Program-made: the position numbers and the translations under genes
Shown: positions 1 through 64,000 of the stretch, one piece after another
Layout of the letters: every line of letters starts with the position of its first letter
How positions within the stretch are numbered: position 1 is the stretch's first letter
DNA from: Naegleria gruberi
Lineage: Eukaryota
Direction: 5' to 3' (one strand)
NCBI GenBank assembly: GCA_000004985.1
Contig: GG738848.1
DNA length: 64,000 nt
The notes under the pieces: model-generated
The model's database searches: none
Seen by the model: the letters and a program-made list of their open reading frames with translations, nothing else
Told to the model about the DNA's origin: nothing

Positions 1-2344
1 CTACACCCAGTACTTTAGTAATTATGAAGCAGCATTGAATAGTATTAGGGAGGCAGATAAAAATCCAAAAAACAAACGATTTTCTGAATGGTTGAAAAAG
101 ACTGATGATCGTGCTAAGGAACAGGGTCAACAAACTTTTAAACAATTATTGATTCAACCTGTTCAACGTATTCCAGTATGTTTTTTATTATATTCATTTC
201 AGTTTTTAATAACTAACTCATACTCATTTAAATATATATTTAATTGTAAATCATATTCATTTAAATATTTGCATACATGTAAATGATTTGATTTGCCACA
301 TTGTAACTTGTTAATAATTCTATCAAATGCAACTCTGTGAAATGTTGATATATCTATTCGAATGTATTAAATACAGCGTTACAATTTACTTTTATCGGAA
401 GTTTTGAAGAATACACCAAAAACTCATGTCGATTATGAAAATTTGAGAAGTGCATCAGATAAGATGAAAGAAGTTGCAGATCACTTGAATAGACAAATTA
501 CAGAAATTGAAAATAGAAACAAACTAATCAAATTGAAAGAAATTTTCGTTTTGAATAACACAGGCAAAGGTGTCATGACTAATATCGTTGAACCTCATCG
601 TAAATATGTATTTGAAGGAGAGTTACATGTTTTGAGTGAAACTTCATCTATTAACAAGCAGAAGCATTACTTTTTCTTATTTAGTGATATTATGGTTTGT
701 TGTAAGGAAGTTCCAGAAGAATTAAAGAGGAAATTAATTGAAGAAAAAAAGGCAGCTCAACAAAGTCAAGCTAATTCGAAAAAACTTGGAGGTCTCAAAA
801 TATTTTCACGTAAATCGGATGCTGGTAACTCAGATACTGACCATAATCAATTTGGTGCATTTGATGATGATGAAAACGAAATTCCAGATCATTTCTATAC
901 TATAACATTTACAATCAAATTTACTGATAAAATTGGAACGGGTAATACACCTGTCAGTTCACCAATGATGGCTGCCTCCACTCCAACAAGTCCTTCAATG
1001 GAAAGCTCAACCAACGTTGAAGAAATATGGGTCCGTGACTTTTCATTCATGGAAGGACGAAATTTCCAATTCCCAAATATTTTCCAATTGATAACAGGAA
1101 CTGAAACTTATACATTTGAATCAACTGATGCCAAGTCACGTGAGAAATGGGTTAACCATTTGAATAATACTTTGGATGAATTGAAAAAGAAGAAGAAAGA
1201 CACAACCAAAGATCGTGCAAAGGCAAAAGGTTTTCCAGTTGTTATGGTCAACTCGGCAGCTCTTGTTATTCAAGCTCTTGCTCGTGGTAAATTAACAAGA
1301 GGCAAGAAGGGAGACGTTGAAAATAGATTCAAACCTAGAAAGAAGACCACTAAGTTGAACACTAATCCATTAGGTGCTACTTCTCCATCTTCACCTACAG
1401 CTGATTCTATACCTACTGGACCTGTCACAATTGACCATACTGATGTTAATGTGACTGCTCCACCAGAAAAATCACCTAGACCAGTTGAAGAACCAATTGC
1501 AAAAGTTGAAGAACCAGTCACCAAACCAATTACACCACGTGTCATTGATGAAAATCCATCTCAAGAACCAACTAGTGTTATTGATGCTGCCACTATTCCA
1601 CCACAAACAAATGTCGTAGAAGAACCACAAGAAACATCAAAACCAGTAGAAGAACCAAAGCAAGTTGAAGTTGAAAAGCCAGTGGAAGAACCAATTGTGG
1701 AGAAACCAACAGAACCAGTTACAGAGCCATACGAGGACAATACTTCTACCACAACAACAGAAGAGGAACCAAAACCTGTTGAACCTGAAGTTGTGGATTC
1801 AGCAACAGTCGAAGAACCAAAGGTCAAGCAACCTGAAATTGAGGAACCAAAGCAACAAGTTGATCCAGGTATTACAACAACAATTGAAGAACCTGAAGAT
1901 GAAGAACCTGCCACACAGACAACTCCTGAATCAACCAATAATGATGCCATTAAGAAATCTCCTCGTGAATCCATCTCTGACGGTCTGAGATCACCTCTCT
2001 CCAGTCCAAGACTTTACAGAAAGGACAGTAATGAGGAATTCAAATCACCAACCAAAGAAGAAGATGAAGAAGTATACTTTGATGAGGAAGGAAATGTCTT
2101 ACCACCTTGGAAGGTTGAACTCATGAAGAAATTCAAAAAGTCAGGCAAATTCAATGCCATTCTTGCTCAACAAAATGATAACAAGAAGGTTGAAAAGAAG
2201 ATTGACATGCCAAATAAGAAGTTGCAATTAAATGCAATTCGTTCCATGTTTGAGGAGAAGGATAAACTTGCCAAAGAAGAAATGCACACTTTACGAAAGG
2301 CAAAGGAAAGTCCACAAAATACTTCATCTTCCTCTTTGAAATAA
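1..2344 (+). CDS. RhoGEF (DH-PH) protein, 5' end outside window. Exons 1..175 (partial) and 377..2344, intron 176..376 (GTATGT..AG). C-terminal PVEEP/PEVK-like low-complexity tail.
   Basis: Splicing exon 1 to exon 2 yields LLIQPVQRIP|RYNLLLSEVLKNT, the conserved end of a DH domain. It is followed by a PH-like segment (RKYVFEGELHVL...HYFFLFSDIMVCC). Frame continuity was checked across the junction. Confidence 0.7.
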
Positions 2345-2449
2345 ATGTTTATTACAATTTTAAAATAATTCAATGTAATATATTCTAATATTAGTCTTTG
2401 ATGATTCAAGAACCAATACTATTTGTAATAGTGTTCATTGAATTTACAA

Positions 2450-5400
2450 TTATTGTCTCTTGTATTTGATGATATATTCAGGATAGCACTGATATCTATC
2501 ATAGACAATCAATTCTCTATATGAATTACTTGTAGTATTTGATTGGCCAATCACACTATCAAAGACTCTTCTATTCTTTCCAACAATTTCTGGAGGTCTT
2601 CTTTGATTGGTCATTCCTTGGGGTGTGAAATAGACTTGTCTTCCCAAAACAACTCTACACAGGAATATAGTATATTCCTTATTAAGGTCTGGAGTGCAAT
2701 ATTGGTCACTCTTTGAACAATACTCAGCAAAATAAACTCCAGCTCCAAATAAACCACCCAAACTTGCAACTCTTTCATCAAATCCATGTTCTGAAATGGT
2801 TGAAACAAATTCAGGTTTTGTTCCGTGCCATAAGTACTTTTCATTCATTCCACTATTCAATCCAACTGTTTTCATCCATTCGTAGGATTTGCTTGTTTTT
2901 GGCAATAGTTCTGTTTGAACTTGGATTGTCTTGATAGGATCTTGATAAGATGTCAAATGATTCATTCTTGATTTGTATGAAGTGAAAAGTGTTGCATTTT
3001 CAATTCTTGAAACACTTGAAACAATTAATTTGGAATAATTCATTTTCACTTGTTGATCTCTACCAGTTCCAAGTGTTGCAGAATTACATGAAACATTGAC
3101 AATATCTTGAATGGTATTTTTCAAATATTTTGTAACATCCACAATGTAAAATCTTTTAGAATAGGATGTGAATGTATTTCTCTTCCAATAACTTGGCAAG
3201 ACAATATTCAATTGTCTAGATTTGGATTCTTCCAATTCCTTTTCCATGTCTTGTAATTTCTTTTCCTTACTTTTCAATCTGCTAATTTGATTTGTAATTT
3301 CTTCTCTTTCCTTAACACTTTGATTGGTGAATTCCTTTGTTTTCTGTTCAAGTTTCTTGATTTCTTGTGTGAGATTGGATTTATCTTGTTTGAGATTGAA
3401 TTTAACTTGATTCAATTGTTTTTCATATTCCTTCAATTGTTTTGATTGATTTGAAATGGATTTGACTTGTTCTTGAACTTTGATTTCATCCAAGAGAGTA
3501 TCCTTCAAAAAGAATTCACAAACAAGAGCATCTGATGCAAATGGTCTGTCATTTGGATCATTAGTCATACATTGTTGAACTAGAGTATTCAATGATGAGT
3601 AAGTATTCAATTCTTGAGCAGTCATACAATTCTTGATGGTTTTTCCAAATGCAAACATATCTGATTTGAATGTTGCTGATTGACCATTCATTAATTCAGG
3701 TGATAGATAGTCATATGTTCCAGAAACAGAAGTTCTAGTGTACAAATTCATTGTTCTACTTTGAACATCCAAACTAACATCAAAATCTCCCAAAATAATT
3801 GGATATAGACCATTGTTACATTCTCCAACAAATATATTCTCAGGTTTGATATCACAATGAATGACACCTCTGGAATGAATATGTTGAATGGCAATTAATA
3901 CTTGTCTCCATGTTCTTTCCCAAAAAAGTACTTCTAATTTGGTGGATTTTCTTTGTTTTTCAAGAAATTCCTTCAAATTACCATTCGAATAATATGGCAT
4001 TACAATATAAACATTGTTGGTGGAATGGCTATTATCATTAGACATGTAAAATCCTTCAATTTCAATAATATTGTTATGTTTCAACTTTTTTGTAATCTTG
4101 AGTTCTTTTTGTAAACTTTCCAATTTTTTGTTATCCTTGATTGAATATTGTTTAATGATATGTTTCTTATCGTTAATATCAGTTCCAATAAACAAGTGAT
4201 GATTTCCATTCCAATCTTGAATTGGCTTAATTTCTTTGAATAAATCGGCTGACATTTCTTCAATATTCATTGTGGATGCAATACTTGATGACAGGATTGA
4301 CTCAACATTGAATCCAATAGTTTTCAATTGGAGGAACTTCAACTTGATTTCATTTGTCTGTTCAATACATTCCTTGAGTACTTTCTTTTTTTCTTGTAAG
4401 GTTGTTTCCTTTTCTTTAATTTCATCCTCAATTTGCATGGATTCAGTCTTGTTTGTAACATGTACTAATTCATCTCTCAATCCATCAATGTCAAGTTTAA
4501 TAATGGTCAATTCTCTTGTTACTCTTGCTTTCTTTCTTTGTAAAGCAGAATATTGTTCTGTCAATTGCTTGTAATCATTCATAATGTTTACAATATTTTG
4601 CAATTGTTCATGTTGTTCAATAATGAATGGAATGGTTTCTTGAATGAGCTTGTTTCCATTATTAAATTGATTTTGATAATCACAATAAATTTGATAAATT
4701 CCAATTTGAACTAGTTCAGGAAGCAAATTTTTAGTATTAGAAATTGCTTTTTGTAATTCCAATTCCTCCTTTGAAAGCATTTCCATTGCAATCTCTAAAT
4801 TATTTGCAATTCCATTCAAATTAACACTTGTGGCATTATTAATGGATGATGCAATATTTTGTAATTGAGTTGAAATATTTTGTAAAACATTTTTGGATTT
4901 TCCTTCATAATTTGAATCTGTAGTTGAACCATTTAAACTTTTAAGTGTTTTTTGAATTTTTTCAATTGTTAATTCCTTATTTAGGTTATCATTAGCATTG
5001 TAATATTGTAATTGATCTTGATTCAAGTAATTTTGAACAAATTCATCAAATATTTGTAATTTTTCATCTAATGCTTGAATATAGCTATTCAATTGAATTA
5101 AATAATTTTCTGAATTAATTCTTTCTACTATATTTGTAATATTTAACATGTCATTATTAATTAAAGCCACATGTTCAACATTTTCAATATCACACTTATT
5201 ATTCATCAATCTATCATTAATAGTTGAACAACATTCGGATAAAACTCCATTAATTTTCGAATAAACTTGTTGTAGCTCAGTATCAAATGATAATTGATCT
5301 GAAAGTGGAATTACCGAATTCAATTGAGAAGTTACTTGTTTTCTATATTGAGAAACTTTCTCATTCAATGAACACAACTCTGTGAAAACTTGAAATACTG

Positions 5401-6571
5401 AAAGGAAAGTTTGTTTCTTTTCCTTTTCAATTCTTTCCTGTTCAAGTCTTTCGTTTTCAATTCTTTCTTGTTCGAATCTTATTTGATCAGCACGTTCCTT
5501 TTCAAGTCTCTTCTTTTCCAACATTTCTTTTGTAATTCTTTCCTTTTCAATTCTTTCCTTTTCGAGTTTGTCGACTTCTTGTTTAATTATGGAAATTGAT
5601 TTTCCATTAATTTTTAAATTGTTATCAACAACGATATTTGGGGAAGCAAGTAGCAATTTGACAATTTCTAAATTTCCTTTTTGGCAAGCAATAAACAAAG
5701 GAGTGAACTATATATGGTAATATAACTAAATTAATAAATTAAATTTACTTACATTCTAATAAAAATTAGTAAAAAATTTAAATAATAATTGATTGCTTAC
5801 ATTCTATAATGATACATTGAGTATTGAAATATTTCAAATAAATTTTTACTTACATACTAAAATTAATTAATTAAAAAAAATTAATAAAAAATTTTTACTT
5901 ACTCGCTATTTAAATTTTAAATAAAATTAAAAAATAATTAAATACTCACATCCTAATAAACAATATTAAAAAATCAATTAAATTTTACTTACAAACTAAA
6001 TAATATTAACATGTAAATAATAAAATATTATTACTTACAAACTATTATTTTAAAAATTATAAATTTTAAAAATTAAAGCACTTACTCTCTAATAATTATT
6101 TAATACATTTAAAATTAAGTATATTAAGTAATACCTACTTCCTATATAAATATTAAATAAAAAATCGACCATGTAAAATACTTACATACTAAAAATGGAA
6201 TTAAATAAAAAAATAAAATTTTTAACTTACAGTCTATTAAAAATTAAATAAACATTTAAATATAAAACACTCACACCCTACCATCATTAATATATCCAAT
6301 ACATTCACTTCATAACTACTTACACACTAAAAATGTCAACTGTCAACACAATAAATCAAATACTCACACCCTTGTTCACATTAATTTCTGCATAATTCAA
6401 CAATAATTTAACAATTTCCACGCGTCCATTTTCACAAGCATTATACAACATTGTCTTTCCTATTTTTCCATTAGAATATTCATTGATATCTGCTTTTTTA
6501 AACCATTGTTTAAATTCCTTGACATTTCCTGTGGAGGCAGCATCAAGTGCGTTCTCAAAGTTTTTGGACAT
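2450..6571 (-). CDS. Ankyrin-repeat / coiled-coil / protein-kinase-like / tankyrase-like PARP catalytic domain protein. Exons 6571..6368 and 5707..2450, about 1153 aa.
   Basis: Exon 1 reads MSKNF...VEIVKLLLNYAEINVNKG. Exon 2 reads FTPLFIACQKGNLEIVKLLL..., and the junction completes a 33-aa ankyrin repeat. The kinase region has HCDIKPEN, DFD and SPE motifs but a degenerate glycine loop. The C-terminus is WHGTKPEF..GFDERVASLGGLFGAGVYFAEYCSKSDQYC...YRELIVYD...YPEYIIKYK, a PARP fold closest to tankyrase with the catalytic Glu retained. Confidence 0.75.
5708..6367 (-). repeat. Intronic tandem array of 13 units, each about 47 nt (43–54). On the minus strand every unit is AT-rich spacer, then TAG, three nucleotides, then GTAAGT or GTGAGT. 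This is a chain of mini-introns separated by 3-nt microexon-like triplets.
   Basis: Read directly on the plus strand as ACTTAC/ACTCAC + NNN + CTA at 5747, 5798, 5847, 5896, 5944, 5988, 6033, 6081, 6135, 6180, 6227, 6270 and 6319. The true exon-1 donor at 6363 has the same form. All 13 have exactly 3 nt between AG and GT. Confidence 0.8.
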
Positions 6572-6807
6572 TTTTTTGATCTTGTTGAGCACTCATTCGA
6601 GTAGTAAAGATTATACACAAGATAACACTTCGTTTACTACTGTCAGATCACGTTTCGAGTTGATGGTTGATGGAATGGTTTCTAGAAAAGGAAGATCATG
6701 CCATAATACTTGGAAAAATCTAAATTGTTTTTTACAATGTAAATATTCTTCAAAATAATGTTCGAGTGGAATAGCTGATAAAGAGAATTCAATAAATAAT
6801 TATTTAT

Positions 6808-8349
6808 TCAATGTCCAAAATATTCAATATCCAGCAAGAAGAGAGAAGACATTATAAGTGTTCTCTCAAAGGGAGTGGTTTCCATTAGGAAATTCACCTT
6901 AATATAATCAGGAGTGTAACCTTTCAATTCATAATCTGAATTGAATTTATGAGTGATTGTTGCTACATTCTCTCCCTCAATATTTCTCACTTGAAATTGA
7001 TCTAAAACATGCTTTTCACTTGGTTCTTCCTTTTTTCCATTTGATTTATGTTTTGTAATGATAAATAAGGTTGCATATTTGTACTTGTCATGACTGGATA
7101 AATTACCATTCGCTTGCTTTTTCACACCTTCAACAGTTTGAATCAAATATTGAGTTCTGAGAGAGTAGCTCTTTTTCATAACTCTTCCCAAATCTCTTCC
7201 ACTCTTTGGTTCAATAATTTCCAATTCTGTGGAGAATAAATGATAGGGATGAATCAAATCAATGACACGATAGCTTTGTACTGAGGGTTTGTGAAGTCCA
7301 TGCAATTGATCGAGGAAGGAAAGTTTATCCTCTCTCAAAAGTGGACTTGGATCCATCATGGATTGATTCTCTAGTCTGTCCATTTCATTTTGAGTATAAT
7401 ACATGGACGCTTTAAATTGACGCTTGTGTCCATAGGTTTCAAATTCTTGAGCTGTAGAAGTTTCGAACGCTTCACATTTGAGCCCATTATTCAATTTAAC
7501 AATATACTCATTTCCAAACTCTTCTTTTGGACTTGTCATTGTTTGAGTATGCATCATGGTTGTGTTGGCTGTTGTCATTGAACGATTGTTATGTGTTGGA
7601 TTTCTTCTCTTCTTTCTGTATAATCTAATTTTTGTAACATTATTGAGAATGGCATAGAAAATATCCCTTCTCTCCCTCAAGATTGAATCCAATAGAATGA
7701 TATTCTCTCTTGTAGTGCCTCTCTTCTTCTTACTTGTCATATTTTCAATGAGTCCTGATTCTATGGTATGTGATTGTTGATTCAATTTGTTTATAGCTGA
7801 TGATCCAATTGAAAGATTGGTGCTGCTTGTACTAATTGTTGATGGAGAGGAGCTGACTGAAGAACAAGCTGAAGTTGCATTTGATGCTGCAGCAGAATGG
7901 GAGGAAACTTTCATGATTGAGAAGTGGTTATTCTCTACCGGTGGTATCTGAACATTAAGATTCTTCTTTTTGTTTTCAATGTTTGTTATTGAAGCGCTCT
8001 TTGGAGGTATTTGAAGAGGTGGTCTATTGTTTTGAGGATCTTGTACATTAGTTGAGTTTCCAATATTTGGAATTGTTGTATTTGGAGCAATTAAGAGTTG
8101 TTGAGAATCTTCAGTTGGTGGAGTCTTAACAAAACTCAAATGTTTGGAAAGTTTTCTTGTATGGAGGAGTGGATTGGGATTTCCTTCTCTTGTTGCATTG
8201 TTTATAATTGTTACGTCTCCTCTATTGTCCAACAATGAATTCCCAAATATAGTGCTCGGTTGAGTTGTAGTCAATTGACCACATCCAAGCATAAGTGAAT
8301 GTGGTGTTTGATTTAAATTAGGTTGTCTGTAGATTTGGAGTGGTTCCAT
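6808..8349 (-). CDS. Hypothetical Ser/Thr/Asn-rich protein with a basic stretch, 513 aa.
   Basis: Long ORF with an A-rich Kozak context (aaaATGG). No recognisable domain. Confidence 0.5.
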   Translation of the reverse strand: MEPLQIYRQPNLNQTPHSLMLGCGQLTTTQPSTIFGNSLLDNRGDVTIINNATREGNPNPLLHTRKLSKHLSFVKTPPTEDSQQLLIAPNTTIPNIGNSTNVQDPQNNRPPLQIPPKSASITNIENKKKNLNVQIPPVENNHFSIMKVSSHSAAASNATSACSSVSSSPSTISTSSTNLSIGSSAINKLNQQSHTIESGLIENMTSKKKRGTTRENIILLDSILRERRDIFYAILNNVTKIRLYRKKRRNPTHNNRSMTTANTTMMHTQTMTSPKEEFGNEYIVKLNNGLKCEAFETSTAQEFETYGHKRQFKASMYYTQNEMDRLENQSMMDPSPLLREDKLSFLDQLHGLHKPSVQSYRVIDLIHPYHLFSTELEIIEPKSGRDLGRVMKKSYSLRTQYLIQTVEGVKKQANGNLSSHDKYKYATLFIITKHKSNGKKEEPSEKHVLDQFQVRNIEGENVATITHKFNSDYELKGYTPDYIKVNFLMETTPFERTLIMSSLFLLDIEYFGH

Positions 8350-8525
8350 TTTGTTTAACTGGTAAATAGTCGTTTAAATGAATTGTTCATTCTTGTATTA
8401 ATCAAAATGATTCTCTGTGATCTAGACTTTATTCAAGCTAAACCGTGTTCTACAATAATTTTCCTCTAAATTGAAGTAGTATAAATAAGTACAAAATCCA
8501 AAAATGTTTTAAAATTTTAACAATG

Positions 8526-9755
8526 TTAAAAGAGACCAAATCTTGTCAATTTTTTGGCCTTCTTTACACTATCAATACCTTTGTCAATATGGTTGTTGGC
8601 TGTTTCTACATTTTCTAGCATTGAATCCAATGTTTCTTGGTTCTCAATAATTATACTGTGCATGTCTTGATACATTCCGTGGAGTTCTGTGTAATCTGTT
8701 TCGAGTCTCTTTAAATCTTCGTGGGTTTCTTTGGCTATGGCTGTTTCTACATCTATAGTGTTCTTGTCCCATTGACTGAGGACAAACTTTTCCTTTTGTT
8801 GTTGTACTTGAACTTGTTGTTGTTGACCTCCATCAACTTCAAAGTTGTCATTCAAATCTGAGCTTGTTGATGGTTTCTTCTTTTCATAAATATCTTTAGT
8901 ATTCTCGCTAATAATCTTCTTATATGAGGCATTATTCAAAATTTTGGTAAATTTAGGTTTCTCTTCATTGTATTGTCTCAAAATTTTATCTGTTATAGAA
9001 TTCTTGGTAACTGTCTTGAAATAGGAATCCAACATTTTTTGGAGATCTTTCAGACGCTTGGTATGTTTGAGAATATCGTTTGTCATACGTTGTTGTGAAC
9101 TTGCTTTCTTTCCAAAATTATCCAATAATTTTTGTGTATTCATTGTGACTTTGATAAATTCCTCAATGGCAACTACAGCATCCTCATAAGAGTTGACAGA
9201 GTCTAATTCTTTGTTATCGTCATCATCCTCTTCATCAACATTTGGTGATTCATTGGAAACATATTCCAAATCATTATCTAATGAAGATTCATTAACAGCC
9301 AATCCATTAATTGTCAACTTCTTTTTTGTTTTAGCAGTCTTTGAACCAATCGATTTCAATCCTTGTTTAAATGTTTTCTTTTGAGTAATAGAGTTGAGAA
9401 TATCCTCAAGTTCTACTTGAGACATTCCTGTTTCCTTCTTTGCAATCACCATAACCATTGGTAATAAATAACTTTCTAATTTAGTCCAATCGGAGAGAAT
9501 TTCTGACCAATCATCAGACTCTGCAACTATAATTTTCTTCCCACTAAATGTTGACCTTTGGTCTAGGAAGGCTTCAGTCTTTATCAATATAACTCTATAA
9601 TTCAATCCACTTGGTTTTGAAAACAATCCTCTCTTAGCCTGTTGCAGAATCATAAAATCATTTTCATAACGAACCGTTTTTCCAAGAGCTGAAACAGCCT
9701 CTACCGTTGAAAAACTACTATTTGTTGAAATTTGTGGTGGGCAATATATGACCAT
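8526..9755 (-). CDS. Syntaxin-like t-SNARE protein. The C-terminal coiled-coil SNARE motif is followed by a hydrophobic tail.
   Basis: C-terminus is ...IDVETAIAKETHEDLKRLETDYTELHGMYQDMHSIIIENQETLDSMLENVETANNHIDKGIDSVKKAKKL, a heptad pattern with a central Q. ATG lies in an A-rich context. Confidence 0.55.
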   Translation of the reverse strand: MVIYCPPQISTNSSFSTVEAVSALGKTVRYENDFMILQQAKRGLFSKPSGLNYRVILIKTEAFLDQRSTFSGKKIIVAESDDWSEILSDWTKLESYLLPMVMVIAKKETGMSQVELEDILNSITQKKTFKQGLKSIGSKTAKTKKKLTINGLAVNESSLDNDLEYVSNESPNVDEEDDDDNKELDSVNSYEDAVVAIEEFIKVTMNTQKLLDNFGKKASSQQRMTNDILKHTKRLKDLQKMLDSYFKTVTKNSITDKILRQYNEEKPKFTKILNNASYKKIISENTKDIYEKKKPSTSSDLNDNFEVDGGQQQQVQVQQQKEKFVLSQWDKNTIDVETAIAKETHEDLKRLETDYTELHGMYQDMHSIIIENQETLDSMLENVETANNHIDKGIDSVKKAKKLTRFGLF

Positions 9756-10507
9756 TTTCTTTTCTGTACAAAATTGTTATATTATAATACTATATTAAAT
9801 ATTATTATTATTAATTATTAGTTATATTTGATGATGAACGTTTGTTCTAACAACTCTCCGGGTTCAAAGTCTTGGAAAAAAATCTAGGAAAAAATTTGTG
9901 ATGACGGAGTTGAGAGTTTTTTTTATGTGATGTGTAATCTTTCGATCCAGATGAGAATTCGTTAGTAACAAACGACTAGTCTTGATTTATTTGGAATTAT
10001 GATTTAAGGAGTTCTATTTGGGTTGAATTTTGTTGAATTATGTGAATTTTTTTGTAAGCTATTTAGTTTTAATAACAAATAAGATCTGAAAATGATTTAA
10101 CCCAACTCAAATATGAAAGAGTTTTGATTTTTTGAATCATTAAGATTTTACGAGAGACGTTTGATTTTCAAGTTGTTATCACAAAGACGATTTAAATCGT
10201 CCAGTATCGTTTCTTTTTTTATAAGGAAGTTTAACATTAGTTTTTGTGTTAGGCTTAAAACGTTAAAATATCTTAAGCTTGTCAACCTCAAGAAGTATTC
10301 AAGTATCAATCATTAGTTACATAATCTTCAACTATTTAATCTTCTGCCATATAATCAAAGTAGATACATTTTCGTATTCCCAGGTACCACTTCATTGCTC
10401 AAGCATATTCCACTCTTTTAGAAATGAAACCAAGAATCCAGATCTTTCAATCCAAATCTTCAGTAATTGAAACTATTAGTATTTAAACCTCTACAGTAAA
10501 TTTAGCA

Positions 10508-12382
10508 TTATTTCAAACCATCTAAACACAATTTTAAATCATTTTTAGAACAGGGCTTTAAGAGAATTTTGTCGAAAATTTCTCTACTTTGTTCTTCCTC
10601 TGCCGTCAGAACATTTCCTGTGATTAAAATTAGTTTGAAACTATTTCCGTATAATCTCCTTAATTCTTTTCCTGCTTCCAATCCGTTCATATTGGGCATA
10701 TTCTATTTACGCATAGTATTATATATTAATATCAATTAAATATTGGTAATGAAACAAACCATATCTGTAAATACAATTTTGTGATTTTTGTAATTGTCTA
10801 AAAGCTCGCGTCCATCTGAAACTGAATCTGCAGCATATCCCAAGGTACTGAGCATTTTTAAAAGGATTTTTCTATTAACTGGATTATCTTCTGCGAGTAT
10901 GATTTCATTTTCTGATTGTTTGGAACTGGAAGCAGCTGATGAAAGTCTTAAATGTTCCTCATGAATTGTCAATTGTGACTCTACAATCCGTTCCACTGTT
11001 ACTGATTCATTATCAACAAAGTCAGCAAGTTCAAATGGTATTGTAACAGCAAAGTCACTTCCAACTCCAACTGTTGAGTCAACATTAATGGTTCCTTTCA
11101 TATGATTTAATAATATGGAAACAGTTGTTAATCCTAATCCCGAACTTGGTACCTTTGATTCATTATTATTATCCAGTTGGACAAATGGCTCAAATATTTT
11201 GGAAATCAATTCTTTAGGAATTCCCTTTCCCTTGTCTGATATTTTAAATTCAATTTTGGCTGATTTTTCATTCTTTTCCAAGATAGTAGCAGTTAGAGTT
11301 ACATTTGATTTAGGCTTGGATGCCTTGATAGAGTTAGTTAATAAATTAGAGAGTATTTGATAAATGTAAGATCTGTTGCTTTTCACTATCGTATGTGAGA
11401 GTGAATCACAAATAAAATTTAGGTTGATTTCGAATTGCTTTGCATATCCTGAAATAATATTTTGAAGATCAAAGAGACATTTTTCCAGTTCAAAACTTTC
11501 CTTCTTAATTTCATGATCAATTTTTTCTTGGTTAGTTTCATTCTCAATTCTAATTATTTGCAAAATATCCTCAATTAATAGAAGTAAAACATTGTTCGAG
11601 GAAAGGGCCATATCCACTAATTCTGTTTGTGATGAATTTAATTTAGTTTCCTTCAGTAATTCTAAGCATCCTCTGCTTGACATTATAGGACATCTAAATT
11701 CATGTGAGACATGACTCAGAAATGTATTCCTGACCGTTAAAGCTTCCTCCAATTTGGCCCTAGTTTGCTCCAACTTTTCAACCTTCATTGATAGGTATCC
11801 AGTTACGTTGACCAAACTATAAGTTAAAATCCAAAACGAGGCAGCCAATCCAAATGATTCACACAATGAAGTAATCATGTCTACCGTTAATCCGTTAGCA
11901 ATATAGTCCACTATCCCAGTATAAATTCCACATGAAACAAACAGTGTAGTAAAATATAGAGTTGGTATCAGTCCCAGAACTGTTGATTGTAAATACCACT
12001 TATTCTCAAATAGTAACCATATTATCACAGCAGGAATGAACAAAATCTTATTCGATTTGAACAAGAAATACCGTATAGTTGCCGAAACAACCCTTCCCAG
12101 CAGAATATGCCAATCCATTGTCTTGGTTGTATCCTCATTATTTAAAATATTGGCAAGACTCGATCTATTAGAAACAAACAAAAACAAGGCTATTGAAATA
12201 TTCAACAAATTCCCTATCCAATCCAAAGAAACCAATCCATATACTATTGCCAATACATTACAAATCATTAAACTCAAAACAACTCCTTTAGGTGATGAAA
12301 TCATCCTTAACAATTTCAATTCCCATTCACTTCCTTTCCTAGCTGCCACAAAATCATATACTTTAAATTCTTTCCTATTCAT
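10508..12382 (-). CDS. Hybrid histidine kinase (multi-pass N-terminal membrane region, HisKA, HATPase_c, receiver domain). Exons 12382..10760 and 10702..10508, with a 57-nt intron that uses a GTTTGT donor.
   Basis: H-box is SHEFRCP. The ATPase region contains NLLTNSIKAS...GLGLTTV. The receiver domain starts ILAEDNPVNRKILLKMLSTLGYAADSVSDG. Splicing rebuilds ...IVFTDM|NMPNMNGLEAG, which matches the DxxMPxMxG consensus. Confidence 0.8.
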
Positions 12383-12862
12383 CCACGATGGTTTTTCCCT
12401 CCGTCTTGTATTATTAATATGTATGCAATGATTATCATCAATAATATTTCTTTACATATTTCCGATCTAAATAATTAAAAAACATACTCCAAATTTACAA
12501 CAGGTCGATAATTATCTTGCTGCAGCTGCTCTGATGATGTACCGTTTGCGTTTGTTGAAGAATTTTCACCACTGCTAACATGATTAGTAGAAGTTGGACT
12601 TTGGTGCGTGGGCATTTTTTTGTTATTATTATTCAATTTAAACAAGTTTGGAATTTTTACAGCGCACAATGCAAAAATGAACTACAAACAAGAATGGTAC
12701 AAAAATCTCCATAGATGAATAGATTCCACAAATGCGGAGATGCTCCTAAGTAGGAGAACTAGCATAGTTACGCAGACTTCCTTAGTTTTCCTAAAGTTAA
12801 AAACTTGGCGGAGACATGCTGTGATGGATACAAATATTACACAATTTTTATTATTGACAATT

Positions 12863-13949
12863 TTAATCAAGGAAACCTTGAACTTTCTTTGAAGTGTAGG
12901 CACTTTGTAAGTATTCAACTTCTTCCTTGGTCAACTCAATTTCACAAGCAGCAACACTCAATTCTACATTTGCTTCCTTAGTTGCTCCAATGATTGGACT
13001 TGCAACTCCTGGCTTTGCTAATAACCAAGCGATGGCAATTTGAGCGGGAGTGTAGTTTCTCTTTTTAGCAATTTCTGAAACTCTTCTCATTGTTTCTTTG
13101 TCGCCTTCTGTCAATTGCTCAATCATTTGTTTTTGGAAGAAATCAGAGGTTGATCTTTTGGATTCTCCTTCAATTCGTTCAGTTTCGACAAAGTCATGAG
13201 CTCTAGCTAACATTCCATTAGAGAGAGGACCCCAAGGAGTGAGAGAAACCTTTTGATCGACACAGAGTGGTACCATTTCTCTTTCCTCTTCTCTGTAGAG
13301 TAAATTATACAGATTTTGCATGGAAATAAACTTGGTTAAACCTTTAGTTTCAGCATAATGTTGAGCTTTAGCAAATTGCCAAGCAAACATTGTAGAAGCG
13401 CCAATGTATCTGACCTTTCCTGACTTAACAAGTTCATGAAGAGTTTGCATGGTTTCTTCAATTGGAGTATCCTTATCCCAACGATGAATAATATACAAAT
13501 CAATATCTGAAACCATTAGTTTAGAATAAAACAAAGCAGAATAACTTACAATCAGTTCCCAATCTTTCCAAAGAGTCCTCAACAGCTTGCAAAATATGCT
13601 TTCTTGAAAGACCATGAGAATTAGGTTTCTTTTCCTTGCTAAGCAAAAGTATTTTTTGTTCACCTGATTTGTCAACTGGACCAAAAACTTTGGTAGCAAT
13701 CACAACTTGTTCTCTTGGAATGTTGTTTTCCTTAATAAATTTACCCAAGATTCTTTCACTATCTCCATTGCTATAGATATTGGCAGTATCAAAGAAGTTG
13801 ATTCCCAAGTCCCAAGCTTTCTTAAGAATTGGCATTGAGGCACTTTCGTCCAATACCCAATCTGCAAATTTTGGAGAACCGAAACTCATACAACCCAAGC
13901 TGAGTTGAGAAACCTTCAAACCAGAATTACCCAAGTTAACGTATTTCAT
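12863..13949 (-). CDS. Aldo-keto reductase (aryl-alcohol dehydrogenase / Kv-beta-like). Exons about 13949..13550 and about 13506..12863, with a 43-nt intron (GTAAGT..CAG, phase 1).
   Basis: Exon 1 ends ...GINFFDTANIYSNG...LERLGTD. Exon 2 begins YIDLYIIHRWDKDTP. Two overlapping track ORFs in different frames are joined by this intron. Coordinates here may be off by 1. Confidence 0.8.
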
Positions 13950-14350
13950 ATTGATTATTTTATCAGATTGATCGCTTGATATTTTTACAAGTTTAGATAA
14001 ACAAAACGAATGTATTAATTATTTTGTTTTTTTGTGTTTTGAAATTGATTTTTGGTTTTGAATCGTTTGGAATTAAAGGTGAAAATTTGTGCTATGAATT
14101 TGTACGCGCATGATTAAGGATTTGCAACTTGTTGTTTCATATGGTTGCGAACAATGTTAGTGCGTACAAATTTAATGGACCTCGTAATAAATATATCGAA
14201 ATGTTTTACATTCTCCACATGCTCTGTATTCATAATGTTCCTGATCTGAATTTAAAATTAACAAAGAAATGCCAGTTAATATTGTAAAGTATTTAAGTTT
14301 GAAATTTACACACAAAACCTTGTCAATGTTCAATTGGCAATCAGAATAAA

Positions 14351-14920
14351 ATGTCTCTATCATACTCTCCTTCTGCCGCTGGTCTAAACCACAAACGCTT
14401 CACTCCCGATAATCCACTCATCATTGTTAGGAGGGTCAGAGCACCAACTGATGATCGGCCCAATATCAATGCTCAATTGGCTCCAATATTTGGACCTCTA
14501 GGAGTTTCTCCAAGAAGGGTAGGAGATCAATTGGCAAAATTTGTAAAATCTTTGAATTGGACAGCCAAGCACATCCGTGTTCGATTCATAATTAAAACAT
14601 TTTCACAATTAGATTTGGAATTGGCAGAACATTCACCACTGACGATTATTTCGAATTTAGCAGAGCCTCAACAAGTAGCTTTGGGAACTTATGCAATTCA
14701 TGATGGAAATTTAACGTTTGATCAAGTGATTCAAATTGCACAGAGTAAAAAACCAAGTAAGACTGCAAGAAATTTGACAGCAAAAGTGAAGGAAGTTTTG
14801 GGAACTTGTGTGAGTATTGGATGTACAGTGAATGGAGAGGAGCCACGAATGGTCTTGATGCAAATCAATAATGGAAGTACTGCCTATCAAATTCCAGAAA
14901 GTAATAGCTCAGATAAATGA
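14351..14920 (+). CDS. Highly divergent uL11 / RPL12-family ribosomal protein paralog.
   Basis: LAPIFGPLGVSPRRVGDQLAK, NLTFDQVIQIAQ and KEVLGTCVSIGCTVNG align with eukaryotic RPL12 blocks GPLGLSPKKVGDDIAK, NITFDEIVNIAR and KEILGTAQSVGCNVDG. By eye the identity is only about 35%. Confidence 0.65.
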   Translation: MSLSYSPSAAGLNHKRFTPDNPLIIVRRVRAPTDDRPNINAQLAPIFGPLGVSPRRVGDQLAKFVKSLNWTAKHIRVRFIIKTFSQLDLELAEHSPLTIISNLAEPQQVALGTYAIHDGNLTFDQVIQIAQSKKPSKTARNLTAKVKEVLGTCVSIGCTVNGEEPRMVLMQINNGSTAYQIPESNSSDK

Positions 14921-15123
14921 GAAAATCAAAATACTACAACTTTAATTGAGCTTTCGAATTTTTAAACATAAGAATTGATAATTCCTAAATTATTTACTAA
15001 CTAACGCCAGTACCCAGAAATATCTCAGTAGTTACTATTAGAATTCTTAGTGTTCTTTATTTTTGAAAAATTTTTATCAAGATGAACTTGGGAAAACAAG
15101 TTCAAAAATACTAAGAGAAAAAA

Positions 15124-16113
15124 ATGGCGCAACATCATTTGGTGGTTCTTATTCATGGATTGCAAGGTAATACAGGCCATATGAAGTTTATGGAGGATCG
15201 GTTCAAAAAATTGAATCAAGAGGAAGAGTATCGGGAGGAAAATTATATAGTTTTTAATATGAAAGCAAATGACGATAAGGATACTTGGTCAAATAATTGG
15301 AGTAAAACAGGTGATGGTATTCAGAATGGAGGGGATCGATTGATTTCCGAATTAAAGGAAAGAATTGAGGGAAAGGTGGATGAGTTTGATGAAAAAGTTG
15401 AACACAAGATTTCATTTGTTGGTTCTTCTTTGGGAGGATTGTACTGTAGATATGTAATGGGTTCATTGTTTGATAATGAAAAAGAAAAGATTGTTGTTCA
15501 GCTAAAGGAGAAGTGTTTTATTTTCCAATTGGAAAATTATGTAGCCATGGCATCTCCTCTCATTTCTGTCAGATGCCTTGTGAGCACATTCTTTCACTAT
15601 GGAATGAAAGCATTTTTTTATAAGGGAACGGGAAATGAAATGCTGTTGGATGATTCTAATCAATCAGAGGAAGCAATGATTTGTAAATTAGCCTCCCCAA
15701 AACTCAATTATTATCAGGCATTGAAATCATGTAAGAGGAGAATTGCTCTCTGCAGTTGTAAAAAGGATGAAACGAAAGTGGCCTATCAGTCTTCTGCCAT
15801 AGCCCCATACAGAGATATTTCAGATAATCAGACAGATAAGAGTAAGCCTCTACCTCATTTAAAATCCAAACTAGTTAAAAGTGTATGTTATGATGAAGAA
15901 GGAGCTTTCATTGAGGATTTAAAAAACGTAGACAAGTCACGATTCTATTTCAATGGCGATTCAAAGGCAACATGGATTGCGAAACTGATTTCAAACTTAA
16001 GACAAATGAGCTGGATGAGAGCAGATGTAGATTTGTATCATGCACAAGCAGCTATCGTGAATGAAAACAGATCAGAAATAGCAGATCTTGTCCTTAAATT
16101 ATGGACTTTATAG
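15124..16113 (+). CDS. DUF676-type putative serine esterase/lipase.
   Basis: HLVVLIHGLQGNTGHM and ISFVGSSLGGLYCRY, a GxSxG nucleophile elbow. Confidence 0.65.
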   Translation: MAQHHLVVLIHGLQGNTGHMKFMEDRFKKLNQEEEYREENYIVFNMKANDDKDTWSNNWSKTGDGIQNGGDRLISELKERIEGKVDEFDEKVEHKISFVGSSLGGLYCRYVMGSLFDNEKEKIVVQLKEKCFIFQLENYVAMASPLISVRCLVSTFFHYGMKAFFYKGTGNEMLLDDSNQSEEAMICKLASPKLNYYQALKSCKRRIALCSCKKDETKVAYQSSAIAPYRDISDNQTDKSKPLPHLKSKLVKSVCYDEEGAFIEDLKNVDKSRFYFNGDSKATWIAKLISNLRQMSWMRADVDLYHAQAAIVNENRSEIADLVLKLWTL

Positions 16114-16225
16114 CATCACTGAATACAGCCTGAGAACATATTCCAAAATCTCAATTTCATTGCTTTTAAATTTGACATGATTGTCCTCTTATTCCTTCTA
16201 TTTTCGTGCAGAAAAGGGCAAAAGT

Positions 16226-16298
16226 TGGGGTCTGTGAGGATCGAACTCACGACCTTAGGATTATGAGACCTACGCGCTACCGACTGCGCCAAGACCCC
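16226..16298 (-). tRNA. tRNA-Met (elongator, anticodon CAU).
   Basis: Cloverleaf GGGGTCT..AGACCCC, anticodon loop CTCATAA, T-loop TTCGATC, 73 nt. Confidence 0.85.
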
Positions 16299-16447
16299 GA
16301 CACATTATATACCTATTACAGTTTCTTCATTAACCTTAACTGAGTTCCTAGGTTTACCTAATAGGAACAGTTTTATGAATATTGACAATTAATGTATGAA
16401 TTGGGTTGATATTTCAATAATGTGATATGATTTATAATAAACTTTTG

Positions 16448-17272
16448 TTAAACAATTAATCCACACATGGCAACAATTGCAATTACAATCAAAGACAATG
16501 AAAATGAACCAGTTGTTGAATTTTGTCTTCCAGTGGATGTAGAACCAGCTCCAATACTAACACTTCCACCACCAATGACTTCAGTATCCAAGTATTTACC
16601 TTTTACAAAAATATATACTGAACTCTTGCTTGTTTGAGAGTTGAGTGATAATCCAGAGAATGTAACCTTTCCATCAGTCAATTGTCTAGTACTAACTCCA
16701 TTCAATGTAACACTAGAATCATCTAAACTCAAAGTGACTGGCATTGAATAATTCACATTCGAAAAGGTAACATCAAGTGAGAACACTTCTCCAGAATTAA
16801 ACGAAACCTTTGGCAATTTGGCAGTCAAATAGTGATCTGGTGAGCAACTCTGAGTAATTGCATATCTTGCCATACAACCTCCATCAGTTCCACAAGAGAT
16901 CACCAAAAACAACTTATTATATGGAGAAATACTTGCAGACTTGGCATCTAATCCTGAACAAGCCACTGGAAACATGGTTGAGTAAACAGAAGAAGCACTC
17001 TTACCAGAGACATACTTGTTATATTCAACTTCAGAGTAGGTATCATAGTAGAATGAGCTGTTTTGTTGTGGAGAATCGATGTATAAATTTAATCTTTCAA
17101 AGTGACTTCCTGCACTACATGTCAAATTTCTGACATGAGCTTGATATTGTTTTAATGGAACTGGACATTGAGAGTTGCCAGAGCAAAGACATTTATCACA
17201 GCTGCAGGCGTTAGAGTTGTGGATAGTAAAAAGGAGAGCAATGAGAGCAAGTAAAAGAATGACAGCTTTCAT
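16448..17272 (-). CDS. Secreted or GPI-anchored Ser/Thr-rich cell-surface protein with a Cys-rich N-terminus.
   Basis: Signal peptide MKAVILLLALIALLF from aaaaaaaatATG, a Ser/Thr-rich body, and a C-terminal hydrophobic tail SLSLIVIAIVAMCGLIV. Confidence 0.5.
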   Translation of the reverse strand: MKAVILLLALIALLFTIHNSNACSCDKCLCSGNSQCPVPLKQYQAHVRNLTCSAGSHFERLNLYIDSPQQNSSFYYDTYSEVEYNKYVSGKSASSVYSTMFPVACSGLDAKSASISPYNKLFLVISCGTDGGCMARYAITQSCSPDHYLTAKLPKVSFNSGEVFSLDVTFSNVNYSMPVTLSLDDSSVTLNGVSTRQLTDGKVTFSGLSLNSQTSKSSVYIFVKGKYLDTEVIGGGSVSIGAGSTSTGRQNSTTGSFSLSLIVIAIVAMCGLIV

Positions 17273-17761
17273 ATTTTTTTTGAATGAATTAAATGTCAAA
17301 ATGCCTGAGAGTCACATTTCAATATGATGCAATTATTCTTGAAAAGGTAAACGCTCTTTTTTGAGTATTTGCAAAGAATTTTGTGAATGAATCTCATTTG
17401 TAAACTTTGTATCTACAGTTTCGAATAAAAATAATATGACCTGGTTCCTATTAGAACATTAACTTGCTTTCGTTTTGAACTTTCTTCATCAATTCAAAGC
17501 TTCTTGATGTTTACATCTTCTATCGAATAAAAATAAAAACTCTTCTGAAATTCAACACAATATTTTTCTTTACAATTAGAAATAATTGATAAGAATCGGG
17601 AAGGAATGTTATTATTTTGAAATTGATTGCATTGGAAACAATTAAATCACCGCACTGAATAATGAAATATTTAAACGGACTATTTTTAAAATAAATTTTT
17701 AAAATTAAAAAAAATAGATAACACCCAACACTTTTGATAACTGACACATTTTTACATCATC

Positions 17762-19381
17762 ATGATGAAATTACACCGAAGACATAATTCTTCCACCATC
17801 AACCTAGAACAACTAAGTCAAACTTACGAATTTCCATTTGAAGCTATTTTTGATGTTCCGGAAGCTAAAGAGGAATTTAGATTATATCTCAAAAAAGAAC
17901 ACAATGAAGAACCATTTATGTTTTTTGAAGATGTTGAAGAATTTAAAAGATTGAAATTTGAAGAAAACAAAACTAAAAAGGCAATCACAATTTTAAAAAC
18001 CTACATTTTACCAAATAGTCAACACGAAATTAATATTTCAAGTCAACAAAGACAATCAATTATTGAAGAATTTGAGAAGGTTTCACAATTGTTGAATGAT
18101 AAGCATTTATTGGTTAATGAAGGTATTTATGATGAGGTTCAAACAAGTGTATTCTATAGTTTGAAGAATGACAATTATCCAAGATTTACCTCATCGACAC
18201 ATTTCAAGAATTTCATCAAGCACAAGGATGCTGCATTTATTTCATCAATTGCAGTTAAAAAATCAACCAAATATATGGAATATATTCCTAAATTTGATGG
18301 ATTAGTTACAGATAGAGATATTACATTCTTTTCATTTATGAGTTTCAATTTTGATATGGATGTTTGGGATGAAGTTAATATTGGTATGTTTTATGAACGA
18401 ATTATTATGATTGAAATTATTAAAATGTGATAATTAGCAAAGGGTGGTAAGAGAGCTTGTTACATGTCTAAAAAGGAATTCCATTTCAATGATAAATCAA
18501 TTGAATCATTGACTGAACATAATCATTTCCAAAAAGAGAATGGAAAGTTGTTAAAGCAAGTATTTATTTTGCCATGTACTAAGGAAGAAGCCTTTACAGT
18601 GTTTTCACATACCCATCTAAGAAAGGAAATTATGGGACTTGAAGGCATTAATCAAATAGATTTTATACCAATTTCACCTCAAAACAAGTATGCCCATTCG
18701 ATTACTCATTTACAAATTAATATGAAAGGATTTTCATGGATTTTAAAACCTAGAGATGCTGTCGTTGCCTTGACATCTGTTGTTGATACAAAGAGAGGTT
18801 GCTATTCCCTCATGTTGAAATCAACGGAATCAACCCAAATGCCTGAAAAGAAAACTCATGTAAGAGCTCAAATGTTGACCAGTGGATTTTTTACAGATTG
18901 TTCTCCAACGGATGAAATCATCTCATACAAGGAACAAAAGAAGAGATTAAGGTCTCCTCAAGCTGAATCATCCCAGAAAAATAATGCTAGCTCTTCATCA
19001 CTTTCTAGACATAGCTCTTCATCACTCTCTAGACATAGCTCAACATCAGAAGAAGACGAAACCGAAAGTGAAGAATCATTTGGAAATGTTGAACATGCAT
19101 GCAAATTGATTTTGGTTTCTTATATTGATCTCAAAACTTTACAATCAGATTTTATTAGAAAGAAAGTTATTAGTGCTAAAAACAAACATTGCTATACCAA
19201 TTTCCTCTCAGCAATTCAAGAACAACGCCAATATGGGTTTAAGAGACCTAAATTCTCTGAGGGTCTACTAGAAACTCTTGATGCATTTAAATCGACTTAC
19301 TTGATAGATACACATGCTGAAATAACTTGGAATATGGAAGAAGAAGATGCTGAATCTTCTATGCACGAATTGATACACTGA
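17762..19381 (+). CDS. RGS-domain protein with a C-terminal START/Bet v1-like lipid-binding-like domain. Exons 17762..18383 and 18438..19381, with a 54-nt GTATGT..TAG intron.
   Basis: RGS region: FEAIFDVPEAKEEFRLYLKKEHNEEPFMFFEDVEEFKRL...YPRFTSS. The second ORF contains SWILKPRDAVVALTSVVDTKRGCYSLMLKS...VRAQMLTSGFF. The intron joins the frames as ...DEVNI|AKGGKRACYMSKKEF. Confidence 0.55.
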
Positions 19382-19540
19382 GATGGCTCTTGTTAAAAAT
19401 AAATAGTAAAAGAATACATTCCTTTATTAAGTTTACAGTAGAGGTTCATGATTGAAATATCACAAGTACACCGTTGTTGTTTCAAGGTTAATTTCGATAT
19501 TAAGGTTAATGGAGAAACTGGAAAAGGTATATAATGTGTC

Positions 19541-19613
19541 GGGGTCTTGGCGCAGTCGGTAGCGCGTAGGTCTCATAATCCTAAGGTCGTGAGTTCGATC
19601 CTCACAGACCCCA
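19541..19613 (+). tRNA. tRNA-Met (elongator, CAU), inverted copy of the gene at 16226..16298.
   Basis: Same sequence as the 16226 gene. About 45 bp of 5' flank is also conserved in inverted orientation. Confidence 0.85.
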
Positions 19614-19937
19614 TCTTTTTTGCATCCTTTAATTTCCAACAATGAGTGGACAATAAGTCCATAATTACACAACTTTCAGGATAATCCTTAAAACATCAAC
19701 TTCAATCAGTGAAATATGTTAATAACCCTTAGGTCAACCTTGATGTATTTCTAAAACTGTCACTTCACTTTAGCATAGTACTTTTTAATGTATTTTGCGT
19801 TAAAATGAGGCGCAAGTGCAGATAGGAACACTATCTCAATCCCTCTTTCAACTCTTCTGCAAAATGAAATCTTGGGTTTAGTGATTTTCCAAAAACAAAT
19901 AGACGGATATGTCAGAAATTTGTTATTAATAATGTTA

Positions 19938-20009
19938 GGGACCATGGTCTAGTGGTATGATTTTTGCTTTGGGTGCGAGAGGCCGTGGGTTCGATTCCCA
20001 CTGGTCCCC
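19938..20009 (+). tRNA. tRNA-Pro (UGG).
   Basis: GGGACCA..TGGTCCC acceptor and anticodon loop CTTTGGGT. Matches the canonical eukaryotic tRNA-Pro. Confidence 0.85.
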
Positions 20010-20102
20010 TTATCTTTTGTTTTAAAAGAAATCATTAAGGTACAGTTTTGCAAACCTCAGTAATATTTTTAGAACATTTCAATTCCAAAATTGTAAAATG
20101 TC

Positions 20103-20174
20103 TAGCAAATCTAGGTTTCGATCCTAGGACCTATGGGTTATGAGCCCATCGCGCTTCCGCTGCGCCAATTTGCT
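20103..20174 (-). tRNA. Initiator tRNA-Met (CAU).
   Basis: AGCAAAT..ATTTGCT acceptor, GGCGCAGCGGAAGCGC D-arm, GGGCTCATAACCC anticodon arm, and the initiator-type T-loop GATCGAAACC. Confidence 0.85.
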
Positions 20175-20332
20175 TTGCATTTCTTTTCTTAAAGTTTTTA
20201 TTCTAATTGATATTGGCCAAGTGATGAAAGTGAATTGAGGCAACATTAGCTTTTCACTTTGCAAAGATAAAATTTATTCAAGATTGGAAGAGAAATTTGT
20301 GGAATTATTCTATGAAGGAATTACAGTATTAT

Positions 20333-20971
20333 TTATTGTTGTCCTGAAACAGCTTTCCATGAAGGTCTTGATGAAATCTTTTCCCACCAAGCTTTAACAA
20401 GTGGACGATCCAACAATAAATTACCCAATCCAATAGCGAACAACAAGTTTCCATATGGTAAGTGATACAAATCGGCTAAGGTGAATTGATTTCCACCAAT
20501 GAATTCTTGTTTAGCCAACACTTTTTCATAGGCATCCAAATTGAGTGCTAACTTTTCACTCAATTGTTTGACACGAGCTTCATCAGCAGCTCCATATCCC
20601 ATCATTCCCTTAAATAACTTTTCGAAAACTAAACCAGAAGCATTTGAATCAAAGTAAGCAGTTTCAATGGAAGCACCTTGTTCGAATAGACCCAAAGCTT
20701 TGAGCTCAGTTGGAATGAGTTCAGTTCCTTGGCTCTTATGTTTGGCTTCCAAGTAACGACAGATAGCACGAGATTCATAAATCAAGAACCCATCATCTTC
20801 CAAGACTGGAATGACACCAAATGGATGCTTTTCCAAGTAGGATGGTGACTTGTGTTCTCCCTTCATTAAATCAACAGGAACAAGTTCATATTCTAAACCT
20901 TTCTCCTTGATTGTGGTCAAAACACGTTGAACGCAAGTTGATTGAGCAGCACCATAAATTTTGTAGACCAT
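20333..20971 (-). CDS. Glutathione S-transferase (Ser-type, phi/theta-like), copy A.
   Basis: MVYKIYGAAQSTCVQRVLTTIKEKGLEYELVPVDL...HPFGVIPVLEDDGFLIYESRAICRYL, a thioredoxin-like GST N-domain. ATG lies in an acaaaATGg context. Confidence 0.8.
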   Translation of the reverse strand: MVYKIYGAAQSTCVQRVLTTIKEKGLEYELVPVDLMKGEHKSPSYLEKHPFGVIPVLEDDGFLIYESRAICRYLEAKHKSQGTELIPTELKALGLFEQGASIETAYFDSNASGLVFEKLFKGMMGYGAADEARVKQLSEKLALNLDAYEKVLAKQEFIGGNQFTLADLYHLPYGNLLFAIGLGNLLLDRPLVKAWWEKISSRPSWKAVSGQQ

Positions 20972-21307
20972 TTTGTTATTTGTTATTTGTAATAATACAG
21001 TAAAGTTGTTTTTTTGTGATTGAAAATGCATAATCATTAGTGTGAATGCCATTTATGGTGGATTCTGTATCCGAAACCAAAGCGCTGTCGTGAGCACTAA
21101 TTATTGATCTGTGGAATTTGCGCAAGAAATGAGTGCCATTTCATCCTCTTGGATACTTCAAAATCATGTGAGAGAATGATATTTGTACAATTTTAAATAT
21201 TAAGAATACGAATCAACGGATTGAGTAATAGCATACACCCATTTCCTTAAATTCTAAAACATGTACTGGAATAAATGATTTATCTTACTTATTTCAAAGC
21301 AGTTGAT

Positions 21308-21425
21308 GGCTACGGCCATATCACGATGAATGCACCTCATCCCGTCCGATTTGAGAAGTTAAGCATCGTCGAGCCACATCAGTACTGAGGTTGGAGACAA
21401 CTTGGGAACCTGTGGTGCTGTAGTC
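21308..21425 (+). rRNA. 5S rRNA gene, intact.
   Basis: GGCTACGGCCATATCACG...CATCCCGTCCGATTTGAGAAGTTAAGC...GGTTGGAGACAACTTGGGAACCTGTGGTGCTGTAGTC followed by a T-run terminator. Helix I pairing was checked. Confidence 0.85.
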
Positions 21426-21707
21426 TTTTGTCACTTATTTGTTTTATTCATTAGTTTAAAGTTGCCACCTTAATTGAAAGTCTAGTTTGCTTCTCACATT
21501 CTTTCCAATATTCCAAACACCTTCTTTGGATTCAATCATTGACTGAACTGCTCCATCATAAAAATGATTTATTAAGATTCGCTACATGTTCAATATCAAT
21601 AGTTGAACAAGGCATTAAAATTTATTAAAATACCACAAACATTTTGTCATTCTTCACTCCACAACCAACAGAATAAATACTGTGTGCCTTATGCAATTCT
21701 CAAAACC

Positions 21708-21896
21708 ATCTTTCTCGGCCAATTGGCTTTGATCGAGTGTAGTATCTGTTCTTTTCAGTTTAATAGCTGAAAGCAGCTCACGGGTTGCATCTACTATTAA
21801 CTCAATTTTTTGTAGGGATCAGGGTTTGAGCTTAATTGCTCACTTTGATTTGGTTTCAATCAGACATTGCACAAACCGTCAGATTAGGAGCCACCT
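21708..21896 (+). ncRNA. U2 spliceosomal snRNA.
   Basis: ATCTTTCTCGGCCAATTGGCTTTGATCGAGTGTAGTATCTGTTCTTTTCAGTTTAATAGCTGA..., the canonical U2 5' end. It has the GUAGUA branch-site-recognition element and an Sm site AATTTTTTG. Confidence 0.85.
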
Positions 21897-22290
21897 AACT
21901 CTTTTAATTAATTGAAAATCATTGTTCAAATACAATCTCAATGAGTTTTTCCGAGCATGTATGATGATAAATTAAACATGATGAGAGAGACTCACAACAG
22001 TCCATCAACCACTTAAGCAAGATGAAGTTTAGGAAGTCCAACACAAGAAATTGATGTTTTGGGTTTGTGTGAAAATAAACTACTATATATTATAGTTGTA
22101 AATTGCCAAGCCGTTTCAGCAATTTTTTAAAAAGGTAACACGTGGTTCTCATCATCATTTTTAATATTCTTGATGAATACTCAATATTATTGGACAATCT
22201 TTTCAGAATAGATAATAGACATGTTGGAGAGGATAATGATATAAAATAAGTAACATGGCATAAAAAGTTGAGTGATAAAGAAGCAAAAGT

Positions 22291-22371
22291 TGCAGAAGGT
22301 GGGATTTGAACCCACGAAGCTTGCGCAGTAGAACTTGAGTCTACCCCCTTTGACCACTCGGGAACCCCTGC
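22291..22371 (-). tRNA. tRNA-Leu (CAA), type II with a long variable arm.
   Basis: T-arm GTGGGTTCAAATCCCAC, anticodon stem-loop GTAGA-CTCAAGT-TCTAC, and an acceptor stem with two G-U pairs. Confidence 0.75.
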
Positions 22372-22955
22372 TTCATGTCATTGAACTAAATGTTGGTAAT
22401 ATATAATACTACCATCATTACTGAGCTCGTTCGTATTGTTTTGGAGTTAGATTTCTCTAGACCTTGTTATGACTTTTTCAGCCCTCTAATGACCTAATAA
22501 TACACTAAATCCAGAACGGAATCTATTCGGATAATGAATCTTTCTTTTGATTCAATCGCAAATACAGACAATTTCACATCTAATGCAATAATTTTGCTCC
22601 TTTATCATGAATGAATAGTGCAAGAATTCTTCATCTGTTCTAACAATAACTCCACTCAAAATAAAATTCTCAAAATTTAAACACATTACGACGGATCATT
22701 TACATTAAATTCTTGTTGATTAATACTACTTGAATTGTGGTTACTACTACTTGGAAGTACAAACAATTTCATTGACTTTCAAATTGGATTTGTTTTGCAT
22801 TTTTTTGAACCAGAAAATTATCAACAAAATATTAACAACGATATCTCCTTGTTAATGAAAGATTTTTAACATCTTTCCAAATAATAAGAATAATAATTTA
22901 ATAATTTTTTTGAATTTATTGTGGTGCACCCATACCGTATGGTAGAGTGAAACAT

Positions 22956-23384
22956 TTATCTGTATGACTTTTGGAAACGAGCTCTAGCCTTACGACCACC
23001 GAACTTCTTTGGTTCTCTTCTTCTTGGATCAGCAACGAGGAGGGATCTATCGAATTCCAACAAAGCTTGCTTGATTTCTCTCTTTTGAGCTTCATCAACA
23101 TACTTTTGATAGTAAGAGACGAGACCCTTGCAGATAGCTTGTCTGATAGCATAGACTTGAGAAACCTTACCACCACCTCTGGTTCTGATTCTGATGTCAA
23201 CACCCTTGAATTTATCCTTACCCAACAAGAGAACAGGTTCGAAAAGCTTGAATCTCAAGATTTCTGGTTGGATGTGTTCGAGTGGAGTACCGTTAACTTT
23301 GATGAGACCTTGACCCTTTCTACATTGGGCAACGGCAATAGCAGTCTTCTTCTTACCGAAGGTTTGAACGAGTTCAGCAGACAT
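22956..23384 (-). CDS. rps16: 40S ribosomal protein S16 (uS9).
   Basis: ...[27 protein letters not shown]...[46 protein letters not shown]...[24 protein letters not shown]. Confidence 0.9.
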
Positions 23385-23677
23385 GGCGTTTAGTTATTTT
23401 TTTTCAACAAAATTTCCAAATTTTTGCGGTTTACCACTCACTGGTTGGTATTACAATAAAAATTTTGTACCTGCAAAAGCACCTTGTCCAGCTGCGACGA
23501 ACAATAATAAAAAGGCAACACGCTTGCCCTTTACCATCATAATTATTTAAAATTTAATGAATATGTTATCTTACTAACAACATTGTTATGCTCTGAAGGC
23601 TTATTCTTAATAGCTTCCAATATCCTTCTCATCAGTCGATATAGTGTCATCTAAATGTTTTTAATTAATTTAATTCT

Positions 23678-25405
23678 TTAATAATTAAAATCAAAGGGAG
23701 GAACATCATCAAGATGATGACGAGGATTATCAGTCGAACAACAAATAATAGGAAGGAGAGCTTCAAATAGGCTTTCATCTTCATGCATCCAAGCTGGTAA
23801 TAACATTGAATCATCAACCTTCCTATCTTCCTCTTCTTCATCAAATAGGGAAATATTATGGTGTTTCAAGTAATCTTCAAACACCTGACAATCATCCAAA
23901 TGTTCATAAGGTTCCCAAGTCTCATCTGGATAACCCAACCATTGAATATGATACAAGTAGGATTTTCTAGATTGATCACTTCCCTTGAATACTTTTTCAT
24001 GGTCAACAATAACCTTGATGGTATATTCCTCTGTGGTTGGTTTGGGTTCATACTGTTGATATTCCTCTTCATCACTTTCCTCTTGTTTATCATCACCACA
24101 TTCATTGAAGAGGGCATAATTTCTCTTGATAGGTTTTCTCTTCTCTGTGAGGATTAAACTCTGGTCAAGGCAATCATCACCAAGCTTCTTCTTCATTCTC
24201 TGGCTTTGATAGTAGGGATGGTCAGCTTTGAAAGCATTGAGTGCTTGCCTTTGTCCCATTCCACAATAGACCTTGCTGTGTTTGAAATGTGAACGATGAG
24301 CAAAAAAGATGAAGGAAAATCTCTTCTGTTCATAATCATTGGAAGGCTCTTTGGATGATTGAACTGGGTTGTCTCCATCAGTGGGTTCTTGCTTTGGACA
24401 AGTATTGATAAGAGTTGGAGTATTATCATCAGCTTGAGGATTATTCAATGTTGGAGAAGAATTTTCACAAATTTTCACATCATCAACTTCAGTTTGGGAA
24501 GAATTGGCAAGTGGAAAACTTTGAGGACGAGTTGGAGAAACAGCATGACGATACTTGTTAGCTCTCAGCAAGACAACATCACCTGCTTGAATGTGGACAA
24601 GTGTTTTTGGAGTATGTTCATTCACTCGAATCAATTGAAGGGATCCACCTCCAAATTTTCCCATATAGAACATGGCAGAGATTCCCATATCATTTCTGTC
24701 ACGATGATTTGTCTTTGGACGATTGACTTTATCTGTAGACTTATATGAGCCTTGGAATTTCTCCTTGACTGATTCATTTCTTGTTGGAATCATGTTGAAA
24801 CATACAACTGGAGTTTGACCTCTTTCTGTCAATTTGGATAATTTAGCAAATAGTTTGGGATTTGCCAATTCCAAAATATGTTGAAAGGTATCATGTAAGA
24901 GAGCTTGTATCTGTTTCACTTTGGTATCAACTAGCTCAAATCGAAAGCTATCAGCACATTTGTATCCCATTGGCATATTCATTGTCCACCATCCAGAAAA
25001 GAAACTTCCCTTATCAATATCCTTTTCAGTAGCTAACCATTCACTCATCTCCCTACAAAGTTGAGTGCATTCTTCCAATAGACTTGGAGGCAATACTGAT
25101 TTCAACAAGGCCATTTCAACCATTCCTTCTTTTGTGACGATAATAGTATTTGAGGAGATTTCTTTTGGAATGGTATCATTTACACCATATACTGATAGAA
25201 TGGGTTCATTGGATTGAATATTATTTCCTTTAAGGAATTCCCATTCTTTTATCATTTTGTAAACTCTAGTTTTACCAGATTCATCTATGCTTTTCTCATT
25301 TTCCCAACACACTCTTGTTAAGGCTTGAGCTTTCAAAAATTGTTTCTTTCGTCTTCTGTGTTTGGGTTTCTTCTTGTCGTGCTGAGATACATGCAGTGGA
25401 CCCAT
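23678..25405 (-). CDS. AlkB-family 2OG-Fe(II) dioxygenase fused to a C-terminal chromodomain.
   Basis: HRDRNDMGISAMFYMGKFGGGSLQL...IQAGDVVLLRANKYRHAVSP...RFSFIFFAHR gives the HxD...H...RxS dioxygenase pattern. The C-terminus has YTIKVIVDHEKVFKGSDQSRKSYLYHIQWLGYPDETWEPYEHLDDCQVFEDYLK, a chromo fold. Confidence 0.65.
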   Translation of the reverse strand: MGPLHVSQHDKKKPKHRRRKKQFLKAQALTRVCWENEKSIDESGKTRVYKMIKEWEFLKGNNIQSNEPILSVYGVNDTIPKEISSNTIIVTKEGMVEMALLKSVLPPSLLEECTQLCREMSEWLATEKDIDKGSFFSGWWTMNMPMGYKCADSFRFELVDTKVKQIQALLHDTFQHILELANPKLFAKLSKLTERGQTPVVCFNMIPTRNESVKEKFQGSYKSTDKVNRPKTNHRDRNDMGISAMFYMGKFGGGSLQLIRVNEHTPKTLVHIQAGDVVLLRANKYRHAVSPTRPQSFPLANSSQTEVDDVKICENSSPTLNNPQADDNTPTLINTCPKQEPTDGDNPVQSSKEPSNDYEQKRFSFIFFAHRSHFKHSKVYCGMGQRQALNAFKADHPYYQSQRMKKKLGDDCLDQSLILTEKRKPIKRNYALFNECGDDKQEESDEEEYQQYEPKPTTEEYTIKVIVDHEKVFKGSDQSRKSYLYHIQWLGYPDETWEPYEHLDDCQVFEDYLKHHNISLFDEEEEDRKVDDSMLLPAWMHEDESLFEALLPIICCSTDNPRHHLDDVPPFDFNY

Positions 25406-25619
25406 TTTTTGTGAGAAATTATTAAAACAACCATAAATCGTTTGAATTTATTACAATCTAATGTGAAAATCTGAGGATTCTCTTTGATTCTGAAATGAAA
25501 GAGTTGATGACGGTGAGCCGCGACTTGCAGTTGTCCTCAAATTTTTTGAATTGTTTATTTAAATAAATTAATTTTATGGAATAGTTAAGAAATTAAATAT
25601 TTAATTGTTTATAATAAAA

Positions 25620-26693
25620 TTATTGAACAGGAGTGGCAATATTTGTTGGATCCAATAAAGGAGCAGCACCAGGTATGGAGAAGAGTGGCTTGGCATAACT
25701 AAATGTAAGGAAGAAGAATAATGGGATTTGGAGAATTGCCACAATGAAAATGAAATAATTTCTTTTGGCTGTATTAGTATCCAACCTTAATCTCATACTA
25801 TTGTCTGAGGAGTGAACACTAGATCTTCTCAAAGATTTAATCATGAAAGTAACCATCATAATTCCAAGGATTAATAAAGAAGGATAATAGGCATAATTTC
25901 CAAATAATAATGACAATACTAGAGTGATGATAATGCCAATATACTTGTAGCCAGAGAATGCAGCAACATCAAGTACACCCAAGCTGCTTTGAACACCCAA
26001 GGCATAAAATCCAAATTTCACAATGGCAATTTCCAAAAGTGATGTTATAAATCCTTTCATTCCGATACTGTACAACAATTCAGGTTTAAATTCCTTGTGT
26101 GCTCCCATAATAAAACAAACCAATAATACATAGGTAATATATCCCATCAATGGAATATACAAATCAGGGTCACTTAAATGACGTTCTTGAGTTTGATTTT
26201 GGTTATTATTATTGTATTCATAGCTTGTATCAAACTTTTTAAATGGGAATAAAACAAGGAGTAATTTTCTGCTCACATAACTATTAGTAACATTAAAATA
26301 ACATTTAAGTCCATCAAACCATTGCCAATATCTACTAGTCACTTCATTAGTCTTTTCTCCTACACTTCCATATAATTGATTCACTCCCATGTTGATCATA
26401 AAATCAGCTGTTGGATTTTGAAAAAGATTAGCACCAGCTGATGTATTATTACCGAAAAATCCTCCAAATAAACCACCAAAACCTGGAGCATTCATTCCTT
26501 GATTATTCATCGAACCATCCATTGCTCCCGAAGAATTATCCATCATTTGTGGGGATGAAGCTCCTCCTATACTTCTCGAACTAAATCCAGAGTCAAAGAA
26601 ATCAAGAGATTGTTGTGGTGTTGGTGAGGTTGGATCGAAAGAGCTTGGAAAGCTTCCAACATCATCGAAAAGGGCACTTCTACGATCGTTCAT
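25620..26693 (-). CDS. YIF1-family (Yip1-interacting factor) Golgi membrane protein.
   Basis: YWQWFDGLKCYFNVTNSYVSRKLLLVLFPF plus multiple C-terminal transmembrane segments. The N-terminus is Gly/Phe-rich. Confidence 0.7.
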   Translation of the reverse strand: MNDRRSALFDDVGSFPSSFDPTSPTPQQSLDFFDSGFSSRSIGGASSPQMMDNSSGAMDGSMNNQGMNAPGFGGLFGGFFGNNTSAGANLFQNPTADFMINMGVNQLYGSVGEKTNEVTSRYWQWFDGLKCYFNVTNSYVSRKLLLVLFPFKKFDTSYEYNNNNQNQTQERHLSDPDLYIPLMGYITYVLLVCFIMGAHKEFKPELLYSIGMKGFITSLLEIAIVKFGFYALGVQSSLGVLDVAAFSGYKYIGIIITLVLSLLFGNYAYYPSLLILGIMMVTFMIKSLRRSSVHSSDNSMRLRLDTNTAKRNYFIFIVAILQIPLFFFLTFSYAKPLFSIPGAAPLLDPTNIATPVQ

Positions 26694-26875
26694 TTTTTTT
26701 AATTATTTAATTCTTATTGACACGTATTTGCTGTATCATCTCATTAACAAATAGAAAAAGAGTAAATAATGACAACGCTTTTGGTGCATTCTAACGAAAG
26801 CGATTTTGGAAAACGATGATTATAGATAATATAAAATGATTGAATATTGTTTATTCATTAATAAAATAAACACAA

Positions 26876-26948
26876 GCAGCGATAGATCAGTTGGTTAGAT
26901 CGTAAGCCTAACACGCTTAAGGTCGCGGGTTCAAGCCCCGCTCGCTGT
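26876..26948 (+). tRNA. tRNA-Val (AAC).
   Basis: D-arm GATCAGTTGGTTAGATC, anticodon loop CTAACAC, T-arm GCGGGTTCAAGCCCCGC. Confidence 0.8.
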
Positions 26949-27075
26949 ATCCTTTTACTATTAAATGACATCATTGATCTTTTTAGAGTGAGAAAAAGAC
27001 TTAGATGCTATAGATGTGAAATAAGATCCATGCCATCTTTTAAGAATTGAACCTTTTGAGGTACAAGGATATAAT

Positions 27076-28215
27076 TTATTGGTATGAAAGTAAACCAAAT
27101 CTTTCGTTGTTGGTACTTGCATTTGAGCTTGCAAACATTTTGATAACCAAAGGAGGGATCAATAAAACTAGTGGAATAGACAGAGTACGGAAAAGATAAC
27201 CATTCAAGAATCCATTATTTACAGTCATATCCTTCAAACTATCACTACATTCTTCATGGAGAGTGGTTGCAACACAATCCTTAACACTTGAATATTTCTT
27301 TACAAATCCTGGTTGACCATTAACTTGTAATTTTCTAGAGACTGTATCAAATGGATACAGTAAGAAATAGATTAAACTCTTAAAGAGATAACTTCTGGCA
27401 ATAAACATGAGTTTACCCTTCAAGAATTCCTTTGGTTTACCAAGAGTTTCTGTCAATTGAGAGTAGAAATTCTTCATGCCTTGTTTTGTGACATCCTTCC
27501 AAGAACCAAAGAGTTTGCCCTTTTCTTGGACAACATTTTCCACATAGGCATTCAATAAATGAGTTGGTGTTGATACAAATACAGTTCTAAATAAGAAACC
27601 TCTATAGAAAGCATGTGAAATAATTGAAAAGAAACTTGCTTGTTCACCAGAGTTTTCCAATTCTTCCTTACTATCACTATACATTTGACGAATACAATCC
27701 AATAACCCTTTGAATTGGAATGTTTGTCCACCAATAAATTTACCATCCTCTGATCTATCAGCCATATAAACAATTTCAATTAAATCCAAAGGATACATGA
27801 CAATATCTGTCAAGATTGAACTGATAGCAATCTTTAAATTATCATTTGAAACTCTTGTCAAGACATGTTTTTGCAAAATGTGTTGAACGGCAAGAGATGG
27901 AATATTCTTCACCAATGTATAAACCAAAGTCTTCCACAATGAAAACAATCCATCATCGGCAGCAATCAATGTTGGTGCACTAAACTTTTCATGGAAATAA
28001 TTCAATTTATCGTGTTCGGGAATTTTAGAACATGATTGAGTTTGCAGAATAATTTGTGTTCGATAAAGTGGATGGATCATGAGTTGTGTTGCTGCTTTAG
28101 CACTCCATGATGGAAGCAGAGCATTCCTGGCAAAGAATAAAACTCGATCACCGTATGATGATGATGGCGGAGATGGAATGATTGAATTTCCGCTTAGAAT
28201 ATCAGCCAGTGCCAT
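27076..28215 (-). CDS. Divergent mitochondrial-carrier (SLC25-like) family protein.
   Basis: Three carrier-like signature segments: HPLYRTQIILQ, YPLDLIEIVYMADRSEDGKF and YPFDTVSRKLQVNGQPG. ATG lies in an aaaaaaaaATGG context. Confidence 0.5.
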   Translation of the reverse strand: MALADILSGNSIIPSPPSSSYGDRVLFFARNALLPSWSAKAATQLMIHPLYRTQIILQTQSCSKIPEHDKLNYFHEKFSAPTLIAADDGLFSLWKTLVYTLVKNIPSLAVQHILQKHVLTRVSNDNLKIAISSILTDIVMYPLDLIEIVYMADRSEDGKFIGGQTFQFKGLLDCIRQMYSDSKEELENSGEQASFFSIISHAFYRGFLFRTVFVSTPTHLLNAYVENVVQEKGKLFGSWKDVTKQGMKNFYSQLTETLGKPKEFLKGKLMFIARSYLFKSLIYFLLYPFDTVSRKLQVNGQPGFVKKYSSVKDCVATTLHEECSDSLKDMTVNNGFLNGYLFRTLSIPLVLLIPPLVIKMFASSNASTNNERFGLLSYQ

Positions 28216-28353
28216 TTTTTTTGATTGTTTTTTAATTTTAGAAAGCAATTTGAAATTGGTTTTTAAATGCAATGATTCAATTTTGATTGGGTTTTAGTGA
28301 GCTGTTGAGAGGAGTGATTGATACATTTTCAAATTAATCAATTTATGGATGGA

Positions 28354-29412
28354 TTATTGAAGATAGGGTTTGATTATTTCATTGGTGATGGAAATGAATT
28401 CGTTTTGGAGTTGTTTGTTGAATGTGAGTGAGCTTGGTTGTGCAATATGACAATCGTGGAAGTATTGGCCAGATATTCCATTCACACTCGAGGAGCAGGC
28501 AAGGTGGAGAGTGTTTTGAGATCCTTGTTCTACATTTTTGAAGAATAACAATTCAATGAGAGAAAATACAATCTTGAAGACAAGTGGCATTTGATTTGAT
28601 GACATCAAGCCAGTTCTTATCGCACCTGGATGGCAACAATTGATTGTAATATTGGCATGTTTTGATTTGCTAATTCTTTCTTCATGAAAATGGAAAGTTT
28701 GATAAATATTGCACAGCTTAGAGAGACCGTACTGCTTGTTAACCTCAAATGAAGAAAGAAGTTTTGGAAGGAAGTTAATTCTTGGTTTTCCGTTTACATA
28801 TTGCTTCATTGAATGGGTTTTTGTGGAGGATTGATAAAAATCATTCTCACTCACAAATTGATGAGCGTTGGAGGCAACAACGACAATTCTAGATCCATTT
28901 GGATTGTTTTCCATATTGCTCCACAACAGTTCAATTAACAAATGGTGAGCAATAGCATTCGAGAATACCATCTCCTCACATTCATATTTTGAATTGTATT
29001 TAATGTCACCAGAGAGGGATCCAGCATTATTAATTAAAACATCAACATGATCAACTTTTTTCAAAATTTCCACAGAGCAATCCTTAACACTTTCCAAATC
29101 ATCCAAATTCAACTTGACAAACTCAAGAGTTCCACAATTTTTAACATTTTTGCATTCGTTGAGAATGTCTCTAATCATTTGTTTGGTCTTTTCCTCGTTT
29201 CTACAGGCCAAAATTACGCGAGCTTGTTTTTTAAATAATTCTATTGCTGTAAATCGTCCAATACCATTAGAGGCACCTGTTATTACAATATTCTTGTTTT
29301 TCAAATTTTGAGGAAGAAATTCCGAAGGTGTTCTTGGTCCATTCACTACATAAATTCGGAGTAAAATATAACCAACAATAATGATGGCACCAACAAGGAG
29401 CAGTGTAAGCAT
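28354..29412 (-). CDS. Short-chain dehydrogenase/reductase (retinol-dehydrogenase/WWOX-like) with an N-terminal membrane anchor.
   Basis: NIVITGASNGIGRFTA is the Rossmann TGxxxGxG motif. Also VDVLINNAG and a YxxxK region. Confidence 0.75.
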   Translation of the reverse strand: MLTLLLVGAIIIVGYILLRIYVVNGPRTPSEFLPQNLKNKNIVITGASNGIGRFTAIELFKKQARVILACRNEEKTKQMIRDILNECKNVKNCGTLEFVKLNLDDLESVKDCSVEILKKVDHVDVLINNAGSLSGDIKYNSKYECEEMVFSNAIAHHLLIELLWSNMENNPNGSRIVVVASNAHQFVSENDFYQSSTKTHSMKQYVNGKPRINFLPKLLSSFEVNKQYGLSKLCNIYQTFHFHEERISKSKHANITINCCHPGAIRTGLMSSNQMPLVFKIVFSLIELLFFKNVEQGSQNTLHLACSSSVNGISGQYFHDCHIAQPSSLTFNKQLQNEFISITNEIIKPYLQ

Positions 29413-29460
29413 TTTTTTAGATTAATTGTAAAGTTGTCAACCAAGATGTTAATGTGAAAA

Positions 29461-30341
29461 TTATTGTTGATGACTTCCGAAGAGAGATTGTGCTCTGGTG
29501 AGTGTCTTGCTCCAAAATAAATTTCTTAATAAACTTCCTTGATTGTCTGATGAAGTGGAAGATGAATCACTTGTCTTGACTGTTGAATTTTTGTCTACAT
29601 TATGATTAGATGCAGTATCAGAAGGAGTTGCAGTAGATTCAGAAGGAGTGACATATTCTTGGCTACTTTCATATTTTGAAAGAATTTTCAATAATTGTTG
29701 AGTTGATTTTGGAGAAATCTTATTTGGAAATTGAATATTGAAATAAATGACCAAATCCCCAAATGTTTCATCCTCTGTTGGCATTCCTTCTCCTTTAACA
29801 CTTTTCAAATGAATTAGAATATTCCTTCATATGAAATCTCTTAAACTTACACATGAAAATAATCTGGAGTAATTAAATTTTGACTATTATCAATTCTAAC
29901 ATCCAACTTTTTCACACCAAATAAATCAATTTGAAAAGAAACCAATTCACTTGTCAATGCTTCTTTCAGAGTAAGAGTATGAACATATTTCAAATGCTCC
30001 TGATCAGGTCCAACTCTCTCCAATTTTAAATCCTTTTCCTTCACTGGTTCCACAATTACAACCAAATCACCAGTTGATGAATTTCTATCCTTTACCTGAT
30101 CATCAAATTCACCTTCTCCTTCAAAAACAATTCTTTTCCGATATTTAAATCCTCTGGGAATTTGTATTTCCCTCTCCACCAACATGGACATGGATTGTCC
30201 TTGAATTCTAACCTTCCGAATGAAGGTAATTAATTTGTTACAACCAAAATATAATTCCCTGAGAGTACATGGGAGAGAAACATAGATATCCAACACAGAA
30301 TTGGTTCGGAATATTGGTGATTCTTCTATTTTAAAATTCAT
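29461..30341 (-). CDS. DnaJ/Hsp40 C-terminal (substrate-binding plus dimerisation) domain protein lacking a J-domain. Exons 30341..29851 and 29800..29461, with a 50-nt GTAAGT..AAG intron.
   Basis: ...LTLKEALTSELVSFQIDLFGVKKLDVRIDNSQNLITPDYFH|VVKGEGMPTEDETFGDLVIYFNIQFP parallels the DNAJB CTD (REAL...G.G.P...GDL..F.V.FP). Confidence 0.6.
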
Positions 30342-30550
30342 AATATTGAATCTTTCTAAAAACAAGTATTTAATGTTTTGGCAATTTTTTTCAATTTTAA
30401 TAATTAATTTTAATAATTTAATCAATTATAATATCAATTAAGAAGTTCTTGAAGGGTTTATCGCGGATATCTAAAAACTCTATTACTGAATCTAATCTCA
30501 ATCATTTTCCATCAACCACTTTAACAAGGTTTCCAAAACCTGAACGTATA

Positions 30551-31177
30551 TCAGAAACTTACCTTAAATGGGTCAATCCAGCTTTCCTTTCTAGAAATAG
30601 TACAATAAAACAATTTCATTGACCTTTCCAATTCTGGGTTGTTAAAACGATCTCCCAAGTTCTCCTCAATTTCCAATACTTTCTCTAAATTTCCAACTTG
30701 TCCATCCTTTAATTTATCGCAATGAGTTCCTAAGATAACTATTGGAACATTTTTCACTTGCTCAATTTCCATAATTTCTTTTAAGGTTTCCTTTGCTTCC
30801 TCAAACCTATTTGTGTCTGCACAATCAACACAATAAACAATTCCACTCAAAACATTTGAATGCAAATCAGTAAGGTTATTTTTCCATTCTTTTTTTCCAC
30901 AGGTATATCCACCATAATCATAAAGATGCTTAATTCGGACATGTTCAGTTTCGATCTGTGCTTGTTCTGCATTAATCATTTTCAATAAATTTGTTTTATC
31001 ATATTCGGAATCAATTAACAATTAATTATAGAAAATTTAAGAAACTCTACCATAAACAATAGTTGGAGGATGGACAGAAATTCTGTTATTGAGCAGATAG
31101 CCAAAGATTGTTGATTTTCCTGAATTCGTTGGTCCGAGGAGGATAACATGATCGAGAAAGGAATGAGAGAGACCCAT
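30551..31177 (-). CDS. Arf/Arl-like small GTPase with degenerate G-motifs. It is two exons; the intron junction near 31010–31060 is uncertain.
   Basis: MGLSHSFLDHVILLGPTNSGKSTIF matches an Arf P-loop. In place of WDVGGQ and NKxD it has YDYGGY and GTHCDK. The C-terminus is an Arf-like helix. Confidence 0.5.
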
Positions 31178-31398
31178 TTTTTTTAATGTTGTAAATAAGG
31201 TCCAACTGTTTACAATATATGATGTATTGAGATAGAGCTTATTCTCTAAAAGTATTCTTAGTGGTTTTTTGAATCGCCTGTTTGAACCAGATTTGTTTCT
31301 TCGTACAGGTAAGTATGAAGGACAAGTTGAAGGAGTGGCTATGAGGAAGGGCCTCAACCAGTTGTATTGTCCTAACAGTTAGAGATATTCATTTCAAA

Positions 31399-32517
31399 TT
31401 AATGAATAAAATCAAGAATAATGTCATCTAATCGTCTCATTTGTAAAGCTCCATGTAAATTATGTTTAAAATCATTATTTGGAATTACAAAAAGAGGTAA
31501 ATCAAACCTGTGAGTAATAAAACACTTTCTAGGTGAATTAGCTCCTATGGCTAAACAATTCAGTAATTCCTTCATATCAGAATCATGGGATGTATTCACA
31601 ATATGATATTCATATGTTCTATTTGGATAGCTGTTGTCTTGGTTATTTATCATTACTTTCAATGTCTCTGTAATGAGAGAATTGATGATTAGTGCACAGT
31701 CTTTCTTTAATCTATTCAATTCTTTACGAATATTTGGATCTGTATTTCCTTGATATTTAACACCCAATTTTATCCTTTCCTGGAAAACATCCGGGTGAGT
31801 AAATATCAAAATTATTCTATAGCAAGTAAATTTAGAAAGTCTTTTACATTCATTGAAATAGGTATTCAAATATTGAAGATTATCATAATCAGATAACGAA
31901 AATGAGACTGCAACCACATCAGCCCAAGTGTCACAAGAAAAACAATTTGCAAAAAGCTCAAAACTCAATTGATTGGTTTTGTAAGGATAATTGCTAGTTT
32001 TTGTGGAATAAGCACATGTAAGATATCTTTGATTTGTGAACACAGGCTCAAAAAAACAAGTTCTCTTCACATTAAATTGACTTCCTCTTTCCAGATATGA
32101 ACACAATGTTGGTAATACCAAATATGGATCCAATTTAAATCGATTTTCAAAATATTCCTCTCTAAAATTTGGTTGACTCCACAATTCCACTAATAATTCC
32201 GCCAAACTCATTCTCTCCATTTGATGTTCATGAAAATAATGAGGCAAATGTTTGCACAAATGATCACAAATAAATAATAATTCTTCACGTAACAATTTTT
32301 CATCCGATTGTTTGTATTTGTTGTAGGTTTCGTTGGTAGTAGTGCAAAATTCTGATAGATCTCCTCGATGAAGAGACATTATTTGATCAGCCAAGCCTTG
32401 AAAAATCACAACAGAAGGTCCTCCTGCAATTAGAAAATATTGGTGGTGGTATTCATTTGTGTTGGAGTGATGTCCTGAATTGATATGCTTGGTTGGAAGA
32501 GAATTGTTTGCACCCAT
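31399..32517 (-). CDS. Divergent G-protein alpha-subunit-like protein with an N-myristoylation motif and degenerate GTP-binding motifs.
   Basis: Start is MGANNS from tacaaaaaaATGG. DVVAVSFSLSDYDNLQYL matches Gα (A)IIFCVALSDYDQVL, and RIILIFTHPDVFQERI matches SIILFLNKKDLFEEKI. The P-loop is reduced to LIAGGPSVV. Confidence 0.55.
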   Translation of the reverse strand: MGANNSLPTKHINSGHHSNTNEYHHQYFLIAGGPSVVIFQGLADQIMSLHRGDLSEFCTTTNETYNKYKQSDEKLLREELLFICDHLCKHLPHYFHEHQMERMSLAELLVELWSQPNFREEYFENRFKLDPYLVLPTLCSYLERGSQFNVKRTCFFEPVFTNQRYLTCAYSTKTSNYPYKTNQLSFELFANCFSCDTWADVVAVSFSLSDYDNLQYLNTYFNECKRLSKFTCYRIILIFTHPDVFQERIKLGVKYQGNTDPNIRKELNRLKKDCALIINSLITETLKVMINNQDNSYPNRTYEYHIVNTSHDSDMKELLNCLAIGANSPRKCFITHRFDLPLFVIPNNDFKHNLHGALQMRRLDDIILDFIH

Positions 32518-33480
32518 TTTTTTGTAATAGATCAGCAATTACAACAGCACTACACATCATACCACCAAACAGCAATGCAAAGGTACTCACTGACAGTGAA
32601 ATAGCGGTCAAAATAATTAACAACACAAATTACAAAGGTCAATTTAAGCAAATCAAAGATGAAATTACCAACCTCATCAGCACTAAAAAACTTCAAGCAT
32701 CCATCGAATGGACAAAAGCTCATACAGGAATAACAGATGGAAATAACTACGCTGATAAGAAAGCCAAACAAGCCTCACGAATAGGACATCGAATTGCACC
32801 CCAACATCTACTAACTCAAGGGCAATTAATTATCACCAATTCGAAAAAAGTTTGGAAAAGTAGAATCAAAGGAGTACTTAGGGAAAAGCTCTACGATCAA
32901 GGAACATCCGAACTCATCAACAGAACAAATCTCAATTACCTCAAAGAACATACCACCCCAACTCACAAATACTCAATCTGGAGGCTCATGATAAATGGAC
33001 ACTTAAGAAGCCTCATAGTAGACAACCCACAATGCCCAACATGTAACAAAAACCTTGACACAGAACACCTCTTCATAGAATGCCCAGAAATGAATTCAGC
33101 AAGAAACTGGATGATTGAAGAAATCAAAAAAAATCAATCTCGAACCAGTACTAAGCACAGAGAGGACAGAAATATTAACACCAAACTCATTCCAACTGAA
33201 TATCTTTGGTATTCTGACAAAACCTATTCAAGGTATTATCAAAGAACAATGGCCCAAGATACAAGGAGGCCTCTCACTTTTTGGAGGAAGAGTACAAAAA
33301 CAATACAACAAAATCTTAAAAATTCAATAAGACGTTCCAAATGGACGAACCCGTCGGGTTCATTCGATTAATAAACGTTTAAATTTTTTTGTAATAGAAA
33401 CTGGAATTTTATGTACTAATAAAATTAAAAAATAAATAGTTAAATATTAAACAAACGCGTCACCACCAAATCATTTGGTG
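32500..33480 (+). mobile_element. 5'-truncated non-LTR (LINE) retrotransposon fragment carrying the ORF2 RNase H tail plus a Cys-rich C-terminal motif and a 3' UTR. It sits tRNA-proximal, as TRE3-like elements do.
   Basis: VLTDSEIAVKIINN...ASIEWTKAHTGITDGNNYADKKAKQAS is the RNase H DxxE...H...D tail. CPTCNKNLDTEHLFIECPEMNSARNWM is the zinc motif. The element ends about 40 bp from the 3' end of the tRNA-Arg on the opposite strand. Confidence 0.7.
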
Positions 33481-33520
33481 AGATGATAAAAAACAATCTT
33501 GCTTTGAGTTAAAAATCAGA

Positions 33521-33594
33521 TACCGACAATGGGGCTCGAACCCACGACCCCAGGATTAGAAGTCCTGTGCTCTATCCAACTGAGCTATGACGGC
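33521..33594 (-). tRNA. tRNA-Arg (UCU). The acceptor stem has one U•U mismatch.
   Basis: GCCGTCATAGCTCAGTTGGATAGAGC..CTTCTAA..GGGTTCGAGCCCCAT..TGTCGGTA. Confidence 0.7.
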
Positions 33595-33859
33595 TTACAT
33601 TCTCAATGAAATTTATCTTCAAATGTGGCTCTATTCGGTCTGGGAAAGGTTACTTTGGTTGCAACACTGCTTTAAATTTTCTATTGAAGTGAAACCTTTC
33701 TTAAATAAAACAACGCTCCCAACTTTATAATAAACACAACGAAAGTGGACACTAACGTAACATAATCTTTGCTTTCTTTCTCATGTGCTTAAATGCTAAC
33801 AAATTTCATCTATTCCACTGAAATTAATTGGTGATGTAGAAAGCAAACTAGATAAATTT

Positions 33860-34741
33860 TTATTCCTTTGTGGCTATAACAATAGTAACTTCATTACCCA
33901 TTGGATTATTACTTTGATAAATTTCATCAGCGTAGGTTTCCATCTTGGTTTTGAATTGTTGAACTTGTTCTTCAGAGACAGTTTGGAGAAGATTTCTGAT
34001 ATCTGGAGTTCCTACATTGAGTTCAGTGAATTCCTTTGCATTGAGAGCATGGAATGGTTGGAATTGATACCAAGAAAGACAAGTTTTGAATCCTCTAGAT
34101 AAGACACGTTCTCTCAATTGATCTCTATTGTGCAGATGGAATGGACTTCTGACAGGTGGCTTGTTATCAACCATTCCCCATTCCTTCTTGCATTCCATAA
34201 TAACTTTTGGAACAACAGTAAATTGTGGAGAGTTTGCTGGTCTTCCCCAAACTGAAAAACAGGCACGTCCTGACTTTTTCAAAACTCTTGACACCTCGGA
34301 AAGTACCTTATCAGGATTTGGAACAAGATGCAAACAATAATTAGAAAAGACAGCATCAAAAGTTTCATCTTCGAAAGGCAATTCCTCAGCAGAAGCATCC
34401 ACATAATCAATCTTTCTATTAAATGGTGCTTGAGTAAGAACTTGACATTTTTCTTCTGTTAATTTAATCATTTCCTTTGATAAATCTAAAGAAGTCAAAT
34501 GACCATCCTTGTGCATTGATGAAGCGATCAAATACGAGCCACCTCCGCCTCCACATCCTAAATCTAAAATTCTTAAAACTTTATCATTTTGCTCTCTGAT
34601 GCCCAACAAGGACACTAAAGAGTAGGCAGTAATGTTGGTGGATGGTTCTAACAATTCTTGAAATATTTTGGAAAATTCGTCCCACTTTTTCTTTAATTCC
34701 TCTGTTCCGAGAATGATTGGTTCTGTTGATTGTTGTTGCAT
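33860..34741 (-). CDS. Class I SAM-dependent methyltransferase.
   Basis: VLRILDLGCGGGGGS is motif I. Also DAVFSNYCLHLVPNPDKVLSEVSRVLKKSG. Confidence 0.75.
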   Translation of the reverse strand: MQQQSTEPIILGTEELKKKWDEFSKIFQELLEPSTNITAYSLVSLLGIREQNDKVLRILDLGCGGGGGSYLIASSMHKDGHLTSLDLSKEMIKLTEEKCQVLTQAPFNRKIDYVDASAEELPFEDETFDAVFSNYCLHLVPNPDKVLSEVSRVLKKSGRACFSVWGRPANSPQFTVVPKVIMECKKEWGMVDNKPPVRSPFHLHNRDQLRERVLSRGFKTCLSWYQFQPFHALNAKEFTELNVGTPDIRNLLQTVSEEQVQQFKTKMETYADEIYQSNNPMGNEVTIVIATKE

Positions 34742-35038
34742 TTTTTTTGTAATTGGTCTTCAGGTTTGTATCAATACAAGAGATAAATAAACTTACACCT
34801 TTTGTTTTTTTGTAATGGAAAAGAATTAATCCATGCGTAGCGGTCAATTCATTGAAACATGCCATTTTGATTGAGAATAAGTCATGGTGTTATTGCTTTT
34901 GGATATGGATTTTCAGTAGATCTATTTTGTCCGCAGGCTGTTGTTGTGAAAAAAGATAATTCGAAAATGAATGCATAGGCAGTTTTCCAAATTGTCAGAG
35001 ATTCCATCCCACCAACTTCAGGATAAACAACATCTTCA

Positions 35039-35990
35039 TCAGTACATGATTTTACACTCCTTTTCAAAGTCCAAATAGGAAATAATGTACTTGCACCACC
35101 TAGAGTTTCCTTTCAGTTTGTGCAACAAATTGTTCATTAGAAATCTTTCCATTTCTTCCACTTCCATTTTATAATAAGAAGGGTAACTTAAACTTCTCAT
35201 ATCCAAAGCAACAGCTTTGTCTAATAAATCCTCTTTGATATGGTCTGTGAAATCGGGTTTGTTGGCAAGAATTCCACATTCAATTGATTTCAATACTAGA
35301 TCCCTATCATCTTGTAATTCGGCTGATGCAAAAAACCATGCTAATCTATTGTGTTCTATTGCCAACAACATTTTTTCCTTGTTTGTGTTAATGTGAGGAA
35401 ATTCCTGGATCAGTTGAGGATAAGTGGTTATTGCAGAAAAAAATAATTCCTCATCCTTAAATTTCCCATCAATAAAATACCATATTCTCCCATTAAGCTT
35501 AAGAGCTTCCCTAATAAATTCCTTGTCAACCACAAATTTGGAACTCAATAAAACTTTTGTGTTCACTTTAGCCGTGCTTAAAATAAAATCTCTATCATTC
35601 CATAATTCTTCTAAATTCTTCTGAAAGTAATGCAATGGGTTTGTTGCTCATTTGAAGAGCAGCCAGTAAGATATCCTTATCAGTAATGAATTCTCTACGA
35701 ATGTATTTAACTGCCTTCTTATTGGCCTTAATAGCTAAAAGCATAAATTTCTTCCATTATCAAACTGTCTGGTAAATATTTTAACATGAATTTGGGCATT
35801 ACCCTCTCACGAGCAGCTTTCATTAGTGATTTTTTGTCTTTCTTCAGTCCTGGATATTTCCAAGTAGTAACAATCAAAATGCTCCTTTACTTCCTTCTTC
35901 ATCATCAATTCAAGGATTGTTGCATAATAGTATCAATTCGAACATTAATGCATTGAATAATAATGTATCACAAACAACATTAGGTGGGAT
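35039..35990 (-). CDS. DUF4116-repeat protein. The main exon is 35039..35635. The 5' part is split over 2–3 short exons or frames up to a candidate ATGATG at about 35936, and its structure is uncertain.
   Basis: Repeating units of about 26 aa, such as LKKDKKSLMKAA and ITDKDILLAALQMSNKPIALLSEE..LWNDRDFILSTAKVN. Three frame changes upstream of 35635 can be bridged by candidate introns of 50, 75 and about 91 nt. Confidence 0.4.
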
Positions 35991-36604
35991 CAGTTAATTG
36001 TTGAATCCAACTACTGTTAATTTCAATCAACAAACAAGTCATCATTTTTAGCCAATTTACTTGGTTGACTCGATGACTCCTCACATTTTCTTTTCAACAT
36101 TTTTTTGTTATTAAAAATTAATTATTATTGTAATTATTAGTTAAAATATTACAAAATGTTCAACATCAAATCAATTTCCAATAAAGTAAAAGTCTATAAT
36201 TAGTCTTTGTATTGGCTCAACCAAATATTTGAGATTAATAATCTTTAACCACAATCCAATTCTTTTTTCCCTCTCAATCCGATCTACAACCTCACCATCA
36301 TCATGTATTGTTGGTTAAGTCGTAGCGAAAACTTAAACAAAAAACCCTTAAAAAAATTAGAAAAAGGGCCACCCGATAAAAACATCATAAAAAATGTGGG
36401 TGGTATACTGCGGCTTAACTTTTTAGCTTCAGACATGATCAGGTGGACTTTGTCTTTTATTAGCATTCATATTATGATGATAAATTTGAGACTAGAAAGT
36501 TAAATTGAAAGTGGGAAAGGAAACACTTTAAAATAATTTTATTGAATAATAGTATTCGGAATGGGAGTTTCGGATTACAGTTTTGGATCTTTTTCGTTAA
36601 AAAA

Positions 36605-37537
36605 ATGATTTCACTTGGAAAGGGAGCATTGCTTTCACTCTCATTGCTTATTCTTGTTGCTGTTCAACTTGCAACTTGTCAATATGTTACTTTTACATAC
36701 AATACTGGAAATGTGGCAAACAACAATACTGTAATGGAAATTAATTTAAAGGATGGCTCTACTATTAGAAAATCTAAATTGTCAAATGCAGAAATGTACT
36801 TTCAAATTACTGGATATGCCACAAATTATAATGAAATGAAAATGTACATGCTCTTTGGTGATAGTAATGAATTGTGGACTTTTGATGCTAAAACCTTGGC
36901 AATGGAAAAGAATATTTTGGGAATTGATGCCAGTGCAATTACTGATATTCAATTTGACCAAAAAACATCAACTCTTTATGCCATTGTTCAAAACGAGAGA
37001 AATTACATTCAATCCTATAATTTCAAAACTCAACAATTGGAAATTGTCATGACTTTCAACGATACTATGGCCACTATTTTGGGTGCTTCTACCTATGACT
37101 CTAAGAATGGAATTTACTATGTTGGTGGTGCTTTTGGAAAGAATAATGCTATTGTTGGATGTGATGTTAGAAATAGAAAGATTGTTTCTCAAATTCTCTT
37201 TTTAGATGGTGACGAATTCAATGGATTGAGCTATGATGGCCACACCAACAAGTTGCATGGATTGTATACTAAGGGAAATTGTACCACCGACTGTACCTCA
37301 ATGATTAGCATTGATGGATTGACTGGAAAGAGAGAATTCTGGCAACCAAAGAATCTTCCAATTGGTATCCTTGGTCTCTATTCAAACTCTGCTTATGAAG
37401 GTTTCTACTTTTATCAAGTTATCAATAATGGACTCTACAACTTTGGAATGATCAATTTGGCCACCAAGCAAGTAGTTAGAAATTACAGAATTTATGACAA
37501 TTTCATTTATGGTGCCTTCTTTAAGGACTTGATTTAA
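36605..37537 (+). CDS. Hypothetical secreted protein.
   Basis: Signal peptide MISLGKGALLSLSLLILVAVQLATCQ from aaaaaaATG. No known domain. Confidence 0.5.
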   Translation: MISLGKGALLSLSLLILVAVQLATCQYVTFTYNTGNVANNNTVMEINLKDGSTIRKSKLSNAEMYFQITGYATNYNEMKMYMLFGDSNELWTFDAKTLAMEKNILGIDASAITDIQFDQKTSTLYAIVQNERNYIQSYNFKTQQLEIVMTFNDTMATILGASTYDSKNGIYYVGGAFGKNNAIVGCDVRNRKIVSQILFLDGDEFNGLSYDGHTNKLHGLYTKGNCTTDCTSMISIDGLTGKREFWQPKNLPIGILGLYSNSAYEGFYFYQVINNGLYNFGMINLATKQVVRNYRIYDNFIYGAFFKDLI

Positions 37538-37989
37538 ACTCATTCTAAATAATTTTACTGTTATGAATGGACTTTAATGAATTTTAACATGTTTTGGAAA
37601 TAAGGAAAACGATTCTTATTGATATTAATGTGTTTACCGTTGTATAGTTCAATTTCAATCCTGATGTTACATGTTTTTGGATTACTGTAACCTTTTCGAC
37701 ATTGTTCTCAAAAGATCCCTGCCATCTTCAAGATTCGGATGGCCTTTTCACTCTTTTGCACAGTAATTTAGTCTGTTTGTAATGGATCTTTGTGTGTCAG
37801 CAAGCCTAACCGAATCCATAATTATAAAAACAAGTCCATTCAAGAAAGTCATATTTCATCTATCCCTCAACAAATTAATGAAAATTGACAGGAATGGATT
37901 GCGTAGAGTAAGATAATAACATATTTAACGCTCTCTAATCCTTCCATTACACAAAACCATCACAAGAAAAAAAACTGTCAACAACACGA

Positions 37990-40900
37990 ATGTCAAAAAT
38001 CACATCCTGTCTTTTTGCCATTCTCTTGTTGTTTATTGTAGAAGGCATTAGAGCACAATGTCCACATGCTCAGTCAGGACTTTCACTCTTCTCCTCCCTT
38101 CCACAATGGAATGTACAAGGAGCAGACCTCGTAATTTCAACACCGGTCAAGGTTGACCAAACAGCAAGCGCCGTGCTTCGTTCTATCACAATCGCTAATG
38201 GTGGTTCACTCATATTTGATGATGCTATTTTGAATTTAAATGTTGAATTTATCAAGGTTGAAAAGGGAGGTAAATTCATTGCTGGTAGCGCTGATTGTCC
38301 AATTACAAAAAAGATTACAGTTACATGCTATGGTACTAGAACTTTAGAAAATATTATTGGTAGTGATCCATATGATAATACAGCAACTGGTTATAAGGGT
38401 ATTATTGCTATGAGTGGAGCTACTCTTCAATTACATGGTGCTGTTAATCGTCCAACTTGGACTAATCTTGCCGAAACTGTTGTTAAAGGTTCTAATCGTA
38501 TCAAGACTATTGATGCTACTCAATGGAAAGTAGGTGATAAGATTGTTTTGGCTTCCACTGACTTTAGTGAAGTTGTCCAATCAAGTGCCAAACTTCCATC
38601 ATGGATGACTGGTGGTTACAAATTCCCAGACCAAAATGAAGAACGTACTATTGCATCTGTTATTGATTCTCGTACATTTACTGTTGATTTACCATTCAAC
38701 TACACTCACTGGGGTGCAGGTTATCAAAGAGCTGAAGTTGGTATCTTGAATAGAAATATTGTTTTCAGAGGTGATAATTCAAGCGCTTCTCAAGCAGGTT
38801 ATGGTGGACATTTTATGATTCGTTTGTTGGATCATTGTGAAATTAGTGGTATTGAAGTTACTGGATTTGGTCAAAAGGGTGTTATGGGAAGGTTTGTAAT
38901 TCTTGAAAGTTTTTACAATTTTAACAATTTTTTTTTACAATTTTTGTAACATATTTTTGAATAATTGATAGATATTCTGTTCACTTCCACTTGTTGGCTT
39001 ATCACTCTGAAAAGATTGGTAAGCAATTCTTTATCAAAGATTCCTCAATCCATCACTCATTCCAAAGATGTATTGTTGTCCACGATACTAATGGTTTACT
39101 TGTCAAGAATAATGTTTGTTTTGATTCATTTGGACATCAATACTTCCTGGAAGATGGGCCTGAAAATGGTAATCAATTTATTGGAAATCTCGGAATTAGA
39201 GCTCGTCCTGTTGTCAGTGGAGATCCACAACAATTAATTCCTTCAGATCATGATGTTTCTATCTTTTGGATTACTAATCCAAATAACACATATATTGGAA
39301 ATGCTGCAGTCCAAGCAAAGTTTGGCTTTTGGTACACAATGCCTGTAAATGTAAGTATTCTAAATTTGTGAAATTTTAATTATTTTAAATTTTATAAAAA
39401 TTAAATAGCCAACTGGTTTGAGTGCTTCCACTTATGGAACTACTGTCACTCCAAGAAGACTTCCATTGGGTGCTTTTATCAATAATACAGCTCACTCTTT
39501 ATTTACTGGTCTCATGGTTGATGACATGGAAAAACCTGACGGTACTACTGAATTGGCTTCTTATTCCCCACCAGTTGAAACTTGGTTCGAAGGTTTGATT
39601 GCTTACAAGAATCGTGATCGTGGTTGTTGGGCAAGAGGAGGTCCACTTGGTTTCAATAATTTCATCTTGATGGATAACAGACTTGGCTTCCTTACACCTC
39701 CAGGTCCTAATATCTTGACAAACTCATTATTTGTTGGTGAAAGTGACAATGTTGGTGAGGTTGCTAGACCTACTATTGATCTTGGTGGTCGTTCTAGACC
39801 TGGTCTTTATTCTGCTGGTGACATTATTAAGGGTCATGACACTTATGATAATGGTGGTCCTCAATACATTAAGAATGTAACCTTCCTTAATTATGTAACT
39901 AATCAATATAGAAAGGCTGGTTCCCTGGGTCAACTTATGAATGCACCATTTAAGCATCAAAGTATGAATAGATATGTAGATTTAAAGTTTGATGATGCTA
40001 CTAACAGAGTTTACATTCATGACCAATTTAATGATGCCAATAGAGGTACCACCATTTTGGATATTGATGGTTCCGTAACTGGTAGATCTCCAGGTGGTTG
40101 GATTGTTGCTAATGACACTTTATTGACTAGAAAGGGTTGCACACCAGTTCCTCTCTGGCAAGGACATAATTGTCCAGTTGCTTTGGAAGGTTATTCTCAA
40201 TTCGCTGTTGTCAACCTTAATGGAGAATTTTCTACTGAAAGTGACACTGGTTCCTATCCTGATTTGAATGTAAAGGGAAAGACAGTTGCAAGAATGTACA
40301 CTCATGATTTGACTAGAGGACTTTCTAGCTCAGTAGTTGGTGCCTTCTCATCTGATGGTTTCTTTTATTTCCACTCCAATGTACTTGTCCGTAATTTCTA
40401 TGCTGTTCGTTGGGCATTTAACATTCCTACTCCACCAGCTCTCAAATTCTCATTGGGTTCAAGTGCTAACAATGAATGGATTGTTTTCAATATTCAATAT
40501 CCAAGAACAGCCGTTTTGGATATCACTTGGTCTTCTTACAGTCAATCAGTCAGACAACCAATGAAGAAAGCCAATAATTTACAACAAATTTTGGACGATC
40601 CAACTTATTACTATTACGATTCTGCATCTGAAAATCTTTTCATCCATTTGAAGAATAGAGCTGGTAGAACAGCATTCTCTGAAAGATTCAATTTAGTTGC
40701 TTATAGTTTTGATGGTTTCAATGTTGTTGTCAATGCCACATGTGCCAATAACAAGTGTGATGTTGATGATTACAGTTTACCAAAGGATGCTGAAAAGTTT
40801 ATTAAAAAGTACAATAGAGAAGATAGATTTGCTGGTGTCATGCAACCTTGTCAAATTGCATCATCTATGACAGCTGTTAAGGGAAGTGGTATTGTTTTTG

Positions 40901-42042
40901 CTGTTTTACTTCCAAATAGAAGAACTCTTGATGTTACTGTTCACCATGATCTTTCATTGATTGCTTCAAAGATGTCTATTGGTGTTGGTGAACCTGGAAG
41001 TGAAGAAAAGTTCATTTCTCAAGTTGGTGTCAAATATTCTCCATATTCCATGTCTAGATTCTCAGTTGACTTGTCCTATGATGAAATTGCTGCATTGTTG
41101 AAGGGTAAAATCTTTATCAAACTTCACACTTTTGATTATCCAGATGGTCATTTGAGAGGTCAATTACATTGTAACCATGGTGTTAGACCAAATGGTCATG
41201 CTGCTTGTCAAGTTCCACTCAGTATTTCAGCTGCCAAGCCATGTGATCCAGTTTCTAATTCTTTCGTTTTCTACACTGATGTTGAACAATCTATCAAATC
41301 AAGTTATTCCATTTATGGTTGGTCTGATACTGTTATTGATAGAAACTTTACTGCTGCTCCAATTTGTGGTACTTCATCAATTAAAACTTCCTTATGGAAG
41401 GGTGGATTCCAAGTTTCAAAGAGTTTCAAGGCTGGAGGTCCATACAATGTGGTTGATTTGAGTGTTTACAAATATTTCGAATTCTTTGTTAGAGGACTTT
41501 CCCAAGGACAAACAACTTTGAATATTTACTTTACTGAAATTGTTAATGATGCTGCCAAAGATATTTCAAGCATGTACATTGATCCAAAGTATATTCAACA
41601 TTTCAAGATTGATGATTCCAGAACTACCAGAGTTAGAATTCCAGTTGCTGATTATCCATTCACAAACAAGACTTCACTCAATGCTGTTCAAAGAGTTGGT
41701 TTCGTTTTGAATAATCAAGCTCAAGGTACAAGAGAATTGATCTTTGATAATTTGAGATTTGTTACTGGTGAAAATGACCAGTTGGAGGATTCTGCATTCG
41801 ACACTGCTCAAATTATTTCATTTGATAAGAAGTGGGGTATTTGTAATGCTGCCAATGTTGAAAATCCAGATCTTGATCCATTGAACGTTAGATTGACTGG
41901 TTTGGAAGTTGCCGAAGCTTCTGCCATTATTCCATCCAATTCATCTGCCCCAAGAACAAGTAACGCCACTCGTGGAGGTGTTAGTTCAATGATGGTCAAT
42001 CTTCTTATTGTTTTGATGATGCTCATTACTTTCAATCTTTAA
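37990..42042 (+). CDS. G8-domain / PbH1 beta-helix protein (CEMIP/TMEM2-like), secreted with a C-terminal hydrophobic anchor. Exons 37990..38891, 38972..39350 and 39409..42042. Intron 1 uses a GTTTGT donor. Intron 2 is 58 nt and uses GTAAGT.
   Basis: Signal peptide, then the G8 region (GGSLIFDDAILNLNVEFIKVEKGGKFIAGSADCPI...). The junction ...KGVMGR|YSVHFHLLAYHSE restores the conserved motif. The sequence continues ...TMPVN|PTGLSAS.... About 1304 aa. Confidence 0.75.
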
Positions 42043-42408
42043 ATTGTTCCAAAACATGAAATGATTTGAATAAAAATTGTTGAAATCTGTTAAGCTCTGT
42101 CTTTGCACTTTTTGGATGTTTTTATAAGATGATAATAAGGACTTGATGTTATTTGAGGGTTAAGATTTCCTAAAGAATTTTCATTTCATCCTGGTACATT
42201 TAATATCGATGTGCACAAAACTATTAAATAAATCAATTTTGTTATTGTAAGCATTTTTTCCTTTAAATCTCTTCTTTGTCTGAAACTTTAAAGCTCCCTA
42301 AAGGTCAACAATGAAAAGAGAAGGAAAGAAATAAGATTCCTTTCTGATTTAATCTTATTCATAGTTTTAGTAGAAAATGAAATTGATCAATTATTGGTTG
42401 GATCTGGT

Positions 42409-43434
42409 TTAAATTCCACAAACAATGAGCATATCCACATATGGATAAATAAAGCTTTTGAACAAATGGTACCCATTATTAATTTCTTGATATGATACAG
42501 TTACTAGATCCAATTCATTCTTGAAGAAACACAAATACTTTTTCTTTTCATATTTGAAAAATTCCATTCTAAAGGTATACTGATTAAAGAGAAGACACCT
42601 CTCCTCGCAACAAATTAAATTTCCCTCCTCCTCAATACTTGAATCACTGAAAACATTACTCAGAGAAACGAGTAAATAATTAGATGTTGTAAAACCTCCA
42701 CTAATAGCAAGACTCAAATTTAACCAGTCCAATAGGAGATAAATTCTTCCTTCATCGTCCTGAGTCATGGCTAACACTCGATTAACTACACAATTATAAT
42801 AACCATTCCTTAATGCATTTTCCAAATTAAAGTTCTTCTTCTTTCCTCTTCCTGAAACTACTGAAATACCTTTCGGATAAGCAATGATTAATTCTTCTGC
42901 ATTCTTTCTACTCCTTTGAACAATCATTCCATCTGAAGTCTGAAACATCAAATCATCTGTTCCAATCTTTCCATCACTCACATGCACAACACCGAGACTG
43001 CAAGTCCTATTAGACGAGCATTCATTACTCGAATAATAAATCAAATCCTTCTCCCTAAATAACGAAAGCTTTCCTGGAAGATCCCCAAAACTACGAATCC
43101 ACATCACTTCACACGTTTTCTTTTTAAAATTCAACAAAAGTTTACACATCCCAGAAGCACAAAAAACAACCACTTGATCTCCATCATCATTACATAATTC
43201 CATCGCCGTTGGACGAACCAAATTCGAGACAGTTATCCGACACTTCTCCCTCAGTGTTGATAATCCATAAATTACTATGGCATTATTCTTGATGGTGAGT
43301 ATTTCTTGTTTTTTGTGGTGAATGGCAATGATCGGAAGTGCTGATAGAAGAGGTGCTGATCGTGATTGGCCCTTCGAAAGAATGGCACCTTGACGTGTTT
43401 GGAAGGGTAAGGGTCTGTGATAGAGTTGATTCAT
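42409..43434 (-). CDS. Hypothetical protein.
   Basis: 341-aa ORF with an aaaaaaATG context. No recognisable domain. Confidence 0.4.
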   Translation of the reverse strand: MNQLYHRPLPFQTRQGAILSKGQSRSAPLLSALPIIAIHHKKQEILTIKNNAIVIYGLSTLREKCRITVSNLVRPTAMELCNDDGDQVVVFCASGMCKLLLNFKKKTCEVMWIRSFGDLPGKLSLFREKDLIYYSSNECSSNRTCSLGVVHVSDGKIGTDDLMFQTSDGMIVQRSRKNAEELIIAYPKGISVVSGRGKKKNFNLENALRNGYYNCVVNRVLAMTQDDEGRIYLLLDWLNLSLAISGGFTTSNYLLVSLSNVFSDSSIEEEGNLICCEERCLLFNQYTFRMEFFKYEKKKYLCFFKNELDLVTVSYQEINNGYHLFKSFIYPYVDMLIVCGI

Positions 43435-44661
43435 TTTTTTTAATTAATTATTGGAATTTTATTTGTGGATTATTTCATATCTGTTGTAATTGTTTGGTCA
43501 ATTCATGGACAGACAGATCAGCATTTGAAATAGGCTAATAAATCTAAATTTTAATTACAAATTAAAAAATATAAATTATTAAAATTAGGTGAGTTACTGT
43601 TTTTGTATCATTACCGGAATGAAAATAACAAATTAGCAACATAGATGAATAGTAAGGTCGTTGGCAATGTTTGATTTGGTCAACTACTGTAAATTGGGTA
43701 AATCAATTATTATGAATGCAACACTTATTTCGATACAATGGTTGCATGGTTGACTGTAACACTTTCAATCCGCTTATAAACTCCTTCGGATTAGGAAGTA
43801 CAAAAATCTTGTACGATTGTCTTATACGACTTTTTAACCAATTCATCTATTCTACATTTTTGATTGAATTCAACTAATGAGACCATTTAAATTATTATCA
43901 ACTACTGTAGTTGCTGCACTTTACAGTTCGAATCGAATAGAAACAATTTCCTTGAAATTGATCGAAAATGAATGTAATAGTCATTGTATTTGATTTTCAA
44001 TGATTTGTGATCAAGCCAACTCCACTAAACACATAATTCCTTTCAATATTCCAATTCAAATCACCAAATAGAAGCCACCAATTTCAGATGAATTAATCAA
44101 ATGTTTATGGCAATGAAGGAACTTGGTAATCATCTCTCACTCGTTGGTTTTTTGAAAAACTTTTCATCGGCTAAGAGATGACAATTTTTCAACGATACCA
44201 TTTCAACTACTACCTATTCCTTACTCAATTATAAAATCTTATTCAATACATCTTCATTAATTCCGATAGCTAATACAAAGTTTTGATTGCAATGGACTTT
44301 TTCCTCTTCATCACGTTCGAACAGCGAGCTTGACTGGTGAGGAATGAAAAGGCGGATGCGACTGAAGCGCGGAGAAGTAAAAAACTTGAGGCGTTCTTTT
44401 TGTTTTTTACGAAGAGCGACTTGCTAGAAACCATTTAAAGAATCATCAAAAAGCAAACCTTTAAAAAAAAGAAACACAACAATTATCATAGCAAGCAACG
44501 ACTCTTAACGTGCTGCTCCTGTAATACTATCACCTACTAACCTAACGAATACTTGAAACAAACCGTGACGAGGCAACACGAATTTTTTTACATCAGAATT
44601 CTCTAGTGTTTGCATCCCTATCATCATATTAATAGTAATTCATCATATTTTCAATAAGAAA

Positions 44662-45201
44662 ATGGGACAAAATTCATCTTCTCACGATCGACACGAAAGT
44701 AAGAGGAAGAAACAAGCTAAAGTTGTCATGATTGGATTGGACTTTGCTGGAAAGTCATCAATAATGTACAAGATGAAGCAAAAGAAGAATCTTCCATCGA
44801 CAGTGCCTACTCTTGGGTTTAATGTTGAAGTGTTAAAGTATAAGAGAGTTGTGTTCACATTGTTTGATATTGGTGGATTATTCCTCAAGACCAAACAGTT
44901 GGCACAACATTATTTCGAGAAGAATCAAGCTGTGATTTTTGTGATTGACTCAACTGATAAGGCCAGAATGAATGATGCCAAACAAACTTTGCATTTGATC
45001 ATGGATGATCAATTGGTTTCTAATTGTAAATTATTGGTATTGGCTAACAAGCAAGATCTACCAGATGCTATGAGTGTAGATGATGTTTCGAGAGAATTAA
45101 ACTTGATGGATATCAAGCAAACTTGGTCGATTCAAGGTTCGAGTGCCAAGACAGGTATTGGATTATTGGAAGGACTTGACTGGTTATCAAAGAATGTGTA
45201 A
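44662..45201 (+). CDS. ADP-ribosylation-factor-like (ARL) small GTPase.
   Basis: MGQ.. start, VVMIGLDFAGKSSIMYK, PTLGFNVEVLKYKRVVFTLFDIGG, LANKQDLPDAMS and SAKTGIGLLEGLDWLSKNV. Confidence 0.85.
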   Translation: MGQNSSSHDRHESKRKKQAKVVMIGLDFAGKSSIMYKMKQKKNLPSTVPTLGFNVEVLKYKRVVFTLFDIGGLFLKTKQLAQHYFEKNQAVIFVIDSTDKARMNDAKQTLHLIMDDQLVSNCKLLVLANKQDLPDAMSVDDVSRELNLMDIKQTWSIQGSSAKTGIGLLEGLDWLSKNV

Positions 45202-45522
45202 TTCTCTTAACAACACTCAGGTTTGATTCCTACCTGACATGCTAATTGATATTTTGAAGAAACACTTGGATGATTGTAGAGCAATATGGCTCGAAATATA
45301 TTGAAATTACTACATGTTTCTCAAGGAGCTTGGAGTTCTCTTGTGAATCACAAGTGTAGTGTATGAGTGATTAATAAAATCTAACAAAACCCAAACACTT
45401 TATTTTGCTCTTTACATTAGTAACTTCCAAAAGAGTAAGTAACTCAATTTTTGTAACAATTTAAAAGTCTTAATTTTGTAAAGACTTTACTGGTTTTATG
45501 TAAATTGGTATGAATAAATTTA

Positions 45523-46569
45523 TTATTGAAAATCAAAGATTGCACCACAATCGATTGCATCTGGATTTTCCACCTCTTGTTGGGTTTGTTGTATTGAGTT
45601 CGAATTTGGAACCCCAAGAGGCACGAAAACACTCTGCATCAACTGGACATATTGCACATAAGAAAGGGAATTCTGTAATTGTTTTGCAATGTGTTGGAAG
45701 ATCTTTGCTTGCTCTTCTTTGCTAATTCTATCTATTATTTCCATAATAATCTCTTGTTCTGAGTTGAATTCAATTGTAATTTCTTCTGACACTGACACTT
45801 TCAAATCTAATTCATTTTGTAAGGGATCTTCTCTGTCAAAAAGAGTTGGTCTTCCTGTATCTTGTATTTCATTTATATCGAAGAAGGATACACCTTTGCT
45901 CTTGGCATAATTAGAATCCGAATAATCCTTGTAACTTCCCTTTTTGAGTCTCACTGTGTTGCTGGCTTTCTCAGTCATTACATGAATGTCAAAAGTGCCA
46001 TCATCATAGGAAATCTTCCAAGCAAAGGTGGATGGTGAATTTTGTGCATTCTCCAAATCCAACATTGATGAGTAGTATTCCTTGCGAGATACTGGTTTAC
46101 AATCTTTCTTGATTACTGATTTGCCAAGAGGTGAGTAAATTAGTTGGTAAAGTGACACCTCATTCACATTTCCAAAAGTAGCAATCGCAGGTTTGTATCT
46201 GATGTTAAATATTAAAGATGGTTCGTCATTACTTTCATCTACAAAAAGACCTAACGAACAATATTGAATAAAGTCTTGTCCATGAGTCTCTGTAATATCT
46301 ATCAATTGTTTGACATCTTGTTTGGATTGACTGCACTCGAATTGAAGTGACTTCATTACAACTGGCCAAAAGATCTTCCTCTTATTCTTTTGAGTAGGGG
46401 TAGTGGAAGAACCTTCACCTTTATCTGTTGATGATCCTGTTTTGACCTTCTTGATCTCTTCCGGTTCTTCAAAGCCTATTTTCTTCTCAATAATAGAGTC
46501 ACAATCCTCTTCCTCCTTTTTAACCTTTTTGTTGCTGCGACTGGTGGTTGTTTGCTTTCTCTTTGGCAT
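45523..46569 (-). CDS. Hypothetical nuclear protein with an N-terminal basic NLS-like region.
   Basis: MPKRKQTTTSRSNKKVKKEEE... . No confident domain call; I rejected PCNA-like for lack of evidence. Confidence 0.4.
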   Translation of the reverse strand: MPKRKQTTTSRSNKKVKKEEEDCDSIIEKKIGFEEPEEIKKVKTGSSTDKGEGSSTTPTQKNKRKIFWPVVMKSLQFECSQSKQDVKQLIDITETHGQDFIQYCSLGLFVDESNDEPSLIFNIRYKPAIATFGNVNEVSLYQLIYSPLGKSVIKKDCKPVSRKEYYSSMLDLENAQNSPSTFAWKISYDDGTFDIHVMTEKASNTVRLKKGSYKDYSDSNYAKSKGVSFFDINEIQDTGRPTLFDREDPLQNELDLKVSVSEEITIEFNSEQEIIMEIIDRISKEEQAKIFQHIAKQLQNSLSYVQYVQLMQSVFVPLGVPNSNSIQQTQQEVENPDAIDCGAIFDFQ

Positions 46570-47111
46570 GTTATTGGGTATTTTTTTTGATGTTATTTGC
46601 GTGATGACGGCTAATCATTATGAACCCAACACAAACAAATTTGCTCACAATATTTTTTGTTGGTTCAAATTTGTGGCAAGGTTACTATGGAAGCGCAGCA
46701 ACAATTTCTGTGTTTTGGTGGGCTATTTCTGATTTTGTGTTGTTGGTTGTTTTACAAAAAGGAGATTGTTATGCATGACATAATTTGGTGGAAGTGGACT
46801 ATTTCTTCTAAAAAAGATAGGTGTTATGCCACCTATCCTCCACCAGAACCTTATGGAACGAACTGAGGTATTCAAAGAATTACAAATTAAGGTGGATTCT
46901 TCACATACTGTCACTTTTATAAAAATTCTTATTATTTTTCAAATTTTTTGCATGCCCTCAAAAATGGTTCCAAACCTGAAGTTATTTTCTCTATCAATAT
47001 AATAGATAAGGAAATGATTTTTGAAGGAATGATAGTCTTATATGTCTGGATTATGTGGTTAAAATCATACAGTCAAATACCTGATATTAAGGGTAAAATT
47101 GAATATTGAGT

Positions 47112-47182
47112 TGCGTCGACCGGGAATTGAACCCGGGTCACGGCGATGGCAACGCCGTATTCTACCACTAAACCATCGACGC
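47112..47182 (-). tRNA. tRNA-Gly (GCC).
   Basis: GCGTCGATGGTTTAGTGGTAGAAT..TTGCCAT..CCGGGTTCAATTCCCGG..TCGACGCA. Confidence 0.85.
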
Positions 47183-47315
47183 CTCTTGTTAAGGTATTAA
47201 GGATGCTATTATTGAACATATTTTTCAAGCGTGATAAGCCTGGAAATTATGTTTTTGTTGTCATAATTTTGATCGATTTTCGAAGCAAACCAATTCTTCC
47301 TTCACTTTAAAAAAA

Positions 47316-48707
47316 ATGAGAATACACGAAATTACATTCACAGAGCAAGGTTTGATGCACGCAGGCCTTGCCGACTGCAAACCATTCGAAAATTCAGCCA
47401 CTCTTTTCAACAATGGAATGGAAACAGCCATTCTAATATTTTCTGTTTTGGACGAAACTGCCTCTGATCAACCAAAATATATTAATCACATTTCCACCGA
47501 ATTTACACAAATTGGATTACTTCCTCCTTCAATGCTTGCTAACAAATTCATTCATGACATTCCGAATATTTCATCACGTCAACCAAGAGTTGAATATTTA
47601 CGAAGTGATGGAAAATTCAACGATGCGAAACATTTGTTTATTGCCTTCTTTTCCAAATCGTATTTTGATCAAACTAAACCGAATGATGATTTTGTAAAGA
47701 GGTTGTTTTCAAGAATTTACTGTGATATTGAACAATATCAAATTAAACATTTGATTATGGAACAATTGGTTTTACCAGATACCGAGGCACATTTTGAATG
47801 GAATAAGGTATTGAGAAATTGTGAAATGTGGAAGAGTTCACTCATGAATTACTTTTCAGAGCTTGATAATTGTTTGATTATGTGTCCAAAAGAATGTGTG
47901 TGGAATCATTATTTGAATGAGTGTAAAACTGTTTCAACTGTTATGAGTTATAATGTATTGGCCCAAAGTTATACATCCACACATTATAATTATTGTAAAC
48001 CTTATATTGGATTTGGTGTGAGAACTCCAAAAATTGTTTCATTGGTGGATTCAATTCAAGCTGATATTCAAATGTATCAGGAAATGGAAAAGGACATGCT
48101 TCAACAGTTGACTAAACCTCACCATCACGTCTTATTCAAACCAAAGGAAGGAAGAAAGGAAGGACTTGCCATCATTATTGACAAACGAGTGTGGGACATC
48201 ACAAAGGAAGGCAGTAACAAGTTGGCTCTAAACCATCCTCAAGATATGATTTTCGTAGCATGTCGACACAAGTTCACTAAGAAAACACTTCTGGTTGTGT
48301 GTACTCACTTACTTGGTGATCCAAAGCAATTAGATATCCAAACAGAACAAGCCAAAGTCCTAGCCAATCGTTCAGATATGACCAAACTAGAATGTGCATG
48401 TGAAAATGTCATTATCGGTGGTGATTTCAATGCCTCACAAGAATCTCAAGCTTATCAAGTTGTTGAGCAAGCTGGTTTCAAGAGTGCAATCAAGGAAATT
48501 CATGGAAAGGAACCTACCATCACATTCAATACTGATGCCATTCACCGATCCATTGATTACTTGTGGTACAATTGCTCTACTATCATGCCTTCAACCTGCA
48601 CAATTTTCAATCAGAAACAAATTGAAATCAAGAAGGAAGAAGCTCTTCCAAATCATCAATATGGCTCGGACCACATTCCAATATTTGCCAAATTTGTGTT
48701 GAATTAA
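47316..48707 (+). CDS. Endonuclease/exonuclease/phosphatase-family protein of the CCR4/nocturnin/angel deadenylase type, with an N-terminal extension.
   Basis: VMSYNVLAQSYT, IIGGDFNAS and GSDHIPIFAKF catalytic motifs. Confidence 0.7.
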   Translation: MRIHEITFTEQGLMHAGLADCKPFENSATLFNNGMETAILIFSVLDETASDQPKYINHISTEFTQIGLLPPSMLANKFIHDIPNISSRQPRVEYLRSDGKFNDAKHLFIAFFSKSYFDQTKPNDDFVKRLFSRIYCDIEQYQIKHLIMEQLVLPDTEAHFEWNKVLRNCEMWKSSLMNYFSELDNCLIMCPKECVWNHYLNECKTVSTVMSYNVLAQSYTSTHYNYCKPYIGFGVRTPKIVSLVDSIQADIQMYQEMEKDMLQQLTKPHHHVLFKPKEGRKEGLAIIIDKRVWDITKEGSNKLALNHPQDMIFVACRHKFTKKTLLVVCTHLLGDPKQLDIQTEQAKVLANRSDMTKLECACENVIIGGDFNASQESQAYQVVEQAGFKSAIKEIHGKEPTITFNTDAIHRSIDYLWYNCSTIMPSTCTIFNQKQIEIKKEEALPNHQYGSDHIPIFAKFVLN

Positions 48708-48887
48708 ATCCTTTGTTTATTATTAAATATATAATTAATTGTATAATAATTAAAGTATTTAATAGTAATTAAGATAAAATTGAAAACATTTACGCCATCA
48801 CCAGCCGTTATATATTTTTTTAAAAAAATAAAAACAAAAAAACATCAACTTCATCAAATAGTAATAATTCAAATATTTTTATTCTTC

Positions 48888-50057
48888 CTATTGATAGGTA
48901 ATCAAATATTCAGGATAGGCTTGCTTATTATCATAGACAATAATTTCCTGTCCTCCCCATCCAGTAACACTATCAAATCCCTGCGGAGCAATCTTAATCG
49001 TCTGCATCATATTCATATTAGCATCATATGAATGACCAACAAGTACTCTCACAATGAACATTCTTCCATTATTACTATTACCAGCATATCCGAGAGAGTA
49101 GGAAGCATTGGGACTAAAGTAAATTCCATTTCCAAATTTCCCACTATTACTCACTCTTGCATCGAAACCTTCCTTGGCAATTAAATCAGCAAATTGTTGT
49201 TGAGTTCCGTGGAAGAGTTGTTTCTCATTGTGGTTGGCTTTCATGTTCTGCTTTTGAAGACTGTACCAATTCCATCGAATGTAATTTTCAATTCGTTCAA
49301 TTTTGAGAATGGTTTTACCTGTGGAGGTTGAGGAAAAGAGCTGAGAACAATGTTGAAACTCTTTGGAGGAGGTGGAAAGTGTTACTATTCGAAAGTGTGG
49401 TTTCATGAGAGGGTTTTTGGAGAGTTTGGGAGGATTTTCCCATTCCTTTGGCCATGAAGAGATGCAATTCACTTGTGTGTTGCTGGTTGAATTGGTTGCC
49501 TTGCTTTCATGTATAAATGAATAGCAATGTGAAATATCTCCAGATAGATACTTTTGACAGGAAGTAGCATCTTGGCATGTATGGAAATAGTGAAGGCAAT
49601 GCTCTTTCTGTTGGAGTTTAGTACACTTTGAATCGTATTTGCATGGATGGACGAATCTGGATCTGTGAACAGAATCAGTAATCATGGAACAGTTTGCTCC
49701 CTTCTTACATGGATGATAATACTTTTCACCATGATCAACATGATCCCTATAGTTTGTTTTGGTACATTTATCCCAATGTTTACAAGGCACCTTGTCTTTT
49801 AATTCATTAACTTTGGTTGAAGTTGATGATTTCGTTGTTTTGCTGCAGCTTGGTGATGAGGAATGGCTGGTTGTTGGTGTTGTACTTGTGGATTGGATTG
49901 TGGATTGTTGTGGTTTGACGTAATTGACAGGAAGAAATTGTGGATTAGCTCCTGTTGTCATGTATCCAACAATTTGTGGCACCGTTCCTTGAGGGATATT
50001 TTGTGGAGGTTGGGATGAAACACTTGGTGTGGGCAATGTTGGATTGTTTTGCTTCAT
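48888..50057 (-). CDS. PARP catalytic-domain protein with three PBZ-type (C2H2 poly-ADP-ribose-binding) zinc fingers and a Pro/Gln/Thr-rich N-terminus.
   Basis: Fingers: CKHWDKCTKTNYRDHVDHGEKYYH, CKKGANCSMITDSVHRSRFVH and CKYDSKCTKLQQKEHCLHYFH. Catalytic region: LFHGTQQQF...GFDARVSNSGKFGNGIYFSP...GQEIIVYDNKQAYPEYLITYQ. Confidence 0.75.
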   Translation of the reverse strand: MKQNNPTLPTPSVSSQPPQNIPQGTVPQIVGYMTTGANPQFLPVNYVKPQQSTIQSTSTTPTTSHSSSPSCSKTTKSSTSTKVNELKDKVPCKHWDKCTKTNYRDHVDHGEKYYHPCKKGANCSMITDSVHRSRFVHPCKYDSKCTKLQQKEHCLHYFHTCQDATSCQKYLSGDISHCYSFIHESKATNSTSNTQVNCISSWPKEWENPPKLSKNPLMKPHFRIVTLSTSSKEFQHCSQLFSSTSTGKTILKIERIENYIRWNWYSLQKQNMKANHNEKQLFHGTQQQFADLIAKEGFDARVSNSGKFGNGIYFSPNASYSLGYAGNSNNGRMFIVRVLVGHSYDANMNMMQTIKIAPQGFDSVTGWGGQEIIVYDNKQAYPEYLITYQ

Positions 50058-50143
50058 TTTTTTGATAGTGTGAATTGAGAATTTTCCATGTCAGCCTTTT
50101 CTGACAAGCGCAAAGATTAAAAAAAATATTAACAACTGACACG

Positions 50144-51310
50144 ATGCATCAGCCAAACAATCCGAATGGCACAAATAATAATAATTGGCAACAGTTTCCG
50201 CAACAGCAAATCTATTTGCATCAGCAACCACAAGGTCAAGTATTTCCGCACCAACAATTACCAATGTATTGTCAACCGTACCAAATTATTCAAATTCCTA
50301 ATGAAATGATTCAACCATCAACACAACAAGTTTCATCTCAACAAACAATGCTACCAAACGTGATGCTCAGTTCCACTTCAACTTGTCCACAAGATTTTCA
50401 CAATCAAGTACCAGAAAGAGAGGATTTTTGCACTGATTGGAGATTATGTTCTGAAACAAAAGATCAGAAACACAGATGCACCAAAAGACATTTATGTACC
50501 ATCAAGAATTGCTCCAAAACTAGTGATAAGGTTCATGTTGGCAGATTCTTGCATTATTGTAAATATGGTGAAAAGTGTCGTCACATAGATGATGATAATC
50601 ATAATCATAACTTTATTCATCCATGCAAGTATAAGGGAGATTGTAAAAAGCTTGGAGACATTATGCACAGAATTTTCTTTACCCATCCAACAATAGCTGA
50701 CAATGGCTTGTATCCAAGATCTTGGGGAAAGGTGTTGGACGATCATTGTAAATGTGTTAAGCTTTCACATAGCTCTTCAGAATTCAAAGAGGTAGAGAAA
50801 ACATTTATTCAAAGAATTAATCACAGCCATCCAACTGCTCAAGTAATCGACATTGAAAGAGTGGAAAATGCCAAGTTATGGAGAGCTTTCTCAATTAAGA
50901 AATCAGAAACCATTCACAAGAATCAAAATATCAAAGCTGAAAATCAAGTGAAAACACTCTACCATGGAGCTGAAGAAACAGCAGTCGATGCCATCACCAA
51001 AACAGGATTTGATTATAGACGATGCCAAGTTGGACATTATGGACATGGAAATTATTTTGCAGTCAATGCTAGTTATAGTCATGGTTATGCCAAGCCATCA
51101 ACTTCTGATGGTAGTAGAAGGATAATTGTTTGTAAGGTAGTTGTTGGAGAATCTCTCAGAGTAGCACAGAAGGATAATACTCTGAGAAGACCTCAGGATA
51201 AGACAACAGGTAAAATGTATGATTCAGTACAGGGAGGACCAACAGGAACTGAATATGTAGTATTCGATAACGAATCTCCATATCCTGGATATATTGTAAT
51301 TTACAAATAA
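50144..51310 (+). CDS. Paralogous PBZ zinc-finger PARP protein, divergently transcribed from the gene at 48888..50057.
   Basis: Fingers: CTKRHLCTIKNCSKTSDKVHVGRFLH, CKYGEKCRHIDDDNHNHNFIH and CKYKGDCKKLGDIMHRIFFTH. Catalytic region: LYHGAEETAV...GHYGHGNYFAVNASYSHGYA...GTEYVVFDNESPYPGYIVIYK. The two start codons are 86 bp apart. Confidence 0.75.
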   Translation: MHQPNNPNGTNNNNWQQFPQQQIYLHQQPQGQVFPHQQLPMYCQPYQIIQIPNEMIQPSTQQVSSQQTMLPNVMLSSTSTCPQDFHNQVPEREDFCTDWRLCSETKDQKHRCTKRHLCTIKNCSKTSDKVHVGRFLHYCKYGEKCRHIDDDNHNHNFIHPCKYKGDCKKLGDIMHRIFFTHPTIADNGLYPRSWGKVLDDHCKCVKLSHSSSEFKEVEKTFIQRINHSHPTAQVIDIERVENAKLWRAFSIKKSETIHKNQNIKAENQVKTLYHGAEETAVDAITKTGFDYRRCQVGHYGHGNYFAVNASYSHGYAKPSTSDGSRRIIVCKVVVGESLRVAQKDNTLRRPQDKTTGKMYDSVQGGPTGTEYVVFDNESPYPGYIVIYK

Positions 51311-51533
51311 TATATACTGTCGTTGATTTTCACACAAACGCAAAACATCAATTTCTTGTCCTCCACTTGCTTAAGTACTTTCAATTAATCGAACAATTTC
51401 AGTGGAACGATTTCAACGAGTCTCTCTCATCATGCTTTTTTAATTTAATTCTCAAGTAGGAATTTTCAAAAACTCAATTTTACTGATTGAGATTGTATTT
51501 GTGCAATGAATTTTCAATTAATTAAAAGAGTTA

Positions 51534-51721
51534 GGCGGCTCCTAATCTGACGGTTTGTGCAATGTCTGATCGAAACCAAATCAAAGTGAGCAATTAAGCT
51601 CAAACCCTGATCCCTACAAAAAATTGAGTTAATAGTAGATGCAACACGTGGGCTGCTTTCAGCTATTAAACTGAAAAGAACAGATACTACACTCGATCAA
51701 AGCCAATTGGCCGAGAAAGAT
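51534..51721 (-). ncRNA. U2 snRNA, copy B (right arm of the inverted repeat).
   Basis: Reverse complement of the 21708..21896 copy, with a few substitutions. Confidence 0.8.
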
Positions 51722-52012
51722 GGTTTTGAGAATTGCATAAGGCACACAGTATTTATTCTGTTTGTTGGGGAGTAAAGAATGACAAAATGTTTGTGGTATT
51801 TTAATAAATTTTAATGCCTTGTTCAACTATTGATATTGAACATGTAGCGAATCTTAATTAATCATTTTTATGATGAGCAGTTCAGTCAATAATTGACTCC
51901 AAAGAAGCTGTTTGGAATATTGGAAAGAATGTGAGAAGCACCAGGTTAGATTGCCAATTAAAGTGGCCAAAATTGATAAGTAAACTTGAACTAGTGCAAA
52001 AAACAAAAAGAC

Positions 52013-52055
52013 TACAGGGATGAGGTGCATTCATCGTGATATGGCCGTAGCCATT
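52013..52055 (-). pseudogene. 5S rRNA pseudogene. It carries an internal deletion of about 75 nt.
   Basis: The reverse complement reads GGCTACGGCCATATCACGATGAATGCACCTCATCCC|TGTAGTC. The middle of the gene is missing relative to the 21308 copy. Confidence 0.75.
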
Positions 52056-52555
52056 CATTAATGTAAACTAAGGTTTTTCAAAATGTTCAAAAATTGCAAG
52101 TTAATTCACTTTAAGAGGATTGTTAGCGATCAACTACTTTGAAATAATTAAGATAAATCATTTATTCCAATACCATTTCCAACACAATGCACCATCTGCA
52201 ATTATTGCCCTCATGGAATCCCTATTTTCAGTTTCGAATCATCAAAATCTCTTTCTCCAGCTCGACGTTATAGAATTTAAGGGAATGGGTGTAAGCTATT
52301 ACTCAATCCGTTGATTCGTATTCTTAATATTTAAAATTGTACAAATATCATTCTCTCACATGATTTTGAAGTTTCCAAGAGGATGAAATGGCACTCATTT
52401 CTTGCGCAAATTCCACAGATCAATAATTAGTGCTCACGACAGCGCTTTGGTTTCGGGTACAGAATCCACCATAAATGGCATTCACACTAACCATTATGCA
52501 TTTTCAATCACAAAAAAACAACTTTACTGTATTATTACAAATAACAAATAACAAA

Positions 52556-53194
52556 ATGGTCTACAAAATTTATGGTGCTGCTCAATCTACTTGCGTTCAA
52601 CGTGTTTTGACAACAATCAAGGAGAAAGGTTTAGAATATGAACTTGTTCCTGTTGATTTAATGAAGGGAGAACACAAGTCACCATCCTACTTGGAAAAGC
52701 ATCCATTTGGTGTCATTCCAGTCTTGGAAGATGATGGTTTCTTGATTTATGAATCTCGTGCTATCTGTCGTTATTTGGAAGCCAAGCATAAGAGCCAAGG
52801 AACTGAACTCATTCCAACAGAGCTCAAAGCTTTGGGTTTATTTGAACAAGGTGCTTCCATTGAAACTGCTTACTTTGATTCAAATGCTTCTGGTTTAGTT
52901 TTCGAAAAGTTATTTAAGGGAATGATGGGATATGGAGCTGCAGATGAAGCTCGTGTCAAACAATTGAGTGAAAAGTTAGCACTCAATTTGGATGCCTATG
53001 AAAAAGTGTTGGCTAAACAAGAATTCATTGGTGGAAATCAATTTACCTTAGCCGATTTGTATCACTTACCATATGGAAACTTGTTGTTCGCTATTGGATT
53101 GGGCAATTTATTGTTGGATCGTCCACTTGTTAAAGCTTGGTGGGAAAAGATTTCAGCAAGACCTTCATGGAAAGCTGTCACAGGACAACAATAA
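52556..53194 (+). CDS. Glutathione S-transferase, copy B. It differs from copy A at 3 amino-acid positions.
   Basis: Same ORF as 20333..20971, on the inverted-repeat arm. Confidence 0.8.
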   Translation: MVYKIYGAAQSTCVQRVLTTIKEKGLEYELVPVDLMKGEHKSPSYLEKHPFGVIPVLEDDGFLIYESRAICRYLEAKHKSQGTELIPTELKALGLFEQGASIETAYFDSNASGLVFEKLFKGMMGYGAADEARVKQLSEKLALNLDAYEKVLAKQEFIGGNQFTLADLYHLPYGNLLFAIGLGNLLLDRPLVKAWWEKISARPSWKAVTGQQ

Positions 53195-53365
53195 ATAATA
53201 CTGTAATTCCTTCATAGAATAAATTCCACAAATGTCTCCAATCTTGAATATCAATTTTTTTATCGTTGCTCAGCAAAGTGAAAAGCTGTATTTAATTTGC
53301 CTCAATTCACTTTCATCACTTGGCCAATAGCAATTAGAATACAAACTTTAAGAAAAGAAATGCAA

Positions 53366-53437
53366 AGCAAATTGGCGCAGCGGAAGCGCGATGGGCTCAT
53401 AACCCATAGGTCCTAGGATCGAAACCTAGATTTGCTA
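53366..53437 (+). tRNA. Initiator tRNA-Met (CAU), copy B.
   Basis: Identical to the 20103..20174 gene. Confidence 0.85.
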
Positions 53438-53532
53438 TTCATTTTACAATTTTGGAATTGAAATGTTCTAAAAATATTACTAAGGTTTGTAAAACATGCA
53501 CCCTTAATGTTTACATCTAAAACTAAAGATAA

Positions 53533-53604
53533 GGGGACCAGTGGGAATCGAACCCACGGCCTCTCGCACCCAAAGCGAGAATCATACCACTAGACCATGG
53601 TCCC
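53533..53604 (-). tRNA. tRNA-Pro (UGG), copy B.
   Basis: Canonical TCTCGCTTTGGGTGCGAGA anticodon arm. Copy A has two C-to-T changes that convert pairs to G•U in that stem. Confidence 0.85.
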
Positions 53605-54018
53605 TTTCATTTAAATTTGAATTTTTGTTGCTATCCGTAGTTTGTGGTGTAACAGATTAATTCTTCTTACTATAGTATAATAGAAAGGAATGTTTCTTCC
53701 TCTAGCCATGATCTCTGACATTAACTGTCTTTCAGATCATAAGAGATGTTTTGTTGACTTGATTTTCTTGTTTTCATTATGAGTTTTTAAAGAAAAATTA
53801 CATTTTCAAATTGAATGGACAATTATTACAATAACACAACTGTAGATACTTCATTACTTAAACAGATCTGCCTGTTACCGAGGACATTAAAGTGCAACAT
53901 TTTCCTGCAAATACTGTGCGTTGTAAACTTTTCAAATTAATACGCACGGATCTTGTCCAACACTTATAAAAGGCAGTCTCAAATTCAATCTGTTTCATCC
54001 AACAATTAAACTCAAAAA

Positions 54019-55221
54019 ATGTCTCAACAAAACAATACTGAATCATCTGCTGCTACCACTGCTGCTACTCAACCAAGCGTTCCTGCCTATAATTTGTTAG
54101 GAAGTTCTGGATTGAGAGTATTCCCATTATGTTTGGGAACCATGGGTTTCGGCCAAAATCCAATTACCAAGACTTTTGTAAGTTTGAAGAGTTTCGAATA
54201 TTTTATTAACTTGAGCTTTGTAGGGTATTGGTGGAAGTGATGAAGAAAGTGAAAAGATTCTTCTCAAGTATTTGGAAATTGGAGGAAACTTTATTGATAC
54301 GTAAGTTGAACATTTTCTATTCGAAACTCATTGAAACATAGTGCCAACTTCTATGCTATCGGAAAGAGTGAAGAATTGATTGGTAATCTCATTAAGAAAC
54401 ACAATCTCAATCGTGATGAATTGATCATTGCCACCAAATTCTCACTTCCAATGACTCAACATGCCAACGGTGGTGGAAATCACAAGAAGAATTTAATTCA
54501 ATCACTCGATGCCTCCCTCAAGAGATTGCAATTGGATTATGTTGATTTATTCTATGTCCACTTTTGGGATTTCACCGTTGATGCCAAGCAATTAATCATT
54601 TGGTTAGACGAAATTGTTAAAAGTGGTAAAGTTTTGCATGTTGCTGTTAGTGATATGCCTGCTTATCAAGTTGCCATTGCTAATACATATGCTGAAGATC
54701 ATGGATTGACTAAATTTGTTGCCTATCAAGGAAGATATTCATTGGTTGATAGAGCTTTGGAACAGGAGATTATTCCAATGACTAAATCTTTGGATCTTGG
54801 AACTGTTCCTTGGGGAGTACTTGGTGCTGGTAAATTGACTGGAAAGAAATTGAGAAATCAAGAAGAAAAATCCGAAACTGAAAGAAAGTTTGTTGAAATG
54901 AGTCAAACAGATTATGATATTCAAGATGTTGTCATTGAAATTGCAAAGGAATTGAATAGAACTCCATCACAAGTTGCCATTAATTGGATGATTTCTCAAG
55001 GAGTGTCAAGTGTCTTGATTGGACCAAGAACTTTGGAACAATTTGAAGATAACATTAAGAGTTTGGAATTTAGATTAAATCAAGAACAATTGAAGAGATT
55101 GAATCAAGTTAGTGCAAACTCTCCTTCATTGATTTTCCCTTACAATTTCATTGGACAAGATACTCAATCGGCTAGTATGTTATACTTTAATGGAAACAAG
55201 TTCTCTATCAATAAAAAATAA
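54019..55221 (+). CDS. Aldo-keto reductase (paralogous family to the 12863 gene). Exons 54019..54177, 54224..54300 and 54342..55221, with introns of 46 and 41 nt.
   Basis: Spliced product: ...LCLGTMGFGQNPITKTF|GIGGSDEESEKILLKYLEIGGNFIDT|ANFYAIGKSEELIGN.... Both donors are GTAAGT, and the acceptors are TAG. Confidence 0.8.
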
Positions 55222-55669
55222 GGTGGATTCAATAATTTTATAACAAAGAGGCCATAAAATACAAATTTGTCACTTTCCTCTTCTAGATATGAAGATTTTT
55301 GTGTTTCGATTTTTTTGCATTTTCAAAAATGTGGATAACACAGATGCAGAGAAAGTTGTTTAACATTATGTTGAACAATGTTGATTTGTAATGATTTGTT
55401 ATCTGAATCTTATTATTTGGAGAATGGTTTTCTTTATTGGAATGTTATCTGATGAACAATTTGGGACGAAACATTATCTCTTCACAACTTGAAGAGTTTC
55501 CAACAACAAGTTTAAGAGAAAACCATTCCCATTAGATTCGACACTATCTACTCTTGGGTAATGAGTGTGTTTTTCATTGTTATTTTCATTATCTCTTGCG
55601 GTGTTTTACGTTTCGAATAAATAGTGGAATGAAAAGTGTGAATGTTTGAATCAATAACAAAAAAACAAA

Positions 55670-56855
55670 ATGAATAACAATTCAAACAAATCATTTTCTA
55701 CTAGAAGAAACTCTTCTACTTCTGTTCTCAGTTGTATTGTCTGTTTGGTATTATTCACCTTCATGATGACAATGGTTACTCCAGTTGAACTTTCCAAAGG
55801 AAACAATAAGAAACCAATGCCACCAAAGCACAATAACACTCATCCTGTTCATCCAACTCATCCAATTGCTAATCACACTCATGCCAACACTCCTGTCAAT
55901 GACAAATCTTTGATTGATAGAATTAATTCCAATCATACTCATGGATGGAAGGCAACTGAATACTCTAGATTTGATAACATGACCATTTCACAACTTAGAG
56001 ATAATCTATTTGGTCTTTCATTGATGAGCTCTGATGAAGACACTCCAAGAATGGCAAATATTGAAACAAGAGTTGATATACCAATGAATTTCGATGCAAG
56101 AACTCAATGGAAAGGATGCGTTCCAGCAATTAGAGACCAACAAACATGTGGTGCTTGTTGGGCTTTGTAAGTTTTACAATTTGATTTATTTCAACTTACA
56201 TTTTCATTTTTGTAATATTTATGATTTTAGCTCTGCAAATTATGTATTGGCTCATAGATTGTGCATTGCCACCAATGGTCAAACAAATGTTGTCCTCTCA
56301 CCAGAATATCAAGTTCAATGCGATACAATGAATAAGGCCTGTCAAGGAGGTTATTTGAAATATTCTTGGACATTTTTGGAAAATACTGGAACACCACTCG
56401 ATACTTGTATTCCGTATGCTAGTGGTGGAGGAACCTTCTCCTCTGGTACTTGCCCAACTCAATGCAAGATTGCATCCATGTCCATGAGCAAGTATAAGGC
56501 CAAAAACACTGTTTATATTTCAGGTATCAATAATATCAAGACTGCAATCATGACATATGGCAGCGTGCAAGCTGGTTTCACAGTCTACAGAGATCTCACA
56601 GGGTAAGTTGAATTTGTTTCATATATACTAATTTGTTTTTCTAGTTACAAGTCAGGTGTCTATAAACACCTTGTAAGCACAGTTCTTGGTGGACATGCTG
56701 TTGCCTTAATTGGATTTGGAGTTGAGGGAGGTTCTAATTATTGGTTAGCTGCCAATTCATGGGGTCCAAATTGGGGAATGTCTGGATATTTCAAAATTGC
56801 TCAAGGAGAAGGTGGAATTGAGAATCAAGTTTATGCTGGAGAACCTGTCTATTAA
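55670..56855 (+). CDS. Cathepsin B-like papain-family cysteine protease. Exons 55670..56166, 56231..56602 and 56645..56855, with introns of 64 and 42 nt.
   Basis: [26 protein letters not shown]|[16 protein letters not shown]..., then an occluding-loop region, then ...FTVYRDLTG|[10 protein letters not shown]...[37 protein letters not shown]. The catalytic Cys, His and Asn are all present. Confidence 0.85.
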
Positions 56856-56991
56856 TTTGAACAGTTCAAAACTCCAAACATTTGACAGATCTATCGATCT
56901 TTCAGAAACAGTTTATTCTAACAAAATTATGTTGGAATTGTAAATAACAAAATAAACATTTCCATTTTGTATTCCAAAGGAGCAAAATGTC

Positions 56992-57056
56992 TAGCAAATC
57001 TAGGTTTCGATCCTAGGACCTATGAGCCCATCGCGCTTCCGCTGCGCCAATTTGCT
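56992..57056 (-). pseudogene. Initiator tRNA-Met pseudogene: a third copy with a 7-nt deletion that removes the 3' half of the anticodon arm.
   Basis: Intact ...GACCTATGGGTTATGAGCCCATC... versus GACCTATGAGCCCATC here. About 10–15 bp of flank on each side is conserved with the other two copies. Confidence 0.7.
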
Positions 57057-57194
57057 TTGCATTTCTTAGACGCTTCTCTTCCTTAAGAAGTATATGTAGA
57101 AATTTACAATGCCAAAAAATTGTTATGAAAGACTATTACATGTTGTTAAAATTAATGCATTAAAATACTGTTTTGAAACCAATGAAATTCACTA

Positions 57195-57994
57195 CAAATT
57201 TGCACGGGTGGCCGACGCATATCCCTTTTGGCCTGAAATCAGCACTGGGAAAACGTGGGCCAAGTTGACTTCCAGAGAAATACATAGGTACATGATACCA
57301 TATTTTCACAGTATGAGTTATCATGCTAAAAAATAATTTTGGAAAACTTTTATTAATTTTTGTATTGTTTTTGACGAGTTATAAATAAATTCCCATTTTT
57401 AGAATTTTTTAAAATTTATTAATATGGTATTATCATAATGAATACAGAAATTCATCAAATAATATGAATCAATAATATAAATTGTGTATTAATGTACTTA
57501 AATTTCAATTTTCATTAATTCATTCCAACAAATAAAAGACTAGTTATAAAATAATAATAGGTGTCAATTGACAATCGCATTAATAGATCATACTTTATTT
57601 TAAATTGATGATATTTTAACATCACCTTATAGACATGGTATGTATAATATTTTATCATTTTAGTTGGTTGATATCAGATTATCAACAAGATAGAGCTCAA
57701 CAAAACATTTTCTCCAAAATATGTTAGTGTTTTCATAAGTAAATTAAAAAAACTGACGACAAAGGTTGCTAAATAGTGTTTAGAGAATTTTCACGTATAC
57801 GAACATGTATAACGTATTGTAATAAAAAACTAGATAGGGAAAAACATTTAATTCTAAGCTAAAATTTGAAAATACTTTTATTGACCAATATTTTTCATTT
57901 TCTAAAAATAATCAGCTTGTTTGCACAGTAATTTGGGTGGCCTGAAGGAGACTTCTAAAAAAAATCGCTGGAGTCGGCCACCCGTGCAAATTTG
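57195..57994. repeat. Perfect 22-bp inverted repeat pair (CAAATTTGCACGGGTGGCCGAC at 57195–57216 and GTCGGCCACCCGTGCAAATTTG at 57973–57994) bounding a 756-bp AT-rich non-coding segment. It is a candidate MITE-like element or TIR relic.
   Basis: Exact reverse-complement match with a GC-rich core, set in AT-rich DNA. The right copy lies about 60 bp from the 3' end of tRNA-His. The left copy lies about 140 bp from the iMet pseudogene. Confidence 0.5.
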
Positions 57995-58054
57995 AATCAT
58001 TAAGAAACATAAAATTGCATAGAACAGTATTTCTTTCAACAATCCAAAAAGATG

Positions 58055-58125
58055 TAGGAAGACAGGGAATCGAACCCTGATCTTAGGAACCACAATCCCA
58101 TGTTCTACCACTGAACTATCTCCCT
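58055..58125 (-). tRNA. tRNA-His (GUG).
   Basis: AGGGAGATAGTTCAGTGGTAGAAC..TTGTGGT..AGGGTTCGATTCCCTGT..CTTCCTA. The track ORF 57902..58111 overlaps this gene and is spurious. Confidence 0.8.
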
Positions 58126-58628
58126 TCTTGTTGATTTATATAAATTAATAATATTTCAAAATAGATTGTCGGTGAAGATGGTTAATTAAAAAAATAAAAA
58201 TTAATAAAAAAAATATGTAACGGCTAGTTCTTTTGTCCAATCGAACTCTACCAAGCGCTCGAATATTTTTTCACCAGCAAAATAACGCTCAACAAAAATG
58301 AAGAGAATCCCCTGCAGCTTATTTTTAAATTCTTTCGCAGCTGCCAAAAATCCAGTAAGTTCAAGAAGAAAAAAACAAGAAAATTGAAACTCTAAAGATT
58401 GGCTCAATTACATTACCAAGAAATTGTTTGCGTGCGAATAAGAGTTGGAAAAGGGTTGTAGAATTGAATCCGAGAGTGAATTATTCAATTTTACATCATC
58501 ACGAATTTTCATCTATTAATTGTCAAGAAATTAATAAGAAGAATAACATCATCGTTGGCATTAACAATCAACAAAGAGATTTTCATAGCACATCCACATC
58601 GTCATCATCATCAACTAATAACAACAAG

Positions 58629-59465
58629 ATGGAACAATCATCACATAATAGTTTACAAGCTGCCAATAGATTGGTTTGCTTTGTTGAGGGAAATATTGGA
58701 AGTGGTAAGAGTACAACTGTCAAGGAGTTACAACTCTTCAATGATAATAGTGTTTCTGAGCAACAGAAAACAGAAGAGTGGACTCTCCTCAGCAAGTACT
58801 ATGAAGGTGGTATGAAGAATGACCTCACTTTAAATTATGAACTTCAAAAACAAATTGCAAACACTTACTTTAAACATTATTTCAAGTATAGCTTCCTTCC
58901 TCATGGTGGTGTTGGTATTGGTGACTTGTTTGATGACAAGACATTACAATCCATGATGAAAAAACATGAAAAATACTTGAGAATTCACCCAAATACCAAG
59001 TTACCTGAAACCATCTCACTTCCTTCAACTAGCTCACAACCTACTCAACCATCTTCTAGTAATGTATATAATATCTTCTTTGAAGGCATCCTTTCCTCTA
59101 GTGGCGTATTTACTGTCATGGAATATAACAAGGGAATGATTAGAGAAGAAGATTATGTGGACTTGTGTAAAAATTATGATGCCCTTCAAAAAGGAGTAAC
59201 TGGTCATATGGCCTTTTATTTGAAACCAACCAATAATGTTGATGTTTGTTTGGAGAGAATCAAGGTCAGAAGAAGAGAATTCGAGAGTGTAATTGAAAAA
59301 CCATATTTGAAAACAATTGAAGAACATTATGACTGCTTTATGGACAAAGTGGCCACTAAGATTCCAGTATTTGTCATTGACAATTCAACGATGGATGCTA
59401 AGGAAACTGCTGCACTAATTTTGGATGTACTCAGTGCTGTCAGAAAAGATATTAAATACATGTAA
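58629..59465 (+). CDS. Deoxynucleoside kinase family (dCK/dGK/TK2-like) protein.
   Basis: The P-loop VEGNIGSGKST is of dNK type. An ERS-like motif and a LID region follow. The first ATG is at 58629, and the upstream part of the track ORF begins with TTG. Confidence 0.65.
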   Translation: MEQSSHNSLQAANRLVCFVEGNIGSGKSTTVKELQLFNDNSVSEQQKTEEWTLLSKYYEGGMKNDLTLNYELQKQIANTYFKHYFKYSFLPHGGVGIGDLFDDKTLQSMMKKHEKYLRIHPNTKLPETISLPSTSSQPTQPSSSNVYNIFFEGILSSSGVFTVMEYNKGMIREEDYVDLCKNYDALQKGVTGHMAFYLKPTNNVDVCLERIKVRRREFESVIEKPYLKTIEEHYDCFMDKVATKIPVFVIDNSTMDAKETAALILDVLSAVRKDIKYM

Positions 59466-59576
59466 ATATTCTAACAATAATAAACTTATTTATTAAAATT
59501 CACTTAGTTGACTGGTTTAAACAAGAAGAAAATAATATCAATTCTTAATAAATAAAAAAGTTTAGTTAGGTTGATA

Positions 59577-61858
59577 CTACGAAGATAATCTGGCTATCAG
59601 CTCTGGTTTTATCTTGTTAACTTTGTTCTTGAATTCTTTGGTTTCACCATCCCTCAAAACGAAAATAATGTCCAATCCTCCATCAACGGTTTCTTCTGCT
59701 GTAATCAGGAATTTCACATCCTTCTTAGCATGCATACATCTCAAAACAAGGAATGGTTGGAGAAGAAGTGGTGAAGCATCAGTACTCAAAGCTTGAGTTG
59801 TTGACTTTTTGACACCTGTATCGATGGAAAGTTGAGGTTTCTTGGATGGTCTTGCTAAGCTGATATCTAAATTTGAGCAACTAGCAGAAGGTTTCAAAGG
59901 TTGGGTAGCTCTTGTTGGTTTGACATCTACTTTGCTTTCATCATCACTCTTGGCAGAAAGATCAGAATCAGATGACATTTCTCTTGACATTTCTTTTGAC
60001 ATTTCTCTAGACATTTCACTAACTGTAGCATTACCTGGATTAAATAATTGACTACTACTTGTAGGAAGTTTAATATCCTTCTTCTTGGATTCTACCTTGA
60101 AATGACAATCATACTGCTTGAGAATGTCAACAAGGATTCTTCCAATGATTTTGTGTAAGTTAGTAATGTGTCTATTCTTCTCGAAAAATTTATCCATTGT
60201 TAATCTATCCACCATTAATTGAGGTTGATATTGTGGACCCTTAGTCCATCTGTGTTCTCTAATTTGTTTCAAATTTGCTCTAGTCTTTGGATTTGGTTGA
60301 AGCATACCAAATATCAGTTCTTGGCATTCCATGGAAACTTCAACATCGTCTGGGTAGGTGTATCTCGAATTTTTAACGTCATCAAACATGCTATTCACAT
60401 CTGATGAACAGAATGGTAATTTGGAAGTAACGAAACAATAGAGAATAATACCAGCACTCCAAATATCAATCTTTTCACCTGAATAGACTTTTCCTTCAAT
60501 TTGTTCAGGAGAAAGATGATATAAACTACCAACTAGCTGAGTTGAAAAGAGATCCCAACCCTTTTTGAAAATTCTTGCTTGTCCAAAATCTGTAATCTTT
60601 AAATGGCCTTCATTGTCAAGTAACAAGTTTTCTAAACGTAAATCTCTGTGACAAACTCCCATTTGGTGACAATAACTTAAACCATCAATCAATTGATCAA
60701 AGTAATATCTTGCAAGATTTTCATCAAATGGTTTGTCCTTAAGGTGTTCATAAAGAGATCCACCTCCACAAAGTTCAATAACAAGATAAACATAATCATC
60801 GTCTTCTAAAACTTCGTAGAGTTGGACAACATTCTTGTGTTTGAGCATTTGCATTGATTGGATTTCTACATCCAATCTTGACATGTCACTGACATTACCC
60901 TTCTTGATGATCTTAATAGCTCTCTTGTTGTTGTAATCGTCAACGTGGTGAGCATATCTTACTACACCATAACCTCCACGTCCAAGAACGTGTGTCATTT
61001 TCCAATCACCAATAATTTTGGCATCAGTGTTTTCAAGTCTCAAAGCTTCGTATTTTGTGATAATGATTTCTCCTAGTTTGGTGAATTCGTGTTGATTTAA
61101 ATAACCATGTCCTTCAATATCATACTCTTCCATTATTCTATCCACCAATTTCTTTAATTTTTGTGCTTCATCATGTGACTCAGTGGTTGGAGAGAGTACA
61201 TCAGCAGGATGTTCTTCATCACTATCAGTATCAAATAAAAGACATTCAAGGTCAATGCCATCCTTTTGAACAGCTCTAAGAATAACCTCTAATTCTTTTC
61301 TAGATATTCTTCCACTTAGAGTGCTGTCAGACTATTGGGAGCAATAAAACAATATAATAACAAAGTAAAGCAATAATATAGATTGGAAGAGTATTAACAA
61401 GATAAATAACAAGCTATAAAACATACCAACTTGAAAAGCCAATCCAAAAATCTCTTTCTTCCTTCTTTACAGAACATTTCCTTGTGGAGAGCTGGTAATA
61501 ATTCAAAGGTAACACGATCCTTTACAAGGTCTGACATGGTATCGTGAACTCTCTTACATGAAGCTGAAGTTGGAGATTTGGCTGGAGAAGAGAAAAACTT
61601 TACAGAAAACTTCTCAGCAGATGTTGGAGAGACACTACCAGAAGCGAGTGATGAAAGGGAATGTTGGGAATCAATGGAACGATGATGAGACTCGTGAGTG
61701 TCAAGTCCTTCAGAATGACTGTTTGATCTACCAAAGAGCTTGCTAATGATGGAAGCAACATCACTTGTTGCAGAGTGGTGAGCATCTTGATGATGTTTTT
61801 CCTTGTCTTCAGTTTCCTTTTCTACTTGTTGTTTGATACGTTGCACAAACTTGTCCAT
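59577..61858 (-). CDS. EF-hand-containing Ser/Thr protein kinase (CaMK/AMPK-related) with a C-terminal regulatory tail. Exons 61858..61427 and 61331..59577, with a 95-nt GTATGT..TAG intron. The N-terminus may extend through a further upstream exon.
   Basis: Exon 1 runs ...MDKFVQRIKQQ...KEGRKRFLDWLFKL. Exon 2 continues SDSTLSGRISRKELEVILRAVQKDGIDLE...DIEGHGYLNQHEF (EF-hand loops). The kinase region has GRGGYGVV, HRDLRLEN, DFG and SPE. An in-frame EF-loop-like FDLGKEGKLNYKEF precedes the first ATG, immediately after an AG. Confidence 0.7.
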
Positions 61859-63603
61859 TTCTGCAAATTCCTTGTAATTCAATTTTCCTTCCTTTCCCAA
61901 GTCAAACTATTATTAATATTATTATAAATACAAATATTATTATTATGATAACATACATGATAAAGAGTAGTAAGAGAGGAGAATGGAGAAGTGATCTCAT
62001 CATTGGTGAGAAGCAACTCGGTCAAGCTTACTTTCCCAGATTTATCTAAATATTCCGAATATAATGATGATGATGATGAACTTATGAAATATGAAACATA
62101 CCCTTATCTAATTGTTCAAAAATCTTTTTTGCGTTACTATTGCCCATTCTCAATCTATTTAACTACTATAAATTGGTGGTTTTAATAATGTTTTTGATGA
62201 TGTTGTTAATTGCTAAAATTCTATTTTCTTCTTGCTCGTAATGATGACCATGCAATTATTAATATATAATTTAAATGGTACGGGCAAAAGTAATGATTAT
62301 TGCTTGTACTACTACTATTGTTGTTGATGTTCTTGCAAGAACCTAAAAAACTAAATATGATGCAGAGCAGCAGTATTTGCAAGTGTTGTAGTTGAGTGAT
62401 TCTTCTGTTGAATTAAAATACAGACAGACAACAGAGAGAATATAAATTCTGAAGATGATGATATAACAGCAAGCTGCTAATACCGCAATTGTGCCTTCTC
62501 TTCGTTCAAAAAGAAACGAGGTGAGAGTATGGTTAATTTTTTGCAGTCGAAAAATTGTCGCTGCTGAGAACCTTCTTTCATACAAGCTGTTGCCTTGAAG
62601 AGAGAATCTGCCAAATATCGTGAAAAGATGCTTCTTGGCTTGCGACTGTGCACTAGAGTTGGCAAATGTTATTATTAATAATATTGCAGTATCAACCCCT
62701 CAATAATGTATTTGTTGCTTTTGTACACCCTCTTCCGCACCTTCTGATCTAAATGGAAATGGTGTTGTTGCTGATGGATGTATTATTTCAAGTGTTATTA
62801 ATAAGAGGTCTTGTATTGTTTGGTAGTGTTGTGTTTGAACTCTGGATGTAATAGATGATAATAATAACAATGGAAGAGTGAATTATTCGATATCGAAATC
62901 AATTATTAGGTGACGACTGAGTAGGTGATGGGTTACTCAAAGGCTCGAATAGTTGAAATAACCAAGATTAATTATTACAATGAGAGAATGTGAACTGATT
63001 TTAAACTGATCAATTGTATATTTCGTAAATGTGATGCATTGAAATATATTATCAAATATCTTAATAATATCCTCAACAGTTGCTAGTAGAGAAGATATTT
63101 GAAGAGGAATATCTTGGATGTTTTTATTCCAATTAACTTATCAAAATCTCTCAAATTTTCGGTGATCAAAATCCAATTTTTATTACTGATTCTTATCGCC
63201 CGCTAAATTGTTTCTGTTAACGTCAGCTTGAGTCTTAACGTGGAGCCATTAATAATAAATAATGAAAATTTAATGCATTAATTGACTTCGAATGATTAAC
63301 GAGGCATCATTAAAAATCATTAACAAGAAATTAATGCCAGTCTCATGACTTGTAATTTTTTTGCATTTTTGATGGCGTACTAACATTTTCACATGATGAG
63401 AAGGTTTCCCATCAAGATCAGTATTCAAAATACCAAAACGGTAGAATATGAGCCGATTCAATGAACACAAGCAGATGACACTAAAATTGAAATATAAATG
63501 AAAGAAACTAATTGGGATTTAAGAAAATTAGCACAGCCTAAGGGAGAAAAATCAAAAGCAATAAATCTCAATCTAAATGAACAAACTCTTGTTAATATTT
63601 ATT

Positions 63604-64000
63604 TTAGAGATATTGAAAAGTGTTCTTGTGTACAGTTGTATAGATTTCCTTCTTTGGAAGTGATAGTTGTACACAAGGAAGGTATTTATCAATGTCCTTC
63701 CTTTCTACCACTAATAAAGTATCTGATTTTACACTTTTTAAAGTGATTGTGTTGTAATCTTCAGAGAAAGAGTCAATCTGAAACACTCTGCCCGATTTTA
63801 TGTTGGTAATAAAATCTCTTTTTTTGGAAATAACATAATTTCCAAATATGCACTGTCCTTTGCTAAGATCTTCTCCTAAATCCAAAATATCACAAAGTTG
63901 GCACATATCAAAGTACATGATTGAATACCTTGCAGAGTTTGAGCATACGTAGGTTTTGGAAAGAGTGAAATTAAGCCCTTCACCAATGAATGCTGAATTG
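63604..64000 (-). CDS. 3' part of a gene whose 5' end lies beyond the window. It may include a cyclic-nucleotide-binding-like segment.
   Basis: Open frame to the window edge (...SAFIGEGLNFTLSK...IFGNYVISKKRDFITNIKSGRVFQID...). The domain call is weak. Confidence 0.3.
   Translation of the reverse strand, partial: NSAFIGEGLNFTLSKTYVCSNSARYSIMYFDMCQLCDILDLGEDLSKGQCIFGNYVISKKRDFITNIKSGRVFQIDSFSEDYNTITLKSVKSDTLLVVERKDIDKYLPCVQLSLPKKEIYTTVHKNTFQYL

Follow-up and report, generated by a model that had tools for sequence, protein, structure and literature searches.

Tankyrase-1 and tankyrase-2 (PARP5a/b) carry ankyrin repeats N-terminal to a PARP catalytic domain and have no helical regulatory domain. 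The order ankyrin repeats, pseudokinase and KEN RNase is known from RNase L. Poly-ADP-ribosylation requires the H-Y-E triad of PARP catalytic domains, but the triad alone is not enough for it (PARP3, PARP4); in the clade 3 PARPs, which are mono-ADP-ribosyltransferases, the triad is mostly H-Y-(I/L/Y).

Tankyrases are held to occur only in metazoans and their nearest relatives (PMC2964712, PMC9688111). NfTNKSL of Naegleria fowleri has an ART domain resembling that of tankyrase and was described as having, besides a putative zinc-binding motif, no further domains (Sowa et al. 2022, PMC9688111); thus, tankyrase-like domains exist in the genus Naegleria. The pseudokinase of RNase L has DFD and binds Mg-ATP tightly (PMC6442604). 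The WNG1/ROP35 With-No-Gly-loop kinases of coccidia combine a degenerate or absent Gly-loop with an acidic residue for the DFG glycine, and WNG1 is catalytically active (PMC6442604).

Animals are known to splice individual exons of 3 nt, for instance in homothorax (PMC7392893), and tandem duplication is an accepted route of intron gain (PMC4974935, PMC2891723).

Here we describe a minus-strand gene of Naegleria gruberi found in a 64,000-nt stretch of contig GG738848.1 (hereafter the window), which extends from an ATG at 6571 to a stop codon at 2450. It is probably one gene of a protist family, containing 14 mini-introns and 13 single-codon exons and encoding a predicted ADP-ribosyltransferase with the order ankyrin repeats, helices, kinase-like domain, linker and PARP domain.

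Gene structure and domain content

The ATG of exon 1 is preceded by an A-rich leader, and the encoded N-terminus is 41-43% identical to that of paralogue P0060. The 3' boundary of exon 1 reads AAG GGT/GTGAGT, and the 3' splice site of the last exon reads TATATAG/TTC (5708/5707). A single ORF (2450..5698) underlies the last exon in the ORF list. Judged by its length, an open frame of 1,085 codons cannot be a chance product in DNA of ~30% G+C. The frame runs from the last ankyrin repeat through the PARP domain, so that the kinase-PARP fusion does not depend on splicing.

Features of the gene; positions are those of the window, residues those of the 1,153-aa product
Feature	Position	Strand	Basis or remarks
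Exon 1, start codon + 68 codons	6368..6571	-	N-terminal cap and ankyrin repeats 1-2, ends ...EINVNKG
Putative mini-intron array, 14 intron-sized units (40-50 nt, GTRAGT...TAG) and 13 three-nt exons	5708..6367	-	sequence motifs
Triplet TGT	6326-6324	-	
Triplet GGT	6277-6275	-	
Triplet ACT	6233-6231	-	
Triplet TAT	6188-6186	-	
Triplet GAA	6141-6139	-	
Triplet AGA	6088-6086	-	
Triplet TTT	6041-6039	-	
Triplet TTT	5995-5993	-	
Triplet GAT	5952-5950	-	
Triplet CGA	5905-5903	-	
Triplet TAT	5856-5854	-	
Triplet AAT	5803-5801	-	
Triplet AAT	5755-5753	-	
Last exon, 1,085 codons and TAA (2452-2450)	2450..5707	-	last ankyrin repeat (FTPLFIACQKGN...) through the end of PARP
Ankyrin-repeat region, residues 11-100	5612..6541	-	Pfam Ank_2 and Ank, Ank_3, Ank_4, Ank_5
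Helical region, residues ~105-559	4235..5599	-	AF2 model, pLDDT 79, all-helical
Ser/Thr protein-kinase-like domain, residues 560-802	3506..4234	-	Pfam Pkinase, AF2 and Foldseek
beta3 Lys K587 (HIIKQY)	4153-4151	-	alignment to NEK1
alphaC Glu E603	4105-4103	-	alignment to NEK1
Catalytic Asp D687 of HCD (HCDIKPEN)	3853-3851	-	
Catalytic-loop Asn N692 (HCDIKPEN)	3838-3836	-	
DFD D709/D711 (GDFDVS)	3787-3779	-	
Helical coiled-coil-type kinase-PARP linker, residues 806-898	3218..3496	-	AF2 helices at query positions 249-306 and 309-341
PARP/ARTD catalytic domain, residues 905-1153, starts LPSYW	2453..3199	-	Pfam PARP, PDB, Foldseek
Triad His H1029 (YLWHGT)	2827-2825	-	alignment to tankyrase
Triad Tyr Y1060 (GVYFAE)	2734-2732	-	alignment to tankyrase-1
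Triad Glu E1133 (YRELIVY)	2515-2513	-	alignment to tankyrase

A profile search of the product obtained by joining exon 1 directly to the last exon (1,153 aa) detected Ank, Pkinase and PARP, all above the curated Pfam cut-offs. It confirmed the sequence-only reading that the three are combined in one predicted polypeptide; the kinase, linker and PARP lie in one unbroken ORF. The product size of 1,153 aa proposed in that reading holds for the direct join. The supposed single intron of 660 nt contains 13 internal YAG-NNN-GTRAGT sites, so the mature product could be up to 1,166 aa long; the predicted size may lie anywhere between 1,153 and 1,166 aa, depending on triplet retention. As judged from these sites, the gene structure is more complex than a single intron.

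No counterpart of the gene was found in the protein collections searched; hence it has apparently escaped annotation, and its expression could be low. Mini-intron arrays are beyond standard gene predictors, which may be the reason why the gene is absent from protein sets. Neighbouring ORFs in the window are exact matches to the N. gruberi proteins EFC49404, EFC49410 and EFC49420.

The ankyrin matches (Ank_2 at residues 11-92, E=3.8e-16) are confined to residues 11-100, or about 2.5-3 repeats; the mini-intron array interrupts them in the loop that immediately precedes TPLF. The helical region includes an E/K/R-rich helix of 100 residues, a helical bundle and, next to the kinase, three long helices. 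It has no Pfam family match and no fold match in the structure search (best E=0.05), and is conserved in paralogues P0060, P0217 and P0070. The linker between the kinase and PARP domains is K/E/Q-rich and heptad-like over ~90 aa, and was found in most family members. The AF2 models place helices on both sides of the kinase (residues 106-205 and 399-531 upstream, 806-898 downstream), in agreement with the coiled-coil-flanked kinase domain proposed earlier.

PARP domain

The Pfam PARP match (PF00644) covers residues 1004-1151 (E=7.9e-22, 78.2 bits at a cut-off of 26.7). The triad His and Glu and the GFDER...GGLFGAGVYFAE block, all claimed before, are present; alignment to tankyrase-1 shows that the triad Tyr is retained as well, and H, Y and E are invariant in the 12-member family alignment. 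The triad and the block in its general form, GFDER...GG(L/M)FGAG(I/V)YFAE, are shared with tankyrase-1 and tankyrase-2, and so is the placement of ankyrin repeats ahead of a PARP domain that lacks a helical regulatory domain. The best sequence matches in PDB are tankyrase-1 (3.6e-16) and PARP12 (1.2e-15). In the family profile search, the highest score belongs to tankyrase-2 (122 bits, 2.7e-34), followed by tankyrase-1 (116), PARP12 (105), PARP15 (103) and PARP1 (62). The best Foldseek match for the PARP fold is also tankyrase-1 (8x5j_B, TM 0.76), for an AF2 model with a mean pLDDT of 80 and PARP 10-residue block means mostly of 74-94, with dips to 57-62. The tankyrase-like character assigned to the domain is therefore upheld, tankyrases being at the top in both the profile and the fold search.

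A Naegleria orthologue of tankyrase (PARP clade 4) would fit the pairing of ankyrin repeats with a PARP domain, the position of tankyrase-2 and tankyrase-1 as best solved relatives, and the tankyrase-like ART domain of N. fowleri (PMC9688111). We consider such orthology very improbable and reject it on architecture. No SAM family was detected at E<=0.1 in the Pfam search of the 1,153-aa product; tankyrases have five ARC clusters, made of about 20+ repeats, whereas only about three repeats are present here; the tankyrase zinc-binding insertion GIGGGTGCP.HKDRSCYICHRQ is opposite gaps in the alignments of the PARP domain; and a kinase domain together with about 550 aa of helices is inserted between the ankyrin repeats and PARP. 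Further, PARP12 and PARP15 trail tankyrase-2 by only 17-19 bits in the family profile, and tankyrases are regarded as limited to metazoans and the lineages nearest to them (PMC2964712, PMC9688111). With no SAM domain, zinc motif or ARC clusters, the N. gruberi protein is not a tankyrase, and its likeness, as seen in the sequence, is limited to the catalytic domain. It also differs from NfTNKSL, which has the zinc motif but not the ankyrin repeats, helices and kinase.

The second-best relatives of the PARP domain are the clade 3 PARPs (PARP12, PARP15, PARP14, PARP7/TiPARP), which share the N-terminal part of the catalytic domain, LPxxW...RIEN.xLw..Y. In contrast to most of them, the N. gruberi protein keeps the triad Glu, and none of their WWE, CCCH and macro domains was found in it by the Pfam search. 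N. gruberi paralogues carry the NCBI name 'TCCD-inducible-PARP-like'.

Kinase-like domain

The Pfam Pkinase match (PF00069) covers residues 586-767 (E=8.9e-33, 114.2 bits at a cut-off of 31.7), and its alignment begins only at profile position 32. All motifs that had been named are present: HCDIKPEN, SPE (LSPEL, E739) and DFD, in which Asp replaces the DFG glycine. The Gly-loop is indeed degenerate, QDWNGN being opposite GEGSFG of NEK1, and does not match GxGxxG. The beta3 Lys and the alphaC Glu, which the sequence-only reading did not mention, are retained. NEK1 is the best sequence match in PDB (8e-19), with ULK1, PKR and NEK7 close behind. The AF2 model keeps the usual N-lobe strands and is matched by CaMKII, PKR, ULK1, PERK and NEK1 in Foldseek (CaMKII, PKR and ULK1 with E down to 3e-16). 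With a degenerate Gly-loop and an Asp for the DFG glycine, the domain must handle ATP in an atypical way.

The domain may be a pseudokinase scaffold, as was suggested earlier, which would not phosphorylate and whose nucleotide binding and/or dimerisation would gate the PARP effector in the manner of RNase L. We regard this as possible, though rather doubtful. The odd Gly-loop and DFD are family-wide traits, and two relatives have lost the catalytic Asp (HGN in P0069; HGN and GFD in P0071), so a kinase-like domain can persist here without catalysis. RNase L has the same order of ankyrin repeats, kinase-like domain and C-terminal effector enzyme, the effector being an RNase there and a PARP here. 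Its pseudokinase also has DFD, whose two Asp residues are bound to Mg2+, and has high ATP affinity (PMC6442604). The long helices modelled on either side of the kinase could suggest an oligomerisation switch, and by analogy a dimerisation-driven activation logic is plausible for the N. gruberi protein too. On the other hand, K587, E603, D687, N692 and D709 are intact, and most of the family members of distant protists retain their equivalents, which a pure scaffold would not need; the catalytic Asp and Asn set the protein apart from RNase L. RNase L is absent among the best 60 sequence matches listed for the kinase domain, and the resemblance is architectural rather than demonstrated homology.

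WNG1, with no Gly-loop and with DFE, is an active kinase, in which basic residues near the lost loop replace it (PMC6442604); the kinase-PARP family has a conserved (G/S)-x-(R/N)-H there. The WNG kinases differ in their rebuilt N-lobe and in their lineage, and they are not fused to a PARP domain. The scaffold is only one possibility for this domain, alongside an active kinase with atypical ATP handling.

Putative mini-intron and single-codon exon array

The motif YAGNNNGTRAGY was found 12 times in the array and twice in the remaining ~127 kb (both strands), both of the latter being chance matches. The triple-unit pattern gave four matches versus none in 100 shuffles. Splice-site positions are conserved in 13-14 of the 14 units, and the unit interiors are at background similarity (pairwise identity 0.64 versus 0.62 for shuffles). 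Ordinary introns elsewhere in the window are 42, 43, 58 and 64 nt long.

It is possible that the 660 nt are removed entirely, in one step or stepwise, so that the triplets never enter mRNA and the product has 1,153 aa; the internal splice sites would then be leftovers of tandem duplication or decoys for splicing or regulation. Joined directly, the exons read G-F-TPLF, in line with the ankyrin consensus G-x-TPLH; compared with the triplet-containing version, the Ank_2 score is slightly higher (64.8 versus 59.3 bits) and the score against the paralogue about equal or a little higher (99.8 versus 98.2 bits). A homologue, P0070 on contig L123, has an array of this kind in the equivalent ankyrin loop, with five mini-introns and four triplets immediately ahead of its TPLY exon; the residues encoded by the triplets are not conserved between the two genes. 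TRF reports a period of 46 (a 43-nt intron and 3 nt) over two TTT units, which indicates duplication.

Several observations make full removal a somewhat unlikely explanation. All 28 splice sites are intact while the unit interiors have diverged to background, which argues for selection on each site, and the unit sizes equal those of ordinary N. gruberi introns. The triplets are exon-like in composition: their GC content is 29%, where intron interiors would predict 13% (tail 8e-5). None of the 26 triplets of four arrays is a stop codon. In an unrelated ankyrin gene (L003), four triplets are needed for a gapless canonical repeat of 33 aa; there, Ank_5 scores 93.2 bits with the triplets and 75.4 without them, and with them residues 37-86 align to Ank_4 profile positions 1-50 of 50. 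Finally, the direct join is four residues shorter than the loop of the paralogue. From these features, at least some triplets are probably retained in mRNA.

The triplets could also be frame-neutral cassette exons in the target-binding loop of an ankyrin repeat, skipped or retained in varying combinations to give up to 2^13 loop variants, but we think this improbable.

The array differs from the 3-nt microexons known in animals and plants in that 13 follow one another, each bordered by a full mini-intron. Ratchet points (recursive sites) of Drosophila also juxtapose 3' and 5' splice sites. They were rejected as an explanation because exactly 3 nt, not zero, separate AG and GT at 13 of 13 sites. 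In arrays L123 and L077, introns within one array are 88-95% identical and the triplets differ, a pattern predicted neither by plain duplication nor by dispersed introner insertion. Compared with introners, the unit interiors of the window array are shuffle-like, and the L123 and L077 units are near-identical only within one array. No description of arrays of mini-introns and single-codon exons was found in the literature.

Kinase-PARP family in other protists

By sequence, the core of kinase, coiled coil and PARP recurs in Naegleria species, a cryptophyte and environmental eukaryotes, and no description of such a family was found in the literature. The N-terminal modules vary (ankyrin, WD40, SNase or none), and related N. 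gruberi PARPs have a ricin-type lectin domain or no kinase. An exhaustive search was ranked by representatives at 50% identity; of the best 150, 14 match from kinase to PARP in one stretch, and Hanusia phi P0073 matches in two. Among the 14 are N. fowleri XP_044563143 (SNase-kinase-PARP) and XP_044563812, N. lovaniensis XP_044552390, and transcriptome (GILK01..., MMETSP) and metagenome proteins. A word-indexed search added at least 10 further proteins with PF00069 and PF00644, including Hanusia phi P0077. Nearly all members conserve the kinase Lys, Glu, HxD, Asn, DFD and (A/S)PE and the PARP H, Y and E. At least two family members occur in N. fowleri, which is a lethal pathogen of humans.

One might suspect a gene-model artefact, in which separate genes or a decaying pseudogene mimic a functional fusion, as no matching protein is present in the public collections searched and the annotated models of N. 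gruberi paralogues are fragmentary (P0060 has Ank and kinase only, P0064 PARP only, and P0217 no kinase). This is hardly credible, however, in view of the unbroken 1,085-codon ORF spanning all C-terminal domains in AT-rich DNA, the intact catalytic motifs, and the identical fused order of proteins from three Naegleria species and of others deduced from the transcriptomes of further protists.

Functional implications

In the mechanism that we propose, the N-terminal module would bind a partner and the long helices would drive oligomerisation. The kinase domain would bind Mg-ATP via K587, E603, D687, N692 and D709/D711, and then either phosphorylate itself or recruited proteins or serve as a nucleotide-dependent switch. 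The PARP domain would ADP-ribosylate itself or recruited targets using NAD+. For the N. gruberi protein, we infer the oligomerisation, the catalytic activities and the substrates.

If spliced as they look, the arrays offer an extreme case of microexon splicing and a direct view of local intron multiplication. If the triplets are constitutive, tandem arrays of a mini-intron and a codon would be a kind of gene structure not described so far and would represent a separate way of gaining introns in heteroloboseans and other protists. If the cassette reading were true, the array would be a splicing-based generator of diversity in a protist, placing a variable N-terminal binder on a kinase and PARP effector.

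In this family, ankyrin repeats appear to have been joined to tankyrase-like catalytic domains independently of the tankyrases of metazoans. Studies of the cross-talk of phosphorylation with ADP-ribosylation normally deal with separate enzymes; in the present case both modules are tied by a coiled coil, and conservation of this arrangement in distant protists implies that the coupling is functional. The kinase-PARP family may thus provide a compact system for studying how an active or switch-like kinase domain controls an ADP-ribosyltransferase.

Domain architecture and structure models

The minus-strand gene at 2450-6571 encodes ankyrin repeats, a kinase-like domain and a PARP domain in one polypeptide, as the sequence-only reading had proposed. 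All three domains score over the curated Pfam thresholds. A single uninterrupted open reading frame (ORF) spans everything from the last ankyrin repeat through helical region, kinase and linker to the PARP domain, so the fusion is independent of splicing assumptions. AF2 models built from family alignments have a mean pLDDT of 80 for the part from kinase to PARP and 79 for the N-terminal half. The former contains a normal kinase fold, two long helices over residues 806-898 and an ART fold; in the latter, a 100-residue helix, a helical bundle and three more long helices are predicted upstream of the kinase. The kinase model was matched by Foldseek to CaMKII, PKR, AAK1, ULK1, PERK and NEK1. The helical middle region is without a Pfam family, and the fold search gave no significant match for it (best E=0.05).

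Coordinates of the gene, its protein domains, annotated neighbors and mini-intron arrays (residues refer to the 1,153-aa product)
Feature	Position	Strand	Details
Exon 1	ATG 6571 to 6368	-	3' end reads AAG GGT/GTGAGT
Array of the window gene	5708-6367	-	660 nt; 14 units, 13 triplets
3' splice site	5708/5707	-	TATATAG/TTC
Last exon	5707 to TAA 2452-2450	-	open frame, 1,085 codons
Ankyrin repeats	residues 11-92		Pfam E=3.8e-16
Pkinase	residues 586-767		Pfam E=8.9e-33
PARP	residues 1004-1151		Pfam E=7.9e-22
Syntaxin EFC49404	8526-9755		exact match to annotated N. gruberi protein
PARP EFC49420	48888-50057	-	exact match to annotated N. gruberi protein
L123 array	1-222	+	contig ena:ERZ27315067:k141_1457473; 5 mini-introns; triplets TGG, CAA, CGA, GTT
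L003 array	1111-1316	+	contig Ga0207864_1037532; unrelated AT-rich ankyrin gene; 5 introns of 35-44 nt
L077 array	about 1720-2000	-	contig JACKZZ010005374.1; non-ankyrin gene

Gene model and genomic neighborhood

The window is AT-rich (25-37% G+C), and five of its intronless ORFs exactly match annotated proteins of Naegleria gruberi NEG-M. Direct joining of exon 1 to the last exon yields the 1,153 aa quoted in the sequence-only reading. An annotated N. gruberi paralogue, P0060, has a homologous N-terminus (41-43% identity), which makes the start codon and exon 1 credible. The protein itself had no self-match in the protein collections searched, exact look-up included, although its neighbors are annotated; the gene seems to be missing from the annotated proteome. 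Annotated models of its N. gruberi paralogues look fragmentary: P0060 ends after the kinase, P0064 contains PARP only, and P0217 skips the kinase.

The window-wide Pfam survey revealed no ADP-ribosylhydrolase or other obviously linked gene adjoining the locus. On the N. fowleri paralogue locus L002 (2431-4378, plus strand), a kinase-PARP paralogue, P0212, is preceded by a same-strand ADP-ribosylglycohydrolase gene (PF03747), whose end lies about 100 nt upstream of the P0212 start codon. These two could form a writer/eraser gene pair; a PF03747-type neighbor of this kind is absent from the window locus.

Elsewhere in the window, two divergent genes, EFC49420 and a plus-strand gene at 50144-51310, each encode a Cys/His-rich N-terminal region with CCCH-like spacing and a C-terminal PARP domain (Pfam E=6e-20 and 3e-23); the protein collection has no exact match to the second. 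Eleven tRNA genes lie within the 64 kb (16226-58125), including four tRNA-Met(CAT) and two tRNA-Pro(TGG), and several are closely paired (19541-20174, 53366-53604). A minus-strand ORF at 10736-12382 combines HisKA and HATPase_c with the beginning of a receiver domain, as in a hybrid histidine kinase; it stops within the receiver, and thus an intron probably follows. An ORF with an RNase H domain (32493-33371, plus strand, E=4e-9) shares 46 nt with the start of an opposite-strand ORF of 379 aa (31399-32538, minus strand) that has no Pfam match.

A family of kinase-PARP proteins

A homologue search with the whole protein was drowned by ankyrin and coiled-coil matches and gave no relative; queries with the middle region and with the kinase-PARP half succeeded. 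The exhaustive HMMER search with the latter found 149 representatives at E<=1e-30, and 14 of the best 150 representatives matched kinase and PARP in one stretch. The family members include N. fowleri XP_044563143 (51% identity), composed of SNase, helices, kinase and PARP, as well as N. fowleri XP_044563812, N. lovaniensis XP_044552390, transcriptome proteins (one with N-terminal WD40 repeats), an MMETSP transcript and metagenome proteins. A protein of the cryptophyte Hanusia phi, P0073, matched in two stretches. The word-indexed search added at least ten further proteins with PF00069 and PF00644, among them a second one from H. phi (P0077), and retrieved the N. gruberi paralogues P0217, P0060, P0064, P0068 and P0071, of which P0068 combines a ricin-type lectin with PARP. 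Judged from these sequences, the shared core is kinase, coiled coil and PARP, with a variable N-terminal module.

No description of kinase-PARP fusions was found in the literature searched. The pairing of ankyrin repeats with PARP in N. gruberi was noted by Perina et al. 2014 (PMC4245714), and the N. gruberi PARPs listed by Citarelli et al. 2010 (PMC2964712) are short orphans only. Sowa et al. (PMC9688111) described a single-domain tankyrase-like ART with a zinc motif from N. fowleri, which is distinct from the window protein. A kinase is mentioned neither in this paper nor by Perina et al. Architecturally, the window protein is a new variant within the PARP family, with relatives in the databases and no description in the papers searched.

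The PARP domain in comparison with tankyrases

Residues H1029, Y1060 and E1133 align with the H-Y-E triad of tankyrases, so that the tyrosine is kept along with the His and Glu to which the initial reading had confined itself. A single-sequence search produced a near tie between tankyrase-1 (62.5 bits) and PARP12 (60.8 bits). A profile built from 12 family members and compared with solved PARP relatives ranked tankyrase-2 (122 bits) and tankyrase-1 (116 bits) over PARP12 (105), PARP15 (103), PARP14 (85) and PARP1 (62), and on this ranking the catalytic domain is tankyrase-like, as had been suggested. The best Foldseek match of the PARP model is likewise tankyrase-1 (8x5j_B, TM 0.76). Identity with tankyrases is rejected, since the protein departs from them in three defining features: gaps lie opposite the tankyrase zinc-binding insertion, the SAM domain is absent, and the ankyrin repeats number only about three.

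The kinase-like domain

Alignments with NEK1 and with the family show that the kinase domain retains the beta3 Lys K587, the alphaC Glu E603, the HCD Asp D687, the catalytic-loop Asn N692, the first Asp of DFD (D709) and the SPE motif. The only departures are in the Gly-rich loop, which is QDWNGN, and at the DFG glycine, replaced by D711. Both are common to family members from very different organisms, whose loop reads (G/S)-x-(R/N)-H; the catalytic Asp is lost in a few relatives (P0069, P0071). The degenerate loop had been taken to indicate a possible pseudokinase scaffold. The two departures are real, but with the catalytic residues conserved this call was too quick. Known precedents disagree: Toxoplasma WNG1, with DFE and no Gly-loop, is still an active kinase, and the pseudokinase of RNase L, with DFD, binds Mg-ATP tightly without catalysis (PMC6442604). 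Hence ATP binding is likely by sequence, and catalysis could go either way; the conserved catalytic residues incline us towards activity.

A tandem array of putative mini-introns and single-codon exons

At these coordinates, the sequence between exon 1 and the last exon is the most unusual feature. The 1,153-aa product presupposes a single intron here, but the 660 nt are no ordinary intron: they contain 13 internal TAG-NNN-GTRAGT sites spaced by 43-53 nt. The array thus consists of units of 40-50 nt with full 5' and 3' splice sites (GTRAGT...TAG), separated by the triplets TGT, GGT, ACT, TAT, GAA, AGA, TTT, TTT, GAT, CGA, TAT, AAT and AAT. Plausible ordinary introns of the window (42, 43, 58 and 64 nt) fall in the same size range. 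The motif YAGNNNGTRAGY occurs 12 times in the array and twice elsewhere in the window; these two YAGNNNGTRAGY sites, one within a tRNA-Val gene and one antisense to coding sequence, are attributed to chance. The triple-unit pattern has four matches, versus none in 100 shuffles.

Positions G1, T2, G5 and T-3/A-2/G-1 are conserved in all 14 units, and A4 and T6 in 13 of them, while the similarity of unit interiors is at background (0.64 versus 0.62 for shuffled sequence); this argues for selection on every splice site. Tandem Repeats Finder (TRF) detected a 46-nt period, equal to one 43-nt intron plus 3 nt, across the two adjacent TTT units, and AAT is likewise repeated in neighboring units, so at least part of the array grew by duplication of an intron together with a codon.

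Other explanations were considered. Ratchet-point recursive splicing is rejected, as the gap between AG and GT is 3 nt rather than 0. The array had no match in Rfam, and intron-hosted snoRNAs would not fit into units this short. Whether the exons are joined directly or all triplets are included, the protein scores about the same with Pfam and with the paralogue; the loop is 4 residues shorter than that of the paralogue in the former case and 9 longer in the latter. We consider it probable that at least some of the triplets are present in the mature mRNA. The literature searched gave no account of 3-nt exons in tandem, whether in Naegleria or in other protists.

Analogous arrays in other genes

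An environmental homologue, P0070 on contig L123, is 44-46% identical to the window protein and has the same ankyrin end, helices and kinase. The contig begins within an array located directly 5' of the TPLYAAC exon, that is, at the loop position and in the ankyrin repeat where the window gene has its array. The first four mini-introns are 93-98% identical. At the other end (2758-2792, plus strand), the P0070 ORF stops at TGA and is followed by in-frame coiled-coil-like codons (IQKELDQLRN); the gene probably extends past the contig, because CA/GTGAAT could be a 5' splice site.

Most matches listed in a metagenome pattern scan for triple units were (AAGT)n microsatellites or ordinary minisatellites whose "triplets" are identical; the only true analogues among the matches listed were on contigs L003 and L077. 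The L003 triplets AAA, TGG, AAT and AGT (K, W, N, S) lie just 5' of TPLH, in the same ankyrin loop as the window array. Their inclusion yields a gapless 33-residue ankyrin repeat, raises the Ank_5 score from 75.4 to 93.2 bits, and lets Ank_4 align over 37-86 with profile positions 1-50 of 50. Given the gapless repeat and the higher Ank_5 score, the L003 triplets, as judged from sequence, must be coding. In L077, five introns of 53-54 nt are 95% identical and accompanied by five different triplets (GAA, TTG, TCA, TAT, CGT). Neither simple duplication nor random insertion accounts for near-identical introns with unrelated triplets, as in L123 and L077. The triplets of the four arrays have 29% G+C versus 13% expected from intron interiors (tail 8e-5), and none of the 26 is a stop (P about 0.07). 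Neither of the paralogue loci from N. lovaniensis and N. fowleri (L001, L002) is syntenic with the window gene; they lack ankyrin repeats and have no arrays, with a single motif match.

Possible function

The layout of the window protein resembles by analogy only the ankyrin-pseudokinase-effector order of RNase L. We propose that the variable N-terminal module would serve for binding and that the long helices would probably mediate oligomerization; they are followed by a kinase domain that would have a nucleotide-binding or catalytic role and by a C-terminal H-Y-E ADP-ribosyltransferase. Such a protein may act as a signaling enzyme in which partner binding and/or oligomerization would regulate both modifications, phosphorylation and ADP-ribosylation, on the protein itself or on recruited targets.

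Follow-up and report, generated by a model that had tools for sequence, protein, structure and literature searches.

Why should a genome keep an intact gene for a ribosomal protein that looks so unlike the rest of its own family? Few ribosomal proteins are as conserved as uL11 (RPL12), which makes up the base of the ribosomal stalk. In the 64-kb stretch of Naegleria gruberi DNA analysed here, which we call the window, one gene encodes a protein that a sequence-only reading, made without database searches, had taken for a highly divergent RPL12 paralogue, with a possible place in specialised ribosomes or a moonlighting role. The locus raises the questions of what this protein is, whether selection maintains it, and whether it is the ordinary uL11 of N. 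gruberi or something else.

The gene model and its selective constraint

The gene consists of one uninterrupted ATG-to-TGA reading frame of 189 codons with no internal stops (Table 1). Across residues 41-184, its product is 100% identical to the N. gruberi protein XP_002681996/EFC49252 (P0001), which is annotated as 'predicted protein, partial' and has a length of 144 aa; this public model goes without residues 1-40 and 185-189 of the 189-aa ORF. Comparison with a paralogue in the same genome, together with conservation across strains, backs the full ORF. We regard the ATG at 14351 as the genuine start, because the frame upstream of it is broken by indels between the window and a related strain, and because the N-terminus, MS(T)L(S/T)YSPS, is common to the second N. 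gruberi paralogue, XP_002671233.

For the comparison between strains, we used a 934-bp metagenome contig (L002) from an N. gruberi-like strain (ENA ERZ929261, run ERR1078381, project PRJEB11402). The coding sequence aligned over 570 nt with 1 difference and 0 indel columns, as against 14 differences (4.0%) and 23 indel columns over 350 aligned nt of flanking sequence (Fisher p = 1.1e-5); a neutral coding sequence changing at the rate of the flanks should show about 23 differences. The single difference, at position 14362, is synonymous (TCA/TCT, Ser), so that the two proteins are identical. On the L002 contig, indels located 5' of the ATG shift the frame; the ORF itself is untouched, and its C-terminal end is intact too. 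This pattern points to strong purifying selection on the coding sequence, which makes the gene look functional, and it agrees with the retention of the same architecture in XP_002671233 and in a distant metagenomic relative (P0022, described below). As a separate observation, the metagenome from which L002 comes contains a strain very near N. gruberi, whose intergenic DNA differs from that of the window by about 4%.

Homology to eukaryotic-type uL11

Is this protein a uL11 at all, and if so, of which type? In a phmmer search against PDB chains, the best match was mammalian uL11 (E = 6e-24, residues 16-177); archaeal L11 scored at about 1e-14, and bacterial L11 at E = 1e-3 or worse. A profile-profile alignment (hhalign) of the divergent subfamily against 30 canonical RPL12 sequences gave a probability of 100, with E = 1.5e-40 and 37% identity, and took in both domains (residues 20-184). 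The three sequence blocks from which homology to eukaryotic cytosolic RPL12 had been read are present at residues 48-63 (GPLGVSPRRVGDQLAK), 120-131 (NLTFDQVIQIAQ) and 147-162 (KEVLGTCVSIGCTVNG), and the phmmer and hhalign E values bear that homology out. The family models divide along the domains. The Pfam model of the C-terminal L11 RNA-binding domain (PF00298) passes its cut-off (46.3 bits versus 21.4, E = 6e-12), with a match that spans only profile positions 28-69 of 69 (residues 119-160), and the model of the N-terminal L11 domain (PF03946) falls below its gathering score (12.3 bits versus 32.9). The protein also falls below the cut-off of the archaeal/eukaryotic L11 equivalog model NF002232 of NCBIfam (70.4 bits versus 162) and that of the bacterial L11 model TIGR01632 (20 bits versus 142). 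The 70 bits against the former and 20 bits against the latter speak for the eukaryotic/archaeal type, rather than the bacterial or mitochondrial one, as had been suggested from the letters alone.

With every canonical RPL12 among the matches listed, the protein shares 26-44% identity, as against mostly 50-76% between pairs of canonical RPL12 sequences of the same set and about 60-75% for canonical uL11; the very low identity that had first drawn attention to the gene is thus borne out. Together with the intact single-exon reading frame under apparent purifying selection and the presence of at least one paralogue, XP_002671233, in the same genome, these results indicate that the sequence-only reading was essentially right in identifying a functional-looking, divergent paralogue of eukaryotic-type RPL12. 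Sequence comparison adds two points to it, namely that the protein belongs to a small subfamily and that its divergence is domain-specific.

The predicted structure is of the same kind. An AlphaFold model based on an alignment of 72 sequences, most of which are canonical, reached a pLDDT of 85 and a pTM of 0.74, and a single-sequence model was poor (pLDDT 40). The top Foldseek matches of the alignment-based model were all eukaryotic uL11 proteins (human, Chaetomium and yeast), with TM scores of up to 0.86 and an rmsd of 2.5 A. The protein is therefore predicted to share the two-domain uL11 fold, and its architecture resembles that of eukaryotic cytosolic uL11 (RPL12; PF03946 plus PF00298; KEGG K02870), with a TM score of 0.86 between the predicted fold and the human protein.

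A three-member subfamily and its origin

How widely is this divergent form distributed? We scanned 1.84e9 (1.84 billion) cluster representatives exhaustively with HMMER, searched 5.8e9 proteins with a profile (best 120 of 727 matches) and scanned 241 million metagenome contig records. In the HMMER scan, among the matches listed in the profile search and in the metagenome scan, only two further proteins stood above the background of canonical RPL12. The first is N. gruberi XP_002671233 (P0002; NAEGRDRAFT_73708, UniProt D2VXD6), a protein of 189 aa encoded on another scaffold, which is 57-60% identical to the protein of the window. The second, P0022, is encoded on a contig of an uncultured organism (L001; ENA metagenome contig ERZ4903137:k141_2974899, 1777 bp, 34.7% G+C) and shows 38-42% identity; its true start is probably Met16 (MSTNKHSPSPEHP). 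These two and the protein of the window make up the subfamily. The remaining matches listed were canonical RPL12, with identities of at most 44%. Another candidate, P0021, was rejected because its high score arose only from its being a tandemly duplicated plant RPL12. The metagenome scan yielded no further member, only canonical or archaeal L11/L12 with 30-38% full-length identity, and an identity of 49% was reached across one C-terminal fragment. The viral contigs scanned contained no relative, so that a viral origin is not backed, and a tblastn search found no other RPL12-like sequence elsewhere in the 64-kb window. Neither N. gruberi paralogue's accession is mentioned in the searchable literature. 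Contig L001, whose G+C content is near that of N. gruberi, also carries at 205-1197 (+), directly 5' of P0022, an ORF of 330 aa with no Pfam match.

In a neighbour-joining (NJ) tree, the three members were monophyletic in 100 of 100 bootstraps and distinct from all canonical RPL12, with root-to-tip distances of 1.2-1.4 versus 0.3-0.5 for the canonical sequences. Their sister group comprised other long branches (P0050, P0081 and P0110/P0378), a grouping that is probably due to long-branch attraction, and for this reason the origin of the subfamily cannot be placed in the NJ tree. A signature, VNGE(D/E)PR plus QINxG, is common to the subfamily and to heterolobosean canonical RPL12 (P0003, P0177 of Acrasis kona and P0179 of Heterolobosea BB2), and this hints that the subfamily may have arisen by duplication inside Heterolobosea. 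Ten residues, among them K73, L89, A92, H94, S136 and K137, are invariant in all three members and rare (<10%) in canonical sequences; the fixation of ten new residues argues for new constraints rather than plain relaxation. The subfamily thus appears to have evolved fast yet to be constrained now and, as far as these databases show, to be confined to N. gruberi and a single related organism from the environment.

Divergence along the protein

Where in the protein do the differences lie? The regions of the gene product are collected in Table 1, together with the identities of its domains to those of the two other members.

Table 1. Regions of the uL11-like gene in the window, with identity to the other two subfamily members.
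Feature	Position	Strand	Basis or remark	Identity to XP_002671233	Identity to P0022
Complete single-exon CDS, divergent uL11/RPL12-like	14351..14920	+	189 aa plus TGA		
N-terminal extension, 13 residues, MSLSYSPSAAGLN	14351..14389	+	Absent in canonical RPL12; alignment; pLDDT <50		
Degenerate internal remnant HKRFTPDNP of the MPPKFDP motif	14390..14416	+	Alignment		
N-terminal factor-facing domain, residues 23-92	14417..14626	+	PF03946, 12.3 bits; predicted fold, pLDDT 78-94	52%	25%
Linker (helix 3 and loop), residues 93-118	14627..14704	+	Canonical PPRDRKKxKNIKH replaced by EPQQVALGTYAIH	48%	25%
C-terminal rRNA-binding domain, residues 119-177, with HDGNLTFDQ and the invariant KEVLGTCVSIGCTVNGEEPR helix	14705..14881	+	PF00298	81%	62%
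C-terminal tail, residues 178-189, with an I-P-E/D motif common to the subfamily	14882..14917	+	Alignment		

All members of the subfamily begin with an extension of 13-20 residues. Because of this extension, they have no N-terminal MPPKFDP/XPK motif; in the protein of the window, the extreme N-terminus is formed instead by the extension, and the remnant of the motif is internal. Rpl12 undergoes N-terminal methylation at the XPK motif, and we infer that the paralogue cannot serve as a substrate of the N-terminal methyltransferase. The MPPKFDP motif of canonical uL11 is a binding site for the P-complex/uL10 extension, and poly-Phe synthesis falls when the motif is deleted (PMC9122527). An SPS motif occurs in all three extensions, as SYSPS in the protein of the window (14351-14374), as TYSPS in XP_002671233 (residues 1-9) and as HSPSP in P0022 (residues 16-27), and it resembles a site of proline-directed phosphorylation.

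Within the N-terminal domain, helix 1 retains its GPLG motif at residues 48-51, as it does in XP_002671233, and both N. gruberi copies share with canonical uL11 the SP site that follows it; P0022 has SPLC instead. This motif contacts eEF2, and mutants with G changed to A or P lose 68-91% of activity (PMC9122527). Because GPLG is gone in P0022, the function of the N-terminal domain may differ across the subfamily. The GGE loop is replaced by APTDDRPNINA, with the loss of its glycines G31 and G35, and K46, T65 and R84 are lost in the same domain. In the linker, the basic loop of canonical uL11 has become neutral or acidic: R108, K110, K111 and K113 are all gone, and the net charge of the linker is -3, -3 and -1 in the three members versus +4.2 +/- 1.6 in 69 canonical sequences. 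Taken as a whole, the protein is nonetheless basic (pI 9.5-9.65).

The C-terminal domain of canonical uL11 binds helices H43/H44 of the large-subunit rRNA. Conservation of 85% or more in the 69 canonical sequences is found at 41 positions, of which the three members keep 26, 30 and 24; the canonical-conserved positions between 146 and 175 are kept by all three without exception (16/16). These 16 positions sit in the KEVLGTCVSIGCxVxG helix and just after it, the region that serves in canonical uL11 for the recognition of rRNA (PMC9122527); the sequence KEVLGTCVSIGC-V-G of this helix is the same as in canonical uL11, and the HxGN motif is kept as well. Judged from these alignments, the divergence is uneven, with the C-terminal rRNA-binding core preserved and the motifs that couple uL11 to the stalk and to the translation factors lost or remodelled.

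Genomic context

The window has a G+C content of 33.5% and contains ordinary eukaryotic neighbours, among them genes for a hybrid histidine kinase, an aldo-keto reductase, a DUF676 esterase and RGS, START and GST proteins. Because these are unrelated housekeeping and signalling genes, they provide no operon-like clue to the role of the uL11-like gene. Several features of the neighbourhood may be recorded in their own right. The hybrid histidine kinase gene (10736-12382, -), about 2 kb upstream of the uL11-like gene, encodes HisKA, HATPase_c and a partial receiver domain; such kinases are usually linked with bacteria, plants and fungi. The aldo-keto reductase gene (12863-13949, -) is split between two frames, which match PF00248 profile positions 2-102 and 96-290, and this fits the presence of a single short intron between about 13520 and 13700. 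The 64 kb also contain 11 tRNA loci (16226-58125), including four tRNA-Met(CAT) and two tRNA-Pro(TGG) genes; the clusters at 19541-20174 and 53366-53604 show alike Met/Pro groupings, which suggests the duplication of a tRNA cluster.

Discussion

What might such a protein do? Through its intact C-terminal helix, it would still recognise the rRNA of the GTPase-associated centre at the uL11 site, or else an RNA of closely similar fold, and the canonical coupling to the P-stalk and the translational GTPases would no longer be possible. Because the rRNA-binding helix is intact and the factor and stalk surfaces are remodelled, we propose that the protein may sit at the stalk base in a subset of 60S or pre-60S particles. 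This could take two forms. In the first, the protein would serve as an alternative subunit, altering or damping the recruitment of factors, for instance in stage-specific ribosomes of cysts or flagellates, or in dormant ones. In the second, it would be a lineage-specific ribosomal-like assembly factor on pre-60S particles, following the logic of Mrt4/uL10 and Rlp24/eL24; Mrt4 acts at the same stalk base. To the reading that covers both forms, in which the protein binds the uL11 site uncoupled from the stalk and the GTPases, either as an alternative subunit of the stalk base or as a ribosomal-like factor, and not as the bulk housekeeping uL11, we assign a probability of about 0.5. A more specific proposal, that this is a uL11-derived ribosomal-like protein which, on pre-60S or on dormant or stage-specific 60S particles, blocks or retunes the recruitment of the P-stalk and the translational GTPases, goes further, and we hold it to be unlikely. 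In the parts of the supplements of two proteomic papers that were available (PMC8134430, PMC9035749), the accession of neither paralogue was found.

The main rival to binding at the uL11 site is an extraribosomal role, in which the protein would have been neofunctionalised into a free RNA- or protein-binding factor that works off the ribosome, its conserved C-terminal helix being used on another RNA. It owes this standing to the missing basic RNA-contact loop, since a linker charge of -3 in place of +4.2 may weaken rRNA binding. An N-terminal domain under the Pfam threshold, the ten invariant residues peculiar to the subfamily, which suggest new constraints, and a conserved SPS extension that looks like a regulatory site would all fit such a change of function. 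Against this, the best-conserved part of the protein is the very helix that recognises H43/H44 in canonical uL11, with 16 of 16 positions kept, and both N. gruberi copies retain the GPLG motif that contacts the factor. We know of no alternative target. On balance, we consider an extraribosomal role rather unlikely.

Could the two divergent copies instead be the ordinary uL11 of N. gruberi, which would then lack a canonical RPL12 and possess a strongly diverged stalk base? A canonical Naegleria RPL12 was found neither in the best 120 of 4901 matches to the heterolobosean-type canonical protein P0003 nor in the best 120 of 727 matches to the subfamily profile, although the heteroloboseans Acrasis kona and Heterolobosea sp. 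BB2 were present among the matches listed. As these figures cover only the best 120 of 4901 and the best 120 of 727, the absence of Naegleria is weak evidence. Because no canonical N. gruberi RPL12 was among the matches listed, we infer, rather than observe, that the divergent copies are not the housekeeping uL11. Several lines of indirect evidence favour a canonical copy in N. gruberi. The two copies are just 57-60% identical to each other, unlike housekeeping duplicates of ribosomal proteins, and the loss of both MPPKFDP and the basic loop in a sole uL11 would, to our knowledge, be without precedent. In N. fowleri, NF0008960 is annotated as '60S ribosomal protein L12-1-like', and in iron-limitation data its change has the same sign as that of other ribosomal protein genes (PMC7326272 supplement). 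Neither in the HMMER scan nor among the matches listed in the profile search does a protein of N. fowleri, N. lovaniensis, Willaertia or any other named organism group with the divergent trio; such a relative of the trio would have ranked first there. We therefore regard it as quite improbable that these copies are the only uL11 of the organism.

Targeting to an organelle is more improbable still. A Ser/Thr-rich extension of 13-20 residues with no acidic residue before position 20 might be read as a presequence that directs the protein to the mitochondrial ribosome, but the extension is Pro/Gly-rich and Arg-poor, the protein is of the eukaryotic/archaeal and not the bacterial type, and the mtDNA of N. 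gruberi already encodes a bacterial-type L11, NP_066519. According to the available part of the supplement on the mitochondrial proteome (PMC8134430), mass spectrometry of the mitochondrial fraction picked up NP_066519, and that part of the proteome contains neither paralogue's accession. A decaying, unexpressed or non-functional duplicate, to which the very long branch, the degenerate N-terminal domain and a public model named merely 'predicted protein, partial' might seem to point, is strongly disfavoured by the intact 189-codon ORF, by the absence of non-synonymous changes and indels over 570 nt next to flanks with 4% divergence and 23 indel columns, by the 62-81% identity of the C-terminal domain within the subfamily, and by the architecture shared with a full-length paralogue and a distant orthologue.

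How does the proposed stalk-base protein compare with known systems? With canonical uL11 it shares the predicted fold and the rRNA-binding helix, and it differs from it in its N-terminus and both of its remodelled loops, as well as in scoring below the gathering threshold for the N-terminal domain and at 70 bits against the 162 of the NCBIfam equivalog. The ribosomal-like proteins Mrt4/uL10, Rlp24/eL24, Rlp7/uL30 and Imp3/uS4 are diverged paralogues of ribosomal proteins that act in ribosome biogenesis (PMC5425277). The present subfamily is like them in that the rRNA-binding module is kept and the rest has diverged, those proteins having lost the parts that are required for work in the mature ribosome (PMC5425277). 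It is unlike them in its distribution, since they are conserved across eukaryotes and the subfamily was found, among the matches listed, in N. gruberi and on one related contig only. No uL11-derived protein is among the ribosomal-like proteins given in the same review (PMC5425277). A second comparison is with the ribosomal protein pairs invoked for specialised ribosomes, such as yeast RPL12A/B and the ribosomal protein families of plants, in which more than one gene likewise serves a ribosomal position. Such paralogue pairs are identical or nearly so (PMC5425277), whereas the N. gruberi copies share only 57-60% identity with each other and at most 44% with any canonical uL11 listed.

At the level of annotation, the outcome is a correction of the partial public gene model and names for two N. 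gruberi 'predicted proteins'. For the family, a selectively maintained uL11 copy that has the rRNA helix and lacks the coupling motifs would amount to a natural separation-of-function variant, and the subfamily could show how the stalk base tunes the recruitment of GTPases. Should the protein prove to sit on ribosomes, this deep-branching, free-living eukaryote would offer a clear example of ribosomes that differ in composition. And if the more specific proposal of a ribosomal-like protein that blocks or retunes this recruitment were true, it would be the first ribosomal-like protein known at the uL11 position, and would point to a lineage-specific way of silencing or specialising ribosomes during encystment or the differentiation of amoebae into flagellates.

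Follow-up and report, generated by a model that had tools for sequence, protein, structure and literature searches.

[quoted passage not shown] Our analysis of the window (the whole 64,000-nucleotide stretch of contig GG738848.1, contiguous and without Ns) indicated that the locus is most probably an ordinary inverted segmental duplication and not a mobile element. The locus was not described in the literature that we searched. The original prediction had set it beside paired tRNA genes of dictyostelids; the host is instead the heterolobosean N. gruberi, as each GST matched an annotated N. gruberi protein at 100% identity; these proteins derive from the same assembly as the window. The predicted inverted repeat itself was recovered by BLAST (E=0), the arms being reverse complements of each other, separated by 29,193 bp and about 97% identical over 2.2 kb overall. 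The features of the locus are as follows.

17.7-19.4 kb: START/RGS gene, outside the left arm
19931-22104: left arm, 2,174 bp
19938-20009, plus strand: tRNA-Pro(UGG), left, 55.7 bits
20103-20174, minus strand: initiator tRNA-Met(cat), left, identical to the right copy at 72 of 72 positions
20333-20971, minus strand: GST, left, 212 aa, intronless, EFC49408.1 (NAEGRDRAFT_30189)
21308-21426, plus strand: 5S rRNA, left, intact, 105 bits, nearly identical to N. fowleri 5S
21706-21899, plus strand: U2 snRNA, left, 115 bits
22105-51297: interior, 29,193 bp
23.0-23.4 kb: RPS16, just inside the left arm
50.1-51.3 kb: PARP gene, on the interior side of the right arm
51298-53611: right arm, 2,314 bp, reverse-complementary to the left arm
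51531-51723, minus strand: U2 snRNA, right, 109 bits
52009-52052, minus strand: 5S rRNA pseudogene, right, 44 nt (36 nt of the 5' end and 8 nt of the 3' end)
52055-52264, minus strand: extra DNA present only in the right arm, upstream of its 5S remnant, as 76 nt (52055-52130) and 91 nt (52174-52264)
52556-53194, plus strand: GST, right, 212 aa, intronless, EFC49259.1 (NAEGRDRAFT_60266)
53366-53437, plus strand: initiator tRNA-Met(cat), right
53533-53604, minus strand: tRNA-Pro(UGG), right, 62.4 bits, anticodon stem fully Watson-Crick
54019-55221, plus strand: aldo-keto reductase gene with two short introns, just outside the right arm

Identities of the aligned blocks ranged from 82 to 98%.

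19931-20040 with 53502-53611: 92%
20045-20243 with 53297-53495: 97%
20305-21260 with 52267-53222: 98%
21488-21553 with 51875-51940: 95%
21554-21919 with 51510-51875: 98%
22028-22104 with 51298-51374: 82%

The locus has two copies longer than 1 kb, more than 90% identical and in opposite orientation on one chromosome, as expected of an inverted segmental duplication, and only these two copies of the cassette, inverted, were present in the 64-kb window. Each arm carries host genes and was flanked on either side by unique sequence, not by transposon ends. In agreement with the claimed content and order, both arms carry tRNA-Pro(UGG), initiator tRNA-Met, GST, 5S rRNA (a remnant on the right) and U2 snRNA, and 7 bp separate the tRNA-Pro gene from the outer breakpoint. 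The tRNA-Pro copies matched at 70 of 72 positions, and the two stem transitions foreseen in the left copy were both C-to-T and fall in the 5' half of the anticodon stem, where they create G.U pairs and accompany the lower score of that copy. Judged from their sequences, the tRNA-Met genes are of the initiator type, because they combine A1:U72, a GGG/CCC anticodon stem, A54 and A60. No 5S match above threshold was obtained in the right arm, where the anticipated internal deletion of about 75 nt proved to be exactly 75 nt and left only the 44-nt remnant; in other eukaryotes, the internal region of 5S holds the internal promoter. The 76- and 91-nt extras may be insertions in the right arm or deletions in the left. 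The U2 copies were identical at 190 of 194 positions, and of the four differences, one change in the right copy leaves a C.U stem mismatch where the left has a U.G pair; both copies look functional, and a T4 run follows the 3' end in each arm.

Both GST proteins contain the Pfam domains GST_N and GST_C, and both annotated genes lie on one 712,659-bp N. gruberi scaffold. The pair differed by 12 synonymous and 2 non-synonymous changes (S201A and S209T), so that the 3-aa difference reported earlier is reduced to 2 in the annotated 212-aa proteins, because the third change lies upstream of the real start codon. With dN of 0.004, dS of 0.094 and dN/dS of 0.043, the data demonstrate purifying selection on both copies. 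N. gruberi carries at least five GST paralogues that are 96-100% identical and distributed over four scaffolds, and the two arm GSTs are sister copies within a clade restricted to this species; the arm duplication belongs to a lineage-specific series in which GST loci were duplicated. Ancestral linkage of GST and 5S was considered and rejected: a tRNA-Ser and a 5S gene lie within about 1.1 kb downstream of the N. fowleri GST, but neither its N. lovaniensis orthologue nor a paralogue had such neighbors, and the N. fowleri arrangement is a probable coincidence.

Short metagenome contigs from a near-identical N. gruberi (L001, L008 and L009) were recovered, and L001 provided an outgroup. L001, a 1,090-bp contig of metagenome ERZ929261 representing the exact P0002 locus, matches a third GST copy, on a different N. 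gruberi scaffold, which is an outgroup to both arms. Polarization against this copy assigned 6 derived sites to the left arm, 11 to the right and 28 to the outgroup, all interleaved. Mismatch between the arms was 2-11% by segment with the differences evenly spread, and non-coding identity was 89-97% with about 40 indels, many of them arm-specific. The interleaving of derived changes, together with a longest perfect inter-arm identity of 125 bp, means that no conversion tracts were visible among the polarized substitutions and identity runs, demonstrating that the arms evolve independently, without concerted evolution. In L001, the GST is followed by part of an aldo-keto reductase gene, truncated and frameshifted, with 93% identity to 54536-54685, and the endpoint of that duplication therefore differs from that of the arms.

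These observations suggest a history in which a block of about 2.2 kb, comprising tRNA-Pro, initiator tRNA-Met, GST, 5S and U2, was copied in inverted orientation to a site about 31 kb distant; at least one earlier GST-locus duplication had a different endpoint. The right-arm locus would be the parent and the left arm the derived copy, because part of the aldo-keto reductase gene next to the right arm accompanies the third, older GST copy as well; on this reading, which draws on a single metagenome contig of 1,090 bp, the older arrangement is probably that of the right-arm locus. After duplication, the right 5S was destroyed by its deletion and the left tRNA-Pro gained its two wobble-forming transitions; the initiator tRNA copies are identical, and both GSTs are retained by purifying selection. 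We infer that the main effect would be a higher dosage of the GST, initiator tRNA and U2 genes. Aldo-keto reductase genes on the two outer flanks hinted at a wider mirror duplication, which was rejected because their proteins are only 33% identical.

The arrangement had originally been expected to invert its interior in a flip-flop manner. Occasional recombination between the arms, generating polymorphism of natural populations for the orientation of the 29-kb block of about 20 genes, or repeated copying of the tRNA-GST-5S-U2 cassette around the genome, whereby a detoxification gene would have spread along with Pol III and snRNA genes, or both, would seem improbable. Frequent recombination, with both orientations of the interior coexisting in N. 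gruberi cells or populations, is likewise improbable. Inverted repeats of this length and identity are a formal substrate for homologous recombination, and the gene order around both arms is rearranged relative to N. fowleri, in which RPS16, located just inside the left arm here, adjoins a kinase found outside the right arm here. However, known flip-flop repeats have arms that recombination keeps near-identical, whereas those of N. gruberi are unhomogenized, with polarized substitutions that alternate between them, and no recombinase was revealed when 31 ORFs with a length of 150 aa or more (8.5-59.5 kb) were scanned with Pfam. RPS16 and YIF1 are neighbors in N. fowleri as well and are ancestral neighbors; within 11 kb, that species has YIF1(+), RPS16(-), kinase(+), RhoGEF(+) and gene X(-), and the order in the window is RhoGEF(+), gene X(-), left arm, RPS16(-), YIF1(-), right arm and kinase(-). 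Neither orientation of the interior yields the head/tail adjacencies of N. fowleri; several independent rearrangements would be needed, and the synteny is too scrambled to bear on an inversion. Rare inversion through the arms is conceivable in principle, but the lack of conversion tracts and concerted evolution argues against a regular flip-flop, and nothing indicates one.

A single cassette, or an allelic haplotype, could also have been placed a second time in inverted orientation during assembly, a concern raised by the origin of both arms in one draft assembly, which alone covers the arm junctions (metagenome contig L009 ends 18 bp past RPS16, short of the left arm). This artefact is nevertheless highly unlikely given the gap-free sequence, the unique DNA on both sides of each arm, the GST dS, the 75-, 76- and 91-nt indels, a dead 5S in one arm only and derived changes on both arms relative to the third genomic copy. 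Assemblers would not in general be expected to embed an allelic copy seamlessly 31 kb away. The duplication is very likely genuine, as the original prediction had held, its placement and orientation resting on this internal evidence.

The proximity of 5S and U2 raises the further question of whether the cassette is a selected expression unit, in which dependence of U2 on neighboring Pol III genes keeps 5S, U2 and the tRNAs together. Naegleria and trypanosomatids both belong to Discoba, and trypanosomatid snRNA genes are transcribed by Pol III in dependence on an upstream tRNA gene. U2, described in the original prediction as a Pol II gene, may instead be transcribed by Pol III, the one hint being the T4 run in both arms. 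That run is in line with such a unit, as is the SL-5S-U2 repeat unit of Diplonema papillatum (PMC10161547). The left 5S, however, lies about 280 bp upstream of U2 in the same orientation (a linkage of less than 1 kb), and the divergent tRNA expected about 100 bp upstream of U2 is absent, its upstream neighbor being that 5S. The right U2 is conserved despite the loss of 75 internal nt from its 5S, and one N. fowleri 5S gene that we inspected had no U2 nearby. Such dependence is accordingly most doubtful. No tandem array of head-to-tail homogenized units occurred in the 64 kb, and patterns specific to Naegleria U2 and 5S returned 0 matches in two scans of metagenomes.

The notion that a large mobile element of about 33.7 kb has the arms as its terminal inverted repeats, or that the cassette is itself a mobile multi-gene unit, draws on the long terminal inverted repeats, the GST copies on four scaffolds and the tRNA-Pro gene beside the outer breakpoint, but it is very improbable, because the Pfam-scanned ORFs of the interior included no transposase, integrase or polymerase B, no direct repeat was shared, by eye, by the bases before 19931 and after 53611, the third copy ends differently, running into an aldo-keto reductase gene, and the interior, with its ancestral RPS16-YIF1 pair, is housekeeping. 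A giant transposon with terminal inverted repeats was rejected on the missing transposase and target-site duplication and on this interior, whose genes are RPS16, a chromo-domain protein, YIF1, a mitochondrial carrier, an SDR, DnaJ, Arf-like proteins, RNase H, a methyltransferase, G8 and CEMIP-like proteins, two PARP-like proteins and tRNAs for Leu, Val, Arg and Gly.

With an inverted segmental duplication as the preferred reading, the analysis adds to this stretch of the N. gruberi reference two U2 genes, an intact 5S and a dead one, and two genes each for initiator tRNA and tRNA-Pro; these small-RNA genes were not described in the literature searched. Recent lineage-specific amplification of one GST locus is evident, together with a cleanly dated duplicate pair showing complementary decay, with 5S lost in the right arm and tRNA-Pro weakened in the left. 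Should other GST loci also carry 5S, U2 and tRNAs, the cassette would resemble a repeated unit more closely than a single duplication. A new mechanism is not revealed, and the inversion switch, in which the interest would have lain, is unsupported. The description of the arms as unusual is weakened by the near-identical, species-specific GST loci, at least five in number, and by the linkage of 5S with snRNA, SL RNA or tRNA genes documented in protists (PMC10161547, which cites Drouin and Tsang 2012, J Mol Evol). That 5S-U2-tRNA linkage now extends to a heterolobosean is mildly interesting.

Among known systems, the locus most resembles the low-copy inverted segmental duplications of eukaryotic nuclear genomes, in having two copies that exceed 1 kb and 90% identity, non-transposon genes, unique flanks, independent divergence and one decaying member (the right 5S); it differs from the usual examples in its cargo, a protein-coding gene with four small-RNA genes, and in an outer breakpoint that abuts a tRNA gene. 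The plastid inverted repeat, the yeast 2-micron plasmid and herpesvirus genomes likewise have long inverted repeats bracketing a unique segment, but their arms are virtually identical, whereas the Naegleria arms differ by 2-11% plus indels, and the 2-micron plasmid encodes a site-specific recombinase of a kind not found in the ORFs scanned here. With trypanosomatid tRNA-dependent snRNA genes, it shares a discobid host, a U snRNA gene embedded amid Pol III genes and a T-run at the 3' end, but not the divergent upstream tRNA. With the 5S-linked units of protists such as D. papillatum, also in Discoba, it shares 5S and U2 within 280 bp and tRNA genes nearby; in place of a homogenized tandem array, however, N. 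gruberi has two inverted copies 31 kb apart, with one 5S dead and a GST gene inside the unit.

The two arms form an inverted segmental duplication in Naegleria gruberi that is genuine and moderately old. A repeat search of the window resolved six collinear inverted blocks, 82-98% complementary, pairing 19931-22104 (left arm) with 51298-53611 (right arm) across 29,193 nt, and BLAST of the window against itself confirmed the pairing (E=0). The tRNA, 5S and U2 genes were located by ARAGORN and Rfam, and the arm features are as follows.

19938-20009, + strand: tRNA-Pro(UGG), left arm (ARAGORN/Rfam)
20103-20174, - strand: tRNA-Met(CAU), left arm (ARAGORN/Rfam)
20333-20971, - strand: GST ORF of 212 aa with GST_N and GST_C domains, left arm
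21308-21426, + strand: 5S rRNA, left arm (105 bits)
21706-21899, + strand: U2 snRNA, left arm (115 bits)
51531-51723, - strand: U2 snRNA, right arm (109 bits)
52009-52052: 5S remnant of 44 nt with exactly 75 internal nt missing, right arm (alignment)
52556-53194, + strand: GST ORF of 212 aa with GST_N and GST_C domains, right arm
53366-53437, + strand: tRNA-Met(CAU), right arm (ARAGORN/Rfam)
53533-53604, - strand: tRNA-Pro(UGG), right arm (ARAGORN/Rfam)

The original prediction had described inverted arms with the same genes, a deletion in the right 5S gene and transitions in the left tRNA-Pro, all of which proved accurate apart from the GST proteins, which differ at two residues (S201A and S209T) rather than three, the third difference lying upstream of the true start codon. 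No 5S scored above any threshold in the right arm. Two C>T changes in the left tRNA-Pro convert two anticodon-stem pairs to G.U. A1:U72, three G-C pairs closing the anticodon stem, A54 and A60 are hallmarks of eukaryotic initiator tRNA, and their presence in the arm tRNA-Met identifies it as the initiator. The left and right GSTs are 100% identical to N. gruberi EFC49408.1 and EFC49259.1, respectively, both on the same 712,659-bp scaffold, which also encodes the protein to which the window YIF1 is 100% identical; the G+C content of ~33% fits this species as well. The earlier framing around dictyostelids was therefore mistaken, as these GST and YIF1 identities place the DNA in N. gruberi, a heterolobosean and member of Discoba.

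Alignment of the arms gave identities of 72/72 for the initiator tRNA-Met, 70/72 for tRNA-Pro, 625/639 for GST and 190/194 for U2, whose two variants can be told apart at positions 73, 78, 153 and 188, with 89-97% identity and ~40 indels in the non-coding parts; the arm indels include right-arm-specific segments of 91 nt and 76 nt and the 75-nt 5S deletion. Twelve of the 14 GST differences are synonymous and two non-synonymous (dN 0.004, dS 0.094, dN/dS 0.043), so purifying selection has acted on both genes for a considerable time. Neither repeat collapse nor misplacement of an allele would be expected to look like this; in a window that contains no Ns, the pattern points to correct placement of both arms in the assembly, in agreement with the earlier view of a real duplication rather than an artefact.

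At least five N. gruberi GSTs on four scaffolds are 96-100% identical, and one further GST stands at 81%. Other N. gruberi scaffolds with GST loci carry EFC40803, EFC37458 and EFC45992. By neighbour-joining these GSTs cluster in a species-specific clade, and within it the two arm copies pair with each other; nucleotide comparison with L001, a 1,090-bp metagenome contig (ERZ929261), likewise favours a sister relationship between the arms. L001 encodes exactly P0002, a third N. gruberi paralogue, located on a 350-kb scaffold in the reference. An RPS16 contig from the same metagenome differs from the window by one mismatch and one 12-nt gap, so its source is in essence the same organism. In L001 the match to the cassette begins 221 bp upstream of GST and ends 27 bp beyond its stop codon; the contig lacks the two tRNAs and, 40 bp after GST, carries a truncated, frameshifted aldo-keto reductase copy without the 5' half of the gene, 93% identical to 54536-54685. 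The gene copied is the one directly outside the right arm, suggesting that the right-arm locus is the older arrangement, and the junction suggests that this earlier duplication ended elsewhere than the arms did. Differing endpoints are the behaviour of segmental duplication, not of a discrete mobile element, and the arm duplication belongs to an amplification of the GST locus that is specific to this lineage. A more distant GST paralogue (81% identical DNA) lies at 1184-2275 of another contig from this metagenome, with a tRNA-Trp 374 bp upstream of its start, where the arm cassette has 5S.

The original prediction further proposed that homologous recombination between the arms would invert the interior, giving flip-flop isomers. 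With L001 as outgroup for polarising derived sites, six changes were assigned to the left arm and 11 to the right, interleaved along the sequence, and 28 were outgroup-specific. The longest perfect identity between arms is 125 bp, by rough estimate about as long a run as would arise by chance at this density of differences. Because of this interleaving and short run, nothing points to gene conversion or concerted evolution between the arms, which evolve independently. In the flip-flop repeats of the plastid inverted repeat, the 2-micron plasmid and herpesviruses the arms are kept virtually identical, whereas those of N. gruberi are not, a difference that argues against regular arm-mediated inversion. 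A rare inversion event could still have occurred, but nothing supports the existence of an inversion switch.

Gene order in N. fowleri is neutral on this point. Five orthologues of window genes lie within 11 kb at its YIF1 locus (VFQX01000068.1, 10001-21146), in the order YIF1(+), RPS16(-), kinase(+), RhoGEF(+) and gene X(-). In the window these genes are at 25.6, 23.0, 59.6, 0.4 and 6.8 kb, in three separate stretches (464-8349, 22956-26693 and 59577-61858), so the whole window is an old, conserved neighbourhood, expanded and rearranged in N. gruberi. RPS16, which lies together with a tRNA-Leu at 22.3-23.4 kb, adjoins the left arm here and, in N. fowleri, the kinase, which the window has outside the right arm. 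Both arms sit in intervals whose order departs from that of N. fowleri, and neither orientation of the interior restores its head and tail adjacencies, so this order neither supports nor refutes arm-mediated inversion.

The interior holds four tRNA genes and ordinary protein genes: RPS16, a chromo-domain protein, YIF1, a mitochondrial carrier, a short-chain dehydrogenase, DnaJ, two Arf-family GTPases, RNase H, a methyltransferase, DUF4116, G8 and CEMIP-like proteins, and two divergently oriented PARP-like genes with 32% mutual identity. The latter and the aldo-keto reductase genes in mirror orientation on the outer flanks are as follows.

12863-13951, - strand: aldo-keto reductase gene, left outer flank
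48888-50057, - strand: PARP-catalytic-domain gene, Cys/His-rich N-terminal half
50144-51310, + strand: PARP-catalytic-domain gene, Cys/His-rich N-terminal half
54019-55221, + strand: aldo-keto reductase gene, right outer flank

The second PARP gene ends in a stop codon that overlaps the right arm at its inner edge. The flanking aldo-keto reductases, only 33% identical, were rejected as part of the recent duplication. A giant TIR transposon was also rejected, as no recombinase, transposase or integrase was present among 31 scanned ORFs of at least 150 aa (8.5-59.5 kb) and inspection by eye revealed no direct repeat common to the bases that immediately flank the arms.

Overall, the 64-kb window contains 11 tRNA genes and a tRNA pseudogene, a 5S gene plus a 5S remnant, and two U2 genes, dense at 16226-22371 and 53366-58125 and mostly around the two arms. 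A smaller inverted repeat directly left of the left arm (120 bp, 96.7% identity; 16220-16339, -, and 19500-19619, +) surrounds a pair of identical elongator tRNA-Met genes (16226-16298 and 19541-19613), which enclose 3.2 kb with three ORFs, among them those for RGS and START domain proteins at 17.7-19.4 kb. A third initiator tRNA-Met copy with flanks (56992-57056, -; 89% identity over 104 nt) received no call by ARAGORN or Rfam and is a pseudogene, since a 7-nt deletion removes its anticodon. At 5728-6280, a stretch of low G+C (23-26%) holds weak direct repeats of 110-177 nt with 74-77% identity.

At one N. fowleri locus (VFQX01000009.1, 10001-11842), GST is followed by tRNA-Ser and 5S within ~1.1 kb downstream.

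11083-11163: tRNA-Ser(AGA)
11724-11842: 5S rRNA gene
13037-13765: DDE_Tnp_4 ORF

No RNA genes lie within 10 kb of the N. lovaniensis orthologue of this GST or of another paralogue, and the GST-5S linkage is therefore probably a coincidence.

The arm duplication represents no novel type of element; its use lies in annotation, and its 5S-U2-tRNA linkage is mildly interesting. In the left arm, 5S and U2 are 280 bp apart. The right U2 is conserved despite a neighbouring 5S that lacks the 75 internal nt, the region holding the internal promoter in other eukaryotes, making dependence of U2 on 5S unlikely. A AATAAATA motif lies ~30-37 nt upstream of U2, and in both arms a T4 run starts 2-3 nt past the U2 3' end (21900-21906 and 51524-51530), which would be consistent with Pol III termination of the trypanosomatid type, although the divergent upstream tRNA that defines trypanosomatid snRNA genes is absent from N. 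gruberi U2. In protists, 5S is known to be linked to genes for snRNA, SL RNA and tRNA (PMC10161547). The discobid Diplonema papillatum has an SL-5S-U2 tandem unit (PMC10161547); both species link 5S with U2, in a tandem unit in Diplonema but with no tandem array of 5S-U2 units here in N. gruberi, where the two genes share an inverted duplication.

Follow-up and report, generated by a model that had tools for sequence, protein, structure and literature searches.

A chromodomain-fused TET/JBP-type dioxygenase in Naegleria gruberi, a candidate DNA-base oxidase of transposon heterochromatin

The gene NAEGRDRAFT_46005 of the discoban protist Naegleria gruberi encodes a TET/JBP-type dioxygenase domain joined to a chromodomain of the HP1/CDY/SUV39 class. 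The best explanation for this architecture, to which we give a probability of roughly 60%, is a nuclear oxidase of 5-methylcytosine (5mC), or possibly of thymine, that would be recruited to transposon heterochromatin marked by H3K9me3 and H3K27me3. The protein is an uncharacterised domain-architecture variant within a family already catalogued in the N. gruberi genome, which tempers its significance. Computational surveys have reportedly noted both the Naegleria TET paralogues and a chromodomain association, and a publication reportedly lists eight NgTet paralogues, with XP_002682154.1, the protein described here, among them. In open-access full texts, we found no mention of NAEGRDRAFT_46005, XP_002682154, D2V161 or NgTet2.

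The gene and its surroundings

The intron-less, complete coding sequence occupies positions 23678..25405 on the minus strand of the window, the whole 64,000-nt stretch of DNA that was analysed, and encodes 575 residues followed by a stop codon; all features described below lie on the same strand (-). This assignment draws on the open reading frame listing, database identity and codon usage. A protein search matched the translation to N. gruberi XP_002682154.1 with 100% identity over 100% of its length (the same protein is filed as EFC49410.1, NAEGRDRAFT_46005 and UniProt D2V161, under the label of an unnamed 'predicted protein'), and the codon-usage log-likelihood is positive from end to end in frame, with the other two frames negative in nearly all comparisons. 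The peptides quoted in a preliminary description of this locus were all found in the frame, namely HRD (residues 234-236), GGGSLQL, IQAGDVVLL, RHAVSP (286-291), (K)RFSFIFF (361-368) and YLYHIQWLGYPDETWEPYEHL (approximately 482-502).

Near the N terminus, a basic cluster read directly from the sequence, KKKPKHRRRKK (aa 11-21; 25343..25375), is a look-alike of the classical nuclear localisation signal and might function as one. An acidic linker (aa 409-455; 24041..24181) connects the catalytic domain to the chromodomain, and an acidic tail (aa 515-575; 23681..23863) without a recognisable domain completes the protein; both are modelled at pLDDT <50 and have no family match.

NAEGRDRAFT_46005 sits between RPS16 and YIF1, in a neighbourhood that also holds genes for a mitochondrial carrier, an SDR and a GST along with similar ordinary genes, and no second TET copy is present within the window. 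A transposon or other mobile-element setting, as described for fungal TET/JBP genes, is ruled out by these ordinary neighbours and by the single TET copy. A PHROGs search with the protein returned no match.

A catalytic domain of TET/JBP type

The catalytic domain is a double-stranded beta-helix (DSBH) of TET/JBP type, spanning approximately aa 70-408 including post-core C-terminal helices (24182..25198). It is most likely a TET-type DNA 5mC oxidase and not an AlkB repair demethylase, judging from sequence relatives and a predicted fold. In a single-sequence phmmer search of the whole PDB, residues 85-290 matched NgTet1 at E=4.8e-8, and the nearest relatives by sequence and structure are the TET/JBP enzymes NgTet1, next CcTet and next TET2. 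When the PDB was searched with a profile made from alignment A2, no sequence match to TET2, CcTet, JBP or AlkB emerged, and TET2 and CcTet are linked to the Naegleria protein through fold comparison only. In that comparison, solved TET enzymes were the closest to the predicted DSBH fold, and AlkB-family members ranked no better than prolyl hydroxylases; the model was built without templates from a seven-sequence alignment that included NgTet1, so its fold may be biased towards NgTet1 (a single-sequence AlphaFold model, with a mean pLDDT of 32, was unusable).

A homologue search with the single sequence returned only NAEGRDRAFT_46005 itself, and with a four-sequence profile the sole additions were NgTet1 and a single NgTet1-like protein; paralogues surfaced through an exhaustive search of representative proteins. 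No orthologue outside N. gruberi was found among the approximately 15 billion proteins searched. The closest paralogue, NAEGRDRAFT_68183 (XP_002676528.1; P0032, 583 aa), is the top-scoring TET core (E=2e-26, 33% identity), and the two proteins have in common the motif RFS/RYS-x-x-FFAH-x-x-HF.

The preliminary description had called this domain an AlkB-type dioxygenase. Its reading of a nucleic-acid-modifying Fe(II)/2-oxoglutarate (2OG) dioxygenase with an HxD...H...R pattern stands; the AlkB family has to give way to TET/JBP, to which the nearest relatives belong. The AlkB assignment had been staked on a match to the profile 2OG-FeII_Oxy_2, and this profile is absent among Pfam matches at E<=10, where the dioxygenase domain drew only weak, sub-threshold matches (2OG-FeII_Oxy_3 at 18.1 bits against a cut-off of 27, and 2OG-Fe_Oxy_2 at 13.3 bits). 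Pfam Tet_JBP does not match the protein either, but it also fails to match the crystallised and biochemically proven NgTet1, which indicates that the profile falls short of the Naegleria clade.

The proximal metal ligands H234 and D236 lie in R229-x4-H234-x-D236-x2-D239 (24689..24721), with columns that are invariant in alignment A3, and the distal metal-binding H287 (NgTet1 H279) lies in N283-KYR-H287-A-V289 (24539..24559; predicted strand 285-289), in which N283, H287 and V289 are invariant. A third element, R362-FSFIF-F368-A-H370 (24296..24322; predicted strand 361-368, pLDDT 79), supplies the 2OG Arg, the base-stacking Phe and the base-contacting His. The iron triad (H229/D231/H279 in NgTet1, H234/D236/H287 here) and the 2OG-binding Arg (R289 and R362) are in register in the alignment with NgTet1, and the model places H234, D236, H287 and R362 in strands or loops at pLDDT 57-84. 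Within the base pocket, D234, F295 and H297 of NgTet1 correspond to D239, F368 and H370; R224 and Q310 correspond to R229 and Q385, and for S238 the NgTet1 alignment, ungapped here with a register of +5, points to S243. N147, one of three base contacts in NgTet1, stands opposite M142 with N143 adjoining, in a segment (138-154) of pLDDT <50 where a one-residue shift is possible; elsewhere in the paralogue subgroup this column holds K (P0032) or H (P0004). A further pocket difference replaces A212 of NgTet1 with C202.

In NgTet1, D234 and S238 stabilise the N4 of 5mC and D234 sterically blocks 6mA (PMC11040006), while F295 stacks the base and H297 contacts it (PMC4224472, PMC11040006). Given that D239, the equivalent of D234, is kept, the expected reaction would be oxidation of the C5-methyl of 5mC or T, and not N-demethylation of 6mA, 3mC or 1mA. 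The pattern that follows the 2OG Arg in AlkB is R-x5-R, with R204 and R210 of the E. coli enzyme binding 2OG. The corresponding pattern here is R-x5-FAH, as in NgTet1, with a Phe six positions past the Arg; the AlkB R-x5-R pair is not present. Together with the retained D239, this speaks against the 6mA, 3mC or 1mA demethylase chemistry that had been suggested for the protein.

Chromodomain and inserts

The chromodomain recognised in the preliminary description is confirmed, although it is not formed by the C-terminal 55 residues: it lies at aa 461-514 (23864..24025), with a 61-residue acidic tail after it. Pfam PF00385 (Chromo) matched these residues over profile positions 1-52/53 at E=1.2e-6, with 28.8 bits where the gathering score is 25.1; this match and the one to NgTet1 both lie far outside what chance would produce. 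The best PDB matches were Clr4, MPP8, CDYL, CDY1 and HP1, and the structures of the ZMET2 chromodomain (4fsx and others) were also among the matches. Besides a TWEP motif, the domain has a complete aromatic cage, formed by Y461, W489 and Y492, which fall on the cage positions of CDYL, Clr4 and MPP8 in the PDB matches and on conserved cage columns in alignment A1; the HP1 counterparts are Y24, W45 and Y48. Strands at 462-468 and 484-490 and a helix at 505-515 appear in the model, at pLDDT <50 where the alignment is shallow. The domain is a predicted reader of trimethyl-lysine histone marks, with a ligand specificity not readable from sequence, and its genuine fusion to the catalytic domain suggests chromatin targeting, as had been supposed. 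In NAEGRDRAFT_68183, a collinear C-terminal segment is weakly similar to the chromodomain (BLASTP E=4e-4); it is not recognised by the Pfam Chromo profile, and of the three cage aromatics at least two are missing.

Two inserts interrupt the catalytic domain. The larger, a low-complexity stretch of 72 residues rich in Ser, Pro, Asn and Asp (aa 290-361; 24323..24538), stands where relatives have a 9-residue hairpin turn between the strand of the distal His and the strand of the 2OG Arg. It had already struck the preliminary description as unusual, and none of the relatives found carries it (alignments A2 and A3). With pLDDT <50 at 297-356, it is predicted to be disordered. The smaller insert, SVKEKFQGSYKSTDKV (aa 211-226; 24728..24775; pLDDT <50), lies right before HxD and is specific to this paralogue, being a gap in all relatives in A2 and A3. 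NAEGRDRAFT_68183 has neither insert and instead carries a long N-terminal extension. A published consensus motif is said to allow at most 72 residues between H-x-V and R, and the spacing here is exactly 72.

An unannotated in-frame intron at the position of the larger insert appears to be ruled out. None of the 39 in-frame GT..AG candidates has a GTAAGT/GTATGT-type donor, and nowhere in the gene is the in-frame codon log-likelihood higher than in the insert (0.52; the two alternative frames give -0.10 and -0.73). Its GC3 of 0.19 and its GC1/GC2/GC3 pattern are coding-like, and its GC content is 0.39, compared with 0.24-0.31 in the intergenic flanks. The stretch is probably a surface loop with a regulatory or interaction role, comparable to the low-complexity insert of animal TETs. 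The two are alike in kind but not in position: in the TET2 structure, the animal insert precedes the distal His, whereas the Naegleria insert follows it.

Proposed function and relation to known systems

Heterochromatin of N. gruberi exists in one state only, in which H3K9me3 and H3K27me3 occur together exclusively on transposable elements (bioRxiv 10.1101/2025.03.17.643675). Its 5mC amounts to 0.28% genome-wide and is enriched in repeats and transposable elements, at intermediate levels that suggest turnover, and 5hmC is undetected in its DNA (PMC12344493). In the mechanism we propose, the catalytic domain would flip the modified base into the DSBH pocket, where H234, D236 and H287 would hold the iron, R362 the 2OG, F368 would stack the base, and D239, S243 and H370 would read it. 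The C5-methyl would then be oxidised, most likely taking 5mC to 5hmC, 5fC and 5caC. The HP1/CDY-class chromodomain would tether the enzyme to nucleosomes bearing trimethyl-lysine, a mark that we infer to be H3K9me3 and H3K27me3 on transposable elements, where the sparse 5mC concentrates. Such an enzyme would couple a repressive histone mark to the oxidation of nearby DNA methylation and to its turnover. As 5hmC is undetected in N. gruberi, oxidation of 5mC could be an infrequent or short-lived event in vivo, or the main reaction could be a different one. We advance more tentatively the idea that the protein serves as a histone-mark-guided eraser of DNA methylation on transposon heterochromatin, or as a JBP-like writer of 5hmU there, with the disordered 72-residue loop as a regulatory switch.

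The choice of substrate is where the strongest competing explanation departs: fold and targeting would be the same, and the physiological reaction would be oxidation of thymine to 5hmU, so that heterochromatin would be marked in the manner of JBP and 5mC would not be erased. Kinetoplastids, the hosts of JBP enzymes, are also discobans. NgTet1 oxidises T as well, and the authors who did not detect 5hmC suggest T or RNA as the substrate in vivo (PMC12344493); the N147 base contact, moreover, is not kept in the paralogue subgroup. Against this, D239 and S243, whose counterparts bond the N4-amino group of cytosine, are kept, no JBP-specific feature was found and no JBP match emerged from the PDB searches. 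We regard thymine as an unlikely principal substrate.

Less probable still is a paralogue whose catalysis is impaired or whose role is purely regulatory, either a chromodomain-tethered binder of DNA or 5mC or a decaying lineage-specific duplicate. Folding or catalysis could suffer from the 72-residue insertion, which separates two strands of the core, the 16-residue insert before HxD and the unconserved N147 point the same way, and the failure to find an orthologue outside N. gruberi suggests a young or fast-evolving gene. However, all metal-binding, 2OG-binding and main base-contacting residues are kept, the frame is intact and its coding signal strong over the whole gene, insert included, and the DSBH of animal TETs accommodates an insert that is far larger (PMC6130217).

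We attach very little weight to an RNA m5C oxidase, for which the chromodomain would be an RNA-binding or non-histone methyl-lysine-binding module. Some chromodomains do bind RNA. RNA has also been suggested as a target of Naegleria TET-like enzymes (PMC12344493), but NgTet1, the closest characterised enzyme, works on double-stranded DNA, from which it flips the base (PMC4224472), and the post-core C-terminal helices that bind DNA in other TETs (PMC11040006) are retained. The methyl-lysine cage, furthermore, is complete, and the chromodomain is most similar to readers of H3K9me. An AlkB-type N-demethylase of DNA or RNA (6mA, 3mC or 1mA), targeted to chromatin by the chromodomain, is the least credible reading of all in view of the missing AlkB profile match and R-x5-R pair.

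DNA-reading CXXC domains are known to guide TET enzymes. A TET oxidase covalently joined to a reader of methylated histones, as we favour here, would tie repressive histone methylation to the oxidation of DNA methylation in a direct way that can be tested. Its host is a discoban protist that has DNMT1 and H3K9me3/H3K27me3 heterochromatin and whose transposons and viral insertions carry 5mC, and the fusion bears on the age of crosstalk between histone and DNA methylation, as well as on the undetectable 5hmC of Naegleria despite several TET genes. If the eraser role is correct, a mark-guided eraser in a deep-branching eukaryote would functionally mirror the chromomethylase loop of plants, and might account for two features of N. 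gruberi, its intermediate and apparently dynamic 5mC levels and its lack of stable 5hmC. NgTet1 already serves as a sequencing reagent, and useful specificities may be found in paralogues whose pockets have changed (N147 to M, A212 to C).

Among known systems, E. coli AlkB and the ALKBH/FTO enzymes have in common with NAEGRDRAFT_46005 the DSBH fold, the HxD...H...R cofactor pattern and action on nucleic-acid bases. NgTet1 (XP_002667965.1; PDB 4LT5, 5CG8, 5CG9), at approximately 22% identity, is a bare catalytic domain of 321 aa, to which NAEGRDRAFT_46005 adds the basic N-terminal extension, the 16- and 72-residue inserts, the C-terminal chromodomain and the acidic tail. CcTet has Gly331 and is bifunctional on 6mA (PMC11040006); the Naegleria protein has Asp at the position of this Gly. 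Fungal TET/JBP copies are often carried by or located beside DNA transposons (PMC12730594), in contrast to the present gene, which has no transposon context. Animal TETs (TET1/TET2/TET3) differ in requiring a zinc-stabilised Cys-rich domain, and the targeting module of TET1 and TET3 is an N-terminal, DNA-reading CXXC zinc finger, whereas that of NAEGRDRAFT_46005 would be a C-terminal, histone-reading chromodomain.

JBP1 and JBP2 of kinetoplastids, another discoban lineage, are TET/JBP-family enzymes that are also fused to chromatin-targeting modules, JBP1 to a J-DNA-binding domain and JBP2 to an SNF2 ATPase. Unlike the Naegleria protein, they have no chromodomain, and their substrate is thymine, in the synthesis of base J; sequence similarity to them was not detectable in the PDB and exhaustive protein searches. 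The plant chromomethylases CMT3 and ZMET2 follow the same logic as NAEGRDRAFT_46005, in that a chromodomain reading H3K9 methylation is fused to an enzyme of cytosine-C5 methylation. Their catalytic folds are unrelated and the chromodomain is embedded in CMT3/ZMET2, which are writers (methyltransferases), whereas the Naegleria protein would be an oxidiser or eraser.

Catalytic family and chromodomain of the fusion protein

The gene lies on the minus strand (23678..25405) as a single unbroken frame of 575 codons plus stop, containing every peptide string quoted in the preliminary description. Its translation is identical (100%, full length) to XP_002682154.1 (EFC49410.1; NAEGRDRAFT_46005; UniProt D2V161), a record whose sole annotation is "predicted protein [Naegleria gruberi]". 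We assign this protein, TET-chromo, to the TET/JBP family and regard its chromodomain as bona fide, with a probability of about 0.9.

The preliminary description had proposed an AlkB dioxygenase fused to a chromodomain; the fusion stands, whereas the AlkB assignment does not. The AlkB profile 2OG-FeII_Oxy_2 gave no Pfam match even at E≤10, the dioxygenase part returning only weak, sub-threshold matches to generic 2-oxoglutarate (2OG) oxygenases. The Chromo profile (PF00385) matched over its whole length at residues 461-514 (E=1.2e-6; 28.8 bits versus a gathering score of 25.1). When all PDB sequences were searched with phmmer, the one significant relative outside the chromodomains was NgTet1 (E=4.8e-8 over residues 85-290). 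HMMER, run exhaustively over 1.84 billion cluster representatives, returned only a few relatives of the catalytic part, namely the paralogue P0032 (also P0003; XP_002676528.1, NAEGRDRAFT_68183; 583 aa, E=2e-26), the 319-aa protein P0004 from an ENA contig (E=3e-17) and an NgTet1-like cluster; all other matches were chromodomain-only.

In the AF2 model, built from a 7-sequence alignment with no templates, the double-stranded beta-helix (DSBH) core has pLDDT 70-89. Superposed on solved structures, with two figures per comparison, the model gave 22.9 (242 residues, 3.0 Å) and 3e-13 against NgTet1, the crystallised N. gruberi Tet-like dioxygenase 1; 16.5 and 3e-9 against CcTet; 15.0 and 8e-6 against human TET2; 13.7 and about 1e-6 against FTO; 13.2 against ALKBH3 (second figure not recorded); and 12.4 and about 1e-5 against AlkB. 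The motif past the 2OG arginine, R-x5-F-A-H, matches NgTet1, unlike the R-x5-R of AlkB.

In the chromodomain, the aromatic cage positions are filled (Y461, W489, Y492) and a TWEP motif is present. Its best PDB matches are the chromodomains of Clr4, MPP8, CDYL, CDY1, CDYL2 and HP1, readers of H3K9 methylation, and maize ZMET2 is also among the matches. The AF2 model places two strands and a helix where expected, but at low confidence, the alignment being shallow there. A 61-residue acidic tail follows, so that the domain is not strictly C-terminal. The best chromodomain-only match, a 544-aa JGI/IMG metagenome protein (P0002), combines an ADP-ribosyltransferase exoenzyme-like domain (PF03496, E=4e-7) with a downstream run of six chromodomains in tandem (Pfam Chromo E=9e-55).

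Active site, proposed mechanism and alternatives

As mapped by converting the alignment with relatives (A3) to NgTet1 numbering (in brackets), the predicted iron triad is H234, D236 and H287 (H229, D231, H279), the predicted 2OG-binding residue is R362 (R289), F368 (F295) would stack on the base and H370 (H297) would contact it; the conserved upstream R229 (R224) and Q385 (Q310) are also retained. D239 occupies the position of NgTet1 D234 (N1387 in TET2), which forms a hydrogen bond with N4 of 5mC and collides sterically with the N6-methyl group of 6mA; CcTet, active on 6mA, has Gly there (PMC11040006). This makes the pocket a conventional one for 5mC and speaks against the 6mA, 3mC or 1mA demethylation previously suggested. 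S243, the counterpart of the 5mC-stabilising S238 of NgTet1, is read from the ungapped register of A3 rather than from the residue map. Of the three base contacts given for NgTet1 in PMC4224472, N147 aligns with M142, next to N143, where the model has low confidence, and the pocket residue A212 corresponds to C202; these differences leave room for an altered base preference.

We propose that an N-terminal basic cluster, KKKPKHRRRKK (residues 11-21), would direct nuclear import, that the catalytic domain would flip out 5mC and, like NgTet1, oxidise its C5-methyl group, and that the chromodomain would tether the enzyme to methyl-lysine nucleosomes. The AF2 model keeps the helices beyond the DSBH core that conventional TETs use for DNA binding (PMC11040006). 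N. gruberi has one heterochromatic state, H3K9me3 with H3K27me3, confined to transposable elements (bioRxiv 10.1101/2025.03.17.643675), and its 5mC (0.28% genome-wide) is concentrated in repeats, transposable elements and viral insertions, at intermediate levels for which the authors see a possible role of TET activity (PMC12344493). These histone-mark and 5mC data make transposon heterochromatin a plausible specific target. We place the full mechanism, TET-type 5mC oxidation tethered by the chromodomain, at even to slightly better odds.

A JBP-like thymine hydroxylase stays alive because 5hmC was not detected in N. gruberi and thymine or RNA was raised as an alternative substrate (PMC12344493); given a 5mC-type pocket, we hold it unlikely, though not remote. 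A crippled or regulatory paralogue seems rather improbable, the iron- and 2OG-binding residues being in place, and oxidation of RNA, the other substrate raised, is a slight prospect. AlkB-type chemistry, opposed by pocket and motif, is slimmer still.

Inserts and genomic setting

Two segments are lacking from every relative: 16 residues before the HxD motif (residues 211-226) and a Ser/Pro/Asn/Asp-rich stretch of 72 residues (290-361), standing where relatives have a 9-residue turn between the distal-His and 2OG-Arg strands and rightly called unusual at the outset. Both have pLDDT <50, consistent with predicted disorder. An unannotated in-frame intron at the longer insert was ruled out by donor search, codon signal and GC pattern: none of 39 in-frame GT..AG candidates has a GTAAGT/GTATGT-like donor; the in-frame codon signal is the strongest of the gene (0.52; other frames, -0.10 and -0.73); GC1/GC2/GC3 is coding-like (0.53/0.44/0.19); and GC is 0.39 versus 0.24-0.31 in flanking intergenic DNA. 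With 21 other long ORFs from the window as training set, the gene's in-frame codon-usage log-likelihood stays above zero in each of its segments. At 24460-24479, within this insert, lies a perfect 10-nt tandem duplication (AATTTTCACA twice on the plus strand, TGTGAAAATT twice on the coding strand), with weaker 14-nt repeats close by; the repeats suggest that the insert grew partly by small duplications.

The neighbours are ordinary: RPS16 (ribosomal protein S16; 22956-23384) and a YIF1-family protein (25620-26693), then genes for a mitochondrial carrier, a short-chain dehydrogenase and a GST, among others. The 64-kb window, N. gruberi nuclear DNA with ~34% GC, holds no further copy of the gene and shows no transposon context. 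Eleven tRNA genes span 16226-58125 (for example 19541-19613, 19938-20009, 20103-20174, 22291-22371, 26876-26949, 53366-53437 and 53533-53604), among them four tRNA-Met(CAT) and two tRNA-Pro(TGG), each Pro gene with a Met gene close by; tRNA-Leu(CAA) and tRNA-Val(AAC) flank the RPS16/TET-chromo/YIF1 trio within 1.5 kb on each side. A 15-nt-period tandem array at 5419-5563 (~9.7 copies, 66% matches), inside the minus-strand ORF 2450-5698, probably encodes a pentapeptide repeat of a 1082-aa protein.

Relatives and known systems

TET-chromo is one of the TET-like proteins of Naegleria, a family founded on NgTet1, itself in use as a reagent. We found no open-access text naming the gene; a 2014 paper reportedly lists eight NgTet paralogues, presumably including XP_002682154.1. 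The motif spacing of TET-chromo, R-x4-H-x-D-x12-G-x26-D-x10-H-x-V-x72-R-x5-F-A, fits the consensus reported for these paralogues, with an upper bound of 72 between H-x-V and R, and this fit supports the presumed listing. Chromodomain fusions among Naegleria TET/JBP proteins are said to have come up in computational surveys by Iyer, Aravind and colleagues. We regard TET-chromo as an architectural variant within a known family, experimentally uncharacterised and probably already noticed computationally.

Within the 1.84 billion representatives, both halves together were matched by no further protein, and neither that scan nor a protein search found an orthologue beyond N. gruberi. The C-terminal segment of P0032 (residues ~515-575) is collinear with the chromodomain (BLASTP E=4e-4; A3), but it has no Pfam Chromo match and most of the cage aromatics are missing from it. 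The segment is possibly a degenerate chromodomain, in which case the two paralogues would have duplicated after the fusion arose. P0004, of the same RFSxxFF-x-H subgroup, is without both inserts and the chromodomain; its contig (L001, ENA ERZ25068833) carries the P0004 and DYW-deaminase genes (137-1096, 4789-5034). DYW-type editing factors are a heterolobosean feature, and a heterolobosean other than N. gruberi may be the source of this contig.

A TET domain with a C-terminal histone-reader chromodomain is, to our knowledge, unlike every characterised TET/JBP enzyme. TET1 and TET3 carry CXXC as accessory module, JBP1 a J-binding domain and JBP2 SNF2, while NgTet1, CcTet and CMD1 are bare catalytic domains. 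Fungal TET/JBP copies are often transposon-borne, in contrast to a gene among ordinary neighbours. The 72-residue insert finds its nearest analogue in a disordered low-complexity segment that animal TETs carry within the DSBH; in TET2 that segment sits before the distal His, whereas the present insert comes after it. The animal insert carries post-translational modifications, and TET2 activity rises when it is deleted (PMC6130217). Plant chromomethylases are the functional mirror of TET-chromo.

Follow-up and report, generated by a model that had tools for sequence, protein, structure and literature searches.

In a stretch of Naegleria gruberi DNA of 64,000 nucleotides (hereafter the window), two adjacent genes encode divergent G-proteins, one of them Gα-like and the other Arf-like. 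We favor, with a probability of about 0.6, the view that both are independent lineage-specific offshoots of the very large N. gruberi G-protein repertoire, and that they are neighbors by chance. For the Gα-like protein, the likeliest reading is a pseudo-Gα that is under selection, myristoylated, and free of nucleotide. The Arf-like protein, here called Sar1d, is probably an atypical GTPase with poor hydrolysis, rather than a motif-dead one. Since the parent Naegleria expansions are already known to hold degenerate members, the finding is genuine yet rather ordinary.

The source of the window was identified through a predicted N. gruberi protein (P0001) that the Gα-like protein matches at 100%, and the two genes carry the locus tags NAEGRDRAFT_62774 and NAEGRDRAFT_62775, the latter being the Gα-like gene. 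A first-pass annotation, made from the letters alone, had placed two same-strand ORFs at 30551-32517. Both ORFs are there, on the minus strand, and both genes are real; the span itself is probably too short, as the Arf-like gene most likely extends to 30498 (Table 1). The N-terminal MG starts that had been described for the two proteins, MGLSHSF (31177) and MGANNS, were likewise found as stated. No further paralogs of either gene were found within the window, and neither the locus tag nor the accession of either gene is mentioned in the main-text literature.

Table 1. Coordinates of the two genes, their motif remnants and the flanking elements in the window
Feature	Position	Strand	Description
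Gα-like pseudo-GTPase gene	31399..32517	-	Single exon, 372 codons + stop
P-loop remnant IAGGPSVVI (putative), residues 30-38	32404..32430	-	Gly-Lys deleted, Ser/Thr replaced by Val
G3/switch II remnant FELFANCFS, residues 186-194	31936..31962	-	Replaces F-x-x-F-D-V-G-G-Q-R-S-E-R-K-K-W
G4 remnant THPD, residues 240-243	31789..31800	-	For NKxD (NKKD); only Asp kept
G5 region HIVNTS, residues 305-310	31588..31605	-	For HFTCAT; TCAT replaced by VNTS
Sar1d exon 1	31051..31177	-	Start MGLSHSF; P-loop GPTNSGKS intact (31112-31135)
Sar1d intron 1	30967..31050	-	84 nt, GT..AG, phase 1
Sar1d exon 2	30563..30966	-	Switch I end, YDYGGY (30905-30919), THCD (30716-30727), G5 region YCTIS
Proposed Sar1d intron 2	30519..30562	-	44 nt, GTAAGTTT...TTAAAG
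Proposed Sar1d exon 3	30498..30518	-	21 nt, WLMEND + stop; inferred
DnaJ_C-domain gene	29461..30340	-	Downstream neighbor, outside the feature; Pfam DnaJ_C 46.6 bits
5′-truncated retroelement fragment	32535..33371	+	C-terminal part of RNase H, then Cys-rich region

The Arf-like gene had been catalogued as NgrSar1d in a survey of the ARF family (Vargova et al., 2021; PMC8358228, supplementary files 2 and 4), which left its N-terminus open and placed its C-terminus at ...KVSF. Our model has three exons and 183 amino acids. Its start codon is supported by a second strain (L001), where a stop lies four codons before the ATG and an indel of net 7 nt just before it. Intron 1 contains an in-frame stop if left unspliced, and its removal joins PPTIVY to EQAQ, as in the model revised by Vargova et al. 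(PMC8358228). Past 30551, the gene most likely continues through a 44-nt intron into a 21-nt last exon, which would give it the C-terminal F-K-W-L helix typical of the family. The donor and acceptor of this proposed intron resemble those of the 49-nt intron of the neighboring DnaJ_C gene (compared with model P0015); splicing raises the score against Sar1 in the PDB from 67 to 74 bits, with an alignment that then reaches F(R/K)WL; and the new exon supplies W178-L179, which is invariant in the Sar1/Arf comparison. A 23-nt intron at the same donor was rejected as too short, and would in any case leave the frame and C-terminus the same. We also rejected the Sar1d–DnaJ_C fusion of the RefSeq entry (XP_002682158): its splice deletes the start of the DnaJ_C domain, an acceptor ahead of that domain leads, as read by eye, to an immediate stop, and the rival 44-nt intron yields the conserved C-terminus of the family. 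XP_002682158 should be corrected as chimeric, since the actual gene encodes a Sar1 paralog of 183 aa that begins with MG.

The label "Arf-like" holds at the level of the Pfam family (PF00025, 71 bits; cut-off 22.3) and is too broad below it. In a PDB search the best matches were Sar1a, Sar1b, and yeast Sar1 (70-74 bits), and the next ARF-family match was Arl3 at 43 bits; Vargova et al. also put NgrSar1d in Sar1 by phylogeny, using IQ-TREE (PMC8358228). On these scores and that phylogeny we class the gene as Sar1-type rather than Arf-type. The NCBIfam scan gave only sub-threshold matches to generic small-GTPase and bacterial GTPase models, a word-based search of 5.8e9 proteins retrieved only the gene's own cluster, and a metagenome scan produced no confirmed relative.

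The first-pass annotation had reported that the Arf-like protein has YDYGGY for WDVGGQ and THCD for NKxD, and had read this as loss of both motifs. The two strings are present, but the G3 core, D59-x-x-G62, is kept. More generally, the claim that canonical nucleotide-binding residues have been lost does not apply to Sar1d, which retains the P-loop GPTNSGKS, the switch-I Thr39, D59-Y-G-G62, and the G4 Asp126, so that all of the residues contacting phosphate and Mg2+, plus the Asp that specifies guanine, are there. What has changed is the residue after DxxG, which is Tyr63 where Sar1 has its catalytic His and Arf a Gln, and the N and K of G4; the string GTH.D occurs within the ARF data set only in NgrSar1d. 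The N-terminus is also unusual, with only nine residues (MGLSHSFLD) before β1, compared with 17-25 in NgrArf1a and NgrSar1a. There is no N-terminal amphipathic helix, and the upstream extension of the ORF is closed by the stop in the second strain. Sar1d has thus not lost the nucleotide-binding motifs whose absence marks a pseudoGTPase, and to call it one was an overstatement. It would be expected to bind GTP and to hydrolyze it poorly, and may attach to membranes by an N-myristoyl group in place of the Sar1 helix. A GTP-binding, slow-hydrolyzing ("GTP-locked") protein is therefore a plausible description at the level of sequence, and a nucleotide-free one is not indicated.

Selection on Sar1d between the two strains looks relaxed. 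The strains are 98.3% identical, and with only six substitutions per gene, the estimate of ω is about 0.5, too close to neutrality to be told apart from it (p = 0.34). In the second strain, 12 nt are also deleted in frame, which costs the protein W70-K-N-N in switch II/α2, including W70, which is invariant among the Sar1/Arf sequences compared. These observations fit both a gene drifting to loss and a fast-evolving functional gene. That Sar1d has no specialized function and, as a dispensable copy under weakened constraint, is heading for loss is an alternative that we consider unlikely but far from negligible. In addition to ω and the deletion, it is favored by the presence of three other Sar1 genes in N. 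gruberi and by the failure to retrieve any but the gene's own cluster. Against it, in neither strain is the reading frame or either splice site disrupted, the indels in coding DNA are multiples of three whilst those in flanking DNA are not, and every nucleotide-binding residue has been retained.

The Gα-like ORF (32517-31399) encodes 372 amino acids. The probability that 372 codons would stay open by chance at 33.5% GC is about 4e-13, and the gene is not a chance ORF. The RefSeq model (XP_002682159) begins only at Met47 and has no domain assigned, yet the 46 N-terminal residues that it lacks are conserved in an N. gruberi paralog, P0002. That entry should accordingly be corrected to an N-terminally truncated, Gα-derived protein that has been left without a domain annotation.

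Direct comparison with the Pfam G-alpha family (PF00503) leaves both the Gα-like protein (16 bits) and P0002 (30 bits) below the gathering threshold of 48.8. An exhaustive HMMER search of 1.84e9 representatives found 11 relatives; those with a source name are all from Naegleria, and the remainder are from metagenome or Logan contigs. When nine of the relatives were scanned with the same Pfam model, six scored 62-172 bits, above the cut-off, and P0002, P0008, and P0011 scored 27-39 bits. By hhalign, the clade of the Gα-like protein matched the Gα-family profile A5 (Pfam-positive Naegleria Gα together with human Gα-i1) at 99.7%, with an E-value of 8e-27 over residues 102-368, which demonstrates homology to bona fide Gα. 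The best 50 PDB matches to the AF2 model in Foldseek were all Gα, with weak E-values of 6e-4 to 2e-2; because this model is of low confidence (mean pLDDT 54, confident only for residues 200-340), only the C-terminal half of the protein supports any conclusion from it. A PDB sequence search with a two-sequence profile returned nothing at E ≤ 1, an NCBIfam scan gave no match, a protein homology search with the family alignment found only three proteins, and a metagenome scan with the THPD-clade alignment gave no confirmed relative.

From these comparisons, we place the gene as a descendant of a Naegleria-restricted Gα subfamily, the marks of which are an MGxxxS start, TKPD at G4, HIVNT at G5, and an extra ~45 aa at the C-terminus bearing F-I-S ... 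C-D-I. Three of the proteins are of the THPD type, namely the Gα-like protein itself, its N. gruberi paralog, and the metagenomic relative P0004. A Leu-Trp motif (W113) is conserved and aligns with the L-W (…RLWKD…) of the helical-domain region of human Gα-i1; in this region, AF2 gives seven helices across residues 35-150, at pLDDT <60.

The substitutions that had been pointed out in the Gα-like protein, GGPSVV for GESGKST and THPD for NKKD, are as described, and the loss goes further than was realized, extending to G3/switch II, TCAT, and apparently αN. At G1, a MAFFT alignment sets IAGGPSVVI in place of the GAGESGKST of Gα, and the P-loop Lys and Ser/Thr are absent. The first 100 residues, with this putative remnant, lie outside the significant hhalign region, so its equivalence to the Gα P-loop is positional only. 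At G3, ANCFS stands where Gα has DVGGQ and about 10 residues of switch II, with a gap of ~10 residues. Both remnants are identical in P0002 at nine of nine residues. At G4, the wider subfamily has TKPD. Residues 1-34, where αN would lie, are His/Asn-rich with no helix predicted by AF2 (pLDDT <35). Across the subfamily, the GTPase motifs erode by degrees, from a canonical P-loop and DVGGQ to none, and on their alignment the gene and its paralog form the end point of this graded series. They are the most eroded members identified, and the series is natural material for asking which parts of Gα stay useful without nucleotide cycling. With its nucleotide-binding motifs lost and its fold retained, the Gα-like protein has the sequence attributes of a pseudoGTPase, as had been proposed for both neighbors, and for this protein the suggestion of a nucleotide-free scaffold is borne out at the level of sequence. 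The PROSITE consensus for N-myristoylation (PS00008) is G-{EDRKHPFYW}-x(2)-[STAGCN]-{P}, and the MGANNS start fits it.

Between the two strains, the six substitutions in the Gα-like gene comprise five synonymous changes and one non-synonymous change (ω about 0.05, p = 0.0014), and the gene is under purifying selection. The paralog P0002, at 54% identity, has kept the same replacement blocks. Both findings count against the view that the ORF is a decaying pseudogene whose motifs drifted neutrally, possibly after silencing by a retroelement at its 5′ end. That view can point to the loss of every G motif, to the truncated RefSeq model with no domain, and to the absence of a close ortholog among the other sequenced Naegleria species. 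It can also point to the retroelement fragment that had been reported beside the gene, and that we recovered as a Pfam RNase_H match (37 bits; profile positions 49-140 of 141) at 32535-32777 on the plus strand. The fragment is oriented divergently from the Gα-like gene, with 18 nt between its start and the ATG of the gene, so the promoter may be disturbed; no second copy was found within the window. Decay is nevertheless very unlikely, given an intact frame of this length, long invariant blocks shared with the paralog (the replaced G1 and G3 regions among them), and a third relative of the THPD type known from a metagenome.

We return, then, to a selected pseudo-Gα. Such a protein would be unable to bind guanine nucleotide, and hence could not cycle; it would also be missing αN and switch II, the two main canonical Gβγ contact elements. 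It might act as a myristoyl-anchored, nucleotide-independent adaptor or decoy, a suggestion of low mechanistic certainty. The surface available for this could be the conserved C-terminal half of the Ras-like domain (α3 to α5) together with the subfamily-specific C-terminal module, and the protein perhaps competes with nucleotide-competent members of the subfamily for a shared partner. We extend this only tentatively, with the odds somewhat against it, to the THPD-type clade as a whole as selected, wholly nucleotide-free, myristoylated pseudo-Gα proteins that signal or scaffold through the Naegleria-specific C-terminal module.

The first-pass annotation had implied a link between the two neighbors, for which we found no support. 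It is true that they share a strand and are 221 bp apart, that both proteins have an MGxxxS start and T-H-x-D at G4 (with GTH.D confined to NgrSar1d in the ARF data set), and that they are adjacent in the second strain as well. However, a strain that is 98.3% identical says little about synteny, and there is no Sar1/Arf neighbor at the three loci of Gα-like relatives (L002, L003, and L004). The T at the first position of G4 is ancestral to the Gα subfamily (TKPD), so that only the His is common to both genes. Moreover, the genes come from different expanded families, the surrounding genes are unrelated housekeeping genes, and with 44 Gα (PMC8584482), 36 ARF-family genes, and many other small GTPases in a compact genome, chance adjacency is unsurprising. 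A functional pair, whether co-regulated or an interacting pseudo-GTPase module, is accordingly very improbable, the Gα-like protein is unlikely to act with the adjacent hydrolysis-impaired Sar1d, and the adjacency looks incidental.

That missed exons restore canonical motifs in either gene, which would have undone the original reading, is extremely improbable: both RefSeq models are wrong (one truncated, one a fusion), so the annotation is unreliable, and one missed exon did turn up in Sar1d, but it encodes only the C-terminal WLMEND, the only minus-strand matches to GxxxxGK[ST] and DxGG at 29-36 kb are Sar1d's own, with no hidden P-loop exon, the Gα-like ORF runs unbroken from an MGxxxS start, at which its relatives also begin in the alignments, and the paralog carries identical degenerate motifs.

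Among known systems, the nearest is the Naegleria repertoire itself. A lineage-specific expansion of Gα in Naegleria was also described by de Mendoza et al. (2014; PMC3971589). PMC8584482 gives N. gruberi 44 Gα and, citing Anantharaman et al. (2011), states that some Naegleria Gα have deviated catalytic motifs. Degenerate Gα subunits have therefore already been reported in Naegleria, and the gene described here adds to a known set. It shares with that set the organism and superfamily, the MGxxxS start, the conserved Leu-Trp motif, and transitive and profile–profile homology to Pfam-positive Gα of N. gruberi and N. lovaniensis, but it and its paralog are extreme in that G1, G3, G4, and G5 are all lost. 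For the Arf-like gene, the reference points are the 36 ARF-family genes of N. gruberi (PMC8358228) and Sar1, the COPII GTPase. Like Sar1, it has GIVF/Y-x-VDCAD, the F-(R/K)-W-L C-terminus, the P-loop, the switch-I Thr, DxGG, and the G4 Asp; unlike Sar1, it has Tyr63 for the catalytic His, THCD for NKxD, and a myristoylation-type MGLSHS start in place of the amphipathic helix, and it is only about 28% identical to NgrSar1a. The G-protein signaling of Naegleria is under study for drug targets in N. fowleri (PMC9283941); as no close ortholog of either gene was found outside N. gruberi-like strains, their practical relevance is limited.

Established pseudoGTPases, such as the p190RhoGAP domains (PMC5593906) and AAGAB (PMC12490416), likewise keep the GTPase fold, have lost nucleotide-binding motifs, and are presumed to function in protein–protein interaction. 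They belong to other families (Rho-like and others) and have been validated biochemically and structurally, whereas the class is assigned here by sequence, with the Gα-like protein in and Sar1d out. The closest known analogue of a "working dead Gα" is found in the plant proteins XLG1-3, which are Gα-derived, have decayed catalytic motifs and are nonetheless retained and functional (PMC8584482), acting independently of nucleotide. The XLGs have a large N-terminal Cys-rich/NLS extension, still bind Gβγ and RGS1, and have an altered P-loop that is still recognizable. The Naegleria Gα-like protein, in contrast, has no N-terminal extension, is without switch II and apparently αN, the elements of canonical Gβγ contact, and carries at its C-terminus an extension specific to the subfamily. 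It and the XLGs are of independent origin. If our tentative reading of the THPD-type clade is correct, the clade, having neither P-loop, switch II, nor αN, would have gone further than the XLGs and would constitute a second, independent natural case of a working dead Gα.

The Gα-like gene (NAEGRDRAFT_62775) is a single open reading frame, whose probability of staying open by chance at such base composition (the window is ~33.5% GC) is ~4e-13, and whose product is 100% identical to an N. gruberi predicted protein. The RefSeq model, XP_002682159, begins at Met47, so that the MGANNS start and the P-loop remnant are dropped. The 46 residues left out are kept (MG..., SLPT.H, and EY..QY..IAGGPSVVI.QGL.DQI.S) in P0002, a 360-aa N. 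gruberi paralog that is 54% identical to the Gα-like protein, and the longer model is therefore correct.

Coordinates of the features discussed, in nucleotides of the window
Feature	Position	Strand	Description
Gα-like gene	32517-31399	-	372 codons, first ATG to stop
Segment dropped by RefSeq	32380-32517	-	MGANNS start and P-loop remnant
Gα-like G4	31789-31800	-	THPD
Sar1d exon 1	31177-31051	-	encodes MGLSHSFLDHVILLGPTNSGKST...
Sar1d intron 1	31050-30967	-	84 nt, GT..AG; in-frame stop unless spliced
Sar1d exon 2	to 30562	-	runs to GTAAGTTT donor
Sar1d G4	30716-30727	-	THCD
Proposed Sar1d intron 2	donor 30562, acceptor 30519	-	44 nt; acceptor TTGTTAAAG
Sar1d–DnaJ_C locus with RefSeq model XP_002682158 (minus strand)	29461-31177		372 aa
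DnaJ_C gene	29461-30340	-	49-nt intron near 29800-29850
Chromo-domain ORF	23678-25405	-	575 aa; C-terminal Pfam Chromo, 28.8 bits; no further domain match
RNase_H match of the 5′-truncated retroelement	32535-32777	+	Pfam RNase_H, profile positions 49-140 of 141
Retroelement ORF	ends 33371	+	non-LTR
tRNA-Arg(TCT)	33521-33594	-	
tRNA genes	16226-58125		n = 11
Met/Pro tRNA clusters	19541-20174, 53366-53604		recurring
Second-strain match	29447-32481		98.3% identical over 3 kb

When 1.84 billion cluster representatives were searched exhaustively with HMMER, 11 relatives of the Gα-like protein emerged at E <= 1e-3; those carrying a species name belong to N. gruberi and N. lovaniensis, and the others lie on metagenome or Logan contigs. 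They have in common an MGxKxS start, SLSDFD, R-x-I-L-x-F-T-K-P-D, and E-Y-H-I-V-N-T, as well as a C-terminal extension of ~45 residues (F-I-S ... C-D-I). Pfam G-alpha scores six of the nine relatives scanned at 62-172 bits, with P0002, P0008, and P0011 below the cut-off at 27-39 bits. Profile–profile comparison of the window clade with the relatives and human Gαi1 gave 99.7% probability (E 8e-27, residues 102-368). An alignment of 10 sequences yielded an AlphaFold2 model of low overall quality (pLDDT 54) that is confident at residues 200-340; its best 50 Foldseek matches in the PDB are all Gα chains (E 6e-4 to 2e-2). No match was obtained when PDB sequences were searched with a profile of the two paralogs. 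Homology with Gα is established by the Pfam-positive relatives, the profile–profile match, and the Foldseek matches, despite the protein itself falling below the Pfam G-alpha threshold (16 bits; cut-off 48.8).

The first-pass annotation had read GGPSVV for GESGKST and THPD for NKKD, and both replacements are seen in the alignment. G1 (the P-loop) has become IAGGPS--VV for GAGESGKST, with neither Lys nor Ser/Thr; G3/switch II reads ELF-ANCFSCDTW against FDVGGQRSERKKW, with a gap of ~10 residues; and G5 is IVNTS instead of FTCAT. The canonical αN is a helix of ~30 residues; residues 1-34 here are His/Asn-rich, with no helix predicted. The helical domain probably persists, albeit with low confidence, because AlphaFold2 places seven low-confidence helices at residues 35-150; human Gαi1 has its own L-W motif (…RLWKD…) opposite the conserved L-W (W113) in the alignment. 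The idea that missed exons might restore canonical motifs fails, since no GxxxxGK[ST] or DxGG other than Sar1d's own occurs on the minus strand at 29-36 kb, and P0002 has the same degenerate motifs.

Erosion of the GTPase motifs is graded across the subfamily. P0010 has G1 GTSDSGKST, G3 DVGGQR, and G4 VKPD; P0013 and P0007 keep the P-loop, have lost the catalytic Gln, and carry TKPD at G4; and G1 is lost in both P0009 (TKPD) and P0011 (TKAD). The end point, with G1 and G3 lost and T-H-x-D at G4, is represented by the Gα-like gene and P0002. T-H-x-D is also found in P0004, a metagenomic fragment without the G1 and G3 regions. Outside the N. gruberi reference, no THPD-type relative was found other than this 137-aa C-terminal fragment (43% identical). 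It lies on a 1.1-kb metagenome contig with an adjoining Arv1 gene (ENA ERZ4903137, k141_1223563), a sign that the pseudo-Gα clade also exists in a related heterolobosean not yet sampled.

The Arf-like neighbor, Sar1d (NAEGRDRAFT_62774), scores 71 bits against Pfam Arf (cut-off 22.3), and among solved structures it matches Sar1a, Sar1b, and yeast Sar1 best (70-74 bits), followed by a miniGq construct (48 bits) and Arl3 (43 bits). Unspliced at intron 2, the protein would end ...PFKVSF; splicing gives ...PFKWLMEND, with the F-(R/K)-W-L that starts the C-terminal helix in Sar1 and Arf proteins. With the third exon added, human SAR1A is matched at 74.3 instead of 67.2 bits, the alignment extends through F-K-W-L, and W178 and L179 fall in invariant columns with NgrSar1a, NgrSar1b, and NgrArf1a. 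The size of intron 2 is normal here, since the intron of the DnaJ_C neighbor, read against the RefSeq model, is similarly short, with the same donor and a similar ...AAAG acceptor. In that model, XP_002682158, the P-loop exon (exon 1) is missing and exon 2 is joined midway into the DnaJ_C domain; in our view the prediction is chimeric. The start codon at 31177 is supported by a metagenome contig (ENA ERZ929261, k127_53595), in which a stop precedes the ATG by four codons and a net indel of 7 nt also lies just ahead of it. XP_002682158.1 received a revised model, NgrSar1d, from Vargová et al. (2021; PMC8358228), who counted 36 ARF-family genes in N. gruberi, four of them Sar1, and placed this one in Sar1 by phylogeny; their exon 1/2 junction agrees with ours, but their N-terminus is open upstream and their model ends at ...KVSF.

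The description of this protein as lacking WDVGGQ was overstated: the G3 core (D59-Y-G-G62) is kept, and it is the catalytic His/Gln that has changed, to Tyr63. NKxD has indeed lost its N and K to T-H, with Asp126 retained. The label of pseudo-GTPase does not hold, given an intact P-loop (GPTNSGKS), Thr39 of switch I, D59/G62, and Asp126; Trp70 is also present, and G5 (YCTIS) is Sar1-like. The N-terminal amphipathic helix is absent, nine residues preceding β1 versus 17-25 in NgrArf1a and NgrSar1a. The MGLSHS start matches the N-myristoylation consensus (PROSITE PS00008). From these residues, Sar1d is probably a nucleotide-binding GTPase that would bind GTP, hydrolyze it poorly, and attach to membranes by a myristoyl group. 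A serious though less likely rival is that Sar1d is a gene drifting towards loss. Constraint looks weak: 2 synonymous and 4 non-synonymous changes separate it from the metagenome contig (dN/dS ~0.5, indistinguishable from neutrality, p = 0.34), and an in-frame 12-nt deletion there takes out exactly W70-K-N-N. Among 5.8 billion proteins, a word-indexed search retrieved no relatives beyond its own cluster.

Its 98.3% identity to the locus assigns the metagenome contig to a second N. gruberi-like strain, and the lengths of its indels are divisible by three within coding sequence but not in the flanks. Between the strains, the Gα-like gene differs over 1080 nt by 5 synonymous changes and 1 non-synonymous change (dN/dS 0.05); at least 5/6 synonymous has a probability of 0.0014 under neutrality, from a small sample of six substitutions. 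Moreover, the blocks replacing G1 and G3 (IAGGPSVVI and FELFANCFS) are 9/9 identical in the 54%-identical paralog; these regions are now under constraint of their own. Both observations argue against a pseudogene, with the caveat of a retroelement at the 5′ end. As the first-pass annotation noted, it is immediately beside the gene, its RNase_H match being 18 nt from the ATG on the opposite strand; the second-strain contig stops ~50 nt before the retroelement boundary, as would be expected had assembly broken at a repeat. No second copy occurs within the window. About 150 nt separate the 3′ end of the element and the 3′ side of tRNA-Arg(TCT), a spacing that recalls the tRNA-gene-targeted TRE retroelements known in Dictyostelium.

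The gene order is Gα-like, Sar1d (221 bp away), DnaJ_C. No J domain was seen near the last, which may encode a J-less DnaJ C-terminal-domain protein. The remaining neighbors are unrelated housekeeping genes (ribosomal S9/S16, a chromo-domain protein, YIF1, mitochondrial carrier, short-chain dehydrogenase, methyltransferase, DUF4116, and G8). The chromo-domain ORF could be a chromatin protein or a piece of a chromodomain-bearing mobile element, and tRNA-Met(CAT) accounts for 5/11 tRNA genes. A functional pairing of the Gα-like gene with Sar1d has no support: the T-H-x-D common to both at G4 is a curiosity (within the ARF-family data set of PMC8358228, NgrSar1d alone has GTH.D) but may be coincidence, as the Gα subfamily had Thr ancestrally (TKPD) and only His is shared; the two belong to different families, their adjacency is seen only in the 98.3%-identical strain, three loci with Gα-like relatives lack a Sar1/Arf neighbor, and chance adjacency is unremarkable in a compact genome with 36 ARF-family and 44 Gα genes (the latter as counted by Anantharaman et al., 2011, cited in PMC8584482).

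Sar1d is already catalogued, and Naegleria has been reported to possess a lineage-specific expansion of Gα as well as Gα members whose catalytic motifs deviate (PMC8584482, PMC3971589). New are the recognition of NAEGRDRAFT_62775, which has no annotated domain, as a protein of Gα origin that is motif-dead throughout yet under selection, a description of the TKPD/THPD subfamily to which it belongs, and corrected models for both genes.

At the level of sequence, then, the Gα-like protein is of Gα descent, has lost every nucleotide-binding motif, is under purifying selection, and carries a putative N-terminal myristoylation-type signal, a conserved C-terminal half, and a subfamily-specific tail. 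P-loop GTPases cannot do without the P-loop Lys and Ser/Thr; since these are absent, the protein would be unable to bind guanine nucleotide, and, with αN and switch II apparently lost, canonical Gβγ engagement would be impossible. It may thus be a membrane-anchored, nucleotide-independent adaptor or decoy, which would act via its α3-α5 face and C-terminal module, perhaps in competition with nucleotide-competent members of its own subfamily. The nearest functional analogue is provided by the plant XLG proteins, Gα derivatives with degraded motifs and nucleotide-independent function (PMC8584482), although XLGs still bind Gβγ and differ in architecture from the Gα-like protein.
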